Part shown: piece by piece, positions 1-64,000 of the stretch | Layout: each line of letters opens with the position of its first letter | Position numbering within the stretch: position 1 is the stretch's first letter | Assembly: GCA_028681135.1 (NCBI GenBank) | Contig: JAQUJC010000004.1 | Location: forward strand, 8,107-72,106 | DNA from: Kiritimatiellia bacterium | Lineage (GTDB): Bacteria; Verrucomicrobiota; Kiritimatiellia; CAIQIC01; Lenti-01 | Direction of reading: 5' to 3' | DNA length: 64,000 nt | Notes under the pieces: generated by a model | Databases searched by the model: none | Told to the model about the DNA's origin: nothing | The model's input: only the letters and a program-made list of their open reading frames with translations | Program-made: the position numbers and the translations under genes

Positions 1-438
1 GCCCATCACCTTTTCCACCCCGGCGCGGTTGTACCAACTGCGATCAAAAAGCACCATTTCGCCCGCCGTCGGCAACTGCATCACATAACGCTCGAAATAC
101 CACTGTGATTTTTGCTTGTCCGTCGGGGTGCCCAACGCCACCACGCGGCACACGCGTGGATTCAACCGCTGGGTGATGCGTTTAATAACTCCGCCCTTGC
201 CCGCCGCGTCGCGCCCCTCGAAAATCACCACCACCTTGAGCCCCTTGGCCTTGATCCATTCCTGCAGCTTCACCAGCTCCACCTGCAGCTTGGCCAGTTC
301 TTTATTATACTTCCAGGTCTTCTTCGGCTTCGATGGTTTCTTGGATTCCTGCTTCGCAGCCTTGGCCGCCTTGGAGGCGGAGGGTGATTTTCTTGCCCCT
401 TTGGCTGCTGTTGCCTTCTTTGCCTTCATGCCCACTCC
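1..438 (-). CDS. ppk2: Polyphosphate kinase 2 (PPK2), N-terminal part. The gene continues beyond the window's left edge, so its 3' end is missing.
   Basis: The reverse-strand translation from the ATG at 436-438 reads [143 protein letters not shown]. It contains the PPK2 Walker-A-like motif (GRDAAGKGG) and the YFERY and DRSWYNR motifs. The gene is missing from the ORF track because it is truncated by the window edge. Confidence 0.85.
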
Positions 439-512
439 TTTCGGCCACGGCGACCCCGGCCATATCTTTAGCGTACCCTGCCCCCCTCCCCCCCGCCAAG
501 CTTCTTTTGATC

Positions 513-569
513 GCAACTTTCAAGATTCAAGGGCTGACCCCCAACTTTCAAGATTCAAGGGCTGACCCC
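513..569. repeat. Tandem direct repeat of a 28-29 bp unit (caactttcaagattcaagggctgacccc), two copies.
   Basis: The two copies sit at 513-541 and 542-569 and are visible directly in the sequence. They share the motif aagggctgacccc with the adjacent palindrome. Confidence 0.8.
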
Positions 570-580
570 ACTGAAGTGTA

Positions 581-631
581 ATGTTGTATGTGAAGGGCTG
601 ACCCCCGGGGTCAGCCCTTCACATACAACAT
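581..631. terminator. Perfect 25-bp-arm inverted repeat (atgttgtatgtgaagggctgacccc / ggggtcagcccttcacatacaacat). It is a putative transcription terminator or structured element, 8 bp after the pbpC stop.
   Basis: The palindrome is perfect with a single central nucleotide. It lies immediately 3' of the minus-strand pbpC stop at 640-642. No canonical U-tract follows it on the minus strand, so terminator function is uncertain. Confidence 0.5.
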
Positions 632-639
632 TTCAGACT

Positions 640-2973
640 TCATTCCACCACGATTTGAACCCCATCGCTAAGGCCGCGGGCGCTGGCGCAGACGATCTGG
701 TGGTGGCCGCGTTCGAGGGGCCAGAAGAGCGGTTGTCCCGAGCGGGACTGTCCCACGGGGCGGTCGTCGATGAACCAATGCAGTGTCTCGTCGGCGCGGT
801 CGGTGGCGGCTTCGAGCGCTAGTTGTTGGCAGAGGGTCTCGTGGCTGGGCATCTGCCGATAGACGCTATCCCGCGCCGGGGTGAGAATCCGCAGTGCGGC
901 CATGGGCGACTCACTGGCCGGTGTCATGCGGCGGTTGAGGAACGACGCGACCGCGGCGGGCCAAACGGCCTCGGGCCCCGTCCGATGCACGGGGCAAGTC
1001 GTATGGCGCGACACCTGGGCAATGCTCCAGTCCTCGATGTGCTGCGTGCAATGCGGTCCCGGTACGCCTCCGCTGACGGCGCATACCGTTCGCAATTCCA
1101 CGCCCGCCGGACGAGCAAAGGCCGGCCCGGTATTATCCGGATAGAGTTGGCGCACCATATCCCATGCGATCGGGGTTGCCGCCAGGCGCCCGACCAGGGT
1201 GTCCGATCCGCTGCCATCGGCATTCCCCACCCAGACCCCCACGACGATGTCCGGATTCCAGGCGACGGTCCACGCATCGCGCAGCCCCGCCGAGGTTCCC
1301 GTCTTCCAGGCCATCGGCGGCAGCCGTACATCCGCCAGATGCCCCGTTGCATCCATTGCACGCTCGTTGCCCGAGAGCATCTCGCTCACCAGCCAGCAGG
1401 CTTCGGGCGAGAACACCGGCTTGAGCGTCAGCGCCGCGGTGGACTCCAGCACCCGCACGGGTGCCCATTGGCCACCCCGCGCCAGACAGGCATAGGCATT
1501 CGCCAGTTCCAGCAGCCGCACCTCCGCGCCGCCCAGCACCAGCCCCAGCCCATAATGCTCCGCGGGGTGCGTCAGGGTCGTCAATCCCACCTCGCATAAC
1601 GTGGCATGGAAGCGCGCCGGTCCCGTCCGGCGCACCACGTCAATGGCCGGTAAATTCAGCGACAAAACCAGCGCCTCCCTCGCGCTGACCACACCGCGAA
1701 ACTCAGGCGAATAATTTTGTGGATCAAAGTCGCGAAATCGCATGGGCACATCGGCCAACATCGTGGCGGGAGTGATGAGGCCCCGGTCGAACGCCAGCGC
1801 ATAGGCAAAGGGCTTGAGGGTAGAGCCGGCGGCGCGGGCCGCGGTAGCACCATTCACCTGCCCGGCCCGCGGCGCGAAATAATCCGGCGAGCCCACCAGC
1901 GCGCGCACTGCGCCAGTCTGCACGTCGAGCACCACAATCGCCCCACTGGTGGCCGCGTTGTCGTTCAGCCGCCGCCGCAAGACGCCCTCCGCTATGCGCT
2001 GCCACTCGGCATCGAGGGTGGTTGTGATCAGGCCCTTTTCACGCGGGGATGTCGGCACCCCGACCCAATCGCAGAAATGTGGCGCGCGGAAGGGATAGCG
2101 CCCCGGACGCAGAGATAGCGGCTGCGCCAGCGCGTCGGCCCGCTGTTGGGGTGTAATCTGTCCGCACGCCTCCATCCGTTCCAGCACATAGGCCTGGCGG
2201 ACGTTGGCCCGCTCGGGGTGCCGATCGGGCCGCAGCCGCGAGGGCGACTGCGGCAACCCGGCCAGCAGGGCGGCTTCGGCCAAACTGAGGTGCGCCGGTC
2301 GCTTCCCAAAATAGCGCTGTGCGGCCGCCTCGATGCCTACGATGTTGCCGCCAAACGGCGCGCGGTCCAGATAATGGGCCAATATCTCGCGCTTATCACA
2401 GCGCCGTTCCAGTTGCAGCGCGCGGAAGGCCTCGATGGCCTTGGTCAGGAGCGTACGCCGCCGGGGGTGGGCCATTCGGATTACCTGAGTGGAGATTGTG
2501 GAGGCCCCCGACACCCGACGCCCCGACCCGATATTCTGTCCGATGGCCCGCACCAGCGCGAGCGGGTCAATCCCGCCATGCTGCCAAAACCGCTGGTCTT
2601 CCGCCGCGACAATCGCCTGGTCAATCCAATGCGATGGATCGGGCTGATACCCCGCTCGGCAATCGAATCCGCCCGCCCCCAGCCGGATCCGCAGGGGGGC
2701 CCCGTGGCGATCCGCCACGACGACCGCCCGCGGCAGGTGATTCAGCGCCGCCTCTGGGAATGGCACCACATGCAATGCAAGCCAGATCGCGGCGGGCACC
2801 AGCAAAACCAAACCCCATACCACGAGACGGCCGTGGCCTGCGGGTAGGGCGAGGCCTCCCCGCCGAGCCGCTTGAATGGATCGGCTCACCGGGACGGTTC
2901 GCCCTACCCCATTTCTGGCTGTCTCGACGCCCCCGTCGGGGGGATGCCGTCTCTTTTGCCGTGGATTCTTCAC
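640..2973 (-). CDS. pbpC: Penicillin-binding protein 1C. It is a bifunctional class A PBP with GT51 transglycosylase and transpeptidase domains.
   Basis: GT51 motifs are present (EDQRFWQHGGIDPLALVRA and GASTISTQV). The transpeptidase STLKPF (SxxK) motif and a C-terminal PbpC-type domain are also present. The start overlaps the stop of the upstream A2M gene by 4 nt at 2970-2973. A2M-pbpC synteny is conserved in E. coli. Confidence 0.85.
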   Translation of the reverse strand: MKNPRQKRRHPPDGGVETARNGVGRTVPVSRSIQAARRGGLALPAGHGRLVVWGLVLLVPAAIWLALHVVPFPEAALNHLPRAVVVADRHGAPLRIRLGAGGFDCRAGYQPDPSHWIDQAIVAAEDQRFWQHGGIDPLALVRAIGQNIGSGRRVSGASTISTQVIRMAHPRRRTLLTKAIEAFRALQLERRCDKREILAHYLDRAPFGGNIVGIEAAAQRYFGKRPAHLSLAEAALLAGLPQSPSRLRPDRHPERANVRQAYVLERMEACGQITPQQRADALAQPLSLRPGRYPFRAPHFCDWVGVPTSPREKGLITTTLDAEWQRIAEGVLRRRLNDNAATSGAIVVLDVQTGAVRALVGSPDYFAPRAGQVNGATAARAAGSTLKPFAYALAFDRGLITPATMLADVPMRFRDFDPQNYSPEFRGVVSAREALVLSLNLPAIDVVRRTGPARFHATLCEVGLTTLTHPAEHYGLGLVLGGAEVRLLELANAYACLARGGQWAPVRVLESTAALTLKPVFSPEACWLVSEMLSGNERAMDATGHLADVRLPPMAWKTGTSAGLRDAWTVAWNPDIVVGVWVGNADGSGSDTLVGRLAATPIAWDMVRQLYPDNTGPAFARPAGVELRTVCAVSGGVPGPHCTQHIEDWSIAQVSRHTTCPVHRTGPEAVWPAAVASFLNRRMTPASESPMAALRILTPARDSVYRQMPSHETLCQQLALEAATDRADETLHWFIDDRPVGQSRSGQPLFWPLERGHHQIVCASARGLSDGVQIVVE

Positions 2974-5900
2974 GGTACGACGTGCACTTCTCCACCGCCG
3001 CCCACGCCGCGGATATCCGGCTCATACATGCCCGAGACCACCACCGGCGGCAGGACATATACCCCCGGCGTCACCGCGCGCACGGCGTAATGGAACTGGG
3101 CCGGTTTCCAAATGGCCCCGGTGAAGATCAGCATCCGGTCATCCCGGGCATCGCGATACTGATCGCCTTCTTTCTTCTGTTTCAACCAGGGCACCTGCTG
3201 GGACGCCGCAAAATTGGGATTTTCGATCTCGAGCCCCGCCGGCAGCAAATCCTCGATCACCAGTTGATCGAGACGATTACCCAGCGGGTCCACGGTCAAC
3301 CGCACCACCCGTAACGCCCCTTGCGGCAGCGCCGTCATGTCGGCCGCATTCCCGGAGAGGTCCAGGAATTCACGCTGAATGGCGACGCCATTGCTCGTCG
3401 CCGTCTCGGGTGTCATTGCGACGCCCTCATGGCGCGCCCACAGGTAGAGTTTGCCGGGGCCGTCATTCTGAACGCGCAGGGGCGCCACCGCACCGGGCCC
3501 CGCCGACCACGTAACATCGTTGGTGGGGCCCACAGTCATGGTGCGGCCATCGGGGAGCGTCACCACGGCAGAAAAGGGTTCTTCCGTATCGGGCAGATAG
3601 CGCGCCAGCTTACCAACGGCCAGCAGCGCGAGTGCATTATCCTGGGTGTTGCCCCAATGCCCATCCCGCTGCCGGTCGCGCAAGGCCTGAGCCAATCGCG
3701 CGACGGCGGCATTATCTGGATCCACCTCCAGCCACGCCGAGAGCAGCAAGGCGGCGTCGCGCACATCACTATCCAAGAGCCGTCCGGGGGTGCGGGTACG
3801 CGACACCGGCAGCGCCAACGTCTCCATCAGTGCCACCGCCTGGCGCGGCTCGCCCGCCAGAATCAGCGCCGCGGCCGTCTGGGCTTTGGCGGCAAAACTG
3901 AGCTGATCGGCCTGCTCGCGCAACCGCGCATTCCAGCCAGCATCCGGCCGTCCCGCCAGCGCCAACACCTGGCAATAGTATGCGCGCATGCCCATCTCGG
4001 TGCGCCAAGTTTCCGGGCTGGCGCCAGGCGGAACTGCGCGATCAAGACGCCCGCGCACCCAGGCCAGGCCCGCCTCGAGTGGGCCCTCCGGCACCGTAAA
4101 CCCGGCAGCTTTGGCCTCGACCAGAAAGTGAATCGTATAGATGGATTCCTCCACAGCGGTTCCTCGCAAGAACGGCCAGAGCGCAAAGCCGCCATTCTCC
4201 TGCTGCATGGACAGCGCCCGCGCAATGGCCTGCGACACGATCATGTCGCAGTCACCCACGGCACGTTTCCCGGGCAGCAGACGCTCCACCCAGTCCTCGG
4301 CGTAGAGCAGCGGGAACGCCTCCGACACCGTCTGTTCGAGACAGCCATAGGGATAGTGAATCAGGTAGTCCAGCGCCCGCCCCACCTGGGCCGAGGGCAG
4401 CGACGACAGCGCACCCGACGCAAACAGCGATTCCGGCAACCAGTCGGCCGGTGCCTCGACATCCAGCGACTCGCCCGGCTTGAGCACCTGGAGGGTCGTC
4501 GCCACGCGAGTGCCAGCCGCGGGCCGCACCGCCAGCTCGATCGTCTCCCGATAGGTTTCGGTGCCCGCCACGATCTCGAGGGTACACAATGCTTTTCCAG
4601 GCCCCGGCCCGGCCGTCAGCGAGAGGGGCAGATGGGCCGCCTCCCCCGCCGCCAAGGTCACGGTCTGCTCGGCCTGCGCGACCTGCAACGGCCCGCCGCA
4701 CGTCACGCGCACGGTGGCCGACTTCGCCTCATCGCTGATATTATGCAACGCCACCGATGCCTCGGCCCGGTCGCCCAGCGCCAGGAACCGCGGCAGCGCG
4801 GGCTGGATCACGACCTCGCGCCGCACCACGACCGCGGTCGAGGTGGACCCGCACTGCGTCGTATTAAATGCGACCGCCATCACTCGCAGTTCGCCGCTGA
4901 ATTCGGGCAGGTCTATCTGAAAGTCTGCGTGTCCCTCCGCATCCAGCGGCACGTCGGCCACCCACAAGGCCAGGGGCTTAAAGCGATTGGCCTTGATGGG
5001 ATTCAGCCGCTTACGCAAAGCGCCCGCCCCATCGCCCCCCGCCGCGGGTGTGCTCACCAGCTCCTCCTCCAGGATCGGCATCAACTCGCTATACAGGTCA
5101 TAAGCCGACGACATCAACGCGCGCTGGGCGGTAAAGAGTTGCAGGGGGTCCGGGGTCTGGAACACCGTCAACAGGCAGATCGCCTCGTCCACGGCCATCA
5201 CGGTTACCCGCCCCGCCGCCGGCGCCCCCGTGGAAGTGCAAACCGTCACAGACCCTGTCAATGGTGCCTGCGGATGCGTCGTTTGGGGTGCATCAATGGT
5301 CACGCGCAACTCCCGCTGGGGCTGCTCCACCGGCAACGCAATAGTCCCGATGGCCCGGTGCGCGCTCCAGACCGCCTCCGCCGTTGCCGGACGAATCAGG
5401 GTCAACGTACACCAGGCGTTGGGCGCGTACAGCGCCTCCACGGGCACCTCGATCTCGGCGGTATTCTTCTCCAGGATGACCACCCGGGCTTCGTGTACGT
5501 GGTCCGTTTCGACCGTCAGCAATGCCCGGCCGGTAAAGGGTGCGCGCACCTGTAAGCGAGCGGTCTCGCCCGCGCGAAACTGCGGCCTGTCCCACGACAA
5601 GTCGATGTGGCCTGGCTTTTCCCGGCTCCAGGCCGCCCACGCCGGATCCGCCGATGCCACCCAAAACGTCAGCCGCGCGGCGGCGCCCGACGCCGGTTCC
5701 ACCGCGGCCAGCATGTACTCACCCGGGGCATCCACGGCAAAGCTCCAGTCCCGCGGCTCGCCCCCCGCTGCGAGGGTATCCTGATGAATCTCGATAACCT
5801 GCCGTTCCGATTTCCATTCATAGAGCCCGACCCGGTTGCGGCGCAGCACCGAACTCCAGGTCACTCGCGACACGGTCAGGACCAGCGGCTTGTCAGCCGT

Positions 5901-6446
5901 GACCGGCGTGCCATCCGGCTGAACCTCGACCACAGCCACGCGTTGGGTCACGCCCACCCGCGGCGCCCGGCCCCACGAGGGTTTCAGGCCCACATAAAAC
6001 GGATACGCATCAACCCGCGCCGACCCATAGGCGGTTACGGCACGCCCGCTGGACTCCATCACGGTGGCACCCAACACCACGCTCAATGCTGCGGGGGGGC
6101 GCCAGGCCTTGCGTGTATCCACCACAAACTGCCCCGCGCCTTCGGCATCAAGGTGCCCCGCGCCAATTTTCCGATGGATGGGGGCAAATTCTTTTTCCGG
6201 ATCGCCGAAAGTCCACCCCGGCCAATTGGAGGGGGAGAATGGGGCCGGCGCGACTGTTGCCATGGCTGTCACCTTGAGACCCGCCGCCGGGGCTCCGAAC
6301 AAATGCTCGCCGTGCGCGTTAAAGGTCAGCACATCGCCCGCCGCGGCCCGCCCCGGCGGTGACTCCACCTCGACACGAATTTGCGGCGGAACAAAGTCTT
6401 CGAGTGCCACCGCGGTCTGCCCCAGCACCGTATGGGTACCCGGCAT
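2970..6446 (-). CDS. Alpha-2-macroglobulin family protein, C-terminal 1158-aa portion. It carries a thioester-type CLEQ motif.
   Basis: The translation shows MG-domain-like repeats, the GCLEQTVSEAFPLLY thioester region, and an alpha-helical TED-like region. It lies in the same reading frame as the upstream ORF 6453..8381, separated from it only by a TAA stop and two codons. Confidence 0.8.
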   Translation of the reverse strand: MPGTHTVLGQTAVALEDFVPPQIRVEVESPPGRAAAGDVLTFNAHGEHLFGAPAAGLKVTAMATVAPAPFSPSNWPGWTFGDPEKEFAPIHRKIGAGHLDAEGAGQFVVDTRKAWRPPAALSVVLGATVMESSGRAVTAYGSARVDAYPFYVGLKPSWGRAPRVGVTQRVAVVEVQPDGTPVTADKPLVLTVSRVTWSSVLRRNRVGLYEWKSERQVIEIHQDTLAAGGEPRDWSFAVDAPGEYMLAAVEPASGAAARLTFWVASADPAWAAWSREKPGHIDLSWDRPQFRAGETARLQVRAPFTGRALLTVETDHVHEARVVILEKNTAEIEVPVEALYAPNAWCTLTLIRPATAEAVWSAHRAIGTIALPVEQPQRELRVTIDAPQTTHPQAPLTGSVTVCTSTGAPAAGRVTVMAVDEAICLLTVFQTPDPLQLFTAQRALMSSAYDLYSELMPILEEELVSTPAAGGDGAGALRKRLNPIKANRFKPLALWVADVPLDAEGHADFQIDLPEFSGELRVMAVAFNTTQCGSTSTAVVVRREVVIQPALPRFLALGDRAEASVALHNISDEAKSATVRVTCGGPLQVAQAEQTVTLAAGEAAHLPLSLTAGPGPGKALCTLEIVAGTETYRETIELAVRPAAGTRVATTLQVLKPGESLDVEAPADWLPESLFASGALSSLPSAQVGRALDYLIHYPYGCLEQTVSEAFPLLYAEDWVERLLPGKRAVGDCDMIVSQAIARALSMQQENGGFALWPFLRGTAVEESIYTIHFLVEAKAAGFTVPEGPLEAGLAWVRGRLDRAVPPGASPETWRTEMGMRAYYCQVLALAGRPDAGWNARLREQADQLSFAAKAQTAAALILAGEPRQAVALMETLALPVSRTRTPGRLLDSDVRDAALLLSAWLEVDPDNAAVARLAQALRDRQRDGHWGNTQDNALALLAVGKLARYLPDTEEPFSAVVTLPDGRTMTVGPTNDVTWSAGPGAVAPLRVQNDGPGKLYLWARHEGVAMTPETATSNGVAIQREFLDLSGNAADMTALPQGALRVVRLTVDPLGNRLDQLVIEDLLPAGLEIENPNFAASQQVPWLKQKKEGDQYRDARDDRMLIFTGAIWKPAQFHYAVRAVTPGVYVLPPVVVSGMYEPDIRGVGGGGEVHVVP

Positions 6447-6452
6447 GGCCAG

Positions 6453-8381
6453 TTAAAAGCGATAGCGCCCCGTCGGCAGATAATCCGGCAAGGTCACCTC
6501 GCAGGTAGCCGACCCCATATCATCCAGCTCAACTGTGATATCCCGGAACAGGTTTCCATCCGGCCGCCAGACGCGCATCAGCGCCGGGAACGGCGCGGGG
6601 GCGCGCATCTGATCGTCACGCGCCAAGACCTGCACAAACACATTTTCGCCCGGACGATAAATGCCGCGTTCGGTAAAGACAGCCGCCTCAAGCTGGCCCG
6701 GTTGCAGATAGGCCCGCCCCCCCGTCCCGGCCGCGGCAGCGACACCGGTGCGCTCCAGGTCAATATAGGTCAAGTCCCCTTCGGTCTCAGCCACCACCAC
6801 AAACGGCGTCTCGCCCTCGGGCAGTACCATACGCGCCAGCCCCTGTTCATCCGTGGCCCCCCGCGCGATGACCTGATTATTGCGGGCATAGACCGTCACC
6901 GCGGCATCGGCAACGGGTTCGGCACTTCCCAGGCGATTGACCCAAGCCAGGACACGCCCTTCGGACACCCGCGTCGCGAGCCCCAAGTCCGTCACAACCA
7001 GCAAACGCCCATCGCCCCGCGCATGTTCCTCGCCCACCTCCAGCCAATAGATGCCGCGCGGCTCGCCTGCCGTCAGCCGCCGCAATTCCACCCGACTGCG
7101 CACGGGCGCCCCATCCGTTGCCGGTGCCAGCGTATTGGTAATCGCGCTGCCGGACCCGGTCAAATCGTCAGCGGTTTTCCCATAATAGCGATATCGTCTG
7201 GTTTCTCTAAGCGCCAATTGCACGAGGTTATTCGCGAAGACGGGACTTAACCGCGCCACATACTGCTCCAAATTCGCCGCCAGCACCGGCACGCACAAGG
7301 CCCCCCCCGGTGCCAGATAGCGCCCCGGCGAATCAACCCGCACGGCTTTTTTACGCGGGGGAAACTGAATCTTGCGGGACAGGGTCTGCGGCAGGCTCGA
7401 CCCATTGGCCGCTGGCAAGCCCTCTTTGAACGTGATGTCATAAATCGCGCCCGGCTGGAAATCGCCCCGCACCAGCAGTCCCTTCCACCAGTATGCATTC
7501 ACCGACTCCACCGTAAACGCCACCGCGGGATCAACCGTCACATACTCCTTGATCTCATTCCACTCTGGCCGGGCCGTAAAATCAGCCCGTAGAACCAGCG
7601 AATCGAACGCCGGGCTTTCCACCTCCACATTACGCAACAACATATTCATTTCCATCTTGAGCGACCCCTTCTTGCGGCGGTCGGTCGGCTGGGAATCGCT
7701 TGCGGAAGGCAACCCTGCCTCCAGCACATACTCCAGTTTCTCGCCCAGCACCGGGCGGGTTTGCAGCAGCAAGACATTGGGTTCCGGCGTCCTGTTCAGT
7801 TGATACGCCACCTCGCCCTGCCCCGGCACCGACAGCGTCAGGAACCGTGTCATCTGGGCGCGGTCAGGCTGGTCACTGAAAGTCAGACGCACGATCAGCT
7901 CACGCTCCGGCGACACATCAACCTGTTCCACCTTTCGCAGCCGCAGAATACGCTTCACCACGGGCGCCGACTTTTCCGTGGTCTTGGGCGCTGCCGCCCC
8001 CGCCAACTCCATCCGCGTCAGATGATCTGTCACGCGCCACACGCCATAGCCATTCACCAGCAGGAAGGCCAGCGCCAGGGCGAACCACCGCCCCGCCCGG
8101 CTTCGGTTCAGGTCCTGCCCGGCCATCACCGCCCCGCCCACGGCCACCTCGGCCGCGGCTTCGGCGAAGGTCTCCGGCGGGTCCATTTCCGCCAAAATAT
8201 GCTCGATGGTTTCCAGGCCCTCTTCGCCCCGCGCGGCAGCCCGGCGCCAGGCCTCGGCAATATGGTCCCGTAGCCCCGCCACTACCTCGTGACGCACCGC
8301 CGGGGGCTTGTGCGCCAAATGACGCTCCACCTCATGCAGATACGCCTCCACCCGCTGAACGACCGCTTTGTTATTCTTCAT
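6453..8381 (-). CDS. Alpha-2-macroglobulin N-terminal portion. It is fused to an N-terminal cytoplasmic DUF1700/HAAS-like helical domain and a single TM anchor. The C-terminal portion is separated by an in-frame TAA.
   Basis: The N-terminus reads MKNNKAVVQRVEAYLHEVERHLAHKPPAVRHEVVAGLRDHIAEAWRRAAARGEEGLETIEHILAEMDPPETFAE, which has the DUF1700/HAAS pattern. A TM helix (WFALALAFLLVNGYGVW) follows. After that come A2M-type MG domains (GIYWLEV..LLVVTDLGLATR and RGIYRPGENVFVQVLARD). The ATG at 8379-8381 overlaps the PadR stop at 8378-8380 (ATGA coupling). The longer track ORF starting at 8540 would overlap PadR by 160 nt and is rejected. Confidence 0.75.
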   Translation of the reverse strand: MKNNKAVVQRVEAYLHEVERHLAHKPPAVRHEVVAGLRDHIAEAWRRAAARGEEGLETIEHILAEMDPPETFAEAAAEVAVGGAVMAGQDLNRSRAGRWFALALAFLLVNGYGVWRVTDHLTRMELAGAAAPKTTEKSAPVVKRILRLRKVEQVDVSPERELIVRLTFSDQPDRAQMTRFLTLSVPGQGEVAYQLNRTPEPNVLLLQTRPVLGEKLEYVLEAGLPSASDSQPTDRRKKGSLKMEMNMLLRNVEVESPAFDSLVLRADFTARPEWNEIKEYVTVDPAVAFTVESVNAYWWKGLLVRGDFQPGAIYDITFKEGLPAANGSSLPQTLSRKIQFPPRKKAVRVDSPGRYLAPGGALCVPVLAANLEQYVARLSPVFANNLVQLALRETRRYRYYGKTADDLTGSGSAITNTLAPATDGAPVRSRVELRRLTAGEPRGIYWLEVGEEHARGDGRLLVVTDLGLATRVSEGRVLAWVNRLGSAEPVADAAVTVYARNNQVIARGATDEQGLARMVLPEGETPFVVVAETEGDLTYIDLERTGVAAAAGTGGRAYLQPGQLEAAVFTERGIYRPGENVFVQVLARDDQMRAPAPFPALMRVWRPDGNLFRDITVELDDMGSATCEVTLPDYLPTGRYRF

Positions 8382-8719
8382 GTCCCGGATTCCTTGTCCT
8401 GCTTCAATTGCTCCATCGCTGCCACCAACATCGGCCAATAGGCATTCATTTCCGCCAGGCGCACCTTGCCCCGCGGCGTCAACGTGAAATAGCGCCGCGG
8501 CGGCCCCGACCCCGATGGCACGTCGCGCGACTTCAGACACCCCTCCGAGCGCAGCCGTCCCAAAATCGGATACACGGTGCTCTCCGAGACCGACAAATCC
8601 TCGATCCGCTTCAGAGCCTGGACGATCTCATAGCCATAGTTCTCCCCCCGCCGCAGCACCAGCAGCACACAGTACTCCAGCAACCCCTTGCGTAATTGGG
8701 TGATCCACCCTTCGATCAT
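8378..8719 (-). CDS. PadR-family transcriptional regulator.
   Basis: The 113-aa product (GLLEYCVLLVLRRGENYGYEIVQALKRIEDLSVSESTVYPILGRLRSEGCLKS) is a typical PadR winged-HTH. Its stop overlaps the start codon of the downstream HAAS-domain gene. Confidence 0.85.
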   Translation of the reverse strand: MIEGWITQLRKGLLEYCVLLVLRRGENYGYEIVQALKRIEDLSVSESTVYPILGRLRSEGCLKSRDVPSGSGPPRRYFTLTPRGKVRLAEMNAYWPMLVAAMEQLKQDKESGT

Positions 8720-8815
8720 GAGCTACTCCGCATCATGTATTACGTAATACATACTACCGGGTCAGCCGTCAAGCCCCTTTCCAATAATTAGAGTCTTGGG
8801 TCTCCCATTGCGCGG

Positions 8816-8927
8816 TTTTCCATAGCGTGGAAAAATCACGAAAAAGTTTTCCATAGCGTGGAAAATTCGCCCAAACGTTTTCCATAGCGTGGAAAAAACG
8901 CAAAAAAGTTTTCCATAGCGTGGAAAA
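8816..8927. promoter_or_regulatory. Array of four identical 19-bp palindromes (TTTTCCATAGCGTGGAAAA) at an exact 31-bp period, lying in the divergent PadR / Ser-Thr-kinase intergenic region. It is a putative multi-site operator.
   Basis: The units start at 8816, 8847, 8878 and 8909. The palindrome is perfectly conserved while the 12-bp A-rich spacers diverge. The 31-bp period is about three helical turns. Confidence 0.7.
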
Positions 8928-9093
8928 CCGGCGCGATACCAAGGGGCCCATGAGACCGTCTGAAAGGGCTACGGGCCGACCCCTTTCCTCCAGGCCCCCA
9001 GTCCTTATTCATCGCCCTGATTCAGGATTTAGTTCCATCGCAATGCAATTTAGCAGTTTGCTTTCCTGTGCGTTTGAAGCAAAATGGCGCTTT

Positions 9094-11394
9094 ATGGAAA
9101 CTGACACTCGGTCATCTGCTCACCCCGACCTTCCGGGCTATGAGATTCAGCAGCGTCTGGGCACTGGGGGTACGGCCACGGTCTGGCTGGCCCGACAGAT
9201 ATCCCTTGATCGCGTCGTGGCCATCAAGGTGCTGTCCCCCAAACTGCTAACCGACCAGGACGCCCGAACTCAATTCCAGGAAGAAGCGCGCGCGGCCGCC
9301 AAAATTTCGCAAGCGGCCATTGTCAGTATTCTGGATTTTGGGGAACACGACGGCCGCCTGTACTATGTCATGGAATATGTGGCCGGCACCAACCTCGCCG
9401 AATGGATACAGCAAAATCAGCGCATGGCCCACGGCCAGGTGCTCAAACTCGCTGAGATCATCGCCAACGCGCTCGACGCGGTGTGGCGCGAGACCTCCCT
9501 GATCCACTGCGACATCAAACCCGGCAACATCTTGCTCGGTGCCGATGGGGCGGTCAAGCTGACCGACCTGGGACTCGCCCGCATTGCCGGCTCCGCCGCC
9601 ACCCGCAGCGTCTCCGAAAATATTGAGGGGACCCCCTCGTACATTGCGCCCGAACAAATCGAAGGCCTCGAGCCCGACTGTCGCTCCGACATCTATTCGC
9701 TGGGCCTCAGCCTCTACCATCTTCTTACCGGCAACCCGCCCTTTGCCGATCGTGCCCTTCAGGATATTCTCGACGCCCAACAATCCGATTATCTCCCCGA
9801 TCCCTGCGACCTACTGCCGCGCCTGCCGGTCTCCTACGGGTGGTTATTGGCCAAAATGACCGCCAAAAACCCCGCCAAACGCCCGCAAAATTGGAGCGAA
9901 GTGCTCAAGGACCTCCACCAGATCAAGACTGGCAAATCGCCCCTGCCGCCCTATCCCGGCGAAGACGAAAGCACTATCCTGCTCAATCCCCGCCATCGCC
10001 CCGCCGCGCGCGCCAATACCATCAACCTATCCGCCGCCGGCAAAAAGGCCATCACGGTCTCCGCGTCCCACAACGCCCTCATCAGCCAACAGAAGCGCGG
10101 CTCTGCTTCCGCGCGGGCATCTTCCGGCGGGGGCTGTCTCCGCTTCCTGTTCTTTTTGATATTTTTGGCTGCCGTTCTGGGGGGCATCTGGCTATTGGCC
10201 TTCAGGAACCACCCCGAGCGCGTGGCGCAGCTAAAGGCCGTCCTCCAAGGCCACCCCCCACCCCCCCCCGCCCAGGCACCCGAACTGCAGCAACGCGACT
10301 CTGACCCGCCCCCCCCCGCTCCCGCGCCGGTCGAGTCGGTCGAGGAGGGGCCAGCCGCGGAACCCGAATCGTTGTCCGCCAGTACCGGCACCGTCACCCC
10401 CGGTGCCTGGAACCATCCCGGGTTCATCCAGGCCGCCAATCTCTTCAACGAAACTCTCACCCAATATCAGCAGCACCTGAAAAAGCCCGATCCCGCCAAT
10501 CCGGCCCTGCCTGGTCTGATCGCCGATGCCCAATATGCGGCCTTGCTGTTTGAAACCATCCGCGCCGACGCCCCCGACTCCGTGCCCGTCACCCACTATG
10601 CCAACCAGTGCTATCAACTGGTCAACGATCTGCGCCGCGCGCGCATGACGCTGGATGCCAAGCGCAATCGGCATGATCTGGCCCCCAAAAAACGTCATCC
10701 CGAGCTAGCCCCCTACCCCCTCCCCGAGGGTGACTCCACCGACCCCTTTGCGATGCACCACGGGCAATACGGCTATGCCTGGGATACCCTGCCCGCCCCG
10801 ATTGATCGTCCGGAGACGACCGAATTTATTTTGCTGCTCTCCGCCATTGCCACCCCCTCCCCCGACACCCGCATCCAATCCGGGTCGTATTTGCATGGCC
10901 CCTTGCGCGGCCTTGTGAGCCTGGAGGAGGCCCGTCGCCTCTTGAAGGTGCCCCCCGAACCCCGGACCCCCATCGAAGGCGCCCCCTTCCCCTATGGTGG
11001 ATTCTTCCAGACCACCTACCCCGCCAGCAAGCTCGGCTCCATCGGCCCCGGACAGCCGACCTATCCGCATATCCGGTTGATTACCGACGCAGAAGACCAA
11101 CTCGTCGCAGTTCAGCTCATTGATGAACACCCCGCCCCTCCCCTGCAAACGTCTCCGATGGCCTTTTCCACGGCCTCCCAGATCATGGACTTTGTCACCG
11201 GCCGCACGCTGCCCTCGAAGGGCGACATTCGCGCCCACCACAACACCCTGCGCGGCACCGGCACCTTACGCATTGACTCCGAAGTCGCCGATTTTGCCTC
11301 AGAATCCGATCCCACGCCAGTATTCCGCTCTGTGCTGCTGCTGCCCCAGCCCGTCGCCAACAATTTATTGTATCATCTGATGGGCACTCGCTAA
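9094..11394 (+). CDS. Hanks-type serine/threonine protein kinase. It has one TM helix and a ~380-aa C-terminal extracytoplasmic domain of unknown type.
   Basis: Kinase motifs are present: GTGGTATVW (glycine loop), AIK, HCDIKPGNILL, DLGLAR and GTPSYIAPE. A TM helix (LRFLFFLIFLAAVLGGIWLLAF) and a Pro-rich linker follow. The start is placed at the METDTR ATG (9094) because the track start at 8920 would lie inside the operator array. An alternative start is at 9042. Confidence 0.8.
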   Translation: METDTRSSAHPDLPGYEIQQRLGTGGTATVWLARQISLDRVVAIKVLSPKLLTDQDARTQFQEEARAAAKISQAAIVSILDFGEHDGRLYYVMEYVAGTNLAEWIQQNQRMAHGQVLKLAEIIANALDAVWRETSLIHCDIKPGNILLGADGAVKLTDLGLARIAGSAATRSVSENIEGTPSYIAPEQIEGLEPDCRSDIYSLGLSLYHLLTGNPPFADRALQDILDAQQSDYLPDPCDLLPRLPVSYGWLLAKMTAKNPAKRPQNWSEVLKDLHQIKTGKSPLPPYPGEDESTILLNPRHRPAARANTINLSAAGKKAITVSASHNALISQQKRGSASARASSGGGCLRFLFFLIFLAAVLGGIWLLAFRNHPERVAQLKAVLQGHPPPPPAQAPELQQRDSDPPPPAPAPVESVEEGPAAEPESLSASTGTVTPGAWNHPGFIQAANLFNETLTQYQQHLKKPDPANPALPGLIADAQYAALLFETIRADAPDSVPVTHYANQCYQLVNDLRRARMTLDAKRNRHDLAPKKRHPELAPYPLPEGDSTDPFAMHHGQYGYAWDTLPAPIDRPETTEFILLLSAIATPSPDTRIQSGSYLHGPLRGLVSLEEARRLLKVPPEPRTPIEGAPFPYGGFFQTTYPASKLGSIGPGQPTYPHIRLITDAEDQLVAVQLIDEHPAPPLQTSPMAFSTASQIMDFVTGRTLPSKGDIRAHHNTLRGTGTLRIDSEVADFASESDPTPVFRSVLLLPQPVANNLLYHLMGTR

Positions 11395-11409
11395 TACGGG
11401 AGCGCGACC

Positions 11410-12135
11410 ATGACCATTTTGGAGCATTTAATATCCACCCTCGACCTCGATGCCCCCGTCCGCGCCATCCGCCTGGGGATGTTTCACACCGCCGTGCTGA
11501 CCCGCCGCTGCGGACTCGCCGCCAGCCTGCCACGCGATGCCCTGCGCCAGAGCCCGCCGATGGTCCGCAACCCCGGCCAGCTTCTCGATTGGAGCGCGGC
11601 GGCCCTGGTTGGCTTGGCCCATTCAGAGCACCTGCTCGAAGCCGCCATCGGCATGGCCACCCTCAACTCCCTGCTGGAGGTGGACGAAAGCGCCTGCCAG
11701 GAACTCAATGCCTCCAACTACATCCTGGAAAAAGGGCGTGACCGCAATGTCGTGGTCGTCGGTCATTTTCCGTTCCTGCCCACTATCCGCGACGTCGCCC
11801 GCAATCTCTGGGTGCTGGAAAAGAATCCCCGTTCAGGCGATCACCCCGCCGAGCAAGCCGGGGAGCTGGTCCCGCAAGCCGATGTCGTGGCCATCACCGG
11901 CACCACCCTCACCAACCACACCCTGGAATCCCTGCTGCCCCTGTGTCGGCCAGACGCTTTTGTGATTCTGCTCGGCGACACGGCCCCCCTTTCCCCCGTC
12001 CTATTCGATTACGGCGTCTCCGCTGTTGCCGGCACCGTTGCCAACCAGCCCGAGGTCGTCCTGCGCCACATCTCCCAAGGCGCCACCTACCGCCAAATCC
12101 GCGGCATCCGCCGCCTCACCCTCCTCAAACCCTGA
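11410..12135 (+). CDS. DUF364/DUF4213-like Rossmann-fold protein (putative heavy-metal chelation domain family), probably in an operon with the kinase.
   Basis: The 241-aa ORF begins 15 nt after the kinase stop. The family assignment comes from overall pattern recognition only (RNVVVVGHFPFL ... DVVAITGTTLTNHT). No catalytic motif was identified. Confidence 0.45.
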   Translation: MTILEHLISTLDLDAPVRAIRLGMFHTAVLTRRCGLAASLPRDALRQSPPMVRNPGQLLDWSAAALVGLAHSEHLLEAAIGMATLNSLLEVDESACQELNASNYILEKGRDRNVVVVGHFPFLPTIRDVARNLWVLEKNPRSGDHPAEQAGELVPQADVVAITGTTLTNHTLESLLPLCRPDAFVILLGDTAPLSPVLFDYGVSAVAGTVANQPEVVLRHISQGATYRQIRGIRRLTLLKP

Positions 12136-12654
12136 CGGTCGTCGGGACTGGCAGGGGTGCGATTGGATATTGATTTGATGACGCAGCACAAATGGCCATG
12201 CCGCCATTACGGTCTTTCCCTTTGAACCGGGACCGGGAAGGGTATCAGACAGCTACGGATTTCGCGGATGAAAAATGGGGGGACCAGACCGGGACGGGGT
12301 CGTCCCGGCTCCATTCCAATCGTTTTTGGAGCCCCTGACGACCTCGTCGGAGGATGATCCCGGACGGCATGCGGCTCCGCCATCGCCGACAGGCTGTCCC
12401 TCACAAAATCGTATTTGTGTCCATCGGTGTTCATTCGTGGTTGGGTTGTCCCCCCCCCTTCCAGTCATGGTGAGCGCAGTCGAACCATCGCGGAGATTCC
12501 TCGACCGGCTCCATGCTATGGAAACCCCGGCTCTCGTAGCGTGGACCTCCCGGTCCGCGCCTCTTCCCGTTCCGTTGCGCGGCTTCTTCTGTTCGGCGCG
12601 GACCAGTGGTCCATGCTACGGGGAGCCCCTTCCCTGTTTTCATATAATCCATAT

Positions 12655-12760
12655 GACTGCCCATCCACCGGGCTTGTACCGGTGTGCTTAAGGTTGTGCA
12701 GCCATAATAACTGCCCCGCCAACCTAACCATCCCCGGGACAAGCCCGGGGGATTTTCCCA
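12655..12760. repeat. Dispersed structured element, family B, copy 1. Two copies of the hairpin CCGGGCTTGT(A/C)CCGG in opposite orientation bracket a conserved ~50-nt loop.
   Basis: The copy is near-identical to the one at 50208..50310. It reads gactgcc(c/t)atccaccgggcttgt(a/c)ccggtgtgcttaagg...aaccatcccc(g)gGacaagcccggggg. The outer stems are mutually complementary over ~15 nt. Confidence 0.6.
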
Positions 12761-12899
12761 ATCCTGCACAATCCTGTTAATTGCCACTCCGTTCGCAACG
12801 CTCACTCGTTCGCTCCGTCAGCGGAGCGCTATAGACTTCGCGTTCGCCCTGCGTCCGGCTGGTGCCGGACTTGAGCTCGGCACTCAGCTATTCTGTCTA

Positions 12900-13070
12900 A
12901 ACTGGCTGCCCCCTTCCCTCCCCCTTTGCGTCTTCGCGTCTTTGCGTGAGACAGCTGTTTATTGAACGCGGGCAGGACGGAGCCTGCCCCTCCAGAAATC
13001 TCATTCGTGTGATTCGTAGTTTCTCTTCTCCGTTGTTCTTTCCTGAGTTCATGAGTTCAAATTCATTCCC
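12900..13070. repeat. Dispersed intergenic element, family A, copy 1 (gcgtctttgcgtgagac ... cattcgtgtNattNgtagt ... TTCCTGAGTTCATGAGTTCA(A/G)ATTCA).
   Basis: The same composite motif recurs at 46100..46260 and 50380..50545. A short variant sits at 50313..50337. Confidence 0.6.
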
Positions 13071-13087
13071 CTCTGGAAGTGGACAAA

Positions 13088-13120
13088 AAAACGCCGCGGA
13101 TTTCTCCGCGGCGAGTTTTC
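13088..13120 (-). terminator. Rho-independent terminator closing the ~19-kb minus-strand operon.
   Basis: The minus-strand RNA would read cgccgcggagaaauccgcggcg followed by UUUUUUU. This is a 9-bp GC stem with a 4-nt loop and a run of seven T residues. It lies 14 nt after the lipoprotein stop. Confidence 0.75.
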
Positions 13121-13133
13121 CGGCAGATGGATG

Positions 13134-14114
13134 CTACCCAGGTTCTTCGGCCCCTTCTTCACCGCCTCCACTGACGACTGGAACAGAGGTCGTCTGGCCA
13201 GAGATGTTGCCCGTCTTGCCGCCAATCTCGATCCAGTTACCATTGAGGGTGCGCCCAGTAAAGACCCTGGCCGCCACCGTTCCTTGCAACGTACCCACAA
13301 TCTTGACGTTCACACCCGCCTTGCTGATACCCTCGCATTCAAAGGATGCCACGATGCTATCCCCATCCGTTGGCAAGGGGCTTTCCTGATACGTGTACTT
13401 GGCGGACTTATCATTGCCCTCTTCATCGGCCCCCACCTGGGTGATGTCCGTGTTTTGACTGCCGGATGCCGACTGCATCTTCTTGATCCGACCGCTATAG
13501 GTGGCGCCATTGTTGTCGGTGAACGTCAGGTGCTGCCCTTGATGCATAATATTGAATGAATAGATACTGAACCGGGTTGATCCGGGTCTGGCACCGCTCC
13601 CAGAAGCCCCCTCGTTGGACACTTCATATGAATAGCTCGCACGAACAATGCCGTTAAAGACCGGCCCGATCACACCTGGATTCAGGGAATAGGTCCACGT
13701 TCCAGCCACATAAGAAATGGTTCCAGACCCCTGCCCTCCGCTCAGGAGACCGTTCCCATCGTCCGAGATACTATCCCACAGCACACCCGAACTATTGCTA
13801 AAGTCGATTTTCACGGATCCGGCAGAAATGTTGCCCTTCGTGAGCTTGCCCGAAAAAACAGTCTGCCCTCCCGAAAACCCTGGCTGGCTTTCATTTGAAA
13901 CCGAGAGAATGTTTGTGCTGCCAGGCGTGGCAGGCGTGGTGGTGTAATCGGTCACCAGAAAACCACCAGCCGCACTACGGTACACCCCGCTGAAGTTGAC
14001 CCAATCATAGGAGGAACTCCAGCTTTCGCCGTCACTGGTTGACGTCCACTCGCATCCCATGAGACCCAGCGCCGCTATTGCTGCGCACATACCGATTAAT
14101 ATAATCCGTTTCAT
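13134..14114 (-). CDS. Putative lipoprotein of unknown function, rich in Ser/Gly/Thr. It is the last gene of the giant-protein operon.
   Basis: The signal peptide plus lipobox reads MKRIILIGMCAAIAALGLMGC. No catalytic motifs are evident. GC content is lower than in neighbouring genes. Confidence 0.6.
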   Translation of the reverse strand: MKRIILIGMCAAIAALGLMGCEWTSTSDGESWSSSYDWVNFSGVYRSAAGGFLVTDYTTTPATPGSTNILSVSNESQPGFSGGQTVFSGKLTKGNISAGSVKIDFSNSSGVLWDSISDDGNGLLSGGQGSGTISYVAGTWTYSLNPGVIGPVFNGIVRASYSYEVSNEGASGSGARPGSTRFSIYSFNIMHQGQHLTFTDNNGATYSGRIKKMQSASGSQNTDITQVGADEEGNDKSAKYTYQESPLPTDGDSIVASFECEGISKAGVNVKIVGTLQGTVAARVFTGRTLNGNWIEIGGKTGNISGQTTSVPVVSGGGEEGAEEPG

Positions 14115-14222
14115 CCTGTCCCGTCTCCTTGCTAGATGCTACAACATTTGCTTACTTTAAACTGTTTATTCATCTGGCGTCAACGCCATTTGCTGGAGGC
14201 GACTAGTCGCCCCCGGCCAACG

Positions 14223-17200
14223 CTACTCCACGTACCGAATACGGAAGAACTTGGTGCCCCGACCGGGTGCGGGCGACACCGTGTTAGTATAAACCCCAGG
14301 CTGGGTGACCGCCGCCCGGAATTCCTCTTTCCACCCGCCTGGGGCCAGATTGGTGGCCGATTGGACCACGACGACTTTAGGCATGAGGCCAAGCACCTCG
14401 TAGGTCAACAAGAGCTGCTCTCCACTCTTCACCAGTGGTCCAACTGTCAGTTTAGGAATAGCCAGGGGCGCTGGATAGGTTTGGGTGGGATCTCTTCCCT
14501 GCGCAAAATTATCAATGTCTTTCCAGCCATCGCCACTCAAGTTGGACTGACCGTTCATGGTGGTGAGATTGCCCGCATAGCGATATTCATACGAGTCGAC
14601 GATTCCATCGTTATCGGTATCGGCATCGTAGATGACCAGATCGTTACCTGAATATTCGGCTAAGTTCCTGATCTTTATCCGTTTTTCAGCATAATCCACG
14701 CTATAGATAGTTGGGGTGTCAACGGTCCGGTCGTCCCGGCTGCCCTTGACCAACCCCCAGTTCTCGCCTTCATCCAGCACGCCATTGTTGTTTCGGTCGT
14801 AGAAGGCACGGACATGGAAATCACCAATCTCAACCCCCATCAGACTATACTCCCAATAGCCCGACCGGGGAATGGCCAACGCCTTGATCAAGACGCCGTT
14901 GCCGGAATACGCTTCGGCCACGATCTGAGCGTTAGATTCCCATCCATAGTAGTAAATGCGCCCCTTAATCATGGCGGCCCCGCCCTTTGCCGGCGGCTTG
15001 AAGCTCACCGCGAAATTCACCCAGTCGCTGGTGACGGATGCGCGCGGGTTGTAAGCCCGGACCTGGATGCGATACTGGCCATTCGTGAGAGCTCCGAAGC
15101 CAGCCAGCAACGGCAAATCAATTTCCGCATTCCCATCCAGGTTCACATAAGGCCGGTATTGGGTGGTGTTCAACACCGTCTGACCCGTTGCCGCATTCTG
15201 GATTTGAATCTGAATCCTGGTGGTATTAGGGTCCAGTTTCATGCGCAGTTTTTCGCGGGCAAAAATAAGATTGCCCGTCGGATATTCAACCACCGGCTTC
15301 GCTAGGGAGGACGGATAGGCGATCGCATTGGTCCCGCTGGCGAACACAACGCCATCGACAGTTCCAACCGTCCACTCATAGGAGCCGTACATCGGCTCGA
15401 TACCGCCCAGTTTCAGATCCATTTCCATAATGTTCGGGCGGCCCAGCGACTCAAGGTTGCGGGTGGTCGAGTAGATGATCGGTTTGCCCGCCTCGCTCAG
15501 CGCTTTGATCGCGACCCGGTAGGTGGTTCCAGCGACGTGCGCGATCGCCTCTTGAATCGCACCCATCTGCTGTTCCCAGGAGAAACGAATATATCCGGCG
15601 GGCTTGTCAGTTAGAGGAATCTTGATGTTCACTGCACCCAACTGGATGTCTTCTATACCGCTCTCGCTAAAGCCGAGCCACTCACCTGCATTCCACTTGC
15701 CATCGGCATTCATATCGATAAACGCCATGAAAATATTGGGACCTTTGTGTACATGGCCAATCGACCATTCAGTGACAGTTGCCATCGTTCCACTTTCAAA
15801 GACGCTTTGGACGGGAATCAGGACTTGAGCGTCTGGTGCCTGCATTTCAAGATCGGAAAAGGCCCACACAATCAAAGCCACAGCATCCGGCTCCAGATAA
15901 CCATCATCTGATATCTCAAATTCGGTAGCCACTACATATTCAAGAGCTTGGCCATAAAAATTGAACTTAAACTGGGGCAAAGGAAACGATTTTCCATCGT
16001 CTGGCCTTGTCGGGGATACAATGGTTCTATCCACAATTTCCCATTGGACATCCCAAGTTTGATTGCTTGCTATCCAGTTTGATACTGCTTGATAGCTATA
16101 ATCAACACCGGTTCCCAGATACTCGGACAAGTTATCCCAGCCATCGTTATCTGGATCGAGGTTGGGATCGTATCGCCGCGGGCTGCAGGCTAGCGGGAAG
16201 ATCGACTCCCAGGCATCGGGCATTTTGTCGGTATCCGTGTGCAGGGTGCCATAGGTCGCACCAGTGGTGGGGCTGTCATAGTCGCCTCGACCATCGCCAT
16301 CGGAATCGAATCGATTGGGATCAGTTCCGGCCTGCAATTCCGCCCAGTTGTTCAGACCGTCGTGGTCTGGGTCGCCCCAGGCACCAAAAGTGAAGTCGGC
16401 CGGGTCGTAGACATAGCCGACCTCGTCGCCAGGCGAGCTATTCCCATCGGGGTCCATGCCATTCAAGATATCCCACCAGTTGGGAATGCCATCGTAGTTG
16501 TTGTCTTCCTGGAAGGGATATTCGGCCGGATCCAACTCTACGAACTGGACATCGCTGATCATTTGACCGGCATAATCCCAATCCAATGGATTCTGGTAAT
16601 CTTCCAGAGTGAACCCGCCATCATCCGCCGGATAATAGCCGGCTAAGGCCAACCGATAGATCTGGATGGGATCCGTGAGGATCGAGGGATAATCGCCGGT
16701 CTCCATGCGCATGGCCGGAAAAATATACACTCCCGGTTCCTCTGCGTTGTCCTTTACTATTGCGCGATCTTCCGCCAACTCGCTGCGCTGGAAGTCAAAG
16801 TTGAAGTAGGTGATCAAACCGGGTTCGTTGCCGTACAGGCTTTGCTTGTTATAGAGGTTCAGCTCTCCGCGGGACAAACCGCGATTCCAGACCCGGACTT
16901 CGTCGGCATCGGCCGCAAGCTGATGGCCAATCGAGAGCGGACCTGCCAGGCTGCGAACCCCCCAGTTCACAATTTTCTCTCCCAAGGGCACCAGGGTAGG
17001 ATCCTGGACGGCATCGATGATTCCATCTACATATAAGGCCGCCTTGTTGGCATCACGCACATAGGCGACATGATGCCACTCCCCATCATTAATGGGCATG
17101 GCCCCGACGATATTATTGACGGTGGGATTCAAGATGACCTCAGACTCATCGATCACACCTTCTTCCCCTTCTTCCTCCTTGGTATAGGCGAGCACCCAGC

Positions 17201-20200
17201 GTCCGATCAGGGTGCCATCGGATTGCATGCCGAGATAATAGTTAAAATCCTCGCCGCCGAGATCGGTACCGGTATTCCAGCGGGCGATAATCGTTCCAGG
17301 CGACTGGCTCGTTGTTTTCACCCAGGCTTCCAGCGTCCAAGTGTCCAGGGAATCGATTGTAATGCCGGTAACGGGGTCCGCCGTCAAGCAGTTCTGCCGC
17401 AAATGATCATTGCCGCCGGTGGTGCGCAGGACGGCTGGATCCAAGGCGCCGTAGCCCAGGAACAGGTTGCGGCCCTTGAAGGCGGCAATTTCGGCATCCG
17501 AGCGGGAAATGGCCCAAACGCGGATTTCCTTGAGGTCGCCTACATATCCATTACCACCGAACACGAGGTCGCCAGGGCCTTGGGCCGGGACCAGTGTGGC
17601 GGGGCCATAGTTATTCCGCTTGCCATCCACAAACAGCGACAACACGCCCGTCGCCAAATCAAAACGAGCCGCCACATGGGTCCATTCGGAGAGCGCCAGG
17701 GGCGTCAACCCAACGATTTCCTTGATGACTCCGCCCGCGCCGCTTTGGAAGCGCACATAGGGCATGGCGTTGGTAGTCAATCCCAGTTCATAGTTGATCC
17801 GGCCTGTGGCTTGAACCTGGCGCGAGACCAAAGAAACGCGAGTGGCCGGATAGGCGGCCGGGCGAACCAGCGCTTCGATCGTCCAGTTGGTCAAGCTGTG
17901 GCGTTCGGTCTCTTCCAAGCCGATCTTGTCGCTAACCACCACCTGCCCGACACCCCCGCCATCGCCAAATCGCAGCGCCCGGAAAATCATCGGGCTGTAG
18001 GAACGCCTTGGATCACTTTCCCGATTATCTACCCCACGGACTTCGTCCCCATCGTTAATTTCATCGTCATCGGTATCCATTCTGGTGGGATCCGTGAAAT
18101 AGATATTCAACTCGTCATAGTTGGACAGGTCATCGCCATCGGAATCCCAATCGGCGTCGGAGATAATGCCGGCGGGATCGAGTGAGAACTCGTTGAACGG
18201 ATCGACCCCCAGTCTGTAGGACCAATAGTTGTTGATGCCGTTCCCGTTGGGATCCAGGTTGGCAATGGAGTCACCCAACGGATCGTACCCGTATTGCTGG
18301 TACCACCAATCGGGAATGCCATCGCCATTGGAGTCATAGACTGTGTTGGTTCCCGGTCCGGCCCCATCCCACAATTCAACAACGGAGTCGATGCGCGCAA
18401 AACGCAACGGCAGCAAGTCATTGAACAATGGCGACTGGGTGGCGGGGTCGAATGCCCGAGCGACCGGATACACATCGGGGTGGCGCTCCATCCGGTAAAA
18501 ATTGGCATGATAGTAGCCAAGGTTGTAAGGGTTAGCGGTATTCGGGAAGGAGCGGGTCAGGGTGTTGTCTGCCAGCGAATAGGTGGAGGTATGGTAGGGA
18601 GAATCGGCGGGAGGATCGAGCGGCAGCCGGGCGACAAGGTTAACGATCCAAGGAACATACAGGTAGTTGTTGTACACCAGTGACCGATCGGCGGCCGTAC
18701 CCCACCACGGAACATGGGGATAGGAACCATCGTTCGGGCGTCCATTTAGAAGATCAAATCCAACCGGAAGAATGCCCTCGCTTGAGGGGTCCAGCAGGTT
18801 GTCGAAGTTATAGAGATACTTGAGTTCGGGCGTGGCATTGGTGGACAGCAGCGGACGTTGGTACGTCTTGACATCGGCCATGCGCAACTTGCGAGACATG
18901 TCGCGTTGCACTTCTGTCATGGTTTTTGCGCCATTCCAAATTCGAACTTCATCCACCCACCCTACAAGGAAGCTGTGCAGATCCGGGGCCGTGAAGGTGG
19001 TTCCCGCCTGAGATCCGACCCAGACCGGCTGGCCATTGACCCGGCCGACGGGATTGCGGTCGGCAGCGCCGACCACGAGCGGGGCATCAAACGTGAAGCC
19101 AGGATTGACATCCAGATAAATCGGATCCGGCGTGGACCAGCCATTGGCAGGACGCTCGGCGGAAGCAATACTCGCACGCATTTCGCCGTTCACATAGAGG
19201 AACAATTTCTTTTGGGCACCATCGTAGACCCCGGAGAGGTGCTGCCACCGGTCGGCTTCCAGCGGGTGGATGCTTTTGGCGATGACATCCTGATACTCGA
19301 GTCCGTCAAAGCCCGCACCTGTATAGGAAACCAAAGGTCGTCCATCGGCATCGATCGCCAGCCGGAAGTTGCGGCGAATGCCTTCCGGAAAACTCATGAC
19401 GTTTCCATCGGGAATCCAGACTGGGCGTTCAACCACGACTTGGAGCGCGCCGGAGGCGGGCTCCACAGGCTTGACCCACGCCTCGACCGTGAATTCGGTC
19501 AGATCGTTCAAGCCATGCAGGAAACTGCCCCGGGTACGAGCGGCGGCATCGCCGTTGAGGTACAAAGCACGGCGGCGCGGTGGTGCCTCCGAACTCAACG
19601 GATCAGTGCTGCCCGGACTTGCTTGCGAATCCACGAGTTCGGCCCGGTCGCCCAGCATGTCGGCATCAGTGTCGAAACCTTCGGAATTTTCGAACGAGAA
19701 CAGATAACTGGGCGGTGTCCAGCCCGAAGGGCCGTAGTACCATCCGGGTGCCAACAAGGCTAGAGAACCCAGGTCGTAGTACAGGTTTACAAAGCTACTC
19801 TGATAGCTGGGGTCGGTGATCCAGGAAGGGGATGGGTCCGTATGATAATACTTGGGCGGGGGCGCATTGGGTTGAAGCGATTCCTCCCAGTTGGGCAATC
19901 CGTCCTGGTCAGGATCGGCAAAGGGCGACCCCGCAACATAGGGGGCCACACGGATGTCAAAGGTGGGGGGCATCCCCGCCAAGACCGTTGCGCCCAAAAC
20001 CATGGAGTTGTGCACATCCAGTACGCCAAACATAGGATTGAGACCGTGGTAGATCTCCCAATAGTCATCCATGCCGTCGAGATCGGTGTCGAGAAGCCGA
20101 GGATTCGTCGAGGTGTAGCGGCTGTTAACGGGTGGGATGAAGAAGAACGGCACCGTATTGACATTGAGGTGCCAATCCCAGGCGAAAGGAGTCCCGGTGA

Positions 20201-22268
20201 AAAAGGCGAATGGATCGTAACCGCCGAGGGGCTGGCCAGGGACCCATTCGGTGTAGCGCCAGTGGTGAACGGCTCCAGACAGATACTCCTGATAATTGAC
20301 CAATCCGTCTTCATCATAGTCGCGGGCGGCATCCTTGACCGTACCATCCATGCCATTGCGCAGATTCTGGTCCGCCAGATCATAGATACGCGAACGGTGC
20401 GCTGTAATCGCTTCCCAGTGGTCGGGAATGGCATCGCCGTCGGTATCGACGGAAGTGGGATTCAATCCGCCGCCGACATAGCAGCTTCCGTTCCATTCCA
20501 CGGTTCCTCCGGCATACTTCAAGACCGCCAAACCGCCGGACACATCTTCGCCCTCCACGACGTCCAAATCCTTGTATCCGCCTTCGGCGCCGTCCACCAC
20601 GCTATCGCCGTCGGTGTCGTCCACGTTGGGATCGGTGGGCCACACCTTGTTGAGCCAAGCGGGATCGAAATGGGTGCGGCCGTTCGGCCACGACGCACCC
20701 CGAATCAGATTGATGTCGTACGCACTGAATTCCATGAAATTGTTCAAGCCATCGTTATCCCCATCCTCCTGGGCGTCGTCCTTGTTCAGGGGATCCAGAC
20801 CCACATAGAGTTCCCACCCGTCGAAAATTCCGTCGCCATCCGAGTCGATAATCATGGGATCCAAGGCATAGCTGTTGAAATTATCGCAGTCCAGCACGCC
20901 CTTAATGAACCCAAGGTACAGCGACGCCAAGAACTTTTCACGACTGGTGAAGGGAATGGTGTTCTCCTGCCCCTTGAGTTCCCGGGTGCTTCCTTTCCCT
21001 AGATAGTTTTCGCCCCACGCGGTGCGCGGATCATACCCCAGGTCGGCATAGACTTGGCCGTGGCGACGTTCTGCCCCGGCACCATCGTCGGTATAGGCCA
21101 TGTAATCATCGGACGGACTACCACCCGCATCCTCCGGGTCAATGGGGTTGAGTCCCTTCCGGATTTCATAGCCATCGGACATTTCATCTGCGTCGGTGTC
21201 CCAATGGAAGGGATCGGTGCCTGCGATGAATTCATCCAAGAAGAAAGCACAATCGGCGTCGAGGTCACCGCTGGCATCGACAGTCAGTTCCGCGCCAAAA
21301 ATCGCCAGCATGTCATTCGCGGGAATGGGCAACACCGGAATATCCCAGTTCACCGTGGGATCAAACGAGGCCAAGTCCAAGGCGACGCCCTCAAAGGGGG
21401 GCGTGGGCACATTCACCAGCGTGCCATAGAAATAGTATTTCCAGCCATCGGATATTCCATCGCCCGCAGTGCTGATCAGAGTGGGATCGGTACCCGGATC
21501 GTCATTGATCCCGGTCAGCGAATTCAGCCCATACCAGCCATCGAACCCGCGCGCCTGGAACCAGTTATTAAACGGGATCACGCCGATATAATACTGGGGC
21601 GGACGCACGCCCGTGGTTGGGAAACGATAGGGCCAATCGGTGTTCAGACCCGCCAGTGCGGCAGGATAATTTCCCGACGAGAATACATTCATCGCACCGG
21701 GTTCCCACCCGCCTGGCATTTTGTCATCCGTCGGATTGCCAGTTGCGCCATTGTCACCCGTCGGATCTTCCGGGTCCAATCCATACGTGACTTCCCATAC
21801 ATCGGGCAGACCGTCCAGGTCCAGGTCTCCCACCCCCTCACCGGCTTGATACTCATGGCTTAAGAGCAGCTCGATTTCCTTGTCTTCCCCACCTACACTT
21901 AGCGTGATTGATACGGGATGGGGTGGTTTTCTATCTACGTATGATTCGGGGACATCACCTAGCCATTTGTATACAAAGCTATCCCGCCCACCCACCGGCA
22001 CAGGGTTCGCAGTGATTTTCAACACGGCATTGCTGGGCACCGACATAAATGCAGGATTTCCCGTCATCGTAGGGCCAGCCGGGAGTAGCTGCTCAATGGT
22101 AATCGTCCCCCCACCTAGTCCCGTCAACCCTTCATAATAATCCAGGGCGCTGACAACAATCACATTGTCTTGGGCAACGGCCACAGAGCCCACCAGAAGC
22201 GTGCCCGCTAAAACACCCAACAAACAAAAATGGAATGACTTCTTCATTTTATTCTCCTGCTTCGCCAA
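14223..22268 (-). CDS. Giant secreted protein (2681 aa). It contains multiple LamG/concanavalin-A-like domains, many thrombospondin-type-3-like Ca-binding Asp-rich repeats, and a C-terminal ~60-aa module shared with the downstream giant paralog.
   Basis: There is an N-terminal signal peptide (MKKSFHFCLLGVLAGTLLVGSVAVAQ). Repeated DxDxDGxxDxxE motifs occur (DSDGDGIFDGWE, DTDGDAIPDHWE, DGDNDGLNNFMEF). LamG-type signatures are present (FTVEAWVKP, WTIEALVRPAA, WTLEAWVKTTS). The C-terminus reads ...YEVLGLMPKVVVVQSATNLAPGGWKEE...GVYTNTVSPAPGRGTKFFRIRYVE. Confidence 0.8.
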   Translation of the reverse strand: MAKQENKMKKSFHFCLLGVLAGTLLVGSVAVAQDNVIVVSALDYYEGLTGLGGGTITIEQLLPAGPTMTGNPAFMSVPSNAVLKITANPVPVGGRDSFVYKWLGDVPESYVDRKPPHPVSITLSVGGEDKEIELLLSHEYQAGEGVGDLDLDGLPDVWEVTYGLDPEDPTGDNGATGNPTDDKMPGGWEPGAMNVFSSGNYPAALAGLNTDWPYRFPTTGVRPPQYYIGVIPFNNWFQARGFDGWYGLNSLTGINDDPGTDPTLISTAGDGISDGWKYYFYGTLVNVPTPPFEGVALDLASFDPTVNWDIPVLPIPANDMLAIFGAELTVDASGDLDADCAFFLDEFIAGTDPFHWDTDADEMSDGYEIRKGLNPIDPEDAGGSPSDDYMAYTDDGAGAERRHGQVYADLGYDPRTAWGENYLGKGSTRELKGQENTIPFTSREKFLASLYLGFIKGVLDCDNFNSYALDPMIIDSDGDGIFDGWELYVGLDPLNKDDAQEDGDNDGLNNFMEFSAYDINLIRGASWPNGRTHFDPAWLNKVWPTDPNVDDTDGDSVVDGAEGGYKDLDVVEGEDVSGGLAVLKYAGGTVEWNGSCYVGGGLNPTSVDTDGDAIPDHWEAITAHRSRIYDLADQNLRNGMDGTVKDAARDYDEDGLVNYQEYLSGAVHHWRYTEWVPGQPLGGYDPFAFFTGTPFAWDWHLNVNTVPFFFIPPVNSRYTSTNPRLLDTDLDGMDDYWEIYHGLNPMFGVLDVHNSMVLGATVLAGMPPTFDIRVAPYVAGSPFADPDQDGLPNWEESLQPNAPPPKYYHTDPSPSWITDPSYQSSFVNLYYDLGSLALLAPGWYYGPSGWTPPSYLFSFENSEGFDTDADMLGDRAELVDSQASPGSTDPLSSEAPPRRRALYLNGDAAARTRGSFLHGLNDLTEFTVEAWVKPVEPASGALQVVVERPVWIPDGNVMSFPEGIRRNFRLAIDADGRPLVSYTGAGFDGLEYQDVIAKSIHPLEADRWQHLSGVYDGAQKKLFLYVNGEMRASIASAERPANGWSTPDPIYLDVNPGFTFDAPLVVGAADRNPVGRVNGQPVWVGSQAGTTFTAPDLHSFLVGWVDEVRIWNGAKTMTEVQRDMSRKLRMADVKTYQRPLLSTNATPELKYLYNFDNLLDPSSEGILPVGFDLLNGRPNDGSYPHVPWWGTAADRSLVYNNYLYVPWIVNLVARLPLDPPADSPYHTSTYSLADNTLTRSFPNTANPYNLGYYHANFYRMERHPDVYPVARAFDPATQSPLFNDLLPLRFARIDSVVELWDGAGPGTNTVYDSNGDGIPDWWYQQYGYDPLGDSIANLDPNGNGINNYWSYRLGVDPFNEFSLDPAGIISDADWDSDGDDLSNYDELNIYFTDPTRMDTDDDEINDGDEVRGVDNRESDPRRSYSPMIFRALRFGDGGGVGQVVVSDKIGLEETERHSLTNWTIEALVRPAAYPATRVSLVSRQVQATGRINYELGLTTNAMPYVRFQSGAGGVIKEIVGLTPLALSEWTHVAARFDLATGVLSLFVDGKRNNYGPATLVPAQGPGDLVFGGNGYVGDLKEIRVWAISRSDAEIAAFKGRNLFLGYGALDPAVLRTTGGNDHLRQNCLTADPVTGITIDSLDTWTLEAWVKTTSQSPGTIIARWNTGTDLGGEDFNYYLGMQSDGTLIGRWVLAYTKEEEGEEGVIDESEVILNPTVNNIVGAMPINDGEWHHVAYVRDANKAALYVDGIIDAVQDPTLVPLGEKIVNWGVRSLAGPLSIGHQLAADADEVRVWNRGLSRGELNLYNKQSLYGNEPGLITYFNFDFQRSELAEDRAIVKDNAEEPGVYIFPAMRMETGDYPSILTDPIQIYRLALAGYYPADDGGFTLEDYQNPLDWDYAGQMISDVQFVELDPAEYPFQEDNNYDGIPNWWDILNGMDPDGNSSPGDEVGYVYDPADFTFGAWGDPDHDGLNNWAELQAGTDPNRFDSDGDGRGDYDSPTTGATYGTLHTDTDKMPDAWESIFPLACSPRRYDPNLDPDNDGWDNLSEYLGTGVDYSYQAVSNWIASNQTWDVQWEIVDRTIVSPTRPDDGKSFPLPQFKFNFYGQALEYVVATEFEISDDGYLEPDAVALIVWAFSDLEMQAPDAQVLIPVQSVFESGTMATVTEWSIGHVHKGPNIFMAFIDMNADGKWNAGEWLGFSESGIEDIQLGAVNIKIPLTDKPAGYIRFSWEQQMGAIQEAIAHVAGTTYRVAIKALSEAGKPIIYSTTRNLESLGRPNIMEMDLKLGGIEPMYGSYEWTVGTVDGVVFASGTNAIAYPSSLAKPVVEYPTGNLIFAREKLRMKLDPNTTRIQIQIQNAATGQTVLNTTQYRPYVNLDGNAEIDLPLLAGFGALTNGQYRIQVRAYNPRASVTSDWVNFAVSFKPPAKGGAAMIKGRIYYYGWESNAQIVAEAYSGNGVLIKALAIPRSGYWEYSLMGVEIGDFHVRAFYDRNNNGVLDEGENWGLVKGSRDDRTVDTPTIYSVDYAEKRIKIRNLAEYSGNDLVIYDADTDNDGIVDSYEYRYAGNLTTMNGQSNLSGDGWKDIDNFAQGRDPTQTYPAPLAIPKLTVGPLVKSGEQLLLTYEVLGLMPKVVVVQSATNLAPGGWKEEFRAAVTQPGVYTNTVSPAPGRGTKFFRIRYVE

Positions 22269-22327
22269 CGATCCTGATGGTGCCGATCCCGTTACGATCC
22301 TTGTCGTTCAAAATCTGCTTTCCGGCG

Positions 22328-22888
22328 CTACTCGCGCCCCATTTCTTGACTGCTGCTCCCGGACCCAGAGGCCCCTTCACTCAATAAAGCCCTGATTTGC
22401 TCCATCAAATCGGCACGCCGGCTGCCAAGGGCTCGATATTCTTCTGACTCATTCAGCAGCGTGAGGCGGGCGACCACCTTCATTTTTCGCTGCTCGCGCA
22501 ATTCCGATATCTGAGCGTTCCATTCATCGGACTTTGCAGGCGTTTGCTCCAATTGCTCAATCAAATCTCCAATCTGCCGACTGATTTGCTTGATTTCAGC
22601 CGTCAGCTCCTTAAGCGGTCCCGCTTGCGCCGCTTGGGTCTCAAACTGATGCATTTCTCGTTTGTTTTGCATGAATTCTGTACGTAATTCCGCCATACCG
22701 GATTGCGCGACTTGCTCCGTTATCACGACCACCGCCTCAGCAGCGGCAGGTTCCGTCGCCGAAATGTCGCCAAAAGCCCCCCGGGGAAATACAGCCAACA
22801 CCACCGTCAGTGCCATCCCCATGGCACTCAGCAAGACACGCCAGGGGGCTACGCCCAACTGCGTGGTGTAAGTAATTGCCTCAATCAT
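22328..22888 (-). CDS. Small signal-anchored coiled-coil protein (186 aa), encoded immediately upstream of giant protein 1.
   Basis: An N-terminal hydrophobic segment (VLLSAMGMALTVVLAVFP) is followed by ~130 aa of heptad-like Glu/Gln/Arg/Leu-rich sequence. It has the same architecture as the ORF 31911..32489. Confidence 0.65.
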   Translation of the reverse strand: MIEAITYTTQLGVAPWRVLLSAMGMALTVVLAVFPRGAFGDISATEPAAAEAVVVITEQVAQSGMAELRTEFMQNKREMHQFETQAAQAGPLKELTAEIKQISRQIGDLIEQLEQTPAKSDEWNAQISELREQRKMKVVARLTLLNESEEYRALGSRRADLMEQIRALLSEGASGSGSSSQEMGRE

Positions 22889-22983
22889 TCGATGTAACCT
22901 ATTGTATTACCATTCTTCTTGTCAATGCTATCCACCCTCTCGCCTTTAGCCTTGTAGGTCGATCCACTCATGGTCCGCCCTGC

Positions 22984-25900
22984 TCATGGAATCCTGACCG
23001 GACGGAAGAACTGGAGAGGCTCGTCCATGGTGTTGGTATAGCCCATCACCCCGTCCACCGTCGCTGTGAAGACCGCTCCCGGCACAGCACCCCACTCCCC
23101 GGAAGGTAAATTTGAGGAAGACTGCACGGTATAGATTGCGCCAGCCCTTCCCAGCCATCTGACCGAGAAGGGAGTGCTGGACGACACATTTGCCACGAAC
23201 GGACCGACGGCCGGATCCGTGGGATCACCGCTGTGCGCCACTTCCTGGCCGTCATCCCAGCCATCGCCGTCCGTATCCGGATTCTGCGGATCGGTCTGGA
23301 GGCGGAATTCGCCAATATTCAAGAGCCCATCGCCATCGTCATCCAGCAGGGCATCGAGCGGGTTGGTAGGATCCAATCCATTGAGCACTTCCCACGCATC
23401 GTCCATGCCATCACCATCGCCGTCCACGGTCGCCTCCAATTTCTGCAAGCGATTATTCCACGTGTCCGCCACAATGATCGAGGACGACATCAAGGACGGT
23501 GCCGCATCATGGGGAAAGCTGACCTGTCCATCGCCGCCCCCTTGCTGTCCCAAACTTCCCACATGGGCTCTGGACGAGTCCAGCACCTGAATCCGGTGGT
23601 TGGAAGTGTCCGCCACAAAGAGACGATTACCCAAGCCGATCTGAATGCTCATGGGTTTGTTGAACTGCCCCGCACCGGTACCAAACGAGCCGGTCTTCCA
23701 TAGGAATGTGCCGCCGCTCGTAAAGCCTTGTAAGCGGTTGTTTTCGGTGTCCGCCACATAGACAATTCCGTGCTCGTCCACCGTGATCCCCTGGGGAGAG
23801 TTCATCTGACCATTGGCGGTTCCAAAGACACCGAAGGAGAACAACTGGACGCCATTCGGGTCGAAGACCTGAACGCGGTGGTTGTCCTTGTCCGCGACGT
23901 AGAACCGCCCCAACGGCCCAATGGCCACATCACGCGGATTATTGAACTGGCCCACCGCGGACCCGTACGACCCGAATTGGCGTTCAAAGACCACCGCCCC
24001 GGTCGTCGGATTGAAGGTGAACACCTGAATGCGGTGATTGGCCGAATCAGCCACGGCGAAACGGTCGGCATTCGGCGCCTTGCCCAAGCCGTAGGGCGTG
24101 GCGAACTGGCCCGCGTTCGTGCCATCCGAGCCGTAGGTTAGCACATGGGTGAGCGTCGTGCGGTCCCAAACCGAAACCCGGTTGTTCTGGCGGTCCAGCA
24201 CAAATACAAATTGATTGGTCAGGAACAAGCGCGTCGGAAAATGGAATTGGTTGGTCTCGCTGCCAATTGTTCCTGCCACCTGCTCTAGGGTCCACTCCGC
24301 TTCCAAGGGGACAATCGGCGCGCGTGGATCCATCCCGTTCAGAATGCAGTAGCCGTCGGGAATGGAATCGCCATTACTATCCCGCACCGTGGCAAGGGAA
24401 CCGGGGTATCCCAATACTTGGTCGACCACCCACGTTCCAAAATCGTGGGTCTCGTTCGCGGATAGATCCAGCGCATATACCCCCGAGTCGCCATACGCCA
24501 CGGAACCCTCGAATGTCGCCGCATCCCAGGCGCGGACATAGACGTTGCGGACCGGGGTGGTTTCCATAAAGTCGTGATGGAAAATTTCATCAAATCGACC
24601 CAGTTCGGGCAACCATTCATAACCCACGCCGATCCGTCCATGATTCTTATTGAAGGGGAAGGTGAACAGCACGGTGTCATCGCCCGTGGTGCTGCCATCC
24701 GAAGCGGGCAGATTGACAACTCCATCGGGACCGGCGTACACGAGCTGGAATAGGCTGGCTTCGGCCCCACCCGTTCCCGACAGGAACTGGTTCATCCAGT
24801 TCTTCACGCCTGTGCTGGATTGTACACGCAGGGTGGGTTGAACCACATTGAAGGTAACCGGAATCGCTTGAACAACCGCCCCGGGATAATTGCCGCGAAT
24901 GATGAGCACCGCCTCGTGGAGGCCAATCGTCAGGCCCGCCGATTCAGCCTTGAGTGTGACCGGCAGCTCGCTGTTGTCCACACTGGCGCTGACGGGCGAG
25001 GCATTCAACCACGGGACCGCCTCCAGCAACTCGTTTTCGACCAGCCCCCGCAAGACATCCTGCCAGGCACCCCTGGTTTGCCATTCGGCGGCATCCTGGT
25101 TTCCGTTCCAAAGAATCACCACGCCGCCGGTGCCGGTTTCGCGGCGCATCAGCTTGCTGGCCCCTTCCACCCCGAAGTACACCGCCGGAGCTTCATTGGT
25201 ATCGACCGTGGCTTCATCATAGGCCATGGAGGTGACCGCCACATGATCACCGGGCTGAATGTCGACCCAGAACGGGTCGATCGGCAGCGCCTGGACCAGT
25301 TCCGCCATGTCTTCCGCCTCCGGCGCGCGGTCCAGCGAGTCGGACCCGACCAGATCGCGCAGACGCCGATCATCCGGACGGGACAATACATGGGCACCGA
25401 CCACGATGAGCTTGCCGCCCTGATTCAGATAGGTCTGGAGCAGCGATTCTTCGGCCACCGACAGCAAGCGGCCCGTGCCAGCGGTTCCGCCCAGATCCAG
25501 AATCACGAGATCCTGCGGCAAAATAGCCTCCGGATCAGTGCTATGCCTTCCTGTCAGCACGCCCTCCACTGTGACCAGATTGTTGGACCACATCGATACG
25601 GTCCAGCCCGCTTGCTCCAGCACCGGCTGGACGAGTGCCAAGGCATTCCGGTCGGAAATCAAGGCAATCTTGCGCGGTTGGGCGGTGAGGATATCGAACT
25701 CAAATTCATCAACAGACAGATTGGAAAACAGCAGTGTTTGTTCCTGATCCTGTCCGGCCTGGGCCGCAAATACCATCTGCGTGGCCCCAAAGGCGATTTC
25801 GGGACGGCGCAAAGAGAAGTCTGCGATTTGGTTGCCGCCGACAAGGGTCCGAATGGTCGCCGGCGGGGTTTCGTGACTTTCGCCCAGTACGCGGAACCGA

Positions 25901-28900
25901 TAAGTACCGTCTTCCAATCCGTCGATGCGATAGGATCCATTGCTTTCCGTCAGGACTCGGCCACTGGATGCCCCCCAGTATTCAACCGTCAAGCCGGCCA
26001 GGCCGGCCGCTGTCAGCGCATCGCGCACCGTTCCGGAAATGGTCTGTCGCGGGGCCACCGGAAGGGTGAACGGCAAGACTCCATTCGCCAGAGTCAGGGT
26101 GAAATCCACGTCGCCGGTTGCATTCGGCAGGGTAACGCGGAAGCCCGCGAGGTTGACCTGCTGGTCGCCGCTGGAAATGCCCGGCCAGGTGGCCGTTCCC
26201 TGCACGATGGTCACGCCCGGCGTGGTGCTGGTCAGTGTGCCGGTCGGACTCATATAGAGAGCTGAGCCATCGTTGAGCAGACGAATGAACAGGTCCACGG
26301 TCTCGGCGGGTTCGGCGTGGCGGTCGCCGTCGCCGGTCGCCTGATCATCCACTGCGACGTCCGTAATCACAGGAACTGGGGCCGGGGCCACGTTCACGGT
26401 CACCGGAATCGACAGCTCATTGGCTCCGCCGCGCACGACGATATGGGCGATATAGCTCCCAGCGGGCAGTTGACCGCCCGCGTTGATGGTGACGCCGACC
26501 GAGAGCGTATCCAGCGACACGATGTTGGCTCTGTGGGTATCCACCTGTAGCCAGAATGCCTGGATGTGTTCCAGCGCTGCCGCCGCATCCAAATGGCCCG
26601 CCGAGGACACCACGCCTTCCAGGACGGGGTCGCGGCGTGCGCCCAGCATGATGGCGTCGCGCAGCATGTCATAGGTCGCCCAGGGTGCCACGGATTTCAA
26701 CAGGCCCGCCACGCCGGCGACATGAGGGGCGGCCATCGATGTGCCGCTGAGTCGCTCGTAGGCATCAAGCGTTCCGTACATATAGGTGCTGAGGATATCC
26801 ACGCCCGGCGCGGCAATATCCACGGACTGCGCGCCGTAGTTGGAGAAGTCAGCCAAGGCTCCATCATGGTCCGTGGCTGCCACGGAAATGATGTTGTCGA
26901 GATTGTACGAGGCCGGATACGACCGGTACGGCTGATCGTCGTCGTTGTTCACCGCCTCGTTGCCCGCGGCAGCAACGAACAGATGCTCGTTCGCCATGGC
27001 GTATTCGATCATTTCATATTCCACTCCGCTGAAATAGTAACCCCCGTAACTGTGATTGCTGATTTTCACGCCGTTGTCGACGGCATATTCCAAGGCGGCC
27101 AGAATGGCGTCGGAGGACAGCACGGCCTCTTCGATGCCCAACTCATTCACCCCCACGGTCGCCACCTTCAACGGCATGATTTTGGAATGCCAATTGACGC
27201 CCGCCACCCCGATGCCGTTGCCGCCGGAGGCCCCCACCGTACCCGCCACATGGGTGCCGTGCTCGACGCCAGCCACCGGGTCAGGCGACGGATCGGGGTC
27301 GTCATCGCCGAAATCGTAGCCGGCAACCAGATTGTCTGCCAGATCGACATGGTCGAGTTTCACGCCGGTATCCATCACCGCAATGACCACATTGGTGTTG
27401 CCCACCGTGGTGTCCCAGGCTTCCTGAGCCCGGATATCCTCCGCGAGGGTTCCACCCGTCTGGCGGGTGTTGTCCAGTCCGTACATCTGCGAATAGAGCG
27501 CATCGTTGGGCACGGCGAACACCTCCCGCCGATAGTTAGGCTCCACGTAGCGAATGGCGGCATCCGTCGTGAGCGTGTTCGCCACCCATTCCATGGATAG
27601 ATTGCCAGGAACCCGGACGTGCGCAGCCGACACCCCGTGGTAGCGGCGCAGAACCTGGCCGCCCACCGCGGCCAACGCGCTCGCCTGCGCTTGAATAGCG
27701 GAGCCATCTTCAAACCGAACGAGCAGCTCCTGCTCCACCGCCTCGGAGGGCAGCGCGGTCCAATCGATCTCCGGCAGATCCAAGCTCCCAATTCGGTCAT
27801 GGGGAACACCCTGTACCAATTCCAATCCGATTTCGACAAATCCAGCGTAGGGGCCGTCATTGGTGAGGTCCAACGTCAGATTAGTTTCCACGCCCTCCGG
27901 CAGATTAACAACGATGTTGGTAGGCAGGGCGGAAATGCCCCATGCCGCCACCTCAAAGTCCACATTTTCAGCATTGGCGGAGGCAATCACCACGTTCGAC
28001 GAGGGCGGCGCGCCATAGGGCGCGGGCGGCAGCACATAGACGTCGTAGGTGTTGTTGGTCAGGCCAAACAGGCTGTAGTCGCCCGCGGCATCGGTGAGGG
28101 TCTGCACAGTACCTCGGTCGCTGACGGCCTTGACGACCGCGCCTTCCACAGGATCGGTGGTGTCCAGGTCGGTGACCTGTCCGGAGATGGCGTAGCGTAC
28201 CGTCACCGTCAGATCAAAGGTATGGGTGGTGACCCGGGCATCCGCATCGGTGACCTCTAGTGAAAACGGCAGTACATCGCCCTCCCCGGCCAGCGGATCG
28301 ATCTGGATCTGAGGATATTCCGCCAACGGCGGATCCAGCACTGGGCCTTCCACGCCGCCGGGCAGGACATGGGCCCAGGACGCATTGGGTTGCGTCACCG
28401 TTGTGGCATCAGCCCCCGTATAGCTGAGGACTCCTTCCAGCGACAACGCCAAAAGACTGCCCGAATTACCCAGCATGATATCCATATCTACGGCTTCGCC
28501 CGGTTCTGCAAAGGCGTCGCCATCGCCGCCGGTGACTCGCACGCCATACACGTACAGAGTGGGGCTCGCCATTACGGTCAAACTTGCTGGAATCAAAATA
28601 TCCTCGCCGCCCGCGTCATTGCTCATCAAACGGATAACGGCTTCATAGGGCTGCTCCGAGGCGGCCAGCGCCGAGGCATCGGCGGTCAGGGCAACCGGCG
28701 CACCCGCGCCGACGGGAACCACGCCTGCGGACGGATCCGTCGTCAGCCAGATGGGGACTTCCGTCATGGCCGGATGTGCCGCAACGTCCACCACGATCTC
28801 GTATGACAAAGGCAGGTCCCCCGCCGCATTATCCAGACTCAGAGTGTCCAGCGCGCTTTCGCCTTCGTTCACTTCCCACTCATATATCAACGGAGCCGCA

Positions 28901-31900
28901 TTGGCCCAGGCTGTCCCCAAGCCGAAGTTGGCCATGGATGGCCCCGTCGCCGTGATTACGTCGCTGGGTGAATACTCGCCAGGCTTTAGCGCCTGAATAT
29001 CGTAGGCCACACCGGGAACCAGGCCATGCAACCCGTAGGAGCCATCGGCTTCAGATGTCGCCATGACATCCGGATACCCCGACGCCTGCCCGCGAATCAA
29101 GGCCTCTTCGATGGGTGCGCCGGTGAACAGATTGGTCACGAGACCATATACGCTTTCCCGCGTCGCGATTTCCAGGGTCAACATATCGGGATACGGCCCC
29201 AGACCGCCATCGGCGGTGGCGCTGTGGAAAACAGTGAAAGGCGTTTCCTGGGGAATATCCACCTCCGTCGACAGCGCCAATTGCGTCCCGCTCAAGGCCG
29301 AATCCCCTGGTTGCAGATCCCCGTAGAGAACATACGAAGTCGCAGGCGTCAAGGTCACCTCGGGCGTCGGCACGGTGACCGATGCCTGCACGTTGCTGAA
29401 GATCTGGGTCTGCATGGAATTGAAGACTTCCAAATTTAAGAAAAAGCTCTCACCTGGTTCGGCATGCCCATCGCCGTCCCCGCCGGCTGCGTCATCGATC
29501 TCATAACCGATGATATTGATGCCCGGCGGCAACACATTGGAGATGCGGACATCGTCAATATACCAGCCCGCCGCCACACCCTCATCGCCGGACTCAATAC
29601 GGAACCGCACCCGGATCGTTTGATTGGCGAACCCGGGCAGGTCGAGGCTCACCGCCTGCCAGCCCGCAGAGGAGCCGGTGACCAGCTCCGTGACGTTGAC
29701 CCAACCGGAGCCCCCGTTGACCTCGATGACGCCAAAATCGCTTTCCGCAAACTGATGCCACGACTGGAACTCAAGGCGGGGGCTCAACTTGACGGCCACC
29801 GGCGTGCTGACCAGCGATGCCAGGGCCAGAAGCGGATAATTGCCATCCAGAACGGTGCCCCAGAGCCGTTCGCCCGAGGTGGCGCCCGGAGGACCGTAGG
29901 ACGGCATGCCGTATTCCCAGCAGGTCACGTCGTTCAGGTTGGTGAACGTCCAACCGGCTTCGCCCGATTCCATGTCGTTTTCATAGACCGTGCGGCGGAC
30001 GGGGGTGATGAAGGTCAAGTAGTCCTCTTCGTTCGTGGAGGTCAGATCCGTCGGCGCCGAGGCCTTGTTCCCCGCGTAGTCCTCTGACAAAACGGCCATG
30101 ACGTATTTCGTCGAGCCTTCCACCGGGACCGTCACCGTATGCACGTATTGCGTCGTGGCGCCGATCACGGTCGGTGTGCTGACATAGGTGCCGCCGCCGA
30201 TTTCCGGCAGCAGCGCATCCAGCCCCCCGGGCGGAATTTCTGTCGTGAGGATGTAGCGGGAATCCGCCGGCTCATCCGTCGACCAGCCGACCGTCGCAAA
30301 ATCCTCCGCCACGTCCACCATCTGCACGTCGCTGATGACCGGCGGTGTATCGTCGATCAGGACTGAAATAGAGGCCGTTTTGAGACTCGGACTTTCATAG
30401 GTGACGGTCAGGGTGTCGTCCTCCACCGCCGTTGTGCCGCTGACCAGGTCAAACGAATTCGTGAATGTGGTTTCATCGACGCCGACCGTCAACAACGTCT
30501 CCGTGCTGGCCCACCGCACGACATCCAAGGGGTCCACGACTTCCACGGCCACGTCCACATCCGTCGGCAGAGGAGCAATCAACGTGGGGTCGTTCACCGT
30601 GACCTCGACCGTGGCGTCCGAACGATAAGCCTGGCGATCCAACGTGAGTTGCGGCCCCAGAGCAGCGATCGCGGCAAACAGGTCCAGTTCGCCGCCGGTG
30701 ACGGACTTGCCATCCAATGCCGGATTGGGCGCCACACTCTCCAAAATCGCGTCCCGGATCTCCTGATAGGTATAATCCGGATTGAGACTCCACAACAAGG
30801 CCGCCGCGCCCGCCACGTGCGGGCAGGCCATGGAGGTTCCTTGATACGAATCAAACTGATCGCCGGCCCCGCCGGGGACCGTGCTCAGAATATCCACGCC
30901 CGGCGCCGCCAAATCCACGCTTTCAAGCCCATAATTGGAAAATTCGGCCAGCGAACCGCCTTCCGCGATAGCCGCCACCGAGATGATGTTAGGCAAGTCG
31001 TAGCTGGCCGGATAGGCCGGGGTTTCGTCGTTGTCGTCACCCACTCCGTCAAAACCGCCGTTGCCCGCCGCCGCAATAAATAGCTGCCCGTACGTCTCCC
31101 CGGCCACTTTGATGGCATCATACAAGCCCTGGCTGGCACCGCCACCGCCCCAACTGTTGTTGGTGATCTTGATCTTCAGGGCCGTGTTGGTGGCCGCGTA
31201 TTCCACCGCGCGAATGGCATCGTCCGTACTGCCGTACGGATCCAGGAACTTCAGGCTGATCATCTTGACGTTCCAGTTCACGCCGACCACGCCGAACGTG
31301 TTGTTGCCGACCGCGCCAATGGTGCCGGCCACATGCGTGCCATGTCCGGCGTTATCCCGTTGATCAGCGGTGTTGTTGGCGAAATCATAGCTGCCCGGCG
31401 CGATATTGGCAGAAAGATCCTGATGCGTGGTAAGAATGCCCGTATCGATGACCCCGACGACAATCTCTGGGCTGCCAACGGAGATATCCCACGCTTCGGG
31501 CGCGCGGATGCGATCCATACCCCACAAATCGCCATCGACATAGGAAGGATCATCCGGGGTCGTCGCGTAGGCCCGCACGATGTAGTTGGGCTCGACATAC
31601 GCCACCGCCGGATGGGCCATGTATTGTTTGGCCACCTGGGCCATTGAAAGCCGCTGCGACAGCTTCACGTGGACAACCGGGGTGATCGAAAACTGCCCGA
31701 TCACCTGTGCGCCAAGCTGTTGATGAAGGGCATGGATGCTGGCCGCTGCCACACCCGGCTTGAAGCCGATCAGCAATTCGCCCGGGACATAGTCCTCGGT
31801 GAAAACCGGGCGGTTCCAATCCACCCCCGCTGGAGGGGCGGCCCACCCCATGCTGGCCATGAATAGGCTGCCCAGGAGCAGCCAAAATCCGCAACGTGCT

Positions 31901-31914
31901 CGATTGGTTTTCAT
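22984..31914 (-). CDS. Giant secreted multidomain protein (2976 aa). It has two complete inhibitor-I9 + subtilisin (S8) protease units, CARDB-like and carboxypeptidase-regulatory-like beta-sandwich domains, a six-repeat NHL beta-propeller, thrombospondin-type-3-like repeats, and the shared C-terminal module.
   Basis: A signal peptide is present. S8 unit 1 has the catalytic residues in VGVIDTG, HGTHVAG and GTSMACPHVAG, around nt 31530-30650. S8 unit 2 has them in IAVMDTG, HGTHVAGTVGA and SGTSMAAPHVAG, around nt 27560-26500. Both units are preceded by an I9-like propeptide. NHL repeats (NHRIQVF, NHRVQVFDPNG, NNRLQGF, NHRIQVLD, NNRLQKLE) lie around nt 24050-23270. Asp-rich repeats follow (DGDGDGMDDAWE, DDDGDGLLN, DTDGDGWDDGQE). 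The C-terminus reads ...YTVQSSSNLPSGEWGAV...GYTNTMDEPLQFFRPVRIP. Confidence 0.85.
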   Translation of the reverse strand: MKTNRARCGFWLLLGSLFMASMGWAAPPAGVDWNRPVFTEDYVPGELLIGFKPGVAAASIHALHQQLGAQVIGQFSITPVVHVKLSQRLSMAQVAKQYMAHPAVAYVEPNYIVRAYATTPDDPSYVDGDLWGMDRIRAPEAWDISVGSPEIVVGVIDTGILTTHQDLSANIAPGSYDFANNTADQRDNAGHGTHVAGTIGAVGNNTFGVVGVNWNVKMISLKFLDPYGSTDDAIRAVEYAATNTALKIKITNNSWGGGGASQGLYDAIKVAGETYGQLFIAAAGNGGFDGVGDDNDETPAYPASYDLPNIISVAAIAEGGSLAEFSNYGLESVDLAAPGVDILSTVPGGAGDQFDSYQGTSMACPHVAGAAALLWSLNPDYTYQEIRDAILESVAPNPALDGKSVTGGELDLFAAIAALGPQLTLDRQAYRSDATVEVTVNDPTLIAPLPTDVDVAVEVVDPLDVVRWASTETLLTVGVDETTFTNSFDLVSGTTAVEDDTLTVTYESPSLKTASISVLIDDTPPVISDVQMVDVAEDFATVGWSTDEPADSRYILTTEIPPGGLDALLPEIGGGTYVSTPTVIGATTQYVHTVTVPVEGSTKYVMAVLSEDYAGNKASAPTDLTSTNEEDYLTFITPVRRTVYENDMESGEAGWTFTNLNDVTCWEYGMPSYGPPGATSGERLWGTVLDGNYPLLALASLVSTPVAVKLSPRLEFQSWHQFAESDFGVIEVNGGSGWVNVTELVTGSSAGWQAVSLDLPGFANQTIRVRFRIESGDEGVAAGWYIDDVRISNVLPPGINIIGYEIDDAAGGDGDGHAEPGESFFLNLEVFNSMQTQIFSNVQASVTVPTPEVTLTPATSYVLYGDLQPGDSALSGTQLALSTEVDIPQETPFTVFHSATADGGLGPYPDMLTLEIATRESVYGLVTNLFTGAPIEEALIRGQASGYPDVMATSEADGSYGLHGLVPGVAYDIQALKPGEYSPSDVITATGPSMANFGLGTAWANAAPLIYEWEVNEGESALDTLSLDNAAGDLPLSYEIVVDVAAHPAMTEVPIWLTTDPSAGVVPVGAGAPVALTADASALAASEQPYEAVIRLMSNDAGGEDILIPASLTVMASPTLYVYGVRVTGGDGDAFAEPGEAVDMDIMLGNSGSLLALSLEGVLSYTGADATTVTQPNASWAHVLPGGVEGPVLDPPLAEYPQIQIDPLAGEGDVLPFSLEVTDADARVTTHTFDLTVTVRYAISGQVTDLDTTDPVEGAVVKAVSDRGTVQTLTDAAGDYSLFGLTNNTYDVYVLPPAPYGAPPSSNVVIASANAENVDFEVAAWGISALPTNIVVNLPEGVETNLTLDLTNDGPYAGFVEIGLELVQGVPHDRIGSLDLPEIDWTALPSEAVEQELLVRFEDGSAIQAQASALAAVGGQVLRRYHGVSAAHVRVPGNLSMEWVANTLTTDAAIRYVEPNYRREVFAVPNDALYSQMYGLDNTRQTGGTLAEDIRAQEAWDTTVGNTNVVIAVMDTGVKLDHVDLADNLVAGYDFGDDDPDPSPDPVAGVEHGTHVAGTVGASGGNGIGVAGVNWHSKIMPLKVATVGVNELGIEEAVLSSDAILAALEYAVDNGVKISNHSYGGYYFSGVEYEMIEYAMANEHLFVAAAGNEAVNNDDDQPYRSYPASYNLDNIISVAATDHDGALADFSNYGAQSVDIAAPGVDILSTYMYGTLDAYERLSGTSMAAPHVAGVAGLLKSVAPWATYDMLRDAIMLGARRDPVLEGVVSSAGHLDAAAALEHIQAFWLQVDTHRANIVSLDTLSVGVTINAGGQLPAGSYIAHIVVRGGANELSIPVTVNVAPAPVPVITDVAVDDQATGDGDRHAEPAETVDLFIRLLNDGSALYMSPTGTLTSTTPGVTIVQGTATWPGISSGDQQVNLAGFRVTLPNATGDVDFTLTLANGVLPFTLPVAPRQTISGTVRDALTAAGLAGLTVEYWGASSGRVLTESNGSYRIDGLEDGTYRFRVLGESHETPPATIRTLVGGNQIADFSLRRPEIAFGATQMVFAAQAGQDQEQTLLFSNLSVDEFEFDILTAQPRKIALISDRNALALVQPVLEQAGWTVSMWSNNLVTVEGVLTGRHSTDPEAILPQDLVILDLGGTAGTGRLLSVAEESLLQTYLNQGGKLIVVGAHVLSRPDDRRLRDLVGSDSLDRAPEAEDMAELVQALPIDPFWVDIQPGDHVAVTSMAYDEATVDTNEAPAVYFGVEGASKLMRRETGTGGVVILWNGNQDAAEWQTRGAWQDVLRGLVENELLEAVPWLNASPVSASVDNSELPVTLKAESAGLTIGLHEAVLIIRGNYPGAVVQAIPVTFNVVQPTLRVQSSTGVKNWMNQFLSGTGGAEASLFQLVYAGPDGVVNLPASDGSTTGDDTVLFTFPFNKNHGRIGVGYEWLPELGRFDEIFHHDFMETTPVRNVYVRAWDAATFEGSVAYGDSGVYALDLSANETHDFGTWVVDQVLGYPGSLATVRDSNGDSIPDGYCILNGMDPRAPIVPLEAEWTLEQVAGTIGSETNQFHFPTRLFLTNQFVFVLDRQNNRVSVWDRTTLTHVLTYGSDGTNAGQFATPYGLGKAPNADRFAVADSANHRIQVFTFNPTTGAVVFERQFGSYGSAVGQFNNPRDVAIGPLGRFYVADKDNHRVQVFDPNGVQLFSFGVFGTANGQMNSPQGITVDEHGIVYVADTENNRLQGFTSGGTFLWKTGSFGTGAGQFNKPMSIQIGLGNRLFVADTSNHRIQVLDSSRAHVGSLGQQGGGDGQVSFPHDAAPSLMSSSIIVADTWNNRLQKLEATVDGDGDGMDDAWEVLNGLDPTNPLDALLDDDGDGLLNIGEFRLQTDPQNPDTDGDGWDDGQEVAHSGDPTDPAVGPFVANVSSSTPFSVRWLGRAGAIYTVQSSSNLPSGEWGAVPGAVFTATVDGVMGYTNTMDEPLQFFRPVRIP

Positions 31915-32489
31915 AATTGATCGGACTCCTCCGCCGAGCGGGTCGCACCCGCTTCCTCGAGTTCAGGCGCGGCATCCTCGGCCATGTCCGCCTGTTTCTT
32001 TTCCAACGCCTGCAGTTCAAGCTGGACCCGGACCCGGTCGTTGGCCAGTTTCATGGTCTCGCGCCTGATCTCACTTGAACGCCCGACAACGACGGTTTGT
32101 CGGGAGGTGAACGCCACATAATTGGTATGTTCTGACATGCGTTGCGCCAGTGCTTCTTGCTGGGCATGCAAATCGCGCTGCATCGCTTCGATTTGCTCCA
32201 CCATTTCCCGTAATTCTTCGTCGGTATCCAATAGGTGCTGGCGAAGTTCAAACTGTTCGCGCTGTGCCTCGCGCGCCTGCGTCATCAACCCCTTTTTTTC
32301 GTCGTCAAGCACAGCCATCTGGCTATCAATCCGCTCGACCCGATTCCGAGCCTCGTGAATCTGTTCTTCCAATTCTTCCGCCGTTGGCATGAACGCCCCA
32401 GTCTGAGTTTCGTTCGCCAAGCCTACGAACGGAAATACTGCGATCAAGACCGCAAGAAAAGCAACTGAATAGACACGGCAAAACAACAT
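31911..32489 (-). CDS. Small signal-anchored coiled-coil protein (192 aa). It is translationally coupled to giant protein 2 by a 4-nt overlap.
   Basis: A preferred start gives MLFCRVYSVAFLAVLIAVFPFVGLANE..., a signal or TM segment followed by a long coiled coil (EELEEQIHEARNRVERIDSQMAVLDDEKKGLMTQAREAQREQFELRQ...). The stop overlaps the ATG of the giant gene. The architecture is paralogous to 22328..22888. Confidence 0.65.
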   Translation of the reverse strand: MLFCRVYSVAFLAVLIAVFPFVGLANETQTGAFMPTAEELEEQIHEARNRVERIDSQMAVLDDEKKGLMTQAREAQREQFELRQHLLDTDEELREMVEQIEAMQRDLHAQQEALAQRMSEHTNYVAFTSRQTVVVGRSSEIRRETMKLANDRVRVQLELQALEKKQADMAEDAAPELEEAGATRSAEESDQL

Positions 32490-32806
32490 GCTTAACCTCT
32501 CCTTCTCGATGCGCCACAAAATGGGCCCAGTCAGCCCAATCCTGCAGAAAGTGCGGGTTCTTTTGCATGGCCTACGCACAACCCGCACCTGCTTTATTCA
32601 TCATGCGTTGTTCCTTCACTGCCAAGAGATAGGCCTCATGCCCTATTTACGGTGAGTAGACCGCAAAAATGAGGGGCTGGCAATCAAAAAAATGCCGCAG
32701 CGCCTTGCGGAGCTTCTACGATTGGATAGAGGGGTCAGCGGAGACGCCGCCAGACAGCGGGGGCGATGGTTGGTAGAGCTAAAAATCGGCGATGCAGTTG
32801 CCGACG

Positions 32807-33691
32807 CTACACCGTATCCATGAAAGTCCGCTCCACGCGGTTAAAAACCGCCATGCCCAGCAGCAGCAGCAGCACCGTAAATCCCCCTGAATAGGCCAAA
32901 TAAGCCCACGAAAACACCCCCGTGCCGAAAAATCCGTAGCGGAACGTCTCGACAATGGCCGTCAGCGGATTGGCGGCAATGATCCAACGGTAGTGGTCTG
33001 GCATGGTCGACAGCGGATAAATCACCGGCGTGGCATACATCCATAACTGCACCCCGAAGCCCACCAACACTTGTAAATCACGGTATTTTGTCGTCAGCGA
33101 TGAAATAATCACCCCGAAGCCCAAGCCCAAGCCCGCCATCATCAGCAGCAGCAGCGGCAGCAGCCCCACCGCCCAATTGGGCTGAATTGGCGCGCCTTTT
33201 GCCCAAAACAGGCCATATACGAACAGAAAAAACGTAAATTGAATGGAAAAAGCGATCAATTGCGACATCACGACGGAAACCGGCACCACCATGCGCGGAA
33301 AATACACCTTCCCGAAAATTCCCGCGTTGGCAATAAAGGTGTTGGAGGTGCGCGTCAGACAGTTGGCAAAGTAGCTCCAGACCGTTGTCCCGGCCATATA
33401 AAAGACGAATTGCGGCACTTTGTCAGTCGGCAGCCCCGCAATGCGCCCAAACACCACCGTAAACATCAGCGTGGTCAGCAACGGTTGGATAATGTGCCAC
33501 AGGGGTCCCAGAATGGTCTGCTTGTACGACGCCACGAAATCGCGGCGCACAAACAGCCCCATCAGGTCGCGATAACGCCACAAATCCTTAAAATGCAGGT
33601 CAAACCAGCCCTTGGGCGGCTCGATGACCAAATCCCAACCGTTTGCGTCTGTCTGGAGTGCCATAGCCGGAAAATATCCCAAAGCCCCCAC
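32807..33691 (-). CDS. ABC-2 type polysaccharide/O-antigen export permease (Wzm/KpsM/TagG family). No cognate ATPase gene is adjacent.
   Basis: The 294-aa product has six predicted TM helices and the ABC-2 signature region (FVRRDFVASYKQTILGPLWHIIQPLLTTLMFTVVFGRIA). An alternative start is at 33664. Confidence 0.75.
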   Translation of the reverse strand: MGALGYFPAMALQTDANGWDLVIEPPKGWFDLHFKDLWRYRDLMGLFVRRDFVASYKQTILGPLWHIIQPLLTTLMFTVVFGRIAGLPTDKVPQFVFYMAGTTVWSYFANCLTRTSNTFIANAGIFGKVYFPRMVVPVSVVMSQLIAFSIQFTFFLFVYGLFWAKGAPIQPNWAVGLLPLLLLMMAGLGLGFGVIISSLTTKYRDLQVLVGFGVQLWMYATPVIYPLSTMPDHYRWIIAANPLTAIVETFRYGFFGTGVFSWAYLAYSGGFTVLLLLLGMAVFNRVERTFMDTV

Positions 33692-33721
33692 GGGAAGTCA
33701 ATCGCAGACGCCACAGCGCGA

Positions 33722-34214
33722 AGATGGATACCTTTGGAGAATGCTTCGGGAAAGCAGGAAGGCCGGAAAAAGCAGTTTTGGGACCGATTTTGATGGTTTT
33801 TGGGGATGAAAATGCGCAAAATCGGACAAAACACCAGGAAAACCGCTCTTTTTAGCCCATTTTAGCCTCAATGGGGCAAAAATCTCTATTTTGAGCATAT
33901 TTCGCGCCGTTTTTTCCTGCAATGCCCGCCAGCGGGCTCTCTGCTGTGGAAAACGCCGACATAGACGCCCCTCCCCTTGTTCAATTTCCCTGTTCACACC
34001 TTGTCTCGGTTATTATTATATGTGAGACAAGCTGGAAATTGAGTTCACCTATCTACATGGTGGGCAGGATAATAGATGGCAGTCTCGGTTATTATTATAT
34101 GTGAGACTCGGGGGCTCATATGGCGATTGGGACACACGTTGCCCCGTCTATTTTGTTTGCGGTTCCAATCAGGTGATTATGGAATGAGTGTCTTGTTTCG
34201 GACGTCAGGCAGCT
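33722..34214. repeat. Copy 1 of a ~492-bp segmental direct repeat. It is upstream of the Wzm gene and downstream of the GT-C gene.
   Basis: It is ~97-99% identical to 35938..36428. It contains a ~150-bp low-GC tract and two 26-bp AT-rich palindromes. Confidence 0.85.
34003..34107. promoter_or_regulatory. Pair of 26-bp AT-rich palindrome-ended motifs (GTCTCGGTTATTATTATATGTGAGAC), 79 bp apart, inside repeat copy 1.
   Basis: The motifs sit at 34003-34028 and 34082-34107. The same pair recurs at 36217-36242 and 36296-36321. Each has GTCTC/GAGAC inverted ends around a 16-bp AT-only core, in a GC-rich genome. Confidence 0.55.
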
Positions 34215-34322
34215 GTCCGCCCGTGGAGGAAATGGCATGGCTGGGCCCCCTTTGGAGAATGCATCTGGAAATCAGGAAAAGGAGACACAGTCGAGCGGCC
34301 ATTTTTTGAAAGGATTAACCGG

Positions 34323-35612
34323 CTATTGGGCTATTCCGACTGACGGGGCTTGGTCGGCATGAGAGCGGCGCACCTCCCGGGCGGCCACCGCCCACAAGCC
34401 CACCAGCGCCAGGCGTCCCGCCCACCGCACCGCATGCGCCCAGGGCGCGTCCGGAATATAGAAGGGGTCCGAAAGAGCCAGTCCCAGCACGGTGCCCAGC
34501 ACCAAGCCGCCGACCGCCCATCCGCGGTGGCGTGGGGACGCGACCGCCTGGCTGGCAAACCATACCAACGCAAAGGCCAGCAAGACAAAATCGTGCCGTT
34601 CATGATACGTCCATGCCAGATTAGCCAGGCTCAGCAGAACAAAATGCGCCTCCCAGCGGGCCCGACGGTAGCGCCAACACCAGAGGCCGACAAGCACCCA
34701 GATGCCCAGGACTACCGCCATGGCCTGAGCCGTGTTTTCCCATCCCAGTGCATTCAACACTTCCTGGATCGTGAAAGCCCCTTGCAACACATAGCGGCAC
34801 AGGTCCATCCACTGGCCAATCAACACCCAGGGCCATTCCCATAGCCAAATCGCCGGTAGAATCGTCAGCACCAGCCCGGCCACAAAGGCGGTCCAGATCG
34901 GAACCCATTTCCAGCGAATCAGTGGGATAAAAAAGAATAACAGGACTAGCGACGGCTTGATCAGCGCCGCCAAAAACAACCAGCCAGCCACCACCGGCCG
35001 CCGCTCAATCTCACGCACCGCCAGCCAGGCACACAGCAGCGAGACCAGCCCCGCCTGCCCATTTTGAATCACATATTGCAGCGGCGGCCACCAGAGACAC
35101 ACGACGGCCACGGCCCCCCCGGCCGCCGCACGCGGCCAGCGGGTTTCCGTCTGGAACCAGTTTCCCAATTGCCACAGCAGCAGCAGCAACACCGCCAGAT
35201 TCGCGCTGGTATAGACCGGTAGCAACAGCCATTCTGGTAGGAACCCGAGCGTGGGCATCAGCATGGACATGGTGGAGGGCGGGTACGTCGCCTCGGGCGG
35301 CGGCTGACCCGGCAGCATGCCCGGGGTGTCGGGAGTCCAATCGGCACTGGAGATCGAATAGATGCGCTGCTCTTTCAGCCGCACCCGGTCGCTGCCGGTC
35401 ACCGGGCCAAAGGTGTCATGCAGCAGCCGCTGCGCCAATTCATAGGGATTGATGCGCGCGCGCACATATTGGCAGACCACCCATTGCCGCGACGCATCGG
35501 ACCAGCCCCGCATGGTCCAACCCCGCTGAGCGCTATAGCCCGTATATAGCAAACCGAGAGCCAGGGCCAGCACCCCCACACCCTGCCGCATCTTTTTTGC
35601 CCGTGTACTCAT
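34323..35612 (-). CDS. GT-C fold integral membrane glycosyltransferase (DUF2029/GT87-like). It is flanked by the ~492-bp direct repeats.
   Basis: The product is multi-TM with ALIKPSLVLLFFFIPLIRWKW and WLWEWPW motifs typical of DUF2029/PimE-like mannosyltransferases. The preferred start is MSTRAKKMRQG (35612). The track ORF extends to 35774. Confidence 0.55.
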   Translation of the reverse strand: MSTRAKKMRQGVGVLALALGLLYTGYSAQRGWTMRGWSDASRQWVVCQYVRARINPYELAQRLLHDTFGPVTGSDRVRLKEQRIYSISSADWTPDTPGMLPGQPPPEATYPPSTMSMLMPTLGFLPEWLLLPVYTSANLAVLLLLLWQLGNWFQTETRWPRAAAGGAVAVVCLWWPPLQYVIQNGQAGLVSLLCAWLAVREIERRPVVAGWLFLAALIKPSLVLLFFFIPLIRWKWVPIWTAFVAGLVLTILPAIWLWEWPWVLIGQWMDLCRYVLQGAFTIQEVLNALGWENTAQAMAVVLGIWVLVGLWCWRYRRARWEAHFVLLSLANLAWTYHERHDFVLLAFALVWFASQAVASPRHRGWAVGGLVLGTVLGLALSDPFYIPDAPWAHAVRWAGRLALVGLWAVAAREVRRSHADQAPSVGIAQ

Positions 35613-35937
35613 GGCGGGATGTTTACCAAACTCGCGCCCCCCTGACCACGCGATTTTTGTAAGGGCTGGTGGTGGGTGGTCCGTGGTTTTGGAATTGCGC
35701 GCCCAATGACAACTTAGACAGTGTCCGCTCGAGCGGCCGGGCCCAGCGCAGACTGTTTGGAAATACACACGCAAAAACCAGGCTCTGCACGATAAAGTCG
35801 GCCTGGATCAGCATGCGCCATGCCCATGCCGGACACACTAGCCTGCATTATTCAGGCTAGGTGCGCCCCTGGGCGCGCCAGATCGGGGGCAAATCGTACA
35901 GCCGCCGCGCTCATCGAGCCCAGCACCATGGCCCGAA

Positions 35938-36428
35938 GACGGAAACCTTTGGAGAATGCTTCGGGAAAGCAGGAAGGCCGGAAAAAGCAGTTTTTGGGCC
36001 GATTTTGATGGTTTTTGGGGATGAAAATGCGTAAAATCGGACAAAACACCAGGAAAAACGCTCTTTTTAGCCCATTTTAGCCTCAATGGGGCAAAATCTC
36101 TATTTTGAGCATATTTCGCGCCGTTTTTTCCTGCGATGCCCGCCAGCGGGCTCTCTGCTGTGGAAAACCCCGACATAGACGCCCCTCCCCTTGTTTGATT
36201 TCCCTGTTCACACCTTGTCTCGGTTATTATTATATGTGAGACAAACTGGAAATTGAGTCCATTTATCTAACTGGTGGGCAAGATAATAGATGGCAGTCTC
36301 GGTTATTATTATATGTGAGACTCGGGGGCTCATATGGCGATTGGGACACACGTTGCCCCGTCTATTTTGTTTGCGGTTCCAATCAGGTGATTATGGGATG
36401 AGTGTCTTGTTTCGGACGTCAGGCAGCT
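35938..36428. repeat. Copy 2 of the ~492-bp segmental direct repeat, lying between the divergent GT-C and GT2 genes.
   Basis: See copy 1. It contains the palindromes at 36217-36242 and 36296-36321. Confidence 0.85.
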
Positions 36429-36747
36429 AACGATCTACTGGTTTTGAGCAAACAAATAGTCGTGGTCTTCAAGTCTTTCGACTAGGCAATAGCCGAAATC
36501 TGCCAGTATGGACCACCGCTTCGTGCCGTGTTGCAATAATCGTCTGAATATAGTCTTCACCGGCGTTTGGCGCATATATTTTCGCCACCTCCCCATTTGT
36601 CATTTTCTGGGCGCTTGTAAGCTGAAAAATGAAATCTGGGGCGCTTTGGGAAAGGATGATTTGGTTAGTCAATGGATTTTGGGCTGGCGTCGAGGTGGCG
36701 TCGAGGCAAATGGACATTGGTCATGGGGGATGGTACACTTTCTGGCC

Positions 36748-37737
36748 ATGTCGAAAACACCTCACCTAACGATCATTGTACCGGCCTACAATGCGGCGAA
36801 GGATTTACCAGCGTGCCTGGAATCGCTTTATGCACAGACGGTGGCAATTCGCATTCTGATTGCGAATGACGGGTCCACGGACGATACTGCGGCGGTTGCC
36901 GATGCGGCGGCACGGTTGGAGATCGTGAGGGTGCTCCATCTCCCCCATTCGGGTGCCAATGCTGCTCGTCAAGCCGCCTTAGAGGCCGTTGATACCCCCT
37001 ATTTTGCTTTTGTTGATGCAGATGATGCATTGGAGCCGACCTTTGCTGAGGAGATGATCGAAGCCGCGGTGCGGCATAAGGCTGATTTGGTGTTCTGTCC
37101 GTACATTTGCGTGTATGACCGCGTTGAGCGGCACGTGTCGTATGGCGGAGAAGGAGACGCCTTCGCACGAGATGCTCACCCCCTTCGCAAAACACCTAAT
37201 TTGCTAGTGTCCGTTCCCGTCTTTTTTTGGGGAAAGCTGTTTCGCACTGAGTATGTTCGACCCCACATAGATTTTGCCCCTAAGGAATGCGCCCCGATGG
37301 AAGACATTCCGACGATCATTCCGCTTTTGATTGACATGCCGCGTATGGCCAAGGTTGCGACGCCGCTATATCGCTATGCTATTTCATCCGATTCTATGTG
37401 TCGGGTTTCCAAGCAGGAGCTTACCCGTATAGTGGCATTGCGCACATTGCATGAGCGTCTGGAGGCGATCGGGGCACTGCCGACGTTTTTGCCGCAATTG
37501 TATGCAATTAATCGGTGCTATCTTTTCGACCAACTGGAAAAATTGCGAGGGTATTGCGACCCGGCACATCAGCACCGCGTGATACGTGACTATTTCCGGC
37601 ATTTGGAAGGCACGCTGCCTGGCTGGCGCCCGCATCCGTTCCATCCGACGTTCTACGCAGCCTATTGGCATGGAGTCGTGGCGTGGAATACGTTGCGGAA
37701 TAGATTCACCCGACGGGGCAAGGATGGCGAAGACTAG
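36748..37737 (+). CDS. Family 2 glycosyltransferase (GT-A fold).
   Basis: The start at MSKTPHLTIIVPAYNAAKDLPACLESL is followed by ANDGSTDDT and a DADD (DxD) motif. The track ORF from 36508 has an implausible N-terminal extension. Confidence 0.75.
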   Translation: MSKTPHLTIIVPAYNAAKDLPACLESLYAQTVAIRILIANDGSTDDTAAVADAAARLEIVRVLHLPHSGANAARQAALEAVDTPYFAFVDADDALEPTFAEEMIEAAVRHKADLVFCPYICVYDRVERHVSYGGEGDAFARDAHPLRKTPNLLVSVPVFFWGKLFRTEYVRPHIDFAPKECAPMEDIPTIIPLLIDMPRMAKVATPLYRYAISSDSMCRVSKQELTRIVALRTLHERLEAIGALPTFLPQLYAINRCYLFDQLEKLRGYCDPAHQHRVIRDYFRHLEGTLPGWRPHPFHPTFYAAYWHGVVAWNTLRNRFTRRGKDGED

Positions 37738-37929
37738 CGAAGGGCATGATGGGGCTCACGTTGAGGGAAAGCGGTGGCGATGGCCGTCGTATCAACCGAA
37801 GGAATTTTGCAAGAGGCTCTCCTCATTGCCTTTTCTGGCACCAGCCGTGAACCAGGTACCCATGGCAACCGCCAGCCGTGGGGTGCCAACGCGGGGATGG
37901 ACGATCCTTTGCTACCGCAAGGAGCGCCC

Positions 37930-39063
37930 TCATGGGGTTGCCGTCTTTGGTGCTCCTTTCAGTCGATCATACAACCCGGCAAAGGCGGCCAGCACGGCAT
38001 CCGGCGCGTGGTGGTGCCGAACCTGTTCGCGCCCGTTGGAGCCCCAAATCGCGGCCGCGGCCGGCGTGTTCAGCATTTCGATCCAGACTGCTGCTAGGTC
38101 GGCAGCCGAAGCCGTCAACGGCAGTAGGCATCCCGTCTCGCCATCGCGCACCAGTTCGCGATTGCCGCCGCAATCGGTGGCCAGCACCGGCAAGCTCGCC
38201 GCCATATACTCCAGAATGGTGTTGGACAGCCCTTCGTTGCGGTTGGGTACCAGCGCGCCAACCTCGCACTGGCGCAGCAACGACGGCACGTCCAGCACCT
38301 CGCCCAAGAAACAGACGGCCTCCGCCACGCCCAAGGCGGCCGCTTGCGCGCGCAACGCCGGCAGTTCCCGCCCCTCCCCCGCGACGATTAGAACCGCCGC
38401 GGGCACCACCTGACGCACCTGCACCAGGGCGTCGATTAGCAACCCTGTATTTTTTTCGGGGTCCAGTCGATTCACCACCACCAGACGGCGGCCCGCCGGA
38501 AGCGCCGCCGCCGCCGAAAACGGTTCGCTCGCCCGGGCATCGAATTCGTCCAGGTCGACTAGATTAGGCCGTACCACGACTTTCTCTGCGGGCAAACCCT
38601 GGGCCAGAAAATGCTCCCGCACCGCTTCGGCATTGGCGACCACGCTAACGGCGGCCCGGTCGGCGCGACGCATCATGGCCAACTTCCATTTCGGATAAAT
38701 CTGTCCCAGATCGCGGCGGCTGGTCATGAACTTCACGTCTGCCCACTGCGCCGCAAACTGGCCAAAAATCGCCGCATCGGCATCCCACGCATGCAAAACA
38801 TCAATTTTTTCGTTGCGCAGCCAGGCGGCCAGCCGTCGGATCTCCCGCACCGTGGCCACCCGCGCCAAATGGCGGATGCGCACTTCATGCACCGGGCCGC
38901 AGGCGGCCTCGACCGCTTCGCGGAAGAAGCCCCGCTTATGAAACACCGCTACTCGGTGCGACAGCCCCCGCTGCGCCAGCCCCATGGCTACCCGTGCGCA
39001 TTGGCCTTCGGTTCCGCCGCGAATCAGATCAAAAACGAGATGGGCGACCTTGGGCGTGCTCAT
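37930..39063 (-). CDS. Family 4 glycosyltransferase (GT-B fold, glycosyl transferase group 1).
   Basis: The 377-aa product has an N-terminal HLVFDLIRGGTEGQ region and a C-terminal EGLSNTILEYMAASLPVLATD region with the E-x7-E-like GT4 pattern. Confidence 0.75.
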   Translation of the reverse strand: MSTPKVAHLVFDLIRGGTEGQCARVAMGLAQRGLSHRVAVFHKRGFFREAVEAACGPVHEVRIRHLARVATVREIRRLAAWLRNEKIDVLHAWDADAAIFGQFAAQWADVKFMTSRRDLGQIYPKWKLAMMRRADRAAVSVVANAEAVREHFLAQGLPAEKVVVRPNLVDLDEFDARASEPFSAAAALPAGRRLVVVNRLDPEKNTGLLIDALVQVRQVVPAAVLIVAGEGRELPALRAQAAALGVAEAVCFLGEVLDVPSLLRQCEVGALVPNRNEGLSNTILEYMAASLPVLATDCGGNRELVRDGETGCLLPLTASAADLAAVWIEMLNTPAAAAIWGSNGREQVRHHHAPDAVLAAFAGLYDRLKGAPKTATP

Positions 39064-39168
39064 GGGTGGCCCTTACTGAATGGCCGACGAGCAAAAACCG
39101 CCCGACGGGGTCGTCGGGTCTCCATGGAAAACAAAAACCACCGAATTGGAGCTGGAACAGCGGGACCT

Positions 39169-39619
39169 CGTGGCGGTCTTCGGCTCACCCGGAGGGTTCG
39201 CCCTACCTGGGGCAAAGTCCGGCTTTGGGTAGTGACGCCGCACTGTCGGTGTCCGTATAAATTGCCAACCTGACCGCCCGGTCGGCACGGAGGTCGCCCC
39301 TCTAGACCCCCTAATCTGTGTCCATTTGTGTTCATCCGTGGTTCACCTGTCCGAAACTGGAGCCGACACGATCCCGTGGCGGTCTTCGGCTCACCCGGAG
39401 GGTTCGCCCTACCTGGGGCAAAGTCCGGCTTTGGGTAGTGACGCCGCACCGTCGGTGTCCGTATAAATTGCCAACCTGACCGCCCGGTCGGCACGGAGGT
39501 CGCCCCTCTAGACCCCCTAATCTGTGTCCATTTGTGTTCATCCGTGGTTCACCTGTCCAAAACTGGAGCCGGCACGATCCCGTGGCGGTCTTCGGCTCAC
39601 CCGGAGGGTTCGCCCTACC
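39169..39619. repeat. Tandem repeat with a 206-bp unit. There are two near-identical full copies (39169-39374 and 39375-39580) and a ~39-bp partial third copy. Each unit contains a family-C hairpin arm (cggctcacccggagggttcgccctacc...gggtag).
   Basis: Landmarks cgtggcggtcttcgg sit at 39169, 39375 and 39581. Landmarks ctaatctgtg sit at 39311 and 39517. There are only ~3 mismatches between the full copies. A degenerate partial copy also precedes position 39169. Confidence 0.9.
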
Positions 39620-39662
39620 GCAGACAACATCTGGAACATTTGGAATTGCGTCAGAGGGATGT

Positions 39663-40892
39663 TCATTTCACCAACGGCTCCACTTCGCGCCACAGTTCTT
39701 CGGCTGCGAGGCGGATGCCCGCATCGTTCCAATGGGTGTCATCGCGCCAGTAGAGCCGCTGTCCCCGGGCTGTCGCCGCCTCAAAGACGGGCAGGAGATT
39801 CACAGTCGGGATGCCATTCGAGGTTAGCCCTGCGGTAATGGCGGCCAATAATTCTGGACCGCGTGCCAGGGCCTGCTGCTGTTCGAGCGGTAGCGCGCGC
39901 GCATGAATTTGTTCTTTTTCGGGAACCAGCAGAACTACCAAGGTTATGCCACGATCGCGCAGCCCCTCCGCCACGGAGGCCACGGTCTGCACGATGGGCG
40001 GGGCATCTGCTTCGGGCGTCAGCAGCGGCAACACGCGCAGGTTTTCCCCGTAAAACAGCATGGGCCCAAATTGGGGGTCGTCCGCCCCCAGTACGTCGCT
40101 CGGCCATTCCCGAAAGACCTGCCATTCGATGTGTCGCCAGGCCTGCCGTGCGGCATAGGCTGTCAACGAGGTATTGGGCCAGGCGTTGCGCAGCACGGCG
40201 GGAGCCAGATGATCCCATAAAATGCGCGAGGCTGCTGCGCTGGGCTGTGCATCCACGGCTAACGTTCGGTCAAACCAAGCCTGGACCGCCTGTCGCTGGA
40301 AAAGCGGCGCGCCCAATTCCCGCGCGGTCAGGTTCCACACCACGACTCGCGGCGGCGGATCAAAGCGGTCGGCCGCCAAAAATCGGCGCAGTTCCAAAAA
40401 GGGCCCCGAGCCACGACGGGCATGATTGTAAACGCCGATGTGTCCGATATCGGCCACGACCTGGGCCACCGTTTGTGTGCCCAGTGACACCATGAAGCTA
40501 TCGCCGACCATCAGGACCGAACACATCCCGGTCGCCATCGCGGACGAATTGACATAGCCCCAGGCATCAAACGGCAACACAATTTCCGGATGGAACTCCG
40601 CATAGCGGGCCGCGAGCGACGATCCCGGCAGCATCTGGGTCAACCCGGCTCCCGTCTGGGCCGGGATGAGTTGACTGCGTGCCGCCGCCGCCCCTGTGCC
40701 CACCGATGTCGCCGGGCGACCTGTCGGCAGCCACTGGTCTTGCCATCGAAATAGCCTCAGCCGCGCCACCCAATCACCGGCTACCATCAACAGCCAGGCC
40801 GTCAGCAAAATGCTCACCCACCCCCTCAGCCATCGGGGCCGCGCGGACTCAAATTCCGTCCGTAGGTCAGGTTGGGGGATGTGGTCGTTCAT
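39663..40892 (-). CDS. AlgX/AlgJ-like SGNH-hydrolase-fold protein, the periplasmic partner of an MBOAT O-acyltransferase. It is predicted to be a polysaccharide O-acetylation component.
   Basis: There is an N-terminal TM anchor. The C-terminal RDDTHWN motif is characteristic of AlgJ/AlgX. The gene begins 7 nt after the MBOAT stop. Confidence 0.6.
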   Translation of the reverse strand: MNDHIPQPDLRTEFESARPRWLRGWVSILLTAWLLMVAGDWVARLRLFRWQDQWLPTGRPATSVGTGAAAARSQLIPAQTGAGLTQMLPGSSLAARYAEFHPEIVLPFDAWGYVNSSAMATGMCSVLMVGDSFMVSLGTQTVAQVVADIGHIGVYNHARRGSGPFLELRRFLAADRFDPPPRVVVWNLTARELGAPLFQRQAVQAWFDRTLAVDAQPSAAASRILWDHLAPAVLRNAWPNTSLTAYAARQAWRHIEWQVFREWPSDVLGADDPQFGPMLFYGENLRVLPLLTPEADAPPIVQTVASVAEGLRDRGITLVVLLVPEKEQIHARALPLEQQQALARGPELLAAITAGLTSNGIPTVNLLPVFEAATARGQRLYWRDDTHWNDAGIRLAAEELWREVEPLVK

Positions 40893-40898
40893 ATTGGC

Positions 40899-42299
40899 TC
40901 AAAATTGAAAATACAGGAATGGTGAACTTGTATTGACCAGGAAAGTCGCCACACACAGCACAAACAGCGCCAACAACACCGTCGCCAGCCAGATGCTCGG
41001 CCGCCAGCGGATTTCCCACGTGTTGCGGGCGGCAAAGACCATCCCCAGACAGATTATCAGCGCTGTCCAATTCAAGGCCCCGGTCCCGGACAGCGGATAG
41101 GTCGCCCCCCAGCCATTGACCCCGACGAGCCCTTTGGCCATGCGGACGACTCCGGCCAGCGTCGGCGAGCGAAACAACACCCAGCCCACCATCACCAGCA
41201 CAAAGGTGAACACCCTCTGGACGGGCGCGGGAAATCGCCAGACAAAACCACGCTTGCCGCCCATCCGTTCGAGGGCCAGCAACGTCCCATGATAGGCGCC
41301 CCAGAGCACAAAAGTCCAACTGGCCCCATGCCACAACCCGCCCAGTAGCATCGTCAGGAACAGGTTGATATAGGTGCGCACCGGCCCCTTGCGATTGCCG
41401 CCCAGCGGCACGTACAGGTAGTCCCGCAACCACGATGAGAGCGAGATGTGCCAGCGCCGCCAGAAGTCTGTGATCGAAAGCGATTTGTAGGGCGAATTAA
41501 AATTTTGAGGAAACTGGAAACCCAGCAGCAGCCCGAGGCCCACCGCCATATCCGAATAACCGCTGAAGTCGAAATATATTTGCACGGTATAAGCCAGCAG
41601 GCTGCTCCAGGCCCCGGCCCATCCCAGCACGGCCTGGGAAAACCCCCAATCGGCCATGGGTGCGACGGCATCGGCCAGCAGCACCTTTTTGGACAAGCCC
41701 AACACGAAGAGCGTGATTCCCGCGCCCGCCTTGGCCCAGGTGTGACTGCGCTGCCGCAGTTGATTATCTAGCTCGCGGTAGCGCACGATTGGCCCCGCCA
41801 CCAATTGCGGAAACAGCGATACATAACAGGCAAAATCAATAAAACTCCGCGCTGGGCGCGCCTGTCCCCGGTAGATGTCGATCGTGTAGCTCATCGCCTG
41901 GAAGGTGTAGAACGAAATGCCCACCGGCAGCACCAGGTGCAGCAAGGGGACCCCGCCGGATGCCGCACCCAGCCACTGCGTTAATGCGTTCACGGTCTCC
42001 GCGCCCAAATCATAGTATTTGAAGAACCCCAGAATGGCCAAATCCGCACTCACCGCCACGGTCAGCCAGCGCTTTTTGGAGGCCGGCGCGCGCGCCGCCG
42101 CGATCCGTCCGCCGGCGATATAGTCGATGGTGGTCGTCAGCAGCAGCAATCCGCAAAAGCGATAATCCCACCAGCCATAGAACACGTAACTGGCCAACGC
42201 CAACCAGCCGTGGCGCCAGCGCCGCGGCAACAGCAGGTAGTAGCCGGCCAAGACAGCCGGCAACAGCAAAAAGATGAATTCGTAGGAATTGAACAACAT
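40899..42299 (-). CDS. MBOAT-family membrane-bound O-acyltransferase (AlgI/DltB-like).
   Basis: The 466-aa product is multi-TM, begins MLFNSYEFIFLLLPAVLAGYY, and has the conserved His-containing MBOAT core (..WRRWHISLSSWLRDYLYVPLGG..). Confidence 0.8.
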   Translation of the reverse strand: MLFNSYEFIFLLLPAVLAGYYLLLPRRWRHGWLALASYVFYGWWDYRFCGLLLLTTTIDYIAGGRIAAARAPASKKRWLTVAVSADLAILGFFKYYDLGAETVNALTQWLGAASGGVPLLHLVLPVGISFYTFQAMSYTIDIYRGQARPARSFIDFACYVSLFPQLVAGPIVRYRELDNQLRQRSHTWAKAGAGITLFVLGLSKKVLLADAVAPMADWGFSQAVLGWAGAWSSLLAYTVQIYFDFSGYSDMAVGLGLLLGFQFPQNFNSPYKSLSITDFWRRWHISLSSWLRDYLYVPLGGNRKGPVRTYINLFLTMLLGGLWHGASWTFVLWGAYHGTLLALERMGGKRGFVWRFPAPVQRVFTFVLVMVGWVLFRSPTLAGVVRMAKGLVGVNGWGATYPLSGTGALNWTALIICLGMVFAARNTWEIRWRPSIWLATVLLALFVLCVATFLVNTSSPFLYFQF

Positions 42300-42303
42300 G
42301 GCG

Positions 42304-43650
42304 CTATCCGCCCGCCATCTGAATCATCTTGGCATCGCGTTCCGCCCGCAGAATTCCCATCAGTGCCGATACAGAACCCGCCAGAATCATCATCGGCGGA
42401 TGCCACGGCAAGGGGCTGAAAAATCCGCCCACCGCGATGGCCACAGCCTGAAGCTGAAACGTCCAGCCCAAATCCCGGACGGCCGGCCAATGCGCCGCAT
42501 TTTGCCGCACCCAATTGCCTCCAAAGAAAATCAACCCGACGAAACCCACATATAGCCCCATCCCGATCACTCCCATTTGCCGCCCTGCCATCAGGATTTC
42601 ACAGTGCACCTGTCCGCTGGCCATGGGGAAGCGATCCTCATATTGGGATGCATTGGGATTAACACCTACTCCAAACAAGGGGTAGGTCTTGATTAAGGCC
42701 CACGTGTCCCGATTCTTGGCCTGGCGCTCATCAGCGCTCTGTTCATCCTGGGACATTGGGCCCGTGCGTTCCGTATCTCCGCCGCCCAAAAAGGCGGCGA
42801 TCGATTGGGGAATCGTACGGAAGCGTTCCTTATTTTTTTCGCCCGTCAACGGAAACAGTAAAACAAGCGCAATGCCGACGCCCACCAAGGTTTTCCAGCG
42901 GTGCCGGCCATAGTGAGGCAGCAGAAAAATTCCCAAGACGATCAGCGTCACCAAGCCCGTCCGGCTGCCCGTTTCGAATATGATCCAGACCGCCGCCAGG
43001 GCGCAGGCGAGAAAGCCCCAGCGCACCCATGGGCGGGTCGCTCGCTGATAGGCATACAGATACAGCGGCAAAAACACACACATCATGTAGGCGAATCCAT
43101 TCGGATTTTCGATCATGGATACTGCCGCTCCCATTAAACGATCCCCCGAATAGGTCGCCCCCAGGGCTGACAACCTCAATCCAGCCTTCACCCACCACAG
43201 CGTTGCAATCAACATCGTTATCTGCACCGCCCAGACCCGCTCCACCGTTGTGGCCAATGCTGCAATCATGATCAATAGAAGGGCATTTTTAATGAGGATA
43301 TCCAGATAAGGATTCCAGGCCGGAGAAATCTGATAGATACCAACATGCTGCGAAAGCGTAGCAAACAGCATGAGCGCAATGGCCAATATCGTTCCCAGCC
43401 CCAGACGCAGCAGAGACCGTCGTCCCTCCAGGCAGGAAACAATATGTAACCCAACACCGATGATAAATGCCAAATTAGCAATCCGTAATGGCCACAAAAA
43501 CGTGAACCGGTTTTGCGGCTGCACAAACAGGATGCAGATATACCACAATATAAACCGAAAGGCCCAAAGGTTCATGCCGATGGCCTCCATTGGAGCCACT
43601 GACGATTGCGTTGGCAAGATGGCGCGGGAAAAACCATGACAATGAGGCAC
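42304..43650 (-). CDS. O-antigen ligase / Wzy-like polymerase family membrane protein.
   Basis: There are ~10-12 predicted TM helices with a large periplasmic loop, in a polysaccharide-locus context. The true start may be 43590 or 43575. Confidence 0.5.
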   Translation of the reverse strand: MPHCHGFSRAILPTQSSVAPMEAIGMNLWAFRFILWYICILFVQPQNRFTFLWPLRIANLAFIIGVGLHIVSCLEGRRSLLRLGLGTILAIALMLFATLSQHVGIYQISPAWNPYLDILIKNALLLIMIAALATTVERVWAVQITMLIATLWWVKAGLRLSALGATYSGDRLMGAAVSMIENPNGFAYMMCVFLPLYLYAYQRATRPWVRWGFLACALAAVWIIFETGSRTGLVTLIVLGIFLLPHYGRHRWKTLVGVGIALVLLFPLTGEKNKERFRTIPQSIAAFLGGGDTERTGPMSQDEQSADERQAKNRDTWALIKTYPLFGVGVNPNASQYEDRFPMASGQVHCEILMAGRQMGVIGMGLYVGFVGLIFFGGNWVRQNAAHWPAVRDLGWTFQLQAVAIAVGGFFSPLPWHPPMMILAGSVSALMGILRAERDAKMIQMAGG

Positions 43651-43842
43651 TATAGGGGCCGCCCCTCCTTACCGCAACGGATTTCAGCCCGATTCCCAGC
43701 CAACATGGGCCCCTCAGCCTTCACCTTTCAGCCCTCATCCCCCATCTTCCCTCCCCTTTGAACGGGTGGGCTCCTCTTGCGCCCTTTGCGCCCCTTGCAT
43801 TACACTGACAGCCGCGGCCCTCCCATCAGTCTCTTTTTCTCA

Positions 43843-44544
43843 CTATTGCCGCAGGTGCTGGCCGCCATCCACGAACAGAATCTGGCCGGTAATGGATTGG
43901 GATTTGCACAAAAACACGACAGCCTGCGCCACATCCTCGACCGTCGGCCGCCGCCCCAGCGGCAGTTCTCCGGCGGCTTCGCGCACACCCTCCGGCACCA
44001 GCACCGGCCCCGGCGCCACCCCATTTACCCGCACCCGCGGTGCCCACGCCCGCGCCAGCGACACCACCGACTCCGCTACCTCCCGTTTCGTGGCCGTATA
44101 CGTTTGGAACTCCCCGGTCGCGGGCCAGGCAATACGGCTATCCAGCATCTGCACCACACACCCGCCTGTCGGCTGATCGGCCAGCATCCGGGCCAGGTGC
44201 TGCGGTGCCGCCACATTCACCGCCTGCAGTTCTGCCAGGTCCATCTGCCCATCGCGCCCAAACACCGCCGCATTATTGACCAAGATATCCACCCGCCCCA
44301 TCCAATCGGCCGCCTCACGAAACACCCACTCGCAGCCCTGCGGTGTGGACAAGTCCCCACGCACGGAAAATACCCCCTGGCCCAGTGTGTGGTTCATCCC
44401 GATGGACTCTTTTTCGGAATGGAGATACTGCACCACGACACTGGCACCCTGTGCCGCCAGCTCGCGGCAAATGGCTGCTCCGATGCGCCGCGCCCCCCCC
44501 GTCACCAATGCCACCCGCCCCTGCAAATTACCTCTCGCGCTCAT
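43843..44544 (-). CDS. SDR-family NAD(P)-dependent oxidoreductase.
   Basis: The N-terminal TGGARRIGAAI (TGxxxGIG) cofactor motif and SDR length (233 aa) fit the family. Confidence 0.75.
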   Translation of the reverse strand: MSARGNLQGRVALVTGGARRIGAAICRELAAQGASVVVQYLHSEKESIGMNHTLGQGVFSVRGDLSTPQGCEWVFREAADWMGRVDILVNNAAVFGRDGQMDLAELQAVNVAAPQHLARMLADQPTGGCVVQMLDSRIAWPATGEFQTYTATKREVAESVVSLARAWAPRVRVNGVAPGPVLVPEGVREAAGELPLGRRPTVEDVAQAVVFLCKSQSITGQILFVDGGQHLRQ

Positions 44545-44560
44545 GACACCACCCGATGGA

Positions 44561-45895
44561 TCAGCCTTTGGTGCGCGTATCGATCACTCGCACCGCTTTG
44601 CCTTCTGACCGCGGTGTACGGCCGGGTTCCACCAGACGCACTTTGGCATGCACCGCCAGCGCCGTCTCCAGGGTGCGCTCAATGTTGTTCTTCATCGCCT
44701 GCTGCTTGGTCATTTCGTCAAAGAAGAGCGCCTCCGTAACCTCCACCAGCACCTCCAGCACGTCCAGGGCCCCCTCGCGGCTCACCACGATCTGGTAATG
44801 CGGTGCCACGCCATCAATCGACAGCAACGCTTTCTCGACCTGCTGCGGATACACATTCACGCCCCGGATGATCAACATGTCGTCGCTGCGGGCCGACACC
44901 TTGCTCATGCGCCGTCCCGTCCGCCCGCAGGGGCACTCATCTGCCAGGAATCGACACAAGTCGTGCGTTCGATAGCGCACCACGGGAATGGCCTCTTTAG
45001 TCAGCGTGGTCAGGACCATTTCGCCGCCCTCGCCATACGGGTCTGCCACGGGCACGCCGGTCGTTGGGTCAATCAATTCCGGCAGAAAATGATCTTCGGC
45101 AATATGCATGCCCTGTTGCTCGATACACTCGCATGACACCCCCGGGCCCATCACCTCGCTCAATCCATAGTTGTCGGTGGCAAACACGCCCAGGCTCTTT
45201 TCCAGTGCCCGGCGCATCTCATCGCTCCACGCCTCGCCCCCAAACAACCCCAGTCGCAGCCGAAGGTCGCTGGCGGACCCCGTTTTCTGGATCAACTCGG
45301 CCAAATACATGCCGTAGGACGGCGTGCAAATCAGCACTGTGGAGCCGTAATCCTTCATGATCTGGATTTGGCGCTCGCTTTTACCCGAGGAGATGGGCAA
45401 CACCGCCGCGCCTATTTTTTCAAGGCCATAGTGATGTCCGATGCCGCCAGTAAAGAAGCCATAACCGAAGGCAACCTGCACAATGTCACAATTTGTCAGA
45501 CCCGCGGCGGTATGCAGGCGCGCCATCAGCTCCGACCACGTGTCGAGATCCTGCGTAGTATAGCCCACCACGGTCGCTTGGCCGGTCGTCCCTGACGACG
45601 CATGAATGCGCACGACCTCCTCCATCGGCACCGCGAATGCTTGATAGGGAAAACACCCCCGCAGATCATCCTTGGTTGTGAAGGGCAGCTTCGCCACATC
45701 CGCCAGGGAGCGGATATCCGTGGGCGTGACCCCCGCCGCCTCCATTTTGGCCCGGTAGTAGCCCACTTTCTCCCATGCGGCCTGCACGATGCCCTGCAAT
45801 CGCTTCAGTTGCAGCGCTTCCAGCTCCCCTCGGGGCATGCACTCGCACGCCGGGTTCCATATGCGATTAGCGGGCTTCTTGGAGGTAGTCATCAT
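44561..45895 (-). CDS. Phenylacetate-CoA ligase-like adenylate-forming enzyme (PaaK/CapK/coenzyme F390 synthetase family).
   Basis: The sequence reads ...ASSGTTGQATVVGYTTQD...YGLSEVMGPGVS.... The family is recognised by its overall pattern, and CapK-like members are common in capsule loci. The start is at the MMTTSKKP ATG (45895). Confidence 0.65.
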   Translation of the reverse strand: MMTTSKKPANRIWNPACECMPRGELEALQLKRLQGIVQAAWEKVGYYRAKMEAAGVTPTDIRSLADVAKLPFTTKDDLRGCFPYQAFAVPMEEVVRIHASSGTTGQATVVGYTTQDLDTWSELMARLHTAAGLTNCDIVQVAFGYGFFTGGIGHHYGLEKIGAAVLPISSGKSERQIQIMKDYGSTVLICTPSYGMYLAELIQKTGSASDLRLRLGLFGGEAWSDEMRRALEKSLGVFATDNYGLSEVMGPGVSCECIEQQGMHIAEDHFLPELIDPTTGVPVADPYGEGGEMVLTTLTKEAIPVVRYRTHDLCRFLADECPCGRTGRRMSKVSARSDDMLIIRGVNVYPQQVEKALLSIDGVAPHYQIVVSREGALDVLEVLVEVTEALFFDEMTKQQAMKNNIERTLETALAVHAKVRLVEPGRTPRSEGKAVRVIDTRTKG

Positions 45896-46099
45896 CCGCT
45901 CACTGTAATCCCCCCCCGCACCCGGTTCAATCCCGAATCCCGGTGGATGCTGGTCGTTGGTCAATCCAAATCCGTTTATGCCACAGAGGGCCACCGAGAT
46001 TCACAGAGAGGAGCCAAATTCCCTTTCCCACCGCATGTCGTAATTTTCGTGAATTTCGTAGTTTGGCTTTTCCGATCCCTCTTCCCCTTATTCGGACCA

Positions 46100-46260
46100 T
46101 TCGTGTCATTTGTAGTAAAACTGCTTTCCCTCCGTGTCTCCGTGCCTCTGTGAGAACCCGGCTGTTTCCCTAAGTTCATGAGTTCAGATTCACCCGCCTC
46201 CCCTCTGACATTGGATGTTAAGTTCCAAAACTCATTCGCGTCTTGGCGTGAGACCGGCTG
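46100..46260. repeat. Dispersed intergenic element, family A, copy 2.
   Basis: It reads cattcgtgtcatttgtagt...ccctaagttcatgagttcagattcacc...cgcgtcttggcgtgagaccggctgg. It matches 12900..13070 and 50380..50545. Confidence 0.6.
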
Positions 46261-46453
46261 GTCCGAGCGCTCCCCTAAAGACTAAACATAACCCTCCCCC
46301 CCCCCATTGACACGCCGCATGGAACAGCCTATTCTTCCCACTGTCATTGCCAGTTCAGCCGCACCTGTGGCGCGACCGATGGGACTGGCCAAGGCCAATT
46401 AAAGGAATTTATCCGCGCAACATCCTGCTACCGCCGGACGACTCCGCCGCCCC

Positions 46454-47185
46454 GTGAAAATACCCTCTCTGCCTGCCCCGGATTCCAAATGGATTCCGTT
46501 GGTGCTTCCACCCCAGCCCACCGACACCTCGTGCGGACCCACCTGTCTCCACGGACTCTATCACTTCTATGGCCATGATCTACCCCTCGCCCAGATCATT
46601 AAAGAAATTGAATCGGTTCCCGGAGGCGGCACCTTCGGCGTACTGCTGGGCAACCATGCCCTCTCGCGTGGATTCGCCGTGCGCCTACTGACGTGGAACC
46701 TGCGGGTCTTCGACCCCACCTGGTTCCCCGGCACACCCGCTGACCTCGCCGCCAAACTTAAGGCCAGCTTGCCACTGCGCAAAACGCCCAAACTCCGCCA
46801 AGCCATTCGGGCCTATATCCGCTTCTGCGAATGGGGCGGCGAGATTTCCATGGAAGTCCTTAACGCGGCCCTACTCCGTCGGTATCTGCGCCAGAACCAC
46901 CCCATTCTCACCGGACTCAGCTCCACATTCCTCTATCGGGACTCGCGGTCCAACCCCGCCACCCATGCCGACGACGACCTCGGCGGCGAGGCCGAGGGCC
47001 ACTTCGTCCTGCTCACTGGCTATGATCGCCAAGCCCGCATTGTACACATTGCCGACCCGTATGCGGAAAATCCCATTACTAATCAGTCCCGCTACGCGGT
47101 GCCGCTGGACCGCCTGATCAACGCGGTTTTGCTGGGCATACTCACCTACGACGCCAACCTACTCATTATTATTCCAAAATCATGA
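46454..47185 (+). CDS. Papain-like cysteine peptidase of the C39-like type (243 aa), the first gene of a three-gene ligase operon.
   Basis: The PQPTDTSCGPTCLHGLY region fits the C39 Q-x5-D-x-CG-x-x-CL catalytic-Cys motif. The GHFVLLTGYD region fits the catalytic His motif. The stop overlaps the start of the ATP-grasp gene by 4 nt. Confidence 0.55.
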   Translation: MKIPSLPAPDSKWIPLVLPPQPTDTSCGPTCLHGLYHFYGHDLPLAQIIKEIESVPGGGTFGVLLGNHALSRGFAVRLLTWNLRVFDPTWFPGTPADLAAKLKASLPLRKTPKLRQAIRAYIRFCEWGGEISMEVLNAALLRRYLRQNHPILTGLSSTFLYRDSRSNPATHADDDLGGEAEGHFVLLTGYDRQARIVHIADPYAENPITNQSRYAVPLDRLINAVLLGILTYDANLLIIIPKS

Positions 47186-48645
47186 ACCATATTCTCCTGG
47201 TCACTGACAACCCAGACCGCTGGAGTTTCGACATTCCGTCCGTAACCGTCGTCACCGCCCGGCAATATCTTACCGACCCACAAATCCAGCGCCTGCGTAA
47301 CTGCCGCGTTTTCAATCTATGCCGTCACTACCGCTACCAGTCCGCCGGCTATTATGTCTCGCTCCTGGCCGAAGCCCGGCGCCACCGCCCCCTCCCCAAG
47401 ATCACCACCCTCCAAGACCTCAAAACCTCGTCTATTTTCCGCGACATCCCCCCCGATCTCGACGAGATCGTTCAGAAATCCCTCGCCCCCCTACAGTCCG
47501 ACACCTTCACCCTCTCAATCTACTTCGCTCAGAATACCGCCAAGCGCTACGAACGCCTCGCCCGCCAACTCTTCAATTTATACCCCGCCCCCCTGCTGCG
47601 CGCCGAATTTAAGCGCGACACCGAAATGCGCTGGAGCCTAACCAACATCAGCCCCATCTCCGGTGCCGCTGTCCCCGCAGAACATCAGGAGATGGTTGAA
47701 CACTTTGCTCGCGACTACTTTTCGCGGAGCAACCGTCGTATCCGCCGCCGGGTCCCCGCGCGCTTCTCCATGGCCATCCTCGCCGATCCCGGCGATCCCG
47801 ATCTGCCCTCCGACCCCAAGGCACTCCAGCGCTTCATCCGCGCCGCCGAGAATCAATCCATCGAAGCCGAACTCATCACCCGCGATGACTACGGCACCCT
47901 TGCTGAATATGACGCGCTTTTCATCCGCAGCACCACCATCGTCAATAATTATACCTTCCGCTTCTCCCGCCGCGCTCAGTCCGAAGGCATCGTGGTGATT
48001 GATGACCCCGACTCCATCATCCGCTGCGCCAACAAGGTTTTCCTTGCCGAAGCGTTTGAACGCAACCACATCCCCGCCCCTAAGACGGTCATCGTCCACA
48101 AGGACAACAAAAATCTCGTCCTGATGCAGCTTGGGCTACCCTGCATCCTCAAGCAACCCGACTCCTCCTTCTCTAAAGGCGTTGTCAAGGTCAAGACACA
48201 GGAAGAATACACGACCGCCATCGATGCTCTCCTCGAAAAATCCGACCTCATCATCGCCCAGGAATATGTTCCCACCGAGTTCGACTGGCGCATTGGTGTG
48301 ATCGACCGTACCCCCCTATACGCCTGTCGCTACTACATGGCCCACGGCCACTGGCAAATCTATGACCACACCAAGAAGGGCAATGCCCGCTTCGGCCGTT
48401 GCGACACCCTGGCCCTTGCGGATGTCCCCGACGAGATCATACAGACGGCGCTCAAGGCCGCCAATACTATCGGCGATGGCCTCTACGGCGTCGACGTCAA
48501 GATGATCAGCGAACGGCCTGTCGTCATCGAGGTCAACGACAACCCCAGCATTGAATCCGGCATCGAAGACCATGTCCTTAAGGATGGCCTCTACGATACC
48601 ATCATGGCCTCCTTCCGTCGCCGCCTCGAAACCATCGGGAAATAG
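47182..48645 (+). CDS. RimK-type ATP-grasp ligase (alpha-L-glutamate ligase-like) with a ~200-aa N-terminal domain of unknown function.
   Basis: The C-terminal ATP-grasp region is LAEAFERNHIPAPKT...ILKQPDSSFSKGVVKV...IAQEYVP...DWRIGVID...GVDVKMISERPVVIEVNDNPSIESG, which is RimK-like. Confidence 0.75.
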   Translation: MNHILLVTDNPDRWSFDIPSVTVVTARQYLTDPQIQRLRNCRVFNLCRHYRYQSAGYYVSLLAEARRHRPLPKITTLQDLKTSSIFRDIPPDLDEIVQKSLAPLQSDTFTLSIYFAQNTAKRYERLARQLFNLYPAPLLRAEFKRDTEMRWSLTNISPISGAAVPAEHQEMVEHFARDYFSRSNRRIRRRVPARFSMAILADPGDPDLPSDPKALQRFIRAAENQSIEAELITRDDYGTLAEYDALFIRSTTIVNNYTFRFSRRAQSEGIVVIDDPDSIIRCANKVFLAEAFERNHIPAPKTVIVHKDNKNLVLMQLGLPCILKQPDSSFSKGVVKVKTQEEYTTAIDALLEKSDLIIAQEYVPTEFDWRIGVIDRTPLYACRYYMAHGHWQIYDHTKKGNARFGRCDTLALADVPDEIIQTALKAANTIGDGLYGVDVKMISERPVVIEVNDNPSIESGIEDHVLKDGLYDTIMASFRRRLETIGK

Positions 48646-48649
48646 CCCT

Positions 48650-49894
48650 GTGCCCCGCGCCCCCTTCCACCTCTTCGAGCGCTTCGGTGTCGAACTCGAA
48701 TACATGATTGTCGACAGCGATACCCTCGATGTCCGCCCCATTACCGACCGCCTCATCCATTCCGTCGGCTCCGCCCGCAAAAACGAGGTCCGTCACGGCG
48801 CTGTGCGCTGGTCCAACGAACTGGTGCTGCATGTCATCGAGATGAAGACCGACGGACCGGCCCCCGCCCTCACGGGATTGGCCGAGCTCTTCCAGGCAGA
48901 CATTCGCGCTCTAAACGAGATGCTCCGCGACCACAACGCCCGCCTGCTGCCCGCTGCCATGCACCCCTGGATGAACCCCCATCGTGAAACGTGCCTGTGG
49001 CCCCACGGCGACAAGACCATCTACGAGACGTTTGATCGCATCTTCGACTGCCGCGGCCACGGCTGGTCCAACCTTCAGTCCACCCACCTCAATCTCCCCT
49101 TCTGCGGCGACGACGAATTTAACCGCCTGCACACTGCCATTCGCCTGCTGCTCCCCCTCCTGCCCGCACTCGCCGCCAGCTCACCGTTTGCCGAAGGCCG
49201 ACGCACCCCATTCCTCGATATGCGCCTCGAAGCCTATCGCCACAATTGCGACCGCATCCCCGTGCTCACCGGCCACGTGGTCCCCGAATGGATCGCCAGC
49301 GAACAACGCTACCACGCCGGCATCTTCGAGCGCATCGCCCGCGCTCTCGCCCCCCTCGACCCCAACGGCATCCTCGAACCCGAATGGGCCAACGCCCGTG
49401 GTGCCATCGCCCGCTTTTCACGCGCTACCATCGAAATCCGTGTTCTTGATATCCAGGAATGCCCCGCTGCCGACCTCGCTATTCTCCAGTTCATCGTGGC
49501 CATCATCCAACACCTCGTCGATGAATCTATCGCCCCGCGCACGCTCCAGAAAAATCAGCGCGTAGCCGCTCTCGCCACCCTCTTCCTCGATGCAGTGAAA
49601 AATGCTGAGCAGTCGGTCATTCGCGATCGCCGCTATCTCGCCGCTCTTGGATTGGACACGTTACGCCGCGCCACCGCCCGCGACGTCCTGCACGCTCTAC
49701 TTGACCGCGTCGCCCCCCCCGATGCCCCCTGGCGCCCCACCATCGATTTCATCCTGCGCCAGGGCACCCTCGCCCGCCGCATCATCCAACACGCTGGCCA
49801 CCGCCCCTCCCGCCAACAATTGCGCGAGACCTATCAGCAGCTAGCCGACTGCCTCCACAACGGCCAGCTATTCCTCGGCCCCCCCGCCCCCTGA
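48650..49894 (+). CDS. GCS2-family carboxylate-amine ligase (YbdK-like glutamate-cysteine ligase family 2).
   Basis: The GCS2 motif FGVELEYMIVD is near the N-terminus. A GTG start at 48650 lies 4 nt after the ATP-grasp stop. The ORF-track ATG at 48551 would overlap the upstream gene by 95 nt. Confidence 0.7.
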   Translation: MPRAPFHLFERFGVELEYMIVDSDTLDVRPITDRLIHSVGSARKNEVRHGAVRWSNELVLHVIEMKTDGPAPALTGLAELFQADIRALNEMLRDHNARLLPAAMHPWMNPHRETCLWPHGDKTIYETFDRIFDCRGHGWSNLQSTHLNLPFCGDDEFNRLHTAIRLLLPLLPALAASSPFAEGRRTPFLDMRLEAYRHNCDRIPVLTGHVVPEWIASEQRYHAGIFERIARALAPLDPNGILEPEWANARGAIARFSRATIEIRVLDIQECPAADLAILQFIVAIIQHLVDESIAPRTLQKNQRVAALATLFLDAVKNAEQSVIRDRRYLAALGLDTLRRATARDVLHALLDRVAPPDAPWRPTIDFILRQGTLARRIIQHAGHRPSRQQLRETYQQLADCLHNGQLFLGPPAP

Positions 49895-49944
49895 CCAGAA
49901 CCGGATACGTCCGGATTCCCCCAGCCAAAATCGTTCACCACCCG

Positions 49945-50030
49945 CCCCGCTCAAGACTATAGTTATTGCAGTGTGTGTACTATAGATATTGCACTACATA
50001 TAGTATAGTTGTTGCAACAACTATAGTCTT
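49945..50030. promoter_or_regulatory. AT-rich nested inverted repeat (aagactatagttattgca ... tgcaacaactatagtctt) with five ACTATAG-like cores.
   Basis: The outer arms are complementary at 18 of 20 positions. The internal TACTATAGATAT / ATATAGTATAG arms are partly complementary. It is a roughly 30% GC island in a ~63% GC genome. Confidence 0.5.
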
Positions 50031-50085
50031 AGTTTTGAAAGACGCATCTGTGATTCAGTACAAGATTATTTGCCAGGCTCAAAGC

Positions 50086-50160
50086 TCGGCTCACCGAGGA
50101 CGGTTCGCCCTGCCGGGGGCGGGAATGCGCGTCATGGGTAGGGCGAATCGTCCCGATGAG
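50086..50160. repeat. Family-C long imperfect hairpin element (cggctcacc..ggttcgccct.cc ... gggtagggcgaa..gtccc.atgagccg).
   Basis: The arms are complementary with compensatory-like changes. Related copies sit at 39181-39235 and tandem, and at 63484-63575. Confidence 0.55.
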
Positions 50161-50207
50161 CCGCCCCTGAGGCCATGTTTTCATGATTTTCGCGATTTTC
50201 GCAGTTC

Positions 50208-50310
50208 GACTGCCTATCCACCGGGCTTGTCCCGGTGTGCTTAAGGCTGCGTGCAACCATTCAAGCGACGAAGCCAACTCAACCATCCCCGAGACAAGCC
50301 CGGGGGGATT
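50208..50310. repeat. Family-B structured element, copy 2.
   Basis: See 12655..12760. Confidence 0.6.
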
Positions 50311-50379
50311 CCTTTCCTGAGTTCCAGATTCATTTTCCTTCTATCTCCAGTCCCTGGCTGCTTGCGCGCCGTAGCCTTG

Positions 50380-50545
50380 GCGAAGGTGGGTCAATTGAAA
50401 CCTTCTCCCGTTCCCCCTTCTCCCCCTTTGCAGCTTGGCGTCTTTGCGTGAGATGCCTTCCCTCTTCTCTGAACATCTGTGTTCTCTGTGGTAAAATTCA
50501 GCTTCCCGGCTATTCTTTCCTGAGTTCATGAGTTCAGATTCATTT
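50380..50545. repeat. Dispersed intergenic element, family A, copy 3. A short variant sits at 50313..50337.
   Basis: It reads gcagcttggcgtctttgcgtgagatgcc...ttcctgagttcatgagttcagattcatttg. Confidence 0.6.
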
Positions 50546-50704
50546 GAAATTGGAAATTGATATTGGATATTGTACCTGTCTCTGTGACTTCCGACCTCCG
50601 ACCTCGGCCCCCCCCCCAGTTCTTTTTCGCGTTCTTCGCGCCTTTCGTAGTTTCTCCGTCGAGTTCTGGCTTGTCCCGATTTTCGACTGTTTCCACCGGG
50701 CGGT

Positions 50705-51718
50705 TTGCCGCATACTGCTTCTCCAGTGAATGTTCCGCCCACCATTTTGACCAACATGGCATTTCGGCAAAGCCGCCTCTGGCGCGAGGCCACCACCACC
50801 ATCTGCCGCACGCACGAATCGCCCGACGCCCTATGCCCGCTGCGCCAGGCATTGCGCCTGTTGCGCCGCCGGGCAGATTACGATGTCATCGTCACCATGG
50901 GCGCCCGCGCCTCCCTAGCCTATGGCCTGCTCTGCGCGCTACTACGCAAGCCCTCCAAGCAGATCATGACGGAAGTCTTTCTCGACCCGCCGCGCCCCGC
51001 CTGCCCCCTGTGGCGGTTGAAAACCGCCTGCTTCCGCTGGAGCGCCCGCCGCGCGTACGGCATCCTGACCAACAGCTCCGGCGAAGTCGATCTCATTGCC
51101 CGCCGCTTTGATCTCCCAGAAGACAAGCTGCGCTTTGTGCCCATGTACACGACCGTTGAGAATCCGGGGTTGCGAGAAGAAAACGACGGCTCGGTCGTCT
51201 CCATCGGCCGCACCCTGCGGGACTTGTCCACGCTCCTTGCTGCGGCCCCCGCAATTGCCGCCCCCATCACGATTGTGGCGGCCCGGCACGATCACATCCC
51301 AACCCCACTACCCGCCAACGTTGAGATACTCCGTGAGATTCCGCTGGAGCAAACCTATGGCCTGCTGTCCCGCGCGGCGGTGGCCGTCGTCCCCCTGCTG
51401 CCGGCTGAACGCTCGACCGGGCAGGTGTTTTTTTTCGAGGCCATGGCCATGGGCAAGCCCGTGGTCGCCACCCGCTCCATTGGCACCAGCGACTATCTGC
51501 GCGATAACGAAAATGCCCTGCTCGTCGACCCCACCCATCCCCAGGCTCTGGCGGCCGCCGTCAACCGGCTCCTTGCCGACCCCGCGCTGGCCGCCCGCCT
51601 CGCCGCCCGCGCCCTAGAGGAGTGCCAAAGCGACTGGACCCCCAACGCCCACGCCCGCCACAAACTCCAGGCCATCGCGGAACTGTGGGAACGGTCTACG
51701 TTGATCCCGATTTCTTGA
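50705..51718 (+). CDS. Glycosyltransferase, GT4-like (glycosyl transferase group 1 C-terminal domain).
   Basis: The C-terminal region VFFFEAMAMGKPVVATRSIGTSDYLRDNENALLVDP is typical of GT-B group 1 enzymes. The N-terminal boundary is uncertain. The 3' end overlaps a convergent GT2 gene by 23 nt. Confidence 0.6.
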   Translation: MPHTASPVNVPPTILTNMAFRQSRLWREATTTICRTHESPDALCPLRQALRLLRRRADYDVIVTMGARASLAYGLLCALLRKPSKQIMTEVFLDPPRPACPLWRLKTACFRWSARRAYGILTNSSGEVDLIARRFDLPEDKLRFVPMYTTVENPGLREENDGSVVSIGRTLRDLSTLLAAAPAIAAPITIVAARHDHIPTPLPANVEILREIPLEQTYGLLSRAAVAVVPLLPAERSTGQVFFFEAMAMGKPVVATRSIGTSDYLRDNENALLVDPTHPQALAAAVNRLLADPALAARLAARALEECQSDWTPNAHARHKLQAIAELWERSTLIPIS

Positions 51719-52433
51719 AAAACCGATAGTAAATCAGGTTGCCCAGGAATTCGAAAATGGCGGAAATCGGCACAAAGGTTCCCCGTCTTTCATTTCGGTA
51801 GAACACGGTGGACACCTCCCCCACCGACAGATCATGCCGCAACGCTTCAATCATGATTTCGGCATCTGTAAACCAATCGTTGGAAACGAGATGTATCTTG
51901 TCGTAGGCTTCCCGGGTCATGACCTTGGGCTTGGAATTGATGTCCCGGAACACGTGAGCCGCCGGATAGAGCAGACGAAACAGAAAATTATAGAACCCGG
52001 AAATGGTCCGGCGGTAGACGCCATCCTGCCGTTGCGCCCGAAAGGTCTTGACCAGGTCGTACCGGCCCACCTGCAAGACGCGGTAGACCTTGATCACATC
52101 ACTCATGGGCATTTGGCCGTCCCCATCGATCACGGCAATGTGCCGTCCTTTCGCCGCCTCCAGCCCCAGGCGCATGTCCCAGCCCATCATGCCTTGTTTT
52201 TCACGGGCCACTACCGTAAACCGAGGCTTGCTCTCGGCCAGTTCCTTCAATACCTCGGGCGTGCGATCCTTGGTGTCCCCGGGCAGATAGTTGCCCACCA
52301 AAACCAGTTCATAGTCGATACGGGCCTCTTCCATCTCCCGCTCCACCTGGGCCACTAGGTCGCGTACCACATCGGCCGAATGATAGCACAGAATCACCAC
52401 GGACAGTTCAGGAATGGACTGATTTTTGCTCAT
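51696..52433 (-). CDS. Family 2 glycosyltransferase of the polyprenol-phosphate glycosyltransferase type (DPM1/ArnC-like).
   Basis: The product begins LSVVILCYHSADVVRDLV and contains IAVIDGDGQ (a DxD-like motif). At 245 aa it is soluble-GT2 sized. It lies next to an ArnT-like GT-C gene, which matches the usual pairing. Confidence 0.7.
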   Translation of the reverse strand: MSKNQSIPELSVVILCYHSADVVRDLVAQVEREMEEARIDYELVLVGNYLPGDTKDRTPEVLKELAESKPRFTVVAREKQGMMGWDMRLGLEAAKGRHIAVIDGDGQMPMSDVIKVYRVLQVGRYDLVKTFRAQRQDGVYRRTISGFYNFLFRLLYPAAHVFRDINSKPKVMTREAYDKIHLVSNDWFTDAEIMIEALRHDLSVGEVSTVFYRNERRGTFVPISAIFEFLGNLIYYRFFKKSGST

Positions 52434-52441
52434 ATCTTCTC

Positions 52442-53173
52442 CTAGCGGCGCAATGGGCGGGTCACGCGCTCAAACCACCAATCCGGCATCCAGGCACCGA
52501 AACGCGCAACTGCTCCAACCGTCCAGGGATAATAGTATCGGAATCGATGCGAGGGAAGCACCGTCTTGGCCAGGAAGCGCGCGACCTCCTGCGGGGTTGC
52601 CACACCCCGCGGGGCCGCCCCGCCCCCGGCAAAACGGGGATTGATGGACGTATGAACCGGTCCGAGACATACCTCTTTGAAGGCGACCGGGTCATGGCTG
52701 TAGCGCAAACGAAGTGCTCGCATCGCCATGGACAGCGCCGCCTTGCTGGCGGCATACGCTGGGCAATCCGGATCGGGCCACTGCGCAAACAAACTCGACA
52801 TGGCAATGAACTGTACCGGCCTCCGCGGCGCCCCATCCATCCAGTGGGAGACCCAATAGAGCGCCCCCTCCACATTGGTGCGCCAAACCGCTTGCATGGG
52901 GTGCCATTCCAAAGACGCATGCGATTCTTCATATTCAATGGCGGCATTCAGAAATACGGCGTCCGGGACAAAGCCAGCCGCATCCATCTGCTCGGCGGCG
53001 TCATCCCGGGATTCACCCTCGGCCACGTCGCACACCACATGGCGGAATTGACCTTCTTGTGCCCCGACGGGAACGGTCCGGGAAAGCCCCCACACCGTAT
53101 GGCCGCGCCGAACCAATTCCGTCGCCAAAGCACCACCAATGCCCCGGGATACGCCTGTCACCATACATTTCAT
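52442..53173 (-). CDS. SDR-family oxidoreductase.
   Basis: The product begins MVTGVSRGIGGALATEL and is 243 aa long. It overlaps the upstream gene by 4 nt. Confidence 0.7.
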   Translation of the reverse strand: MKCMVTGVSRGIGGALATELVRRGHTVWGLSRTVPVGAQEGQFRHVVCDVAEGESRDDAAEQMDAAGFVPDAVFLNAAIEYEESHASLEWHPMQAVWRTNVEGALYWVSHWMDGAPRRPVQFIAMSSLFAQWPDPDCPAYAASKAALSMAMRALRLRYSHDPVAFKEVCLGPVHTSINPRFAGGGAAPRGVATPQEVARFLAKTVLPSHRFRYYYPWTVGAVARFGAWMPDWWFERVTRPLRR

Positions 53174-55227
53174 TCTTCGTGCATCCGGATATCCGCCCGA
53201 ACATAGCCCATCGTGAGCCGTAGCGGTTGCGCCAACGGCTTAGAAGAGCGTAAAATAAAGCGAAGACGATCAATCTCCAGCGGCCCTTCAACCTTTACAT
53301 ACTGTGGTTCAGTAATCTCCCGGAGGGGGACCGAAAACATATCCGTCGCTCCACTCCGCACCTCCAGAACCACATCCCCGACCTCCGGAGATATATCCAA
53401 CAGATAAAAAGAGAGGTCAGCAGCAACCACCGGGTCTGCCGCAACAATCCAGTCCGCCTTCGTCTCGCTGCGCTTGGCGTCCATCTCCAACACAACTTCG
53501 AACGGCTGATACGCCCCGGGCCGGACCTGGACCCCTTGTGACAGCTCCCACCCGGGCTGAACATTGCGGTAGAACAGATGCGCGGGCAGATAATGAACAA
53601 CTGCCGTCAAGAAAAGGAGGATTACAGCAACGGCCCCCGACACAAGCATGGCACGAACGAATATTGCTTTCCATGAAAGCGGTTGATCCCCGGCATTCAG
53701 CCGCGAATCCGGACGGGTGACAAACGCCATGGCTCCCGCCAGCGCCAGGAAGGGTTGGCAGAAAATGGAGTAGCGCGGGGAGGTTTCACCGAAAAACACA
53801 TACGCCCCCCACGTCACCAGCGGGGCCAGAACCACCGGCAGCCATCGCCCCTGGCGGCCAGGATTACGGGCCAGAACCAGACAGCCCCAAAACGCCATGC
53901 CCAGGAAAAGCGGAGAGGCGGCCCACCGCATGCCCCGCACAACGGGCAGCCACCGTGACCGTGTAGCAGCCAAACTCTCTTCTAAGTTGGAGGCATAGCC
54001 CACGAGAAACAGCTTGGCGGTCTTCACCAGCGGGAAGCGGGCACAAACCACTTCGGGATTGTGACGGATCTGGGAGCCAACCAGCCGGAACATAGCGGTG
54101 GATTTATCCGGCCAGGGCGTGACCCGGTCCAATTGTTCATATCTTCCGCAATATTCTCCGGCGCTTTCCGGACACCATCCCCGCGCCATAAACGCCGGCA
54201 GCACTGAGTTCAATCGGTGGTCATCATGCCGAGCCAACCAGCTGTCGTAGCTCCGGGCCAACGGAACGGAACCAACCAGAGGAATCAGGATGGCAAACAG
54301 TCCCACCTTTGCCCAGCGCCGCCAACCGGCACCGGCTAACCCGGTCCACCCCCACACGAATACCCAGACCGCCAAGGCAATCCAATGCGTCCCGCGCTGC
54401 CACATCATCAGCAGCAGGCACGCCACCGCGCCCAGCGACAGGCCGAAGCTCCGTCCGAGAGCCGGGGACGAGTAGACCAATTCCCACACGCACCACAAGC
54501 CGGCCAGGAAATAAAAAGAAGAAAAAAGGTGGTGGGTATAATCGGTGACCACCATCGTTTGAAACGGCAGCACCACCAGCAGAAAGACCGCCCATTTGCG
54601 TTTTCCGGCCGGAAGCAACCGTCGGGACCATCCATAGGTGACCCCCAGAATAGCGGAGGAAAGCCCCACATTGAACAGACGAACCCACAACAGATCATGA
54701 GAACCGGCCAGCAGGCGAACCGCGTAATGAAACGGCAGCACGCGACCCGCCCAGACCGGATAGTCGTAAATCCGGCTCAGGCCCCGCATGGCGTCAGGAG
54801 CCAGGCGGGTGTCCGCCATGGTGCGGACAAACATGTGAAACAACTCCTGGTCGGCCAGAATCGGCAACTGTGCCGCCCAGGCAACGACTCCCAGCTTGAT
54901 GATGGCGCTGAAAGCAATGAGTACCCCCACCACGTTGTGCTCAGGGAATCCTCTAGATCGGTGAACCAGAGTTGCCAACCCACCGACACCCAGTGCATAT
55001 CCCACGGCTCCGAAGACCCAAACCGCCCCCTCCCCCGCAAGCCACTTGACAAACGGCACGCCCAGGGCGGTCACAAAAGAGATGAACAAAACAATCGCCA
55101 GAGCAACCGGCGGAATGGAGGCAACAAAGGCAACGAAACGGGAAATCACTTCCCAAACACCGCCGTGGGATCCGATCCATGCCGCGTTATGGAGGTTTTG
55201 ATCACCATTCGCGCTCATCCCCGGCAT
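53170..55227 (-). CDS. GT-C fold membrane glycosyltransferase (ArnT/PMT-like, GT83/GT39-like) with a C-terminal periplasmic domain.
   Basis: The product has ~12 TM helices in its N-terminal two thirds and a soluble C-terminal domain of ~200 aa. It sits in an operon with a DPM1-like GT2. The start is placed at the MPGMSANG ATG. The track ORF extends to 55407. Confidence 0.5.
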   Translation of the reverse strand: MPGMSANGDQNLHNAAWIGSHGGVWEVISRFVAFVASIPPVALAIVLFISFVTALGVPFVKWLAGEGAVWVFGAVGYALGVGGLATLVHRSRGFPEHNVVGVLIAFSAIIKLGVVAWAAQLPILADQELFHMFVRTMADTRLAPDAMRGLSRIYDYPVWAGRVLPFHYAVRLLAGSHDLLWVRLFNVGLSSAILGVTYGWSRRLLPAGKRKWAVFLLVVLPFQTMVVTDYTHHLFSSFYFLAGLWCVWELVYSSPALGRSFGLSLGAVACLLLMMWQRGTHWIALAVWVFVWGWTGLAGAGWRRWAKVGLFAILIPLVGSVPLARSYDSWLARHDDHRLNSVLPAFMARGWCPESAGEYCGRYEQLDRVTPWPDKSTAMFRLVGSQIRHNPEVVCARFPLVKTAKLFLVGYASNLEESLAATRSRWLPVVRGMRWAASPLFLGMAFWGCLVLARNPGRQGRWLPVVLAPLVTWGAYVFFGETSPRYSIFCQPFLALAGAMAFVTRPDSRLNAGDQPLSWKAIFVRAMLVSGAVAVILLFLTAVVHYLPAHLFYRNVQPGWELSQGVQVRPGAYQPFEVVLEMDAKRSETKADWIVAADPVVAADLSFYLLDISPEVGDVVLEVRSGATDMFSVPLREITEPQYVKVEGPLEIDRLRFILRSSKPLAQPLRLTMGYVRADIRMHEE

Positions 55228-55573
55228 CGTTACGGAAGCCAGAGTGAAGGGCAAGCCCAAACAGCCGAAACGTAACGGCCCGAACAGTAATCTGAGTCGC
55301 TTGCTACAACAGTCACCCCTACTGGATCGAACAGGTGATCCCCGCACACGACGACTGATCTCGCGCCGGTAAAGGGGCAAATGAGGGCCGCCCGTGAATT
55401 GTAGCAATCGGGCTATGGCTCATGCCTGAATTCTTCATCAATTGGATTCGCAATTCCCGCAATTCCGCAATTCCACAGTTGCCCCACCCCACGTCATGCG
55501 CTAAGGTGTGAGGTTTTCTGATCATTCGACCATAGACGGGCGCGTTTGCCAGCGCTTACAGGAGACCATTGTC

Positions 55574-56446
55574 ATGAGTTTAATCAAACTGGGTCTGCCC
55601 AAGGGCAGTCTGCAAGACAGCACGTTTGCGCTGATGCGCAAGGCCGGCTGGACGTTCCGCGTCGGCTCGCGCTCGTATGTGCCCTCGGTCAACGATCCCG
55701 ATATCGCGGCGCGCCTCATCCGCCCGCAGGAAATCGCCCGCTACGTCGAACTCGGCCTGCTGGATGCTGGCCTCACCGGCTACGACTGGATCTATGAAAA
55801 CGGCGCCGATGTCGTCGAAATCGCCGAACTGTGCTATTCCAAGGCCACCAGCAACCCCGTGCGCTGGGTCGTCGCCGTCCCCAACGACTCGCCCATTCAG
55901 TCGGTCAAGGACCTCCAAGACAAACGCATCGCCACGGAAGCCGTCGGCCTGACCACGCGCTATCTGGCCGATCACGGCGTCACCGCCAACATCGAATTTT
56001 CCTGGGGCGCCACCGAGGTCAAGGCACCCGAACTGGTCGATGCCATCGTCGAATTGACCGAAACCGGTTCCTCCCTGCGCGCCAACCAATTGCGCATCAT
56101 CGACACCGTCTTGACCTCCACCACCCGCCTCATCGCCAACAAAGAGGCCTGGGCGGATACGGCCAAGCGAACCAAAATTGAGCAACTGGCGCTTTTGCTT
56201 CAGGGCGCACTCAATGCCGGCAACAAGGTGGTCCTCAAATTGAATGCCCGCAAGGGCGACATGGCGGCCATCAGCGAGGTTCTGCCCGCCCTGCACGCGC
56301 CCACCATCAATACCTTGAGCGATCCCAGTTGGGTCGCCATCGAGGCCGTGGTTGAGGAAACGATCGTCCGCGAAATCATCCCTGCGCTCAAGGCTGCCGG
56401 CGCGTCGGGTATTATTGAACTTGCATTGAATAAGGTGGTGCCGTAA
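55574..56446 (+). CDS. hisG: ATP phosphoribosyltransferase, long form.
   Basis: The sequence reads [25 protein letters not shown]...[28 protein letters not shown]..., which is the HisG catalytic domain, and includes a C-terminal regulatory domain. The ATG at 55574 is preferred over the track start at 55508. Confidence 0.85.
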
Positions 56447-56489
56447 AAGCATCCCGCATTCTACCAGTGTGATTCAGAAGGAGTGAAGA

Positions 56490-56579
56490 ATGGGTACCGT
56501 CAAAAAGAAACGTCGCGTCAAAATGGCCAAGCACAAACGCCGGAAGCGTTTGCGCGCCGATCGCCACAAGAAGAAATAA
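56490..56579 (+). CDS. Small basic ribosomal protein bS22-like (29 aa), a homolog of the AURKAIP1/mS38 family. It is absent from the ORF track.
   Basis: The sequence is MGTVKKKRRVKMAKHKRRKRLRADRHKKK, with a Shine-Dalgarno AAGGAGTG 6 nt upstream. It closely parallels mycobacterial bS22 ([25 protein letters not shown]...). Confidence 0.7.
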   Translation: MGTVKKKRRVKMAKHKRRKRLRADRHKKK

Positions 56580-56593
56580 GACGGCACGGCACC

Positions 56594-58513
56594 ATGTCCG
56601 AGACGTGCCGCTATCGGCTGTTACTCGGCCTGCTTTGGATAGGTGTCTCTGCTGGCTGTCGATCTTTACCTAGCCCTCCGTCTATGCTCGACGGAGGGCT
56701 CGTTGTGTCTTCACCGTTACCCGAGGATCGCGAACGCATTGCCCAGGCCCACGCCCTCTACTCGCTGGGCATTCACCACGAAACCGCCGATCAATATGAT
56801 CTGGCCTGCAACGCCTATCGCCGTGCCAGCGAACTCGACCCCACCAACGAGCGCCCCGTCCTGCGCATGGCCACCACTCTGGTGCTCCAACGCAAGACCG
56901 AGGACGCTCTGCGCGCCGTAGAAGAGTTTGTCGCCCGCCAGCCGTCCTCCGAGAAAGCCCTCGCCTGGCTGGCCACCTTCTATGGCACCACTGGCGACCA
57001 GCAGCGTGTGCAGCAATTGTACCGCCAGATGACCCGTCAATTCCCGCACAATCCGGTCGGCTGGCTCCAACTCGCCAACGCCACCGCGCACCAGGAGCCT
57101 GACCATTCCGAGGCGGTCATTCAGATTCTGGAAGCGGGCCTCTCCAAGGCCCGCCCCCCCACCGCCCTCTACCAGGAACTGGTCCGGATTCAACTGGCCA
57201 AAATGAAGGCCGCGACCGATGACGCCGCCCGGCGTGGTGCCCGCCAACAGGCCATCGCCTATCTGCGCGACGTCGCCGACGACCTGCCCGGCGACAGGGA
57301 AACGCTCTATGCCCTCGGCGATTTGCTCGTGCACGATGAGCAGTTTGAAGAGGCCATTCTCGTCTATGAAAAAATCGAGCGCCTGCAACCCGCCGACCTT
57401 CAGATCAAGCAGCGCCTGGCCCGCACCTTCCTGGCGATGGATGACCAGGCCAAAGCCATCGCCATACTGGAAACCCTCGCCGAGCGCGATGCCAGCTCCG
57501 CCAATGTCCATTACTATCTGGGCGAATTATACCTGCAATCAGGCGACACCCCCCATGCCATTACCCAGTTCCGCGCGGCGGCCACGGCATCACCCAACGA
57601 TCCCGCTCCGTGGCTGCGGCTGGCGGCACTCCAAGCGGATCAGGACAGCAAGCAAGCCACGGCCACCCTCAAAGAAGCCCTCGCCATCATGCCCGGCAAT
57701 CCCAAGTTGCTGGAAGTTCTGGCGCTCATTCGTCTGGGACAAAACCAATATACCAAAGCCGAGCGGCTTCTCGCCCAGGTCTGGCAAGCGGTCAGCGATG
57801 ACGATCCCGACGCCATGCCCTCCAATATTTTCTTCTACAACTACGCCACAGTCTGCACCCATTTGCGCCGCGTGCCCCAGGCCGCGGACTGGCTCGAACG
57901 GGCCCTCGCCCAGGAGCCGGCCCTGCTCGACCTCTATATGCAGCGCGCCATGACCGGCACGCCCACCTTCCGTAAAACCGCCACGAGCGTCCTGCGCAAT
58001 CTGGCGCGCCGCAACACTCCGGTCGCCGCCGCCATCCACGCCAATCTCGCCACACTCTATCTGGTCCGCGAAAGCCCCCAACGCGCCGTCAAGGAGTTCG
58101 AAAAGGCCCTAGCCATCATCGACGCCCACCCGTTGCAGGCCGATGTCCTCACCCCGCGCTTCTACTTCTGGCACGGCGTGGCGCTGGATCAAACCAAGCA
58201 ACCCTTGCGCGCCATTACCTTGTTCGAAACTGCCATCGACCTGGACCCCGCCTACACCGATGCCCTCAACTATCTCGCTTATCTATGGGCCGTGCGCGGC
58301 GAACGCCTAGACGAAGCCCTGCGCCACATCCAAACCGCCCTCAACCTCGCTCCCGACAACTCCGCCTATCTCGATACCCTCGGCTGGATTTACTATCAAC
58401 TGGGCCGTTATGAGGACGCCCTGGACCTGCTTCAACAAGCCAACGAACTCCGCCCCAACGATCCCGAAATCCTCGAGCATATCGAAAAAACATTGGAAAA
58501 ACTCGGACGCTAA
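56594..58513 (+). CDS. TPR-repeat lipoprotein.
   Basis: The product starts MSETCRYRLLLGLLWIGVSAGC (signal plus lipobox). At least 10 TPR-like repeats follow (AxxxYxxAxxLDP.. patterns). Confidence 0.75.
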   Translation: MSETCRYRLLLGLLWIGVSAGCRSLPSPPSMLDGGLVVSSPLPEDRERIAQAHALYSLGIHHETADQYDLACNAYRRASELDPTNERPVLRMATTLVLQRKTEDALRAVEEFVARQPSSEKALAWLATFYGTTGDQQRVQQLYRQMTRQFPHNPVGWLQLANATAHQEPDHSEAVIQILEAGLSKARPPTALYQELVRIQLAKMKAATDDAARRGARQQAIAYLRDVADDLPGDRETLYALGDLLVHDEQFEEAILVYEKIERLQPADLQIKQRLARTFLAMDDQAKAIAILETLAERDASSANVHYYLGELYLQSGDTPHAITQFRAAATASPNDPAPWLRLAALQADQDSKQATATLKEALAIMPGNPKLLEVLALIRLGQNQYTKAERLLAQVWQAVSDDDPDAMPSNIFFYNYATVCTHLRRVPQAADWLERALAQEPALLDLYMQRAMTGTPTFRKTATSVLRNLARRNTPVAAAIHANLATLYLVRESPQRAVKEFEKALAIIDAHPLQADVLTPRFYFWHGVALDQTKQPLRAITLFETAIDLDPAYTDALNYLAYLWAVRGERLDEALRHIQTALNLAPDNSAYLDTLGWIYYQLGRYEDALDLLQQANELRPNDPEILEHIEKTLEKLGR

Positions 58514-58714
58514 TTGTGGGGCGTTGGTTGTGGGGCGTTGATCGTGGGTCGAAACAATCTATCTGTGAAATCGGCAGCTATCCTCTGTGCCGTGAGATGA
58601 ATTCGGCCGTTCTTTTCTCCCGCGATAGCCCCGAAAATAGCCCCGAAATGATTTGCCCTCGGCGACCCGTTTCCGCTAGTCTCTGGTTTTGTTGAACATA
58701 CAAAGGAGTCTACT

Positions 58715-59743
58715 ATGTCTCGTTGGATCATAACCTTGATTTGTCTGCTGGCCCTCGCGGCTAGCGCCTCTGCCCAAGTCGATGACCTGGATGCCCTGCT
58801 CGCAGGCCTGGGCGATGAACCCGTCGCGGAAGACGCTCTCGCCGAGGTGGAGCCCCCGGCTGATGCACCCGCGCCTAGTGCAGAGGTTGCGGAACCTGCC
58901 GTGGATGACCCCTTTGCTGACTTGCTCGGCGATATGCCCGCCGAAGACAGCGAACCGGCCGAGGCCCTTGACGAGCCCGTGGAAGATATCGCCGAAGAAC
59001 TGCCCGCTGACGTAACCGCCGATGACCCCTTTGCTGACTTGCTCGGTGATATGCCCGCCGAAGACAGCGAACCAGCCGAGGCCCTTGACGAGCCCGTGGA
59101 AGACATCGCCGAAGAACTGCCCGCTGACGTAACCGCCGATGATCCCTTTGCCGACTTGCTCGGTGATATGCCCGCCGAAGACAGCGAACCGGCCGAGGCC
59201 CTTGACGAGCCCGTGGAAGACATCGCCGAAGAACTGCCTGCTGACGTAACCGCCGATGACCCCTTTGCTGACTTGCTCGGCGATATGCCCGCTGACGAGC
59301 CTGCGGATGCCGAAGAGGTCGCCGAAGAACTCTTTCCTGAAGAAACCGTCTCGGAGGATATCGAGGAAGCCATCGAGGAAACCGATCCGCTTGCCGATCT
59401 GCTCGGGGATGAGTCTGCTGACACCGACGAGGCTATGGCTGGTGCTGAAGAAGCCACCCCCGAGATGGTCATCGATGAAGAAACCGCCCCTGAGGTAGTC
59501 GTCGAGGAAGAGGCCATCGAAGAGGAAGCGGCTCCTGAGGTCATCGATGAAGAAGAGGCCATTGAAGAGGACGCTGCCCCTGACGTAGCCATCGAAGAAG
59601 CCGACGCCGAGGACGAGGTTGTTCAAGAAGCAGCGGAAGTCGAAGAAGCCAAGGACAAGAAGGACACCCAAAAGCCCAAGCGTAAGCTCAAGCCCAAGGT
59701 TGCCGACAAGTCCCCCGAGTGGAACGATCCCGTTAGTTGGTAG
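58715..59743 (+). CDS. Secreted, highly acidic tandem-repeat protein (342 aa).
   Basis: A Shine-Dalgarno AAAGGAG precedes the ATG. The signal peptide is MSRWIITLICLLALAASASAQ. There are three exact 39-aa repeats (DDPFADLLGDMPAEDSEPAEALDEPVEDIAEELPADVTA) and then a Glu-rich tail ending in a basic KKDTQKPKRKLKPK segment. The opposite-strand ORFs at 58510..59592 and 58676..59752 are rejected. Confidence 0.7.
   Translation: MSRWIITLICLLALAASASAQVDDLDALLAGLGDEPVAEDALAEVEPPADAPAPSAEVAEPAVDDPFADLLGDMPAEDSEPAEALDEPVEDIAEELPADVTADDPFADLLGDMPAEDSEPAEALDEPVEDIAEELPADVTADDPFADLLGDMPAEDSEPAEALDEPVEDIAEELPADVTADDPFADLLGDMPADEPADAEEVAEELFPEETVSEDIEEAIEETDPLADLLGDESADTDEAMAGAEEATPEMVIDEETAPEVVVEEEAIEEEAAPEVIDEEEAIEEDAAPDVAIEEADAEDEVVQEAAEVEEAKDKKDTQKPKRKLKPKVADKSPEWNDPVSW
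58904..59290 (+). repeat. 117-bp coding tandem repeat, three perfect copies plus a partial diverged fourth.
   Basis: Units begin at 58904, 59021 and 59138. They differ only at synonymous positions. Confidence 0.9.
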
Positions 59744-59926
59744 GCACCCCACCCCCCCACATCGCAGGCGCTTCGGAACTCAGACCCCCGCGACCTTGTG
59801 TCGCGGGTGAATCCGGTTTAAGAAATACCGCGATGGCTGCTTTTCTTCAGCGGTTTGCTCCTGCCGGACAAGCCGGCAGGGGGAGCGAAGACGACATGGA
59901 ACTTCTGGGGCCGCACACTAGCCGGG

Positions 59927-60502
59927 CTAATTCATCAACGCCGCCCAGTCGTGGGGGGTGTTGATGTTGCGCAAAATGGCAGCATCATCGACATCCAATT
60001 CCTGAGCCAACGGCTTCGCCCACTCATCCACCCGCGCATCCTCCGGCAGCCGCTGCAACTCCCCCTCTCGCACACGCGGCACCCAAAGCACATGGCCGGT
60101 AACACCGCCGTGAACCGGACGCCACACATGCAAGGGCTCGGCTTCCGCCGCCGCTAGCACTGCCTCGATCGTCGTCGCTTTCACCCCCACCGCATCCACC
60201 GGCAAAAACAATACCCCATCTGCCGTGGGAAAGGCCCCGGCTCCCGCCTGCAAGGACGTCGCCCGCCCCTGGGCCCAGCGCGGATTGTCCACTGTCGCCA
60301 ATCCGTCCGGCAATGCGGCGCGGACGCGCGCGGCCTCCGCCCCCACCACGACAGCCACCCACGCGCAACCGCCGCGTCGCAACACATCCGCTTGGCGGGC
60401 CGCCAGTGGCACTCCATCCGATCCACACAACAACGCCTTGGGGTGGCCCATCCGCTGCGACGCCCCCGCCGCCAGGACAATACCCGCTGTGCTCATGCCC
60501 AT
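59927..60502 (-). CDS. MobA/MocA-like nucleotidyltransferase (molybdenum cofactor nucleotidyltransferase family).
   Basis: The N-terminal GIVLAAGASQRMGHPKALL matches the MobA GxxLAGGxSxRMGxDKALL motif. The product is 191 aa. Confidence 0.65.
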   Translation of the reverse strand: MGMSTAGIVLAAGASQRMGHPKALLCGSDGVPLAARQADVLRRGGCAWVAVVVGAEAARVRAALPDGLATVDNPRWAQGRATSLQAGAGAFPTADGVLFLPVDAVGVKATTIEAVLAAAEAEPLHVWRPVHGGVTGHVLWVPRVREGELQRLPEDARVDEWAKPLAQELDVDDAAILRNINTPHDWAALMN

Positions 60503-60506
60503 CGGC

Positions 60507-62027
60507 TTACTGCCACCCGACTCGTTTCAGCGCCACGCGCCGGTAAATATCCAGATACCGATTGGCGGACATCTCCCAGTCGAAGCGGACCTTCATGGCC
60601 TGCTCGCGCATCTGCGTGATATGACTCGGGCGCGTCTCCCAGGTCTGCACCGCCCAGGCCATCGTCTCCTGGAAGGTCGGCGCATCGGGGGTATAGAATT
60701 TGAACCCTGTCCCCGTGCCTTCACCCGGATTATACTGCTCGATGGTATCCTCCAACCCGCCCGTGGCATGGACCACCGGCAGCGCGGCATAGCGCAACGC
60801 ATACATCTGCGCCAGCCCACACGGCTCAAACAGCGACGGCATCAAAAAGAAGTCCGCGCCCGCCTGAATGCGGTGGGCCAGGTCATCGGAATAGCCGATC
60901 GTCACCCCCACCCGCCCGGGATACGCCGCCGCCAACCAGCGGAAAAATTCTTCATCGGCCGCCTCCCCCGTCCCGAGCACCACCAGTTGCATGTTCAGGC
61001 TGTCCAGCGCCAACGGCAACGCGGCGCGCATCAGACCCATCCCTTTTTGCGATGTCAAGCGCGACACAATGCCAAACAGCGGCACCACCCCATCCTGCTG
61101 CAAGCCCATCTGCGACTGCAACTCCTGCTTGCACTGCCCCTTGCCAATCAACGAGTCCGCGCGATAATTCGCGGGGATGAGACGGTCTGTCTCTGGATCC
61201 CACACGCCGTAATCCGCTCCGTTGAGAATGCCCTCAAAATCGCGCTGACGGGCCTGCATGTACTCAGCCAGCCCATTGCCGCCCGCCTCCGTCAGGATTT
61301 CTTTGGCATAGCTGGGTGACACCGTCGTGATGGCATCCGCCATCACAATCCCGCCCTTGAGTAAATTGACTTGTCCCCACGCCTCCAAGATTTCCGGCGT
61401 GAAATAGTCCGGCCCCAGTCCCAGATACCCCAACGCCGATGCGTGGGAATACCCCTGATACGCCTGGTTATGGATGGTCAAGACGCTGCCCGCCCAGCCC
61501 AGCGGCGCGCCCGCCTTGCGCCACGCATCCAGCAGCACCGGCATAATCGCGGTGGGCCAGTCGTGACTATGCACCACATCCGGAATCCACTGCCGGTCGC
61601 GACACACCTGTTCCGCCGCCATGCACAGCAGTCCAAAGCGGAACGCATTGTCGCCAAACTCAACCCCGTTGTCGTCGTAGATGCCCCCGCGGTCAAAATA
61701 CCGATCATGCTCGATGAACCACATCGGCACATCCCCATCCGCAACGCCCCCCCACACCCCGCAGCCATTCACTTCCCCCCCGCCGCAATTCACCAGACAC
61801 GACGGCTCCTCGACCAGCCCAAAAGTCTCACGCGAAATGGTGCCATACAAAGGAATCAGCACCCGCACATCCACCCCCAGTTTGCGCAGCGCTTTCGGCA
61901 AACTCGCCACCACGTCGCCCAACCCGCCGCATTTGGCATACGGCGCGCACTCCGAGGCGACGAACAACACCCGCAACGACCGCTCCGGCACAATCGTCGG
62001 CTCCTTTTTTCGCAAGGCTTTCTTCAT
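60507..62027 (-). CDS. glgA: Glycogen (starch) synthase, GT5.
   Basis: The N-terminal LFVASECAPYAKCGGLGDVVASLPKAL is the GlgA K-x-GGL motif region. The start at the MKKALRKKEP ATG (62027) is preferred over the track start at 62093. Confidence 0.85.
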   Translation of the reverse strand: MKKALRKKEPTIVPERSLRVLFVASECAPYAKCGGLGDVVASLPKALRKLGVDVRVLIPLYGTISRETFGLVEEPSCLVNCGGGEVNGCGVWGGVADGDVPMWFIEHDRYFDRGGIYDDNGVEFGDNAFRFGLLCMAAEQVCRDRQWIPDVVHSHDWPTAIMPVLLDAWRKAGAPLGWAGSVLTIHNQAYQGYSHASALGYLGLGPDYFTPEILEAWGQVNLLKGGIVMADAITTVSPSYAKEILTEAGGNGLAEYMQARQRDFEGILNGADYGVWDPETDRLIPANYRADSLIGKGQCKQELQSQMGLQQDGVVPLFGIVSRLTSQKGMGLMRAALPLALDSLNMQLVVLGTGEAADEEFFRWLAAAYPGRVGVTIGYSDDLAHRIQAGADFFLMPSLFEPCGLAQMYALRYAALPVVHATGGLEDTIEQYNPGEGTGTGFKFYTPDAPTFQETMAWAVQTWETRPSHITQMREQAMKVRFDWEMSANRYLDIYRRVALKRVGWQ

Positions 62028-62165
62028 GCACCAAGTATAGCCCCGCCCCACCCCCCCACTCAATCTGATTTTGTGAACGTAAATATTGGACATTGAAATC
62101 TCCCCGCGCCTCCCATACCCTACCCCCCCATTACATCATCACCCAAAGCAACACCCCCCCTCACT

Positions 62166-63431
62166 ATGAATAGCAAAACATTCCCCCTCTCACGCGAGCA
62201 AACCGACCGTATTTCCCGCGACTATCCCACCCCCTTCCACCTCTACGACGAGGCGGCCATCCGCGATAACGCCCGCCGCCTCACCCAAGCCTTTTCCACC
62301 CTCCCGGGCTTTCGTGAGTATTTTGCCGTCAAGGCCACCCCCAACCCCTTCCTGCTGCGCATTCTCGCCGACGAAGGATTTGGTGCCGACTGCTCCAGCC
62401 TTGCCGAACTGCGTCTCTGCGAGACGGTCGGCCTCACCGGCGAACGCATCATGTTCACCTCCAACGAAACCCCCGACAACGAATTTCGCGAAGCCCGCCG
62501 CCTCGGGGCCATCATCAACCTCGACGACATCACGCTCATTGATGCGCTGATCGCGGCCACCGGCTCGCTCCCCGACACCCTCTGCTTCCGCTATAATCCC
62601 GGTGCCGCTAAAGCCGGCAACACCATCATCGGCCGCCCCGAAGAAGCCAAGTACGGCCTGACCCGCGACCAGCTTTTCGAGGCCTACGCCCGCGCCCGCG
62701 ATCTCGGCGTCAAGACCTTCGGCCTGCACACCATGGTCGTCTCCAACGAACTCGACGAGCAATACCACATCGAAACCGCCCGGATGCTCTTCGAACTCGC
62801 CGTCGAGTTGAAGGACCGCCTCGGCATCCGCCTCGCCTTTATCAATACCGGCGGCGGCATTGGCATCCCCTATCGCCCCGAAGAAAAGCCCCTCGATTAC
62901 CCCACCCTCGCCCGCGGTGCCCGCGCCGCTTATGATCAGGTGATTGTCCCTGCCGGGCTTGATCCCCTCTCCTACCATATGGAATGCGGACGCGCCATCA
63001 CCGGCCCTTATGGCTGGCTGGTCACCCGCGCCTTCCGCCACAAGGAAACCTACCGCTCCTATATCGGCGTCGATGCCTCCATGGCCGACCTCATGCGCCC
63101 CGGCATGTATGGCGCCTACCACCATCTGACCGTCCTCGGTAAAGAAAAGGCCCCCGCCACCCACACCTACGATGTCGTCGGCTCGCTGTGCGAAAATTCC
63201 GACAAGTTCGCCATTCAGCGCCCCCTCCCCGAAATCGAGATGGGCGATCTTCTTGTCATCCACGACACCGGCGCCCACGGCCACGCCATGGGCTATAACT
63301 ACAACGGCAAGACCCGCTCCGCCGAGCTGCTCCTGCGCCCCGATGACTCCATCGTCCAAATCCGCCGCGCGGAAACCCTCGACGATCTTTTCGCCACCCT
63401 CGACCTCCCCGCCGCCCAATCGTTTAAGTAA
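62166..63431 (+). CDS. lysA: PLP-dependent Orn/DAP/Arg decarboxylase family protein, most likely diaminopimelate decarboxylase.
   Basis: The PLP-binding region is FAVKATPN (lysine). The glycine-rich GGGIGIPY and ECGRAITGP (EPGR-like) motifs are present. The product is 421 aa. Confidence 0.65.
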   Translation: MNSKTFPLSREQTDRISRDYPTPFHLYDEAAIRDNARRLTQAFSTLPGFREYFAVKATPNPFLLRILADEGFGADCSSLAELRLCETVGLTGERIMFTSNETPDNEFREARRLGAIINLDDITLIDALIAATGSLPDTLCFRYNPGAAKAGNTIIGRPEEAKYGLTRDQLFEAYARARDLGVKTFGLHTMVVSNELDEQYHIETARMLFELAVELKDRLGIRLAFINTGGGIGIPYRPEEKPLDYPTLARGARAAYDQVIVPAGLDPLSYHMECGRAITGPYGWLVTRAFRHKETYRSYIGVDASMADLMRPGMYGAYHHLTVLGKEKAPATHTYDVVGSLCENSDKFAIQRPLPEIEMGDLLVIHDTGAHGHAMGYNYNGKTRSAELLLRPDDSIVQIRRAETLDDLFATLDLPAAQSFK

Positions 63432-63483
63432 GAACTCGCGTGTTTAAAAATATTGCACGGCCATGGCCTAACTCTAAACAGCT

Positions 63484-63575
63484 GCGGCTCACCCAGAGGG
63501 TTCGCCCTACCAAAAGCTTGCGATTCTGGCTTTGGGTAGGGCGAGGCGTCCCTGCCGAGCCGGGCTGTTTTGCTC
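63484..63575. terminator. Family-C long hairpin element between the convergent lysA and membrane-protein genes. It probably acts as a bidirectional terminator.
   Basis: The left arm cggctcacccagagggttcgccctacc pairs with the right arm ggtagggcgaggcgtccctgccgagccg. The element is followed by gggctgttttgctcttt. Confidence 0.55.
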
Positions 63576-63623
63576 TTTAAGACCGGCTGCGCAATATCTT
63601 AACTGTGCTGCCGCCCCTCTGCT

Positions 63624-63995
63624 CTACGCCTGGGTCGGCTCCGCCGGCGGCACATCCATTACGGGTACATCCGCCACGGGCACCGGCTCCGCCGTCACGC
63701 CCTCGAACAGATGGCGATACGCCACCACGCTCAGAATAGCGCCAAACGGTGCCGTCAAAATCACGCCCACCCCGCACAACAGCAGGCCCAGGCTTGAAAT
63801 CAGACTGCCCAGCAACGTGATCACCAGCAGCGAGACATAGTCCTCTTTGGCCTTCTCATAACTCGCCTGAATCGCCGGCCAGAACTCCTGCTTCTGGTCC
63901 ACAATCAAGGGCATTGCGAACATCACCAGCGGCGCAATCAGCAACCCCGCCACTCCGCCAATGACGGGAAGAAAGCTCAAGACCCCATAGGCCAC
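63624..63995 (-). CDS. Small integral membrane protein of unknown function (123 aa).
   Basis: The product has three predicted TM helices (VLSFLPVIGGVAGLLIAPLVMFAMPLI and LLVITLLGSLISSLGLLLCGVGVILTAPFGAIL). No motif was identified. Confidence 0.5.
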   Translation of the reverse strand: MAYGVLSFLPVIGGVAGLLIAPLVMFAMPLIVDQKQEFWPAIQASYEKAKEDYVSLLVITLLGSLISSLGLLLCGVGVILTAPFGAILSVVAYRHLFEGVTAEPVPVADVPVMDVPPAEPTQA

Positions 63996-64000
63996 CGCCA

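What the first reader, a model, noticed from the sequence alone, without database searches (positions are those of the whole stretch)
2970..8719. PadR regulator coupled to a HAAS/DUF1700-anchored alpha-2-macroglobulin plus PbpC: a candidate protease-sensing signalling and defence module
The bacterial A2M-PbpC pair is an established envelope defence and repair duo, in which a thioester bait protein traps attacking proteases next to a peptidoglycan synthase. In E. coli, A2M is a plain lipoprotein. Here the A2M N-terminus instead begins with a cytoplasmic DUF1700/HAAS-type helical domain and one TM helix. Its ATG overlaps the stop of a PadR-family regulator (ATGA at 8378-8381). The PadR plus DUF1700 membrane-protein gene pair is an established one-partner signalling arrangement, in which the membrane protein sequesters or releases the HTH regulator. 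Fusing that module to a ~1700-aa periplasmic protease trap implies a specific mechanism. Bait cleavage or thioester conformational change in A2M could be transmitted across the membrane to control PadR, and through PadR the nearby operator array, the kinase or the envelope genes. I do not know of this architecture being described.
Basis: partly seen in the sequence, partly recalled or inferred. Interest (0 to 1): 0.78.

Follow-up and report, generated by a model that had tools for sequence, protein, structure and literature searches.

The report
PadR-linked membrane-anchored protease trap operon
A group of uncultured Kiritimatiellia-type bacteria carry a protease-trapping alpha-2-macroglobulin whose membrane anchor has a cytoplasmic domain of a type always encoded next to a PadR gene regulator. 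This suggests the trap controls its own production, but in this genome the trap gene is cut by a premature stop codon.

Summary
The described genes are real. On the minus strand lie padR (8378-8719), an alpha-2-macroglobulin (A2M) gene beginning with a HAAS domain and one hydrophobic helix (2970-8381), and pbpC (640-2973).

- **Conservation.** The same three-gene order occurs in 22 species-representative Kiritimatiellia/Verrucomicrobiota MAGs, in L001, and in four distant metagenomic relatives.
- **Linkage.** Four informative A2M relatives that keep the helix but lack HAAS also lack padR.
- **Operator.** A dyad-symmetric element (ATGTATTACGTAATACAT, 8735-8752) lies between a -35-like TTGAC and the ribosome-binding site in 23 loci. 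It occurs once per locus.
The window's A2M is broken by an in-frame TAA at codon 643 (6453-6455). A conspecific contig (98.96% nt identity) has CAA there and an intact 1803-aa gene.
- **Unsupported.** The repeat array and the kinase are not part of the module.

Best reading: a PadR-autorepressed a2m-pbpC operon whose input reaches PadR through the A2M's own HAAS domain. Protease attack as the signal is plausible but inferred, and the poorly conserved linkers on both sides of the helix argue against rigid conformational coupling.

I found no description of this fusion. I rate it a new variant of two known kinds, interest about 0.6.

The parts
8767..8772 (-). -35-like hexamer TTGACG of the padR operon promoter
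   Evidence: CTTGAC is conserved at the same distance from the start codon in all 23 aligned upstream regions, while the sequence further upstream is unrelated. The simple sigma-70 scan did not call a canonical -10.
8735..8752 (.). Dyad-symmetric putative PadR operator ATGTATTACGTAATACAT (perfect 18-bp palindrome), between the -35-like hexamer and the ribosome-binding site
   Evidence: Conserved in position and nearly in sequence in 23 loci. A single copy in the window and in each locus. Distant loci have an analogous TACTA-N9-TAGTA dyad at the same place. Binding by PadR is inferred.
8726..8729 (-). GGAG ribosome-binding site inside the conserved block GATGCGGAGTAG upstream of padR
   Evidence: Read from the sequence and conserved in the aligned upstream regions.
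8378..8719 (-). padR: a 113-aa short-type PadR winged-helix regulator
   Evidence: Pfam PadR E 7e-21. Best solved relatives are about 110-aa PadR proteins such as 5h20 and 4esf. Mean pairwise identity of 84% among the clade's PadR proteins. Annotated as a PadR family regulator of a Kiritimatiellia MAG.
8378..8381 (-). ATGA overlap of the padR stop and the a2m start (translational coupling)
   Evidence: The same 4-nt overlap is seen in L001, L025, L026 and L035.
8157..8345 (-). HAAS domain (residues 13-75), cytoplasmic three-helix module
   Evidence: PF22564 38.6 bits against a cut-off of 27. AF2 helices at 5-21, 27-50 and 56-65 with pLDDT around 70-84. HAAS is the best Pfam family for 10 of 10 distant homologues.
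8025..8087 (-). Single hydrophobic helix (residues 99-119, WFALALAFLLVNGYGVWRV...), the presumed N-in signal anchor
   Evidence: Hydropathy, three Arg in the 15 residues before the helix, and no Cys. It is the most conserved segment of the protein (82% pairwise identity, 11 of 22 invariant). The same motif heads the HAAS-less relatives.
6453..8381 (-). a2m 5' part as encoded here: 642-aa HAAS-TM-MG fragment ending at a premature stop
   Evidence: Two N-terminal beta-sandwiches at 148-340 plus bMG3 and MG2. The best Foldseek hits are ECAM and Salmonella A2M.
6453..6455 (-). In-frame TAA (codon 643): a nonsense mutation or base-call error
   Evidence: Relatives have Glu. Conspecifics have Gln. 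L035 has CAA (98.96% nt identity over 8186 nt, no gaps).
2970..6446 (-). a2m 3' part (1158 aa): bMG5, bMG6, bait-region domain, A2M, thioester domain, bMG10. It is in frame with the 5' part.
   Evidence: Pfam. ECAM/YfhM and Salmonella A2M match at E 1e-85 to 1e-88. The RDDR motif is present.
4332..4343 (-). Thioester motif CLEQ (residues 1347-1350 of the read-through protein)
   Evidence: GCLEQ is present in all 18 full-length relatives.
640..2973 (-). pbpC: class A PBP with a BiPBP_C domain. Its start overlaps the a2m stop.
   Evidence: Pfam Transgly, Transpeptidase and BiPBP_C. It lies downstream of a2m in every locus long enough to show it.

Best explanation
**What it is.** This is a three-gene operon, padR - a2m - pbpC. 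It is ancestral to a clade of Kiritimatiellia and related PVC bacteria.

**How it most likely works.**
- PadR binds the dyad-symmetric element that lies between the -35-like hexamer and the ribosome-binding site, and represses its own operon.
- The A2M is a type I (thioester) bacterial macroglobulin. It is held in the inner membrane by one conserved helix instead of a lipid anchor.
- In front of that helix it carries a cytoplasmic HAAS domain, the partner module of PadR regulators.
- The HAAS domain is therefore the input device through which the A2M, or the membrane around it, sets PadR activity.
- The most likely logic is on-demand resupply. When the single-use trap is sprung or the envelope is attacked, the HAAS-PadR contact changes, repression is relieved, and more A2M and PbpC are made.
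- Both linkers next to the helix are poorly conserved. The signal is therefore more likely passed by clustering or oligomerisation through the Asn-containing helix, or by proteolytic processing of the anchor, than by a rigid push-pull movement.

**Status in this genome.** The a2m gene carries a CAA-to-TAA change at codon 643. If that change is real, only a HAAS-TM-MG stub would be exported, and the bait and thioester part would stay in the cytoplasm.

**Shown:** the domains, the gene order, the HAAS/PadR co-occurrence, the operator conservation and the stop codon.

**Inferred:** PadR binding to the operator, HAAS-PadR contact, the nature of the signal and its direction.
For: - **Domains:**
- **Collinear padR-a2m-pbpC** in L001-L023, in distant L024-L029 and in L035. 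PadR was present in 21 of the 21 genome-scan loci with upstream sequence.
- **Co-absence:** HAAS-less relatives with the same helix have pbpC but no padR.
- **Breadth:** 20 of 77 full-length representatives carry HAAS, confirmed with Pfam on 10 of them. They lie mostly in one part of a rough tree.
- **Operator:** conserved, single copy per locus.
- **Co-inheritance:** PadR and A2M distances co-vary at r 0.94, so the two are inherited as a unit.
- **Helix:** it is the most conserved segment of the protein.
- **Literature:** the HAAS-PadR dyad model (PMC11237479; PMC12419801). Listeria PadR-like LltR autorepresses an operon with a DUF1700 protein about 150-fold (PMC6624303). lftS (DUF1048) is genetically tied to lftR (PMC4517056). 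Bait cleavage causes a global conformational change in ECAM (PMC4498604).
Against: - There is no experimental or structural evidence here for HAAS-PadR contact.
- The linkers on both sides of the helix are the least conserved parts of the protein (33-41% identity). That is hard to reconcile with allosteric coupling.
- The published HAAS model has the signal release PadR. With a repressor, that would switch the operon off on attack, so the direction of control is unresolved.
- The helix is short (about 17 apolar residues) and is followed by a conserved small-x-small N-x-Y-G. Signal-peptidase cleavage that would separate HAAS-TM from the A2M body is not excluded.
- The mirror-tree test gave no HAAS-specific signal.
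- No canonical -10 hexamer was found.
- The window's own copy is interrupted.
Confidence: 0.5

Rival explanations
1. General envelope or membrane-stress sensor. The HAAS-helix unit senses membrane perturbation, as proposed for HAAS proteins fused to PspC or LiaF-type modules. The A2M body would be only the effector that happens to be fused to the sensor, so protease capture is not the signal.
For: - Described HAAS-PadR dyads are tied to membrane-stress modules.
- The helix is the most conserved segment, and the linkers to the A2M body are loose.
- The same helix motif exists in relatives that have neither HAAS nor padR.
Against: - A single helix with no other membrane domain is a minimal sensor.
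- HAAS was added specifically to A2M in this lineage and has been retained across 27-70% divergence.
- No Psp or Lia genes appear in the neighbourhoods.
Confidence: 0.2
2. Dosage gauge with no external signal. HAAS constitutively titrates PadR, so translationally coupled PadR and A2M set a fixed membrane level of A2M, or report successful membrane insertion.
For: - The ATGA coupling of padR and a2m is conserved in several loci.
- There is a single operator per locus.
Against: - Pure sequestration by the product of the repressed operon gives positive feedback, which is a poor homeostat.
- HAAS-less relatives manage without padR.
Confidence: 0.12
3. Cleaved signal sequence. Signal peptidase cuts after the conserved N-x-Y-G. 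This would free a soluble periplasmic A2M and leave a roughly 113-aa HAAS-helix stub. The amount or turnover of the stub, for example by intramembrane proteolysis, would then control PadR and so report export flux rather than trap state.
For: - The hydrophobic core is short, and small residues sit at -3 and -1 (G/A/T-x-G/A) in both HAAS and HAAS-less relatives.
- The stretch after the helix is poorly conserved.
Against: - Signal peptides are rarely the most conserved part of a protein (82% identity).
- The helix lies 98 residues from the N-terminus.
- AF2 draws one continuous helix over residues 97-130, though at low confidence.
- No dedicated predictor was available.
Confidence: 0.1
4. In this particular genome the module is a recently inactivated gene, so nothing described above operates here.
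For: - The in-frame TAA.
- The identical 642-aa product is annotated in a second MAG.
- The downstream part has no export signal.
Against: - This is the only defect in 1803 codons, and the sequence is 99% identical to intact conspecific alleles.
- It could be a base-call or consensus error, or a minority allele.
- This rival bears on the status of this copy only, not on what the family does.
Confidence: 0.35

Closest known systems
Type I (thioester) bacterial alpha-2-macroglobulin with PBP1c: E. coli ECAM/YfhM-PbpC and Salmonella Sa-A2M
   Same: - CxEQ thioester, bait-region domain and the bacterial MG domain series.
- pbpC lies immediately downstream.
- The protein is tethered to the inner membrane and faces the periplasm.
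- Sequence match E about 1e-88.
   Different: - The anchor is a conserved transmembrane helix, not a lipoprotein lipobox (no Cys in the first 200 aa).
- A cytoplasmic HAAS domain precedes the anchor.
- A dedicated regulator gene is translationally coupled upstream.
- No regulator or signalling role has been described for the enterobacterial proteins in the papers read.
HAAS-PadR-like wHTH dyads (Ravi et al. 2024, PMC11237479; Burroughs et al. 2025, PMC12419801), for example Listeria LltR-Lmo0600 and LstR-Lmo0421
   Same: - A standalone short PadR directly upstream of a membrane protein whose N-terminus is a HAAS domain.
- An autoregulated operon is expected.
- HAAS is never seen here without padR.
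   Different: - The described sensor partners are multi-TM or intracellular modules (PspC, LiaF-TM, Toastrack, FtsX, FtsW/RodA, VanZ, pentapeptide repeats).
- Here the partner is a single-pass helix joined to a roughly 1680-aa periplasmic suicide protease trap.
- This partner appears neither in the paper's text nor in its one held supplementary file.
Type II bacterial A2M: MagD in the Pseudomonas magABCDEF operon
   Same: An inner-membrane-associated periplasmic macroglobulin that works with partners encoded in the same operon.
   Different: MagD lacks the thioester, sits in a six-gene operon without pbpC, and has no HAAS or PadR. The window protein has CLEQ and pbpC.

Membership tests
Type I bacterial alpha-2-macroglobulin | CxEQ thioester motif in a thioester domain | tested here: met
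   GCLEQ at residues 1347-1350. Conserved in 18 relatives.
Type I bacterial alpha-2-macroglobulin | Bait-region domain and the bacterial MG domain series (bMG3, MG2, bMG5, bMG6, A2M, bMG10) | tested here: met
   All Pfam hits are above their cut-offs. ECAM and Sa-A2M match at E 1e-85 to 1e-88.
Type I bacterial alpha-2-macroglobulin | Gene adjacent to pbpC (PBP1c) | tested here: met
   pbpC overlaps the a2m stop. It is conserved in all loci long enough to show it.
Type I bacterial alpha-2-macroglobulin | Lipoprotein signal peptide with a lipobox cysteine (as in YfhM and Sa-A2M) | tested here: not met
   No Cys in the first 200 residues. A HAAS domain and a hydrophobic helix at 99-119 take its place.
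Type I bacterial alpha-2-macroglobulin | Uninterrupted reading frame | tested here: not met
   TAA at codon 643 in this window. The frame is intact in relatives and conspecifics.
Type I bacterial alpha-2-macroglobulin | Covalent protease trapping after bait cleavage | not testable with these tools
   Needs biochemistry.
HAAS-PadR two-partner signalling dyad | HAAS domain (three-helix module) at the N-terminus of a membrane protein | tested here: met
   PF22564 38.6 bits against a cut-off of 27. Three helices in the AF2 model. HAAS is the best Pfam family for 10 of 10 distant homologues, and 5 of them reach the cut-off.
HAAS-PadR two-partner signalling dyad | Standalone PadR-like wHTH gene in the same neighbourhood | tested here: met
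   padR lies directly upstream in every HAAS-A2M locus with upstream sequence: 21 of the 22 genome-scan loci (L022 starts inside the gene) plus L001, L024, L025, L027, L029 and L035. It is absent from 4 HAAS-less relatives.
HAAS-PadR two-partner signalling dyad | Conserved GxP kink motif in the third helix | tested here: inconclusive
   The aligned position reads M-D-P-P or D-x-P in most members, and G-S-P in one. A proline-containing motif is conserved, but the glycine mostly is not.
HAAS-PadR two-partner signalling dyad | Physical HAAS-PadR interaction that changes with a signal | not testable with these tools
The mirror-tree test was uninformative.
PadR family, short (about 110 aa) subfamily | Winged HTH plus a single C-terminal helix, about 110 aa | tested here: met
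   Pfam E 7e-21 over residues 18-90. Solved PadRs of 98-117 aa are the best matches.
PadR family, short (about 110 aa) subfamily | Binds a dyad-symmetric operator in its own promoter (autorepression) | tested here: inconclusive
   A conserved perfect 18-bp palindrome sits between the -35-like hexamer and the ribosome-binding site. Binding itself was not tested.

The most novel reading that the evidence does not exclude
A thioester protease trap serves as the ectodomain of a one-step transmembrane receptor. Capture of an invading protease by the A2M would be converted, through its own anchor helix and HAAS domain, into release or capture of a PadR repressor. The cell would then transcribe more trap and more peptidoglycan synthase exactly when the trap is consumed. 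This would be a bacterial counterpart of damage sensing through thioester proteins, and the first known regulator and inducing signal for the A2M-PbpC pair.
Probability: 0.3. Interest if true: 0.8.

Novelty: new variant of a known kind. Interest (0 to 1): 0.6.

Why it matters
- The role of bacterial A2M-PbpC as a periplasmic defence and repair pair has remained a proposal since it was first suggested from gene adjacency. The papers read here name neither a regulator nor an inducing signal.
- A lineage in which the trap itself carries the partner domain of a transcription factor, with a recognisable operator, gives a direct experimental handle. One can ask what switches the operon on, using an intact allele in a heterologous host.
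- It also extends the HAAS-PadR dyad, so far tied to multi-TM or intracellular sensors, to a very large periplasmic ectodomain on a single helix. That constrains how HAAS signalling can work.
- Public annotation currently labels these genes only as 'alpha-2-macroglobulin family', 'MG2 domain-containing' or 'hypothetical'.

Tried and rejected
1. **Second PadR-HAAS pair near 19.0-19.3 kb.** Weak tblastn hits (E 0.15 and 1.2) lie inside a 2681-aa ORF. I treat them as chance.
2. **PadR control of the 4x array and the kinase.** The array motif (TTTTCCA-N5-TGGAAAA) differs from the padR dyad. It is present in only 6 of the 23 related loci held at that point, at varying positions. The kinase is not a conserved neighbour.
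3. **The array as a replication origin.** Its half-sites resemble DnaA boxes, but GC skew stays negative across the whole window with no switch.
4. **Mirror-tree co-evolution of PadR with HAAS.** Every domain correlates at about 0.9 with PadR, and the partial correlation for HAAS is only 0.17. This shows inheritance as a unit and nothing more specific.
5. **Sigma-70 consensus scan.** It did not call the padR promoter. The -10 remains undefined.
6. **AF2 model of the 642-aa part.** The six-sequence alignment gave a mediocre model (mean pLDDT 57). It is good for secondary structure only, and Foldseek TM-scores are low even though ECAM and Sa-A2M are the top hits.
7. **Sequence search of HAAS-TM against the PDB.** Nothing found.
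8. **First whole-protein tree.** It timed out. A fast alignment and neighbour-joining tree replaced it and is only rough.
9. **Literature searches for PadR or HAAS together with macroglobulin.** They returned only unrelated papers.
Full report
**1. What is in the window**

Four reading frames lie head to tail on the minus strand.

- 8378-8719 encodes a 113-aa protein that matches Pfam PadR (E 7e-21). It also matches solved short PadR regulators of about 110 aa.
- Its TGA stop overlaps the ATG of the next frame, as ATGA at 8378-8381.
- That frame (to 6453) starts with a HAAS domain: PF22564, residues 13-75, 38.6 bits against a gathering score of 27.
- After the HAAS domain come an Ala/Gly-rich linker and a single hydrophobic stretch at residues 99-119 (WFALALAFLLVNGYGVWRV). 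Three arginines lie in the 15 residues before it, and there is no cysteine in the first 200 residues. The macroglobulin domains bMG3 and MG2 follow.
- An AlphaFold2 model from a shallow alignment is mediocre overall (mean pLDDT 57). It shows three helices at 5-65, a long helix at 97-130 and two beta-sandwiches at 148-340. Its best Foldseek matches are E. coli ECAM and Salmonella A2M.
- The frame 2970-6446 carries bMG5, bMG6, the bait-region domain, A2M and bMG10. It has the thioester motif GCLEQ (4332-4343). It matches YfhM/ECAM and Sa-A2M at E about 1e-88.
- 640-2973 is a PbpC-type class A PBP with the BiPBP_C domain. Its start overlaps the a2m stop.

**2.

The two macroglobulin frames are one gene interrupted by an in-frame TAA at 6453-6455. 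The sequence reads ...GRYRF*LAMPG....

- Eighteen relatives have single ORFs of 1797-1805 aa, with Glu at that position.
- The window comes from a Kiritimatiellia MAG (proteins MDD2239266-8, contig 72.8 kb).
- Proteins 99.1-99.8% identical from other assemblies read Gln there.
- A conspecific contig, L035, is 98.96% identical over 8186 nt without gaps. It has CAA where the window has TAA.
- The identical 642-aa truncated product is also annotated in a second MAG (MDD4342345.1). The change may therefore be a real allele rather than a random error, but only read mapping can settle this.
- If it is real, this strain would export only a HAAS-TM-MG stub. The bait and thioester part would have no export signal.

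**3. Is the arrangement conserved?**

- A scan of one genome per species found 22 loci, all MAGs labelled Verrucomicrobiota, Kiritimatiellia or Lentisphaerae. They share the HAAS-helix-MG N-terminus at 49-69% identity, with one at 34%.
- tblastn with the window proteins shows padR, a2m and pbpC collinear in every locus where the contig allows. PadR was found in 21 of 21 loci with upstream sequence. The divergent Ser/Thr kinase of the window appears in none.
- A search of 1.84 billion representative proteins with residues 1-330 found 168 relatives. Of the 77 that are at least 1300 aa long, 20 carry the HAAS domain by a local profile.
- Pfam HAAS is the best family for all ten distant N-termini tested, and five of them reach the gathering score.
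- The other 57 start directly with the same helix motif, (R)WFxLAxxFLxVNxYGxW. HAAS was therefore added to an A2M subfamily that was already anchored by this helix.
- In a rough neighbour-joining tree the HAAS forms lie mostly in one part of the tree.
- Four distant HAAS forms (27-38% identity over the matched stretches, 1755-2303 aa) all sit in padR-a2m-pbpC operons.
- Four informative HAAS-less relatives have pbpC but no padR. A fifth lies at a contig edge.
- HAAS and padR thus appear and disappear together. This is the strongest evidence that they work as a pair.
- All named members belong to Kiritimatiellia, Verrucomicrobiota or Lentisphaerota MAGs.

**4. The control region**

- Aligning the 110 nt upstream of padR from 23 loci shows unrelated sequence up to a conserved block: CTTGAC-N11-GTATTaTGTATTgCGTAATACATGATGCGGAGTAG-N3-ATG.
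- In the window the core is a perfect 18-bp palindrome, ATGTATTACGTAATACAT (8735-8752). It lies between the -35-like TTGACG (8767-8772) and the GGAG ribosome-binding site (8726-8729).
- It occurs once in the 64-kb window and once per locus.
- Distant loci have TTGCA followed by a TACTA-N9-TAGTA dyad at the equivalent place.
- From memory, ATGT...ACAT dyads are typical PadR operators.
- The position fits autorepression, as shown genetically for the Listeria PadR-like repressors LltR, LstR and LftR (PMC6624303).
- The simple sigma-70 scan found no canonical -10.

**5. How it probably works**

- The HAAS-PadR dyad was defined computationally as an alternative to two-component systems. In that definition HAAS is always encoded next to a standalone PadR and is fused to a sensor (PMC11237479). 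The stated model is that a stimulus releases PadR bound to the HAAS domain (PMC12419801).
- Experimental support is limited to two findings. One is autorepression of PadR operons that include DUF1700 proteins. The other is a genetic link between lftR and the DUF1048 gene lftS (PMC4517056).
- On the A2M side, bait cleavage triggers a global conformational change in ECAM (PMC4498604). The A2M-PbpC defence and repair idea is still a hypothesis (PMC5764988).
- Putting these together, I think the operon is autorepressed by PadR and that the A2M's own HAAS domain delivers the input. On-demand resupply of a single-use trap is the most sensible logic.
- Two observations shape the mechanism:
  - The helix is the most conserved segment of the whole protein, at 82% pairwise identity with 11 of 22 residues invariant, including a mid-helix Asn.
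  - The cytoplasmic and periplasmic linkers next to it are the least conserved, at 41% and 33%.
- This argues against a rigid piston. It favours helix-mediated association, or proteolytic processing of the anchor, as the coupling step.
- The direction of control is unresolved. Release of a repressor on attack would be counter-productive.

**6. Rivals**

- The HAAS-helix unit senses general membrane stress, and the A2M is only the output.
- HAAS titrates PadR as a dosage gauge.
- Signal peptidase cuts after the conserved N-x-Y-G, so that a HAAS-helix stub, not the A2M, is the regulator's partner. I could not run a topology or signal-peptide predictor, so this third rival stays open. The high conservation of the helix argues against a disposable signal peptide.
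- Separately, this genome's copy may be a fresh pseudogene.

**7. Comparison with known systems and novelty**

- The protein meets the sequence criteria of a type I bacterial A2M: thioester, bait region, MG series and pbpC adjacency. It does not have the lipoprotein anchor.
- The gene pair meets the definition of a HAAS-PadR dyad, except that the GxP motif is mostly D-x-P. Physical interaction could not be tested.
- Searches of the held literature found no description of a macroglobulin fused to HAAS or linked to PadR. This is absence in a partial library, not proof of novelty.
- I rate it a new variant of two known kinds. It is moderately surprising and experimentally approachable with an intact allele.

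**8. Other observations**

- The four-copy array at 8816-8927 (TTTTCCACGCTATGGAAAA, 31-nt period) is not the PadR operator.
- Similar arrays, often perfect TTTTCCACAnTGTGGAAAA palindromes with 22- or 31-nt spacing, occur in six related loci. Several lie just upstream of padR or just downstream of pbpC.
- The half-sites resemble DnaA boxes (from memory), and one unit scores as terminator-like.
- There is no GC-skew switch in the window.

Noticed in passing
window 8816-8927; also L001 21157-21245, L002 11496-11563, L003 590-635, L004 9514-9559 and 17701-17746, L017 11909-12028, L018 9455-9530: Arrays of 2-5 copies of a 19-bp palindrome, TTTTCCA-N5-TGGAAAA, with 22- or 31-nt spacing. In relatives the unit is often TTTTCCACAnTGTGGAAAA, whose halves resemble DnaA boxes. 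Several arrays sit at the ends of the padR-a2m-pbpC operon: upstream of padR in the window, L004 and L018, and just after pbpC in L002, L004 and L017. The motif differs from the PadR dyad. There is no GC-skew switch here. One unit looks terminator-like. The function is unknown.
   Followed up: partly
window 8025-8087 (residues 99-119) and the N-termini of P0034, P0035, P0045, P0057 and others: The anchor helix motif (R)WFxLAxxFLxVNxYGxW, with a mid-helix Asn, is the most conserved part of the protein. It is shared by A2M relatives with and without HAAS. This suggests a specific helix-helix partner or self-association, rather than a passive anchor or a disposable signal peptide.
   Followed up: partly
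L031 9442-10176; L033 5730-6749: In HAAS-less relatives other envelope-defence genes sit next to a2m. A PliI-type lysozyme inhibitor lies between a2m and pbpC in L031, and a weak omptin-like protein follows a2m in L033.
   Followed up: no
window 8920-11394 (+): A divergent Ser/Thr protein kinase gene (Pkinase E 5e-44). Its longest ORF starts inside the last repeat of the array, so the real start is probably further downstream. It is not a conserved neighbour of the operon in any related locus.
   Followed up: partly
window 14223-22268 (-) and 22984-31914 (-): Two giant ORFs of 2681 and 2976 aa. The first has an N-terminal signal-like sequence and many Asp-rich repeats. They were not analysed beyond noting that weak PadR and HAAS hits inside the first are chance.
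   Followed up: no
L001 12808-13209; L023 10001-17700: The a2m genes of these two long-contig MAGs are broken by frameshifts, with several in L023. These are probably assembly errors, which shows that interrupted a2m calls in MAGs need read-level checks.
   Followed up: no

Follow-up and report, generated by a model that had tools for sequence, protein, structure and literature searches.

The window, a 64,000-nt stretch of contig JAQUJC010000004.1 (GCA_028681135.1) from an uncultured Kiritimatiellia bacterium, carries on its minus strand a gene for a type-I alpha-2-macroglobulin (A2M), located between padR and pbpC. The coding regions of the three genes overlap at their start and stop codons (Table 1). 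The A2M frame starts at the ATG at 8381 and ends at the TGA at 2972..2970, and one internal stop interrupts an otherwise open 5412 nt. Around this stop the minus strand (window 6480..6420) reads ...GGG CGC TAT CGC TTT TAA CTG GCC ATG CCG GGT ACC..., which translates as G R Y R F * L A M P G T.

Table 1. Features of the A2M locus, in window coordinates.
Feature	Position	Strand	Basis or remark
padR, 113 aa	8378..8719	-	PadR 74.4 bits (cut-off 27); TGA overlaps A2M ATG (ATGA)
Type-I alpha-2-macroglobulin (A2M) gene, whole	2970..8381	-	1803 codons plus terminal TGA; sole interruption at codon 643
N-terminal ORF, 642 aa: HAAS, one TM helix, N-terminal MG domains, truncated MG domain	6456..8381	-	
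HAAS domain, aa 13-75, predicted cytoplasmic	8157..8345	-	Pfam PF22564, 38.6 bits (cut-off 27)
Hydrophobic stretch WFALALAFLLVNGYGVW, aa 99-115, putative single transmembrane anchor	8037..8087	-	Read from translation
MG domain (Pfam MG2 model) severed by the stop	6459..6686	-	Match stops at profile position 77/96
In-frame TAA nonsense codon, codon 643	6453..6455	-	Sequence; derived T at window 6455
Downstream ORF, 1158 aa, ATG 6 nt past the stop	2970..6446	-	Without N-terminal export signal
Bait-region domain (A2M_BRD), 3' of the stop	5169..5606	-	Pfam
CLEQ thioester motif, aa 1347-1350, 3' of the stop	4332..4343	-	Translation
pbpC (PBP1C), 777 aa	640..2973	-	TIGR02073 PBP_1c 619.9 bits (cut-off 494.2); GTG start overlaps A2M TGA (GTGA)

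The two ORFs are one A2M gene. The 642 upstream codons, the stop, two codons (L, A) and the 1158 codons from the ATG at 6446 make up 1803, and once fused the sequence can be aligned over its whole length with more than 80 orthologues of about 1800 aa, all of them uninterrupted, which rules out chance. The first-pass annotation had likewise described one A2M gene of about 1803 residues broken by a nonsense codon at 6453-6455, with contiguous A2M sequence in its two halves, and both the frame and the intact orthologues agree with it. Its size for the downstream product (1158 aa) was also correct, while the 643 aa given for the upstream product counted the stop.

According to Pfam, the upstream half contains HAAS, bMG3 and MG2, and the downstream half contains bMG5, bMG6, the bait-region domain (A2M_BRD), A2M with the thioester region, and bMG10. 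The A2M_BRD, bMG3, MG2, bMG5, bMG6, A2M and bMG10 matches all exceed their Pfam cut-offs. The protein is homologous to the solved A2M structures of E. coli YfhM and Salmonella (4RTD, 5A42, 4ZIQ, 4U48); a phmmer search against PDB matched 4RTD and 4U48 with E values of about 1e-99 over residues of about 450-1799. In the intact relative P0126 the MG2 match covers residues 566-648 and thus crosses residue 643. The stop therefore lies inside an MG domain, in the part of the protein that is most conserved. Among the 82 aligned orthologues the highly conserved flanks of codon 643 follow the pattern YLPTGRYxxELAMPGTxTVLG...LEDFV, and the column itself holds E in 70, D in 3, Q in 3 and other residues in 6, with a stop in none.

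Close relatives show the intact state of this codon directly. CAA (Gln) stands at codon 643 in all three near-identical strains (DNA identity 99.0-99.9%), which identifies the change as CAA to TAA, a C to T substitution on the coding strand. The closest of them, L001 (JGI 3300044572, also NCBI MDY0149857.1), shares 99.90% identity with the window over 7205 ungapped nt, and one of their seven differences is the C in place of T at 6455. In the other two, L004 and L005 (Logan SRR11702771 and SRR11702755), the encoded 1803-aa protein is intact. At a greater distance, species-level genome loci were translated over the matched region and 31 of 32 had no stop anywhere; a protein-based scan of GTDB species representatives gave a best match of 81% amino acid identity, the window's own species not being among the matches. 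The first-pass annotation had named two outcomes by which its reading could be judged, a sense codon in the corresponding place in related A2M genes and orthologues naturally split at the same point. The former is what the three strains and the 82 uninterrupted orthologues have, and no split at codon 643 occurs in any of the 82 proteins or in any related locus.

Whether the TAA belongs to the organism or to its assembly had been left open in the first-pass annotation, which placed both explanations ahead of two polypeptides or read-through, an order that the analysis supports. If sequencing, assembly or consensus calling went wrong, CAA would be the true codon of the organism, and the T at 6455 would be either an artefact or a minority variant that had entered the consensus. 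The change is of one base and lengthens a T run (CGCTTTCAAC to CGCTTTTAAC), and the short-read contigs end inside or near the A2M gene in every assembly, which suggests mixed strains in the samples. However, the same T was found in the window contig, in the GenBank MAG GCA_028704045.1 (L002), which has the 642-aa product with identical DNA, and in the Logan assembly of SRR22315503 (L003), which is 100% identical to window 4249..8844. Contig ends differ between all three, so they are separate assemblies, produced by at least two pipelines, though possibly from one study or even one read set. L003 likewise encodes exactly this 642-aa product, whose database records are MDD2239267.1 and MDD4342345.1. 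In addition, the change is a substitution, whereas homopolymer errors are typically indels, and neither the A2M gene nor the other large genes of the window have further frame breaks. Because the TAA allele recurs in two other assemblies, an assembler artefact is unlikely, and of the two origins offered earlier, mutation gains from this recurrence and assembly error loses. We regard an error of any of these kinds as quite improbable.

Further searches for the allele added little to this picture. A 36-nt pattern spanning the site, in which the variable base was set to N, had no match in the metagenome_contigs or genome_contigs collections. The exact 1158-aa ORF and PbpC had no record in the positional index, while the 1158-aa product was present in the cluster table. 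An exact look-up of the invariant PadR returned only two additional contigs, both too short to cover codon 643, and a literature search on the run, assembly and sample accessions gave no match.

Judged by its divergence from the intact alleles, the nonsense allele is very recent. Across the 3630 nt of the gene that L001 also covers, the window lineage has just one substitution of its own, the C to T change at 6455, and the gene has no indels. The dN/dS 3' of the stop is 0.10-0.13, equal to that between two intact alleles (0.13). With a single lineage-unique substitution, no indels and an unchanged dN/dS, no secondary decay is visible, the lesion being too young for any to show. The dN/dS says nothing about whether the gene is functional now, because nearly all of the divergence measured predates the mutation; undecayed downstream sequence is also expected of a gene that still functions, and the ratio cannot separate 'just broken' from 'still used'.

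We therefore interpret the interruption as most likely a real and very recent Q643* nonsense mutation in the type-I A2M of one uncultured Kiritimatiellia strain lineage. The C to T change at window 6455 turns CAA (Gln643) into TAA, and translation would end at codon 643, leaving a membrane-anchored HAAS-TM-MG fragment. The bait region and the thioester domain are both encoded 3' of the stop, so this fragment would lack them and protease trapping would be lost. A product re-initiated at the ATG just past the stop would have no signal sequence, and it would consequently stay in the cytoplasm with no periplasmic role. Expression of the translationally coupled pbpC may fall by polarity unless re-initiation occurs. 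Q643* is thus probably inactivating, making the locus a newborn pseudogene or a loss-of-function polymorphism. It is an ordinary gene-breaking mutation of a known kind, with no new gene organisation, decoding or mechanism. Like other strain-specific nonsense polymorphisms and nascent pseudogenes, it consists of one substitution with close strains and orthologues intact and with no secondary decay, and it differs from the ordinary cases only in that the public annotation shows the two halves as two normal CDSs.

That annotation would fit a functional split gene, in which translation terminates at TAA and re-initiates at the ATG at 6446, and the two polypeptides then form a functional A2M. An ATG lies only 6 nt 3' of the stop, so the second polypeptide may be made; bacteria are well known to terminate and re-initiate over short distances, and the downstream ORF is free of decay. 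No Shine-Dalgarno-like sequence could be read in the 20 nt 5' of this ATG. The second product (starting MPGTHTVLGQTAVALEDFVPPQIR...) has neither a signal peptide nor a TM segment, so it could not reach the periplasm. The split also appears in none of the 82 proteins, related loci or close strains, and selection has had too little time to shape so recent a mutation. The break itself sits within a beta-sandwich MG domain. Complement C3 and C4 have one MG domain built from two chains, and a chain break within such a domain is structurally tolerated in that family. However, both chains of C3 come from one precursor that is cleaved after folding; in C3 and C4 this precursor is secreted, whereas in the window translation of the second ORF would be a separate event, with no export signal on the product. 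A working two-polypeptide A2M is, on this evidence, very unlikely.

Read-through or recoding, in which decoding of TAA would be frequent enough for a useful supply of full-length A2M, for example by a near-cognate tRNA-Gln that restores the wild-type residue, is hardly credible. The downstream frame is intact and the base 3' of TAA is C, which generally makes a weaker termination context, but TAA, which both release factors recognise, is the least leaky stop. It also terminates the HisG, Ser/Thr kinase and starch synthase genes in the window, and it is kept at codon 643 in 0/82 orthologues and 0/3 near-identical strains. The 101 nt around the stop fold no better than shuffled sequences (z = -0.9). 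The window had no match to Rfam families and no tRNA gene, suppressor or other, and the search for an internal promoter gave a null result (3 promoter-like sites compared with 1.5 +/- 1.1 in shuffles). An altered genetic code was rejected, since TAA ends several conserved genes and the other same-frame adjacent ORF pairs in the window are unrelated genes, and so was frameshifting at TTT-TAA, since the A2M sequence 3' of the stop stays in the zero frame.

The neighbourhood of the gene is of interest in its own right. Both the position of padR directly 5' of the A2M gene and the A2M-pbpC arrangement are kept in related loci, and we consider this conserved padR / HAAS-TM-A2M / pbpC operon a more notable feature than the stop codon. 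Like the type I A2Ms of E. coli (YfhM/ECAM) and Salmonella (Sa-A2M), the window gene encodes a CLEQ motif, a bait-region domain and bMG3, bMG5, bMG6 and bMG10, and it is adjoined by a co-oriented pbpC. A CXEQ thioester motif is the hallmark of type I bacterial A2Ms (PMC5764988), and pbpC directly downstream is the arrangement described for them (PMC5764988, PMC4498604). The window gene differs from these A2Ms in three respects. It is interrupted by a nonsense codon, although L001, L004 and L005 have an unbroken frame. In place of the N-terminal lipoprotein signal that gives type I A2Ms an inner-membrane lipid anchor, its product would have a cytoplasmic HAAS domain and a TM helix, and no lipobox could be read at the start of the protein (MKNNKAVVQRVEAYLHEV...). 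Finally, a padR gene overlaps the start of the A2M gene.

These N-terminal features resemble the dyad of HAAS and PadR-like wHTH proteins (PMC11237479), with an N-terminal HAAS on a membrane protein and a standalone PadR gene adjoining. Ravi et al. 2024 (mSystems) give PspC, LiaI-LiaF-TM, Toastrack, FtsX-like and FtsW/RodA as HAAS partners, and the word macroglobulin is absent from their paper (PMC11237479). In contrast to that dyad as described, the extracytoplasmic module fused to HAAS here is a complete A2M. The same paper puts forward, as a proposal only, that HAAS controls PadR in a signal-dependent manner (PMC11237479).

Such control could be extended to the present operon as a protease-breach sensor: when the bait is cleaved and the periplasmic A2M undergoes its large change of conformation, the signal would pass by way of the TM helix and HAAS to PadR. 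On this view Q643* would be a natural, regulatory separation-of-function allele and not a simple null: it would keep the HAAS-TM signalling stub, drop the bait and thioester regions and lock the regulatory output in one state, and a bioreactor population would have tolerated or selected it. We regard this possibility as improbable, well behind a plain inactivating Q643* mutation.

GenBank has the two halves as two ordinary proteins, MDD2239267.1 ('MG2 domain-containing protein') and, for the downstream ORF, MDD2239266.1 ('alpha-2-macroglobulin family protein'); both entries should be treated as parts of a single disrupted gene. If Q643* is inactivating as proposed, a natural population of this Kiritimatiellia species, probably from an anaerobic digester, can lose the A2M/PBP1C envelope-defence module, which would fit an accessory role for the module. 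The more useful lead is the HAAS-fused A2M that is paired with PadR across many species, for which the truncated allele would provide a ready-made natural mutant.

The alpha-2-macroglobulin (A2M) gene of the window is interrupted where the minus strand reads GGG CGC TAT CGC TTT TAA CTG GCC ATG CCG GGT ACC (G R Y R F * L A M P G T). Translation of 8540..2970 (minus strand) gave one internal stop in the A2M frame, which runs from the ATG at 8381 for 642 codons to the TAA, then through two codons (Leu, Ala) and 1158 codons from the ATG at 6446, 1803 positions in total. The ORF coordinates of the first-pass annotation were correct, as was its 1158-aa downstream size; its 643 aa for the upstream product should read 642 aa.

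Features of the interrupted A2M gene and its operon
Feature	Position	Strand	Basis or remark
In-frame TAA	6455..6453	-	read from sequence
A2M gene end, TGA	2972..2970	-	frame translation
CLEQ thioester motif	aa 1347-1350	-	translation
Operon padR / HAAS-TM-A2M / pbpC	640..8719	-	4-nt overlaps at both junctions (ATGA, GTGA)

Judged by sequence, the two ORFs are one gene, with HAAS, bMG3 and MG2 domains in the upstream ORF and bMG5, bMG6, the bait-region domain, A2M and bMG10 in the downstream one. The upstream MG2 match reaches position 77 of the 96 in the profile and breaks off exactly where the ORF ends. In a close relative with an intact gene, this match covers residues 566-648, across residue 643, so the stop lies within a domain and not between domains. 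The fused sequence had end-to-end matches to more than 80 proteins of about 1800 aa, none of them interrupted and most of them from MAGs of Kiritimatiellia or 'Verrucomicrobia', and is homologous to the solved structures of E. coli YfhM/ECAM and Salmonella A2M (E about 1e-99).

The 82 best orthologues were aligned with MAFFT. None was interrupted at the stop column, which holds a sense codon throughout (Glu in 70/82, Asp in 3/82, Gln in 3/82, others in 6/82), and its flanks, YLPTGRYxxELAMPGTxTVLG...LEDFV, belong to the best-conserved parts of A2M. The matched region was stop-free in 31 of 32 loci of species-representative genomes. The exception and only other disrupted copy, L038 3001..8417 (MAG MFD04716.bin.3.184), gave 16 stops on straight translation; its frame looks broken in a long-read assembly, with assembly indel errors a possible cause. 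A partial protein of 1210 aa, present in a Kiritimatiellia MAG in GenBank and in JGI metagenome 3300044572, differs from the window protein at only two residues, one of them Gln at 643. Its contig aligns gap-free to window 11956..4752. Of the 7205 nt, 7 differ, among them 6455, where this contig has C and the window T (CAA -> TAA). Four of the seven lie within the contig's final 190 nt, a pattern that fits assemblies broken by strain variants. Two Logan strains (SRR11702771 and SRR11702755) encode an intact 1803-aa A2M, 99.1-99.2% identical, also with CAA at codon 643. These uninterrupted orthologues and CAA alleles bear out the main reading of the first-pass annotation, a single gene with a nonsense codon.

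The first-pass annotation had also allowed for a sequencing or assembly error. The exact 642-aa product has two GenBank accessions. MDD2239267.1 lies on a 72.8-kb contig, presumably the window's own record, together with the 1158-aa product MDD2239266.1; MDD4342345.1 lies on JAQVLR010000218.1 of GCA_028704045.1. The product also occurs in the Logan assembly of run SRR22315503, which is 100% identical to window 4249..8844. JAQVLR010000218.1 has six mismatches to the window, all G and all in its positions 1..28 (window 10260..10282), and is otherwise identical; they look like a G-rich, poly-G-type contig-end artefact. The three TAA contigs (a tally of assemblies, not samples) end at different points and were built by at least two pipelines, which makes an assembler artefact unlikely. 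A literature search turned up no paper that names these accessions. A sequencing error or minority variant in the consensus keeps a small probability, against which stands the recurrence of the same T-allele product in these assemblies.

Expression as two polypeptides could be supported by the ATG 6 nt past the stop, through termination-reinitiation, but no Shine-Dalgarno-like motif precedes it. The re-initiated product would begin MPGTHTVLGQTAVALEDF... and would have no signal or membrane segment; therefore its bait region and thioester domain would stay cytoplasmic. Orthologues naturally split at this point were seen in no relative compared (82 proteins and the species-level loci). Recoding or readthrough is the least likely of these readings. 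TAA is an ordinary terminator in the window, ending the HisG, Ser/Thr kinase and starch synthase genes, and each other long same-frame adjacent ORF pair is two unrelated genes. No other broken large gene, tRNA gene or Rfam family was found in the window, and the 101 nt around the site showed no stronger folding than shuffled controls (z = -0.9). After a +1 slip at TTT-TAA, translation would be out of the A2M frame, but the A2M sequence carries on in frame zero.

The nonsense allele, Q643*, is most likely real, of an ordinary kind and very young. With substitutions polarised by the two Logan strains, C->T was the sole window-unique change in the 3630 nt of the gene covered by the JGI contig, and there were no indels in 5412 nt. 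The dN/dS of the window against either strain was 0.14-0.16 overall and 0.10-0.13 downstream of the stop, where the two intact alleles gave 0.13; the downstream part therefore has not begun decaying. This fits a very recent event and cannot alone show that the gene is dead.

The padR gene overlaps the A2M start (ATGA), and the GTG start of pbpC, whose product matches TIGR02073 at 620 bits (cut-off 494), overlaps the A2M stop (GTGA). Like type-I bacterial A2Ms, the gene has CXEQ, a bait region, the MG series and an adjacent pbpC, but its product is predicted to be anchored by a cytoplasmic HAAS domain and one TM helix, not a lipoprotein signal. The gene order is kept in every related species-level locus with enough flank (L008-L036), many from MAGs with anaerobic-digester or AnMBR isolate names; the operon is a clade-wide feature unrelated to the stop codon. 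PadR is much better conserved than A2M (65-91% vs 41-81% identity), which, with the conserved operon, suggests that A2M may serve a HAAS-PadR signalling dyad as its extracytoplasmic sensor. The paper defining this dyad makes no mention of macroglobulins (PMC11237479).

About 15 kb from the protease-inhibitor operon, a 2992-aa ORF (22987..31962, minus strand) combines NHL repeats and CarboxypepD_reg domains with two subtilase (Peptidase_S8) domains that each have a fervidolysin-like prodomain, and is predicted to be a very large secreted protease. A 2694-aa ORF (14226..22307, minus strand) has three Laminin_G_3 (concanavalin-like lectin) stretches as its only Pfam matches, most of the protein being without family match. 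An envelope/exopolysaccharide cluster (32810..43668) encodes an ABC-2 permease, GT87-like, GT2 and GT4 proteins and a Wzy_C polymerase/ligase; an AlgX-like SGNH protein adjoins an MBOAT acyltransferase, an alginate-type O-acetylation pair. At 46403..49894 (plus strand), three ORFs follow one another with partial overlap (Peptidase_C39-like, RimK-like ATP-grasp with an RLAN N-terminal domain, GCS2 glutamate-cysteine-ligase-like) and look like a small peptide-ligation or modification cassette. At the thresholds used, ORFs 53173..55419 (749 aa), 13137..14138 (334 aa) and 31914..32597 (228 aa), all on the minus strand, had no Pfam match.

The lesion is a CAA->TAA transition in one strain lineage, in a conserved MG domain upstream of both A2M functional centres, and is probably a loss-of-function polymorphism, an event of an already known kind. 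In GenBank each half stands as an ordinary CDS of its own ('MG2 domain-containing protein', MDD2239267.1, and 'alpha-2-macroglobulin family protein', MDD2239266.1), not as part of one disrupted gene. Instead of a functional periplasmic A2M, the Q643* strain would make a membrane-anchored stub of 642 aa (HAAS, TM, N-terminal MG domains), and without re-initiation at 6446 pbpC may be subject to polarity. Type-I A2M and PBP1C are regarded as forming an accessory module for periplasmic defence and repair (PMC5764988, PMC4498604), and its loss would plausibly be tolerated.

Follow-up and report, generated by a model that had tools for sequence, protein, structure and literature searches.

A conserved operon pairing small exported coiled-coil proteins with giant secreted proteins in Kiritimatiellia/Lentisphaerae

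The window, a stretch of 64,000 nucleotides from contig JAQUJC010000004.1 of an uncultured Kiritimatiellia bacterium, was found to contain five minus-strand genes in the order CC2, giant 2, CC1, giant 1 and lipoprotein (Table 1). The cassette is one operon, whose transcription starts at about 32.6 kb and ends at the terminator at 13.1 kb. The stop of CC2 and the start of giant 2 overlapped by 4 nt (ATGA), and the following gaps were 95 bp between giant 2 and CC1, 59 bp between CC1 and the TTG start of giant 1 (80 bp to the ATG at 22247), and 108 bp between giant 1 and the lipoprotein gene. Genes, sizes, gaps, overlap and terminator all agreed exactly with the initial annotation. A terminator-like hairpin is the upstream operon boundary and separated the operon from the neighbouring ABC-2 permease gene, which lay in the cassette neighbourhood with glycosyltransferases and whose adjacency to the cassette was not conserved. 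Searches of the leader gave no Rfam family match at E≤1 and no convincing sigma-70 match.

Table 1. Features of the operon, in the direction of transcription (window coordinates).
Feature	Coordinates	Strand	Description
Terminator-like hairpin and T-run	32685..32710	-	After upstream ABC-2 permease gene; CCGCAAGGCGCTGCGG then CATTTTTTTG
5' leader and promoter region	32490..32684	-	Ends in RBS AAGGAGAGG before CC2 ATG
CC2 (CC-a), 192 aa	31911..32489	-	Sec signal peptide, heptad-repeat helix, acidic C-terminal tail
Giant 2, 2976 aa	22984..31914	-	Secreted double-subtilase protein; ~312 kDa, pI 4.2
Giant 2, first Peptidase_S8	30733..31467	-	aa 150-394; D158, H191, S361 motifs
Giant 2, second Peptidase_S8	26680..27396	-	~aa 1507-1745; H1552, S1726 motifs
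Giant 2, NHL-repeat beta-propeller region	23590..24108	-	~aa 2603-2775
Giant 2, C-terminal beta-sandwich	22984..23211	-	~75 aa; ends ...QFFRPVRIP; preceded by TSP3 repeats
CC1 (CC-b), 186 aa	22328..22888	-	Long n-region, signal peptide, heptad-repeat helical region
Giant 1, 2681 aa from TTG	14223..22268	-	Secreted LamG/ConA-like-rich protein; ~291 kDa, pI 4.3
Giant 1, C-terminal domain	14223..14450	-	Ends ...KFFRIRYVE
Lipoprotein, 326 aa	13134..14114	-	Lipobox LMGC, residues 18-21
Strong intrinsic terminator, operon end	13085..13113 (stem 13113-13092)	-	9-bp stem, 8 GC pairs, then TTTTTTT

Both giants are acidic with N-terminal Sec signal peptides, and their predicted domains identify them as two Ca-binding exoproteins, one a double-subtilase/NHL protease and the other a LamG-rich binding protein. 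Giant 2 contained two Fervidolysin_NPro plus Peptidase_S8 units (E 7e-107), both with intact His and Ser motifs, together with CarboxypepD_reg, an NHL beta-propeller (7e-32), TSP3_bac Ca-binding repeats and a terminal beta-sandwich. For this architecture more than 80 full-length homologues were found, and giant 2 matched the PrtP model partially (168 bits vs a cut-off of 300). Giant 1, for which the ATG at 22247 after GGAG is the likelier start (2674 aa), contained Laminin_G_3 (1.7e-46) and dispersed TSP3_bac repeats, and no protease domain was detected in it; the LamG giants of some relatives carried one, of type M10 in L015 and at the P0033 locus and of type C1 in L013. The Gly/Ser/Thr-rich lipoprotein is probably all-beta and had no Pfam or NCBIfam family match. 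Its position behind the LamG giant was kept in L011 and in the distant L014, and L015 lacked it.

The N-terminal hydrophobic segment reported earlier in both small proteins was observed again. Its reading as a signal anchor was not upheld, as both N-termini look cleavable and were read as Sec signal peptides with a canonical n/h/c layout and a small-x-small site, the cleavage sites, read from the sequence by eye, being predicted at VGLA|NE in CC2 and GAFG|D in CC1. In orthologues the site remained AxA-like or was a lipobox, the latter in two lineages (L013 and L028). Most family members had an ordinary cleavable signal peptide, with neither a lipid nor a peptidoglycan-binding or membrane anchor. 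The small proteins are probably soluble in the periplasm, or lipoproteins in those two lineages. The proposed coiled coils were supported by hydrophobic periodicity of 3.5 residues, significant in both small proteins (the observed value was reached by 12 of 500 shuffles for one and 1 of 500 for the other), and by the AF2 model of CC2, in which helices spanned residues 37-120 and 122-173 (84 and 52 residues) and no beta strands were present. This model was of a monomer with pTM 0.28, and gives neither the oligomeric state nor the choice between a hairpin and an extended form. The heptad-repeat helix of CC2 covered about 135 aa in two segments, and that of CC1 carried the motif NESEEYRAL. In the CC2 family, the polar positions of LANDRVRxQLELQ were strictly conserved, as was the acidic C-terminal tail AEDPDQL, which follows a disordered linker; this conservation fits a specific binding partner better than a purely structural coil.

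Purifying selection was detected on both small genes (dN/dS 0.26-0.55). The corresponding value of giant 2 was 0.15-0.20. The small proteins change faster than the giants, and the identity of CC-b was only 28% where that of giant 2 was 71%. Across relatives the small proteins were heptad-repeat coils of 150-230 aa, and of 1.84 billion representative clusters only 28 belonged to the CC2 family. In the searches the small proteins resembled no known chaperone family and matched neither Lipase_chap nor any other family. They form a new, fast-evolving and lineage-restricted family of coiled-coil proteins.

The two small gene and giant pairs had been described as paralogous modules with a shared C-terminal module. 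The shared domain was real and its similarity weak: an HMM built from the C-termini of the giant 2 family matched giant 1 at its extreme C-terminus (E 8e-4), and the two terminal domains aligned at 30% identity with the W, Q and FFR motif conserved. Only this beta-sandwich of about 75 aa and the Asp-rich TSP3 repeats were common to the giants. CC1 and CC2 showed no BLAST similarity (BLASTP E 7.1), and profile-profile comparison gave 49-77% probability over 55-97 columns, with 10-15% in the reversed control. The description as paralogous was therefore not sustained, and any paralogy suggested by these weak signals would be distant at best. Eight further ORFs from Verrucomicrobiota, with lengths of about 170 to 2100 aa, also carried the C-terminal domain. 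For six of them the locus included the upstream flank, and in no case did it contain an exported coiled-coil ORF, so the proposed tie between the coiled-coil proteins and this domain fails.

The cassette is real and conserved in Kiritimatiellia/Lentisphaerae. The orthologous pair, a double-subtilase/NHL giant with a LamG giant behind it, was present in at least 14 species-level MAGs with differing neighbourhoods; giant 1 orthologues followed giant 2 in L012-L020, L022, L024 and L026, and in L007 and L012 the cassette was downstream of hisD and an aminotransferase. Among 14 readable junctions each, CC-a preceded the protease giant at 11 (absent in L014, L023 and L026), and CC-b preceded the LamG giant at 12 (absent in L015, L024 and the P0033 locus). 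In L007, L012, L013, L015, L016, L019 and L020 the stop and start codons overlapped by 4-11 nt. When small signal-peptide, helix-rich ORFs were counted by a simple heuristic in the 1.34 Mb of fetched loci, 23 of 33 were directly upstream of these giants and about 10 elsewhere. Most relatives, down to those whose giants were 36-45% identical, showed the succession of a small exported coiled-coil gene and a giant gene, and giants usually adjoin such a gene in the relatives. The arrangement is no local accident. A dedicated small partner is usual at both junctions but not obligatory, since either giant can lack it.

Synteny and coupling suggest that the small proteins may have a role in secretion, anchoring or display. 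[quoted passage not shown] Several other readings were weighed against the same data. A divergent membership in the generic Skp/OmpH family of periplasmic chaperones would accord with proteins that are comparable in size, carry a signal peptide and have long helical arms able to clamp unfolded clients. However, CC1 and CC2 had no PF03938 match even at E≤10, none of 27 small-protein family members matched at E≤0.01, comparison at the level of the fold gave no match either, the CC2 model lacked the beta strands of the Skp trimerisation core, and this cargo-adjacent family has 28 clusters where a housekeeping chaperone should have tens of thousands. Such an identity is effectively refuted. It is also quite improbable that the small proteins are periplasmic safety catches, inhibitors which silence the protease domains of the giants until export. 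CC2 is coupled to a double-subtilase, its conserved acidic tail could serve as a pseudo-substrate, and some LamG giants of relatives do carry a protease domain; yet giant 1 has a partner here and no such domain, the M10-bearing LamG giants are those without a partner, giant 2 already carries N-terminal prodomains of the Fervidolysin type, which usually inhibit the protease within the same molecule, and Pfam and PDB sequence searches with the small proteins gave no match to known subtilisin inhibitors or ecotin.

It is rather unlikely that the coiled-coil proteins are secreted together with the giants as structural subunits or tethers. In that case they would oligomerise into a stalk, possibly with the lipoprotein, by which the giants are held or multimerised at the cell surface, and would belong to the final surface structure instead of being transient escorts. 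The long helices, typical of oligomeric stalks, the lipoprotein forms of the small protein, the lipoprotein conserved at the cassette end in the window, L011 and L014, and the translational coupling, which suggests matched synthesis as in stable complexes, are consistent with it. Members without any anchor, which are the majority, cannot tether alone, and the loss of partners in several lineages, the missing lipoprotein in L015 and the faster evolution of the small proteins than of the giants also argue against it. The fast turnover and repeated loss of small ORFs without a recognisable domain could instead mean that no functional link exists, the ORFs being lineage-specific exported proteins co-inherited by chance or ribosome-loading upstream cistrons for very long genes. 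This was judged improbable, as two distinct junctions retain an exported heptad-repeat protein as far as Lentisphaerae (L025), dN/dS is below 1, polar motifs are conserved, the same loci contain few other ORFs of this kind, and a mere loading cistron would need neither a signal peptide nor a conserved coiled coil.

Among the closest known systems, one analogy is with Lif (LipH/LipB) of Pseudomonas and Burkholderia, an all-helical periplasmic helper adjoining and co-transcribed with the T2SS-secreted lipase LipA. Both would be private helpers, outside the secretion machine, for one Sec/T2SS-exported enzyme. Lif, however, is a membrane-anchored protein of about 340 aa from the Pfam family Lipase_chap, with its gene downstream of that of the lipase, whereas the CC proteins look cleaved, are shorter heptad-repeat coils and lie upstream. 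In Bacteroidota a dedicated PorP/SprF accessory gene likewise adjoins each very large T9SS surface protein, such as SprB, and the cargo ends in a small C-terminal beta-sandwich as the giants do here; PorP/SprF are outer-membrane beta-barrels needing T9SS, in contrast to soluble coiled coils, and the giants matched no T9SS-type CTD model, the fold match of their terminal domain being generic. In the dentilisin operon prcB-prcA-prtP of Treponema denticola, a subtilisin-family surface protease is co-transcribed with small upstream accessory proteins which are needed for its stability, but PrcB and PrcA are lipoproteins unrelated to the coiled coils, and giant 2, a double protease with NHL and TSP3 modules, is far longer than PrtP (about 700 aa). 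TpsA/TpsB and RTX/T1SS adhesins are also giant, acidic, Ca-binding secreted proteins encoded beside dedicated helpers. The initial annotation had set both aside as classic systems, with no TpsB, ABC/MFP or barrel gene in the operon, and this was borne out: the operon had no Omp85/POTRA transporter and no ABC/MFP/TolC genes, and the giants, which carry N-terminal Sec signal peptides, had neither a TPS domain nor RTX nonapeptides. Overall, no Skp/OmpH, TPS, T1SS or T9SS signature was found.

For Kiritimatiella glycovorans, the first cultured member of the phylum, Sec, Tat and T2SS were reported, with T2SS as the identified exoprotein route (PMC5148204). No T2SS genes were present in the window regions scanned, and three GspE-like ATPase genes were found near the cassette of L015. 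If the small proteins are escorts, they would be released to the periplasm, or lipid-tethered in some lineages, and each would bind the neighbouring giant, synthesis being kept in step through translational coupling. In this private role as escort, holdase or assembly partner, the small protein may keep the chain of about 300 kDa soluble, inactive and export-competent until it exits the cell, most likely via T2SS. Since some lineages have lost one or the other partner, the role would be helpful to the giants and not essential.

The cassette was composed of five consecutive open reading frames (ORFs) on the minus strand of the window between 32.7 and 13.1 kb, with no opposing genes among them. 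A strong ribosome-binding site (AAGGAGAGG) was located directly 5' of the ATG of CC2, the small coiled-coil gene in front of the protease giant, and the CC2 stop overlapped the giant 2 start as ATGA. The intergenic gaps of 95, 59 and 108 bp were the same as in the initial annotation; judged by its context, the ATG at 22247, after GGAG, is the likelier start of giant 1, and the gap 5' of it would then be 80 bp. Because the internal gaps contained no minus-strand terminator, the five genes are likely carried on a single transcript. No Rfam match to an upstream riboswitch or leader RNA was obtained when 12000-34000 was scanned (E ≤ 1).

Features of the cassette and of other loci in the window
Feature	Position	Strand	Length	Remark
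CC2	31911-32489	minus	192 aa	
giant 2	22984-31914	minus	2976 aa	
CC1	22328-22888	minus	186 aa	
giant 1	14223-22268	minus	2681 aa	
lipoprotein gene	13134-14114	minus	326 aa	
terminator hairpin	13113-13085	minus		9-bp GC-rich stem and T7 run; end of operon
second terminator-like hairpin	32710-32695	minus		between operon and ABC-2 permease gene upstream
PBP1C-type gene	640-2973			
alpha-2-macroglobulin gene	2970-8540	minus		adjoins PBP1C-type gene
surface-polysaccharide cluster	32807-45994; 36508-37737	minus; plus		directly 5' of cassette
C39-like and RimK-like genes	46454-48645	plus		gene ends overlap

The two giants were clearly distinguished by their domains. Giant 2 contained two units of Fervidolysin-type prodomain and Peptidase_S8, together with CarboxypepD_reg, an NHL propeller (7e-32) and TSP3 repeats. 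The match to PF00082 (Peptidase_S8, E 7.3e-107) covered two stretches above the curated cut-off, and the catalytic His motif HGTHVAG (at 191 and 1552) and Ser motif GTSMA[CA]P (at 359 and 1724) were each found once per unit; both units are predicted members of Peptidase S8 (subtilases). Giant 1 carried at least three Laminin_G_3 domains (PF13385, E 1.7e-46, 158.6 bits against a cut-off of 27.6, three stretches) and scattered TSP3-like Asp motifs, and is a predicted member of the LamG/ConA-like lectin fold. Classical signal peptides were identified at both N-termini, and both proteins were strongly acidic (pI 4.2-4.3).

The initial annotation had described the cassette as two paralogous modules, a description which was not borne out. 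The common parts of the giants were limited to the Asp-rich TSP3 repeats and a terminal module of about 75 aa, on which account their paralogy was rejected. An HMM built from the C-termini of the giant 2 family hit the extreme C-terminus of giant 1 with E 8e-4, and the two terminal modules showed 30% identity, with a W, a VQ..NL stretch and an FFR motif kept. For the small proteins, BLASTP of CC1 against CC2 gave E 7.1, and among 21 small proteins from relatives those 5' of the protease giant (CC-a, with CC2) clustered together, as did those 5' of the LamG giant (CC-b, with CC1), with weak cross-links. The profile-profile comparison of CC-a with CC-b gave 48.6% probability with small alignments and 77% (E 2e-5, 55 columns) with larger ones, decreasing to 10-15% when one alignment was reversed; at the centre of the match both groups have a helix-break motif, which reads E-x-[PT]-[DEN]-Y for CC-a and [NQ]-x-S-E-[ED]-Y for CC-b. 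As the signal came from profile comparison only, direct paralogy of CC1 and CC2 was dropped; a distant common origin is plausible from these alignments, and the description that can be defended is "two analogous modules".

The terminal module, a beta-sandwich with the ending F[FY]R-x-[VI]-x-x-P, was matched by no Pfam or NCBIfam model and also closed eight unrelated ORFs, about 170 to 2100 aa in length (L032, L034, L037, L048, L050, L052, L062 and L094, loci of metagenome-assembled genomes (MAGs) labelled Verrucomicrobiota or Limisphaerales). It is a candidate domain for sorting or surface attachment across the phylum. A link between the coiled-coil gene and this module had been proposed earlier; none of the six such ORFs with a readable upstream flank was preceded by a gene of that kind. 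The small genes go with the cassette, not with the domain.

CC1 and CC2 gave nothing above noise against Pfam and NCBIfam. Their hydrophobic periodicity was 3.45-3.5 residues, above 488 and 499 of 500 shuffles, and the AF2 model of CC2 displayed two helices (37-120 and 122-173) and a tail separated from them by a disordered linker. In the CC-a family the polar faces, with LANDRVRxQLELQ, and the acidic C-terminal tail AEDPDQL were conserved. Both N-termini had an n/h/c layout with a predicted Sec cleavage site (marked by a slash), AVF-PFVGLA/NE in CC2 and AVF-PRGAFG/D in CC1; small-x-small sites were kept in orthologues (SIA/E, GVA/Q, SFA/E, ACA/A), and were replaced by a lipobox in the relatives L013 and L028. 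Because of these cleavable-type N-termini and the sites of the orthologues, we infer that CC1 and CC2 are periplasmic, rather than signal-anchored as initially annotated; mature CC2 would span residues 26-192. In L028 (15137-16650), a C25-type relative from Lentisphaerales, the giant was followed by a lipoprotein with LLTPGC, in whose coiled coil the helix-break motif occurred twice (AEDPEW, EANAEW), and 3' of it by a membrane-anchored coiled-coil protein with SDPVY. These proteins hint that periplasmic coiled-coil proteins with [DN]-P-[EV]-[YW] form a wider family.

The chance occurrence of such ORFs was evaluated in 1.34 Mb of non-redundant loci. A simple filter for 100-260 aa, a signal-peptide-like start and at least 50 residues in helix-favouring windows yielded 33 ORFs, 23 of which were directly 5' of these giants. 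The dN/dS values were 0.15-0.20 for giant 2, 0.26-0.36 for CC2 and 0.47-0.55 for CC1. The small ORFs are genuine genes under constraint, but their rate of evolution is two to three times that of the adjacent genes.

The fifth product had a signal peptide closing in a lipobox L-x-[GA]-C (site MKRIILIGMCAAIAALGLMGC/E, lipobox LMGC), as did its orthologue in L014 (LLAGC/E), and is a predicted bacterial lipoprotein with no known family matched in Pfam or NCBIfam. It was kept in the close relative L011 and the distant L014, and missing in L015. In L011, the giant 1 orthologue was split into two overlapping ORFs (10250-16324 and 16077-18269), uncalled in the source annotation, likely owing to a frameshift or an assembly error.

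The distribution of the small proteins was narrow. Homologous clusters in a set of 5.8 billion proteins numbered four for CC1 and eight for CC2, labelled Kiritimatiellia/Kiritimatiellae; the full HMM search with the CC2 family returned 28 representative clusters among 1.84 billion, all of 165-230 aa, which matched no Pfam model and form a family uncharacterised so far. A metagenome scan with the coiled-coil alignment (A2) gave one locus, already in the collected set. Identical copies of CC1 occurred in samples of the source habitats. The giant 2 group was broad, with multi-protease/NHL proteins of about 3000 aa in MAGs labelled Kiritimatiellia, Lentisphaerae or Verrucomicrobiota; giant 2 had more than 4000 relatives. 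Across lineages the subtilase of this family (about 3000-4000 aa) was joined with or replaced by M4 thermolysin, C25 gingipain, C1 papain or M36 fungalysin on one scaffold of CarboxypepD_reg, NHL and terminal domain (homologues P0035, P0046, P0049, P0052, P0061, P0069, P0073, P0075 and others).

The contexts of giant 2 relatives were collected by exact look-up and from GTDB species representatives, which were scanned with an internal segment specific to the family (A3). A giant 1 orthologue came after the protease giant in every locus with a readable junction except L025, in which the ORF found after it (at least 1004 aa, locus end reached) was not detectably similar to giant 1. CC-a, scored as an exported heptad-rich ORF 5' of the protease giant, was present in the window, L012, L015, L016, L017, L018 (identical to L007), L019, L020, L022, L024 and L025, and absent in L014, L023 and L026, with tRNA-like upstream sequence in L014 and L023; this tally leaves out L013 (scaffold gap 5' of the protease giant) and the P0033 locus (where the two small genes upstream are known by size only, 169 and 182 aa). 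CC-b, scored likewise 5' of the LamG giant, was present in the window, L012, L013 (lipoprotein form), L014, L016-L020, L022, L025 and L026, and absent in L015, L024 and the P0033 locus. Stop/start overlaps of 4-11 nt recurred in many cassette loci. The 5' neighbours were hisD and an aminotransferase gene in L007 and L012, and the polysaccharide gene cluster in the window; since the flanks differ between relatives, the cassette is a conserved unit. The literature search found it nowhere described.

The G+C content was 0.53-0.575 over the lipoprotein gene, giant 1 and CC1, the downstream half of the cassette (12001-24000), lower than the 0.60-0.62 over giant 2 and the 0.60-0.67 in the flanks. 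This, together with the differing neighbourhoods in relatives, is compatible with relocation of the cassette. The polysaccharide cluster encoded an ABC-2 (Wzm-like) permease, GT87, GT2, GT4, an AlgX-like SGNH acetyltransferase, MBOAT, a Wzy_C/O-antigen-ligase-like protein, an SDR and an AMP-binding enzyme, and was not kept beside the cassette in relatives. The Peptidase_C39-like protein and the following RimK-like ATP-grasp protein with an RLAN domain suggest peptide modification or ligation, unrelated to the cassette. The alpha-2-macroglobulin gene was cut by one in-frame TAA (...CGC TTT TAA CTG GCC ATG...) into two ORFs, the N-terminal part with bMG3/MG2 and the C-terminal part with bMG5/6, bait region, A2M and bMG10; the split may be genuine, reflect a sequencing error or mark a pseudogene.

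The cassette was then compared with known systems. Clear Skp/OmpH homology, named initially as grounds for abandoning a dedicated partner, was absent at every level tried: PF03938 matched neither CC1 nor CC2 at E ≤ 10 and none of 27 CC-a members at E ≤ 0.01, and the AF2 model of CC2 had no beta strands for a Skp-type core, which forms the trimer body and flanks the helical arm. Domain scans upheld the earlier view that the operon has no TpsB, ABC, membrane-fusion or barrel gene. Two-partner secretion was rejected, as no Omp85-type TpsB with POTRA was found by Pfam or NCBIfam in the five operon and ten neighbouring genes and no TPS (haemagglutination activity) domain on either giant, the N-terminus of giant 2 being a Fervidolysin-type prodomain. 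RTX/type I secretion was rejected on the N-terminal Sec signal peptides of both giants, in place of an uncleaved C-terminal signal, on their repeats, which are of TSP3 type and not RTX nonapeptides, and on the lack of genes for an ABC transporter and a membrane-fusion protein in the operon. The ABC-2 permease next to it is of polysaccharide-export type, is separated from it by a terminator-like hairpin and does not accompany the cassette in relatives. The giants were not accepted as T9SS (Por_Secre_tail-type) cargo, since their isolated C-termini matched no CTD model of Pfam or NCBIfam at E ≤ 10. The fold match obtained for the terminal domain was a generic one.

The remaining families did not accommodate the small proteins either. 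They gave no Pfam match to Lipase_chap and, whereas Lif has an N-terminal membrane anchor, carried signal-peptidase-type sites, so they were not assigned to Lif. CC1 scored 15.6 bits against TIGR03495 (cut-off 92.75), with no embedded or adjacent small o-spanin at the cassette and no phage context, and was discarded as a phage i-spanin (Rz/LysB-like). DUF3450, a periplasmic coiled-coil protein of TonB-type clusters, matched 4 of 27 CC-a members weakly (best E 8.3e-5) and neither CC1 nor CC2; with most members unmatched, it was set aside. As cargo-adjacent private helpers, the closest functional analogues are Lif/lipase, PorP/SprF/SprB, PrcB+PrcA/dentilisin and TpsB/TpsA, and the small proteins belong to none of the Lif, PorP/SprF, PrcB/PrcA and TpsB families. 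The finding is a dedicated accessory gene beside a large secreted protein, with a previously undescribed small coiled-coil family. The evidence does not demonstrate a new secretion system, so none is claimed.

A model for the pair has to account for likely co-transcription, frequent translational coupling, the conserved polar faces and acidic tail of CC-a, small genes that are recurrent but dispensable, and predicted export of all five products. In the simplest one, each small protein would meet its giant in the periplasm and, until the giant is exported from the cell, serve it as a private escort, holdase or assembly partner; export would probably run via a type II system. We hold this reading tentatively, as a real possibility. 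The cultured Kiritimatiella glycovorans encodes a type II system with Sec and Tat (PMC5148204). A role of the small proteins as stable structural or tether components is rather unlikely, and for a safety catch on the proteases the chance is slim. That the small proteins have no functional link to the giants at all is quite improbable. A more ambitious reading is also unlikely: CC-a and CC-b would represent a new class of periplasmic adaptor, found in PVC bacteria and specific to its cargo, each co-translated with one exoprotein of about 300 kDa and needed for its hand-over to the outer-membrane export step or for assembly of the protease/LamG pair into a surface complex, a partner-assisted route distinct from TPS, T1SS and T9SS.

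Among the abundant polymer degraders of anoxic habitats are PVC bacteria such as Kiritimatiellia. To our knowledge, the folding, silencing and export of 300-kDa multidomain proteins are poorly understood in diderms outside Proteobacteria and Bacteroidota. The conserved cassette, in which a LamG binding giant accompanies a multi-protease giant and each usually has its own small exported coiled-coil protein, is a concrete and testable candidate for a private periplasmic helper, and adds a compact uncharacterised family (the 28 representative clusters) known only in this context. If the partnership is untrue, the cassette is still of use in these lineages as a marker of paired large secreted proteases and adhesins; if it is true, the principle of a dedicated helper beside its cargo, as in Lif, PorP/SprF and TpsB, would reach a new protein type and a new phylum.

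Follow-up and report, generated by a model that had tools for sequence, protein, structure and literature searches.

An FN3-like C-terminal module on giant secreted proteins of Verrucomicrobiota, more likely a structural or docking domain than a new sorting signal

Two giant proteins encoded in a 64-kb stretch of Kiritimatiellia DNA (the window, 64,000 nucleotides) end in a common C-terminal module. This tail is probably a domain of an uncurated FN3-like family, usually placed last in the protein, that serves as a structural or docking module. On sequence evidence, members of the family occur repeatedly among the secreted proteins of Verrucomicrobiota, Kiritimatiellae among them. Since internal copies and tandem arrays of the module exist, a structural or docking role is more likely than a new sorting signal. 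A sequence-only reading of the window had proposed that the tail is an unrecognised sorting signal. What holds of that proposal is that the module is real, is wider than two paralogues and is unmatched by known signals; the role in a pathway found no support and the sorting interpretation as a whole now appears unlikely.

Both giants are encoded on the minus strand. The giant 1 coding sequence (14223..22247) specifies a Sec-type signal peptide, three LamG domains (Laminin_G_3), bacterial TSP3 repeats and the C-terminal module. Its ORF, 14223..22268, has 2,681 codons when counted from the TTG at 22268; the ATG at 22247 is the probable start because the orthologue P0003 begins at an equivalent MKKS... 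sequence. Giant 2 (22984..31914, 2,976 aa) also has a signal peptide, TSP3 repeats and the module, together with two S8 subtilase domains, each with a fervidolysin-like propeptide, CarboxypepD_reg domains and an NHL beta-propeller. The signal peptides of the giants were read from sequence. A T1SS/RTX-type signal was considered for the giants and rejected, given that both have N-terminal Sec signal peptides and that their acidic repeats are TSP3 and not RTX.

The C-termini quoted in the earlier reading are exact on the minus strand. A plus-strand reading of the same intervals was rejected as its translations are meaningless. The reverse-strand ORF 14223..22268 terminates in ...GVYTNTVSPAPGRGTKFFRIRYVE, its last residues being ...KFFRIRYVE, and the reverse-strand ORF 22984..31914 terminates in ...GYTNTMDEPLQFFRPVRIP, its last residues being ...QFFRPVRIP. 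Translation and HMM envelopes place the module in the last 77 aa of giant 1 (14226..14456, minus strand, ending ...PKLTVGPLVKSGEQLLLTYEVLGLMPKVVVVQSATNLAPGGWKEEFRAAVTQPGVYTNTVSPAPGRGTKFFRIRYVE; stop codon at 14223-14225) and in the last 75 aa of giant 2 (22987..23211, minus strand, ending ...FVANVSSSTPFSVRWLGRAGAIYTVQSSSNLPSGEWGAVPGAVFTATVDGVMGYTNTMDEPLQFFRPVRIP; stop codon at 22984-22986). The envelopes span residues 2618-2694 of the stop-to-stop ORF at 71-136 bits for giant 1 and residues 2918-2992 at 58-95 bits for giant 2. The intervals originally assigned, 14223-14420 and 22984-23170, therefore lie within the module, but the strand is minus and the module is longer, at 75-77 aa. Its location at the extreme C-terminus of large proteins bearing Sec signals was borne out by the translations and envelopes.

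Pairwise BLASTP aligned the tails of giant 1 and giant 2 at 32% identity over 73 columns with E=5e-5. Against the family profiles A2 and A3 and an iterated profile both tails scored 58-136 bits, compared with 7.0 bits for the top reversed-sequence decoy (A3 and iterated profiles). The pattern said to be common to both giants is thus present, and the sequences indicate that the similarity is homology beyond chance. Within the 64-kb window only the two giant ORFs carry the module.

The tail of giant 1 was modelled with AlphaFold2 using 23 family copies, giving seven beta strands at a pLDDT of 84. An independent AlphaFold2 model of the giant 2 tail, made with G2-type and generic copies only, reached a pLDDT of 85 and placed its strands at positions equivalent to those of the giant 1 model. 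In these predicted models the tail is a seven-strand, two-sheet sandwich that can be superposed on FN3 domains, so the module is predicted to be an autonomous FN3/Ig-like beta-sandwich of ~70-77 aa and 7 strands. The sequence signature begins with a W in strand B followed by [YV]-x-V-[QE]-S-[ST]-x-N-L-x2-3-W and continues with Y-T-N and a terminal [FY]-[FY]-R-[IVP]-x3-4-end.

Secreted enzymes and adhesins of bacteria have FN3 and Big domains as accessory domains. The module has the fold class in common with these domains, but no curated sequence family matches it, it has a signature of its own (S-x-x-N-L...W and a terminal FFR-x4-P) and it favours the extreme C-terminus far more strongly than such domains usually do. 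Searching the isolated tails against Pfam gave zero families at E<=10, including the fn3 and Big_* models, and against NCBIfam zero families at E<=1. A profile search of all PDB sequences returned nothing meaningful for the module, and no account of it was found in the literature searched. The family matched nothing in the copies of Pfam and NCBIfam searched and yet belongs to a familiar fold class.

The distribution of the module was examined with a seed profile of four tails, namely the two from the window and two orthologue fragments. This profile was used in an exhaustive HMMER search of 1.84 billion cluster representatives with a cut-off of E<=0.001. The search gave 25 proteins, about 18 of them true carriers, using a profile that is narrow and built from terminal copies, so that internal copies may be under-sampled. 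This count places the module beyond the two paralogues of the window. Sixteen of the matches have one full-length copy ending 0-2 residues ahead of the stop. Two proteins have tandem copies, 9 in P0011 (810 aa) and 12 in P0017 (2,361 aa), where each array copy ends ...Y(Q/R)FFR(V/I) and poly-proline linkers (PPPPPP) lie between copies. The remaining matches, which are large proteins with many weak partial stretches, were rejected from the family as generic beta-sandwich noise. In P0004, P0012, P0013, P0015, P0018 and P0021-P0024 only the first half of the profile is matched, at 4-17 bits per stretch, and these multi-stretch matches lie on Calx-beta-like repeats such as ...TLTFAKGVGTQTFTVATTED (nine proteins). 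The multi-stretch matches P0023 and P0026 were likewise set aside as such noise.

A word-indexed search with the two tails gave no match and one with 23 copies gave a single protein, the method being too insensitive for a variable domain of 75 aa. Local iteration with reversed-sequence decoys converged on 48 copies, 46 of them distinct. Orthologues whose overall identity is 35-70% retain the module, and unrelated proteins of independent metagenomes have it too. A signal peptide is present in every full-length carrier that was read, and the N-terminal architectures of the carriers are several and unrelated, comprising the LamG giant, the S8/NHL giant, P0007 and the arrays.

The preference for the C-terminus is striking. 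Distinct carriers whose C-terminus is intact number 26, and in each of them a copy ends 0-2 residues ahead of the stop. The stop falls exactly 5 residues past (F/Y)(F/Y)R in 20 of the 26 distinct tails and the final residue is Pro in 18 of the 26. There is one clear exception to terminal placement, found in locus L012 (GCA_016190065.1), where the gene adjoining P0017 encodes a 750-aa protein with one internal module only. Its layout is a signal peptide, a propeller-like region, the internal module, a linker and an FGE-sulfatase domain. This internal copy, FTLSWPAKVGRRYQIHTATDLDQPWTPL...ARAFFRILELD, scores 25.6 bits (i-E 2.8e-7) and is followed by ~290 aa.

In the two array proteins, the terminal copies share 32% identity with each other and only 19-24% with the internal repeats of their own protein, while the internal copies are 54-57% identical among themselves. 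This comparison of sequences hints at a terminus-specific subtype, and the internal copies may be a functionally distinct branch from the terminal ones. Homogenisation within a tandem array leaves the copies at its edge divergent, however, so the divergence of the terminal copies has a mundane explanation. The terminal Pro may similarly be a strand cap, since internal copies run at the same place into G-x-x-PPPP linkers. Despite these mundane explanations the terminus-specific features keep the sorting hypothesis alive. The conservation of the tails was also compared with that of the adjacent sequence. Tails of giant 1 orthologues are 60-61% identical as against 61-62% in the preceding 300 aa, and tails of giant 2 orthologues are 42-57% identical as against 62-74% in the preceding 300 aa. 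From these identities the tail appears to be under no stronger constraint than the sequence next to it.

The earlier reading had listed PEP-CTERM, LPXTG, the T9SS CTD and a classic autotransporter barrel as signals which the tail does not resemble, and the empty Pfam and NCBIfam searches agree with this and extend it to the GlyGly-CTERM and MYXO-CTERM models. Tripartite signals are defined by a C-terminal signature motif, a hydrophobic segment of TM length and a terminal basic cluster (bioRxiv 10.1101/2023.06.07.544157), the cluster consisting of 2-5 residues, mostly Arg (bioRxiv 10.1101/2023.06.07.544157). The module is like LPXTG, PEP-CTERM, GlyGly-CTERM and MYXO-CTERM in its C-terminal site and in the signal peptides of its carriers. 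PEP-CTERM systems are moreover present in Verrucomicrobiota, often in EPS loci (bioRxiv 10.1101/2023.06.07.544157), and the gene cassette described below likewise adjoins a polysaccharide cluster. However, the tails of the giants have a folded beta domain in place of the motif, TM helix and Arg cluster. Over the last 90 aa, the Kyte-Doolittle means of 19 residues peak at 1.38 in giant 1, where E, K and P break up the segment, and at 0.88 in giant 2. No hydrophobic helix of TM length was found in either tail, AlphaFold2 giving beta strands only, and there is no terminal basic cluster, as the ends FFRIRYVE and FFRPVRIP have two Arg inside the last beta strand. The 64-kb window has two copies, and so does each related locus.

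The autotransporter (T5SS) C-terminal barrel has 12 strands and about 250-300 aa (PF03797). The module is a sandwich of 75-77 aa, and there was no Pfam barrel match on either giant.

The T9SS CTD, which is cut off by the PorU sortase after translocation, is another known signal with which to compare the module. The type A CTD is Ig-like (PMC10202324), and the module matches this domain (PF18962/TIGR04183) in its place at the extreme C-terminus, its occurrence on large Sec-exported proteins, its size and its Ig-like fold. The T9SS CTD models of type A (PF18962/TIGR04183) and type B (PF13585/TIGR04131) nevertheless gave no match to the tails. T9SS CTD proteins occur only in Bacteroidota and track the T9SS core genes (PMC10202324), whereas the module is hosted by Verrucomicrobiota with no T9SS genes nearby, and it differs further in having tandem and internal copies. 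As far as sequence can tell, the module is neither a tripartite signal of the sortase/exosortase type nor a member of the T9SS CTD families.

The module might still serve Verrucomicrobiota as an undescribed C-terminal domain for secretion or surface attachment. It would then resemble the T9SS CTD in manner, a translocon or attachment complex of the outer membrane recognising the folded beta-sandwich while it is in the periplasm. We regard this as doubtful. The exact C-terminal copy in every intact carrier, with its fixed stop position and usual Pro, would be expected of such a domain, as would the separate subtype formed by the terminal copies of the array proteins. The carriers are large, Sec-dependent and of extracellular type with differing architectures, the size and fold class are those of the T9SS type A CTD (PMC10202324), and no existing model covers the module. 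Against this, there are tandem internal arrays and a singleton that is internal only, and the CTDs that serve as the precedent are restricted to Bacteroidota (PMC10202324) while the loci here are from Verrucomicrobiota. No candidate sorting machinery was found next to any of the related loci inspected, and the 64-kb window contains no secretin, sortase, exosortase, rhombosortase, CPBP or T9SS (Por/Gld/Spr) gene. The tail constraint, as above, does not exceed that of the flanking sequence. Finally, the narrow profile found only 25 representative clusters at E<=1e-3. These are few and mostly orthologues of the two giants, so the picture is not that of cargo spread across a genome. The tandem and internal copies and the lack of machinery in the window thus tell against the claim that the module specifies a secretion or attachment pathway, and the lack of tripartite architecture and of conservation above that of the neighbouring sequence weaken the idea of a sorting-type signal further.

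A narrower version would confine sorting to the terminal subtype. Copies with a stop 5 residues past FFR, usually at Pro, would be the cargo tag of a new outer-membrane translocation or attachment pathway of Verrucomicrobiota/Kiritimatiellae, leaving the internal and tandem copies as a related, structural branch. This seems rather improbable. If true, the terminal subtype would do outside Bacteroidota what the T9SS CTD does within them.

The giants belong to a five-gene cassette. It lies on one strand in the order 225-aa coiled-coil protein, giant 2, 186-aa coiled-coil protein, giant 1 and lipoprotein. The 225-aa ORF upstream of giant 2 (31911..32588, minus strand) encodes a hydrophobic anchor or signal, counted from an internal Met, MLFCRVYSVAFLAVLIAVFPFVGLA, followed by a coiled coil. 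It has orthologues in L002-L004 and a 166-aa equivalent upstream of P0020 in L014. The 186-aa protein between the giants (22328..22888, minus strand) also combines an N-terminal hydrophobic anchor or signal with a coiled coil; BLASTP orthologues are found in L002-L004 and positional equivalents in L005-L008 and L014/L015. Directly downstream of giant 1 is a 326-aa predicted lipoprotein (13134..14114, minus strand) with a lipobox, ...LGLMGC, and a beta-rich body. It has no Pfam match, and its orthologues in L002, L003, L004 and L006 are 31-58% identical. The cassette is adjoined by a surface-polysaccharide cluster (ABC-2 permease, GT87, GT2, GT4, AlgX-like, MBOAT and Wzy_C).

A genome scan with giant 1 as query gave eight related loci at 31-69% identity, from MAGs of uncultured Verrucomicrobiota, 'Spartobacteria' and Kiritimatiellae. 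A look-up for an identical protein gave no record. The neighbourhoods of the carriers, which the earlier reading had suggested tabulating, show the full five-gene cassette in L002-L004 (BLASTP) and part of it elsewhere, with the lipoprotein additionally in L006 and no sorting machinery seen. A small secreted coiled-coil gene lies between the tail-bearing protein and the position of the giant in L005-L008. The short version of giant 2, P0020, has the same gene arrangement with the downstream giant cut off. The module is on both giants in L002-L004 and on the upstream protein and the giant in L006; in L005 the upstream protein has the module and the giant runs past the contig end. The giants of L007 and L009 terminate instead in W-rich hairpin repeats, and that of L008 breaks off where the contig does. 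In L007-L009 the C-termini of the proteins encoded upstream of the giants read ...LFFRVVQP, ...IRFYRVVLP and ...VRFYRIVQP, and a PA14/Ig protein in L010 ends ...KFYRLRQ. These look-alike C-termini of L007-L010 were not counted as the module, being a resemblance by eye only, because they did not rise above the reversed-sequence decoys in the iterated local search.

Such an arrangement might indicate cassette-specific docking, in which the tails of the giants bind a common co-encoded partner, either the coiled-coil proteins or the lipoprotein, and build a two-giant surface complex in the fashion of dockerin and cohesin. Two tail-bearing proteins do flank a coiled-coil gene, with a lipoprotein gene downstream of the giant, in L002-L004 and L006, and both the tailed upstream protein of L005 (giant off the contig end) and P0020 (giant cut off) stand in the same arrangement. 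However, the giants of L007 and L009 end differently while the coiled-coil gene is still there in L007 and L008, and the module is found outside the cassette too, in the P0017 array, its FGE-sulfatase neighbour, the P0011 array and P0007. We consider this explanation improbable. The same observations bear on the suggestion that the coiled-coil proteins read the tail. Small anchored coiled-coil genes are indeed co-encoded at a conserved position, but a reading role is weakened by the persistence of the gene in L007, whose giant ends differently, and in L008, whose giant is cut, and by the presence of the module in proteins outside the cassette.

That the similarity of the tails arose by chance, or by a recent duplication private to the two paralogues, is extremely improbable, for although the pairwise signal is modest when taken alone, chance is excluded as its source by the profile scores relative to the decoy, and the module is kept in orthologues and in unrelated proteins.

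Under the preferred explanation, a mostly terminal FN3-like structural or docking domain, the giants would first be exported by Sec and the module would then act as a folded structural or binding unit. It would cap a Ca-binding TSP3 stalk at its far end and would most likely dock the giants non-covalently to a partner in the cell envelope, whether a protein or a surface glycan, or to each other. A docking role of this kind may be what the module provides, and it probably does not serve as an address tag that is cleaved off.

How very large folded proteins cross or attach to the outer membrane is poorly understood in bacteria of the PVC group, and a recurrent terminal domain is a useful handle on the export and attachment of their giant proteins. 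The gain is mainly one of annotation, namely a compact beta-sandwich family with a profile and a structural model. The module also gives a caution, that a conserved module at the extreme C-terminus need not be a sorting signal. In uncultured Verrucomicrobiota it marks where the giants of the conserved five-gene cassette end. Elsewhere in the window an alpha-2-macroglobulin/PBP1C pair and a Ser/Thr kinase are encoded.

The C-terminal module, an FN3/Ig-like beta-sandwich domain of about 75 residues common to both giant proteins of the window, is encoded within a cassette of five conserved genes (13134-32588, minus strand). The gene order is an anchored coiled-coil protein, the S8-protease/NHL giant, a second anchored coiled-coil protein, the LamG/TSP3 giant and a lipoprotein. 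The cassette was also found in related loci from other genomes (L002-L009 and L014/L015), and among uncultured Verrucomicrobiota/Kiritimatiellae MAGs its identity is 31-70%. The distant orthologues of giant 1 in L007 (8012-20752, 4,246 aa) and L009 (4763-17512, 4,249 aa) lack the module and terminate instead in W-rich hairpin-like repeats (...DGTWSYWTW...DGNWRFV...DGEWKFVR). Therefore the C-terminal module is exchangeable among orthologues of this giant. In giant 2 (22987-31914) there are two complete S8 subtilase units, one at residues ~39-443 and the other at ~1500-1745, and a fervidolysin-like propeptide precedes each of them, whereas the short orthologue of this giant, P0020 (1,556 aa), has a single S8 subtilase unit.

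A Cys-pair subtype of the module, with the pattern ...N(I/L)C(F/L)xW ... (Y/F/H)C(V/I/L/M)...FFRV, occurs in P0011 (810 aa), P0017 (L012, 1-7087) and P0027 (L010, 78-374). In the tandem arrays this subtype is present in 8-11 copies separated by poly-Pro linkers. The Cys pair is absent from the terminal copy of each array, and the nearest relative of each terminal copy is the terminal copy in the other array protein.

L010 also encodes a PA14/Ig protein of 1,213 aa (3368-7009) with the C-terminus ...IKIQWTGTGTLESADAITGPWAAVANASSPFSAPTTGSRKFYRLRQ*. The pattern at this C-terminus looks like that of the module, but shorter and more generic; it was not significant against the module profiles of this analysis. 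The end of this protein hints that the true module family is much wider.

Directly upstream of the five-gene cassette lies a surface-polysaccharide cluster (32807-43650) with an ABC-2 permease, GT87-like, GT2 and GT4 proteins, a Wzy_C polymerase/ligase and an O-acetylation pair made up of an AlgX-like SGNH protein and MBOAT. Elsewhere in the window, a minus-strand region (640-8540) encodes a bacterial alpha-2-macroglobulin and PBP1C. The alpha-2-macroglobulin occupies two adjacent ORFs, one with HAAS, MG3 and MG2 (6453-8540) and the other with MG5...MG10 (2970-6446), a split that could be either real or a frameshift, and is adjoined by the PBP1C-type transglycosylase/transpeptidase gene (640-2973). 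Two further minus-strand ORFs, of 745 aa (53170-55407) and 360 aa (58510-59592), gave no Pfam matches at E<=0.001. Finally, genes for a C39-like peptidase, a RimK-like ATP-grasp protein (RLAN N-domain) and a GCS2 glutamate-cysteine-ligase-like protein lie on the same strand at 46454-49894, and this trio looks like a small peptide-modification module.
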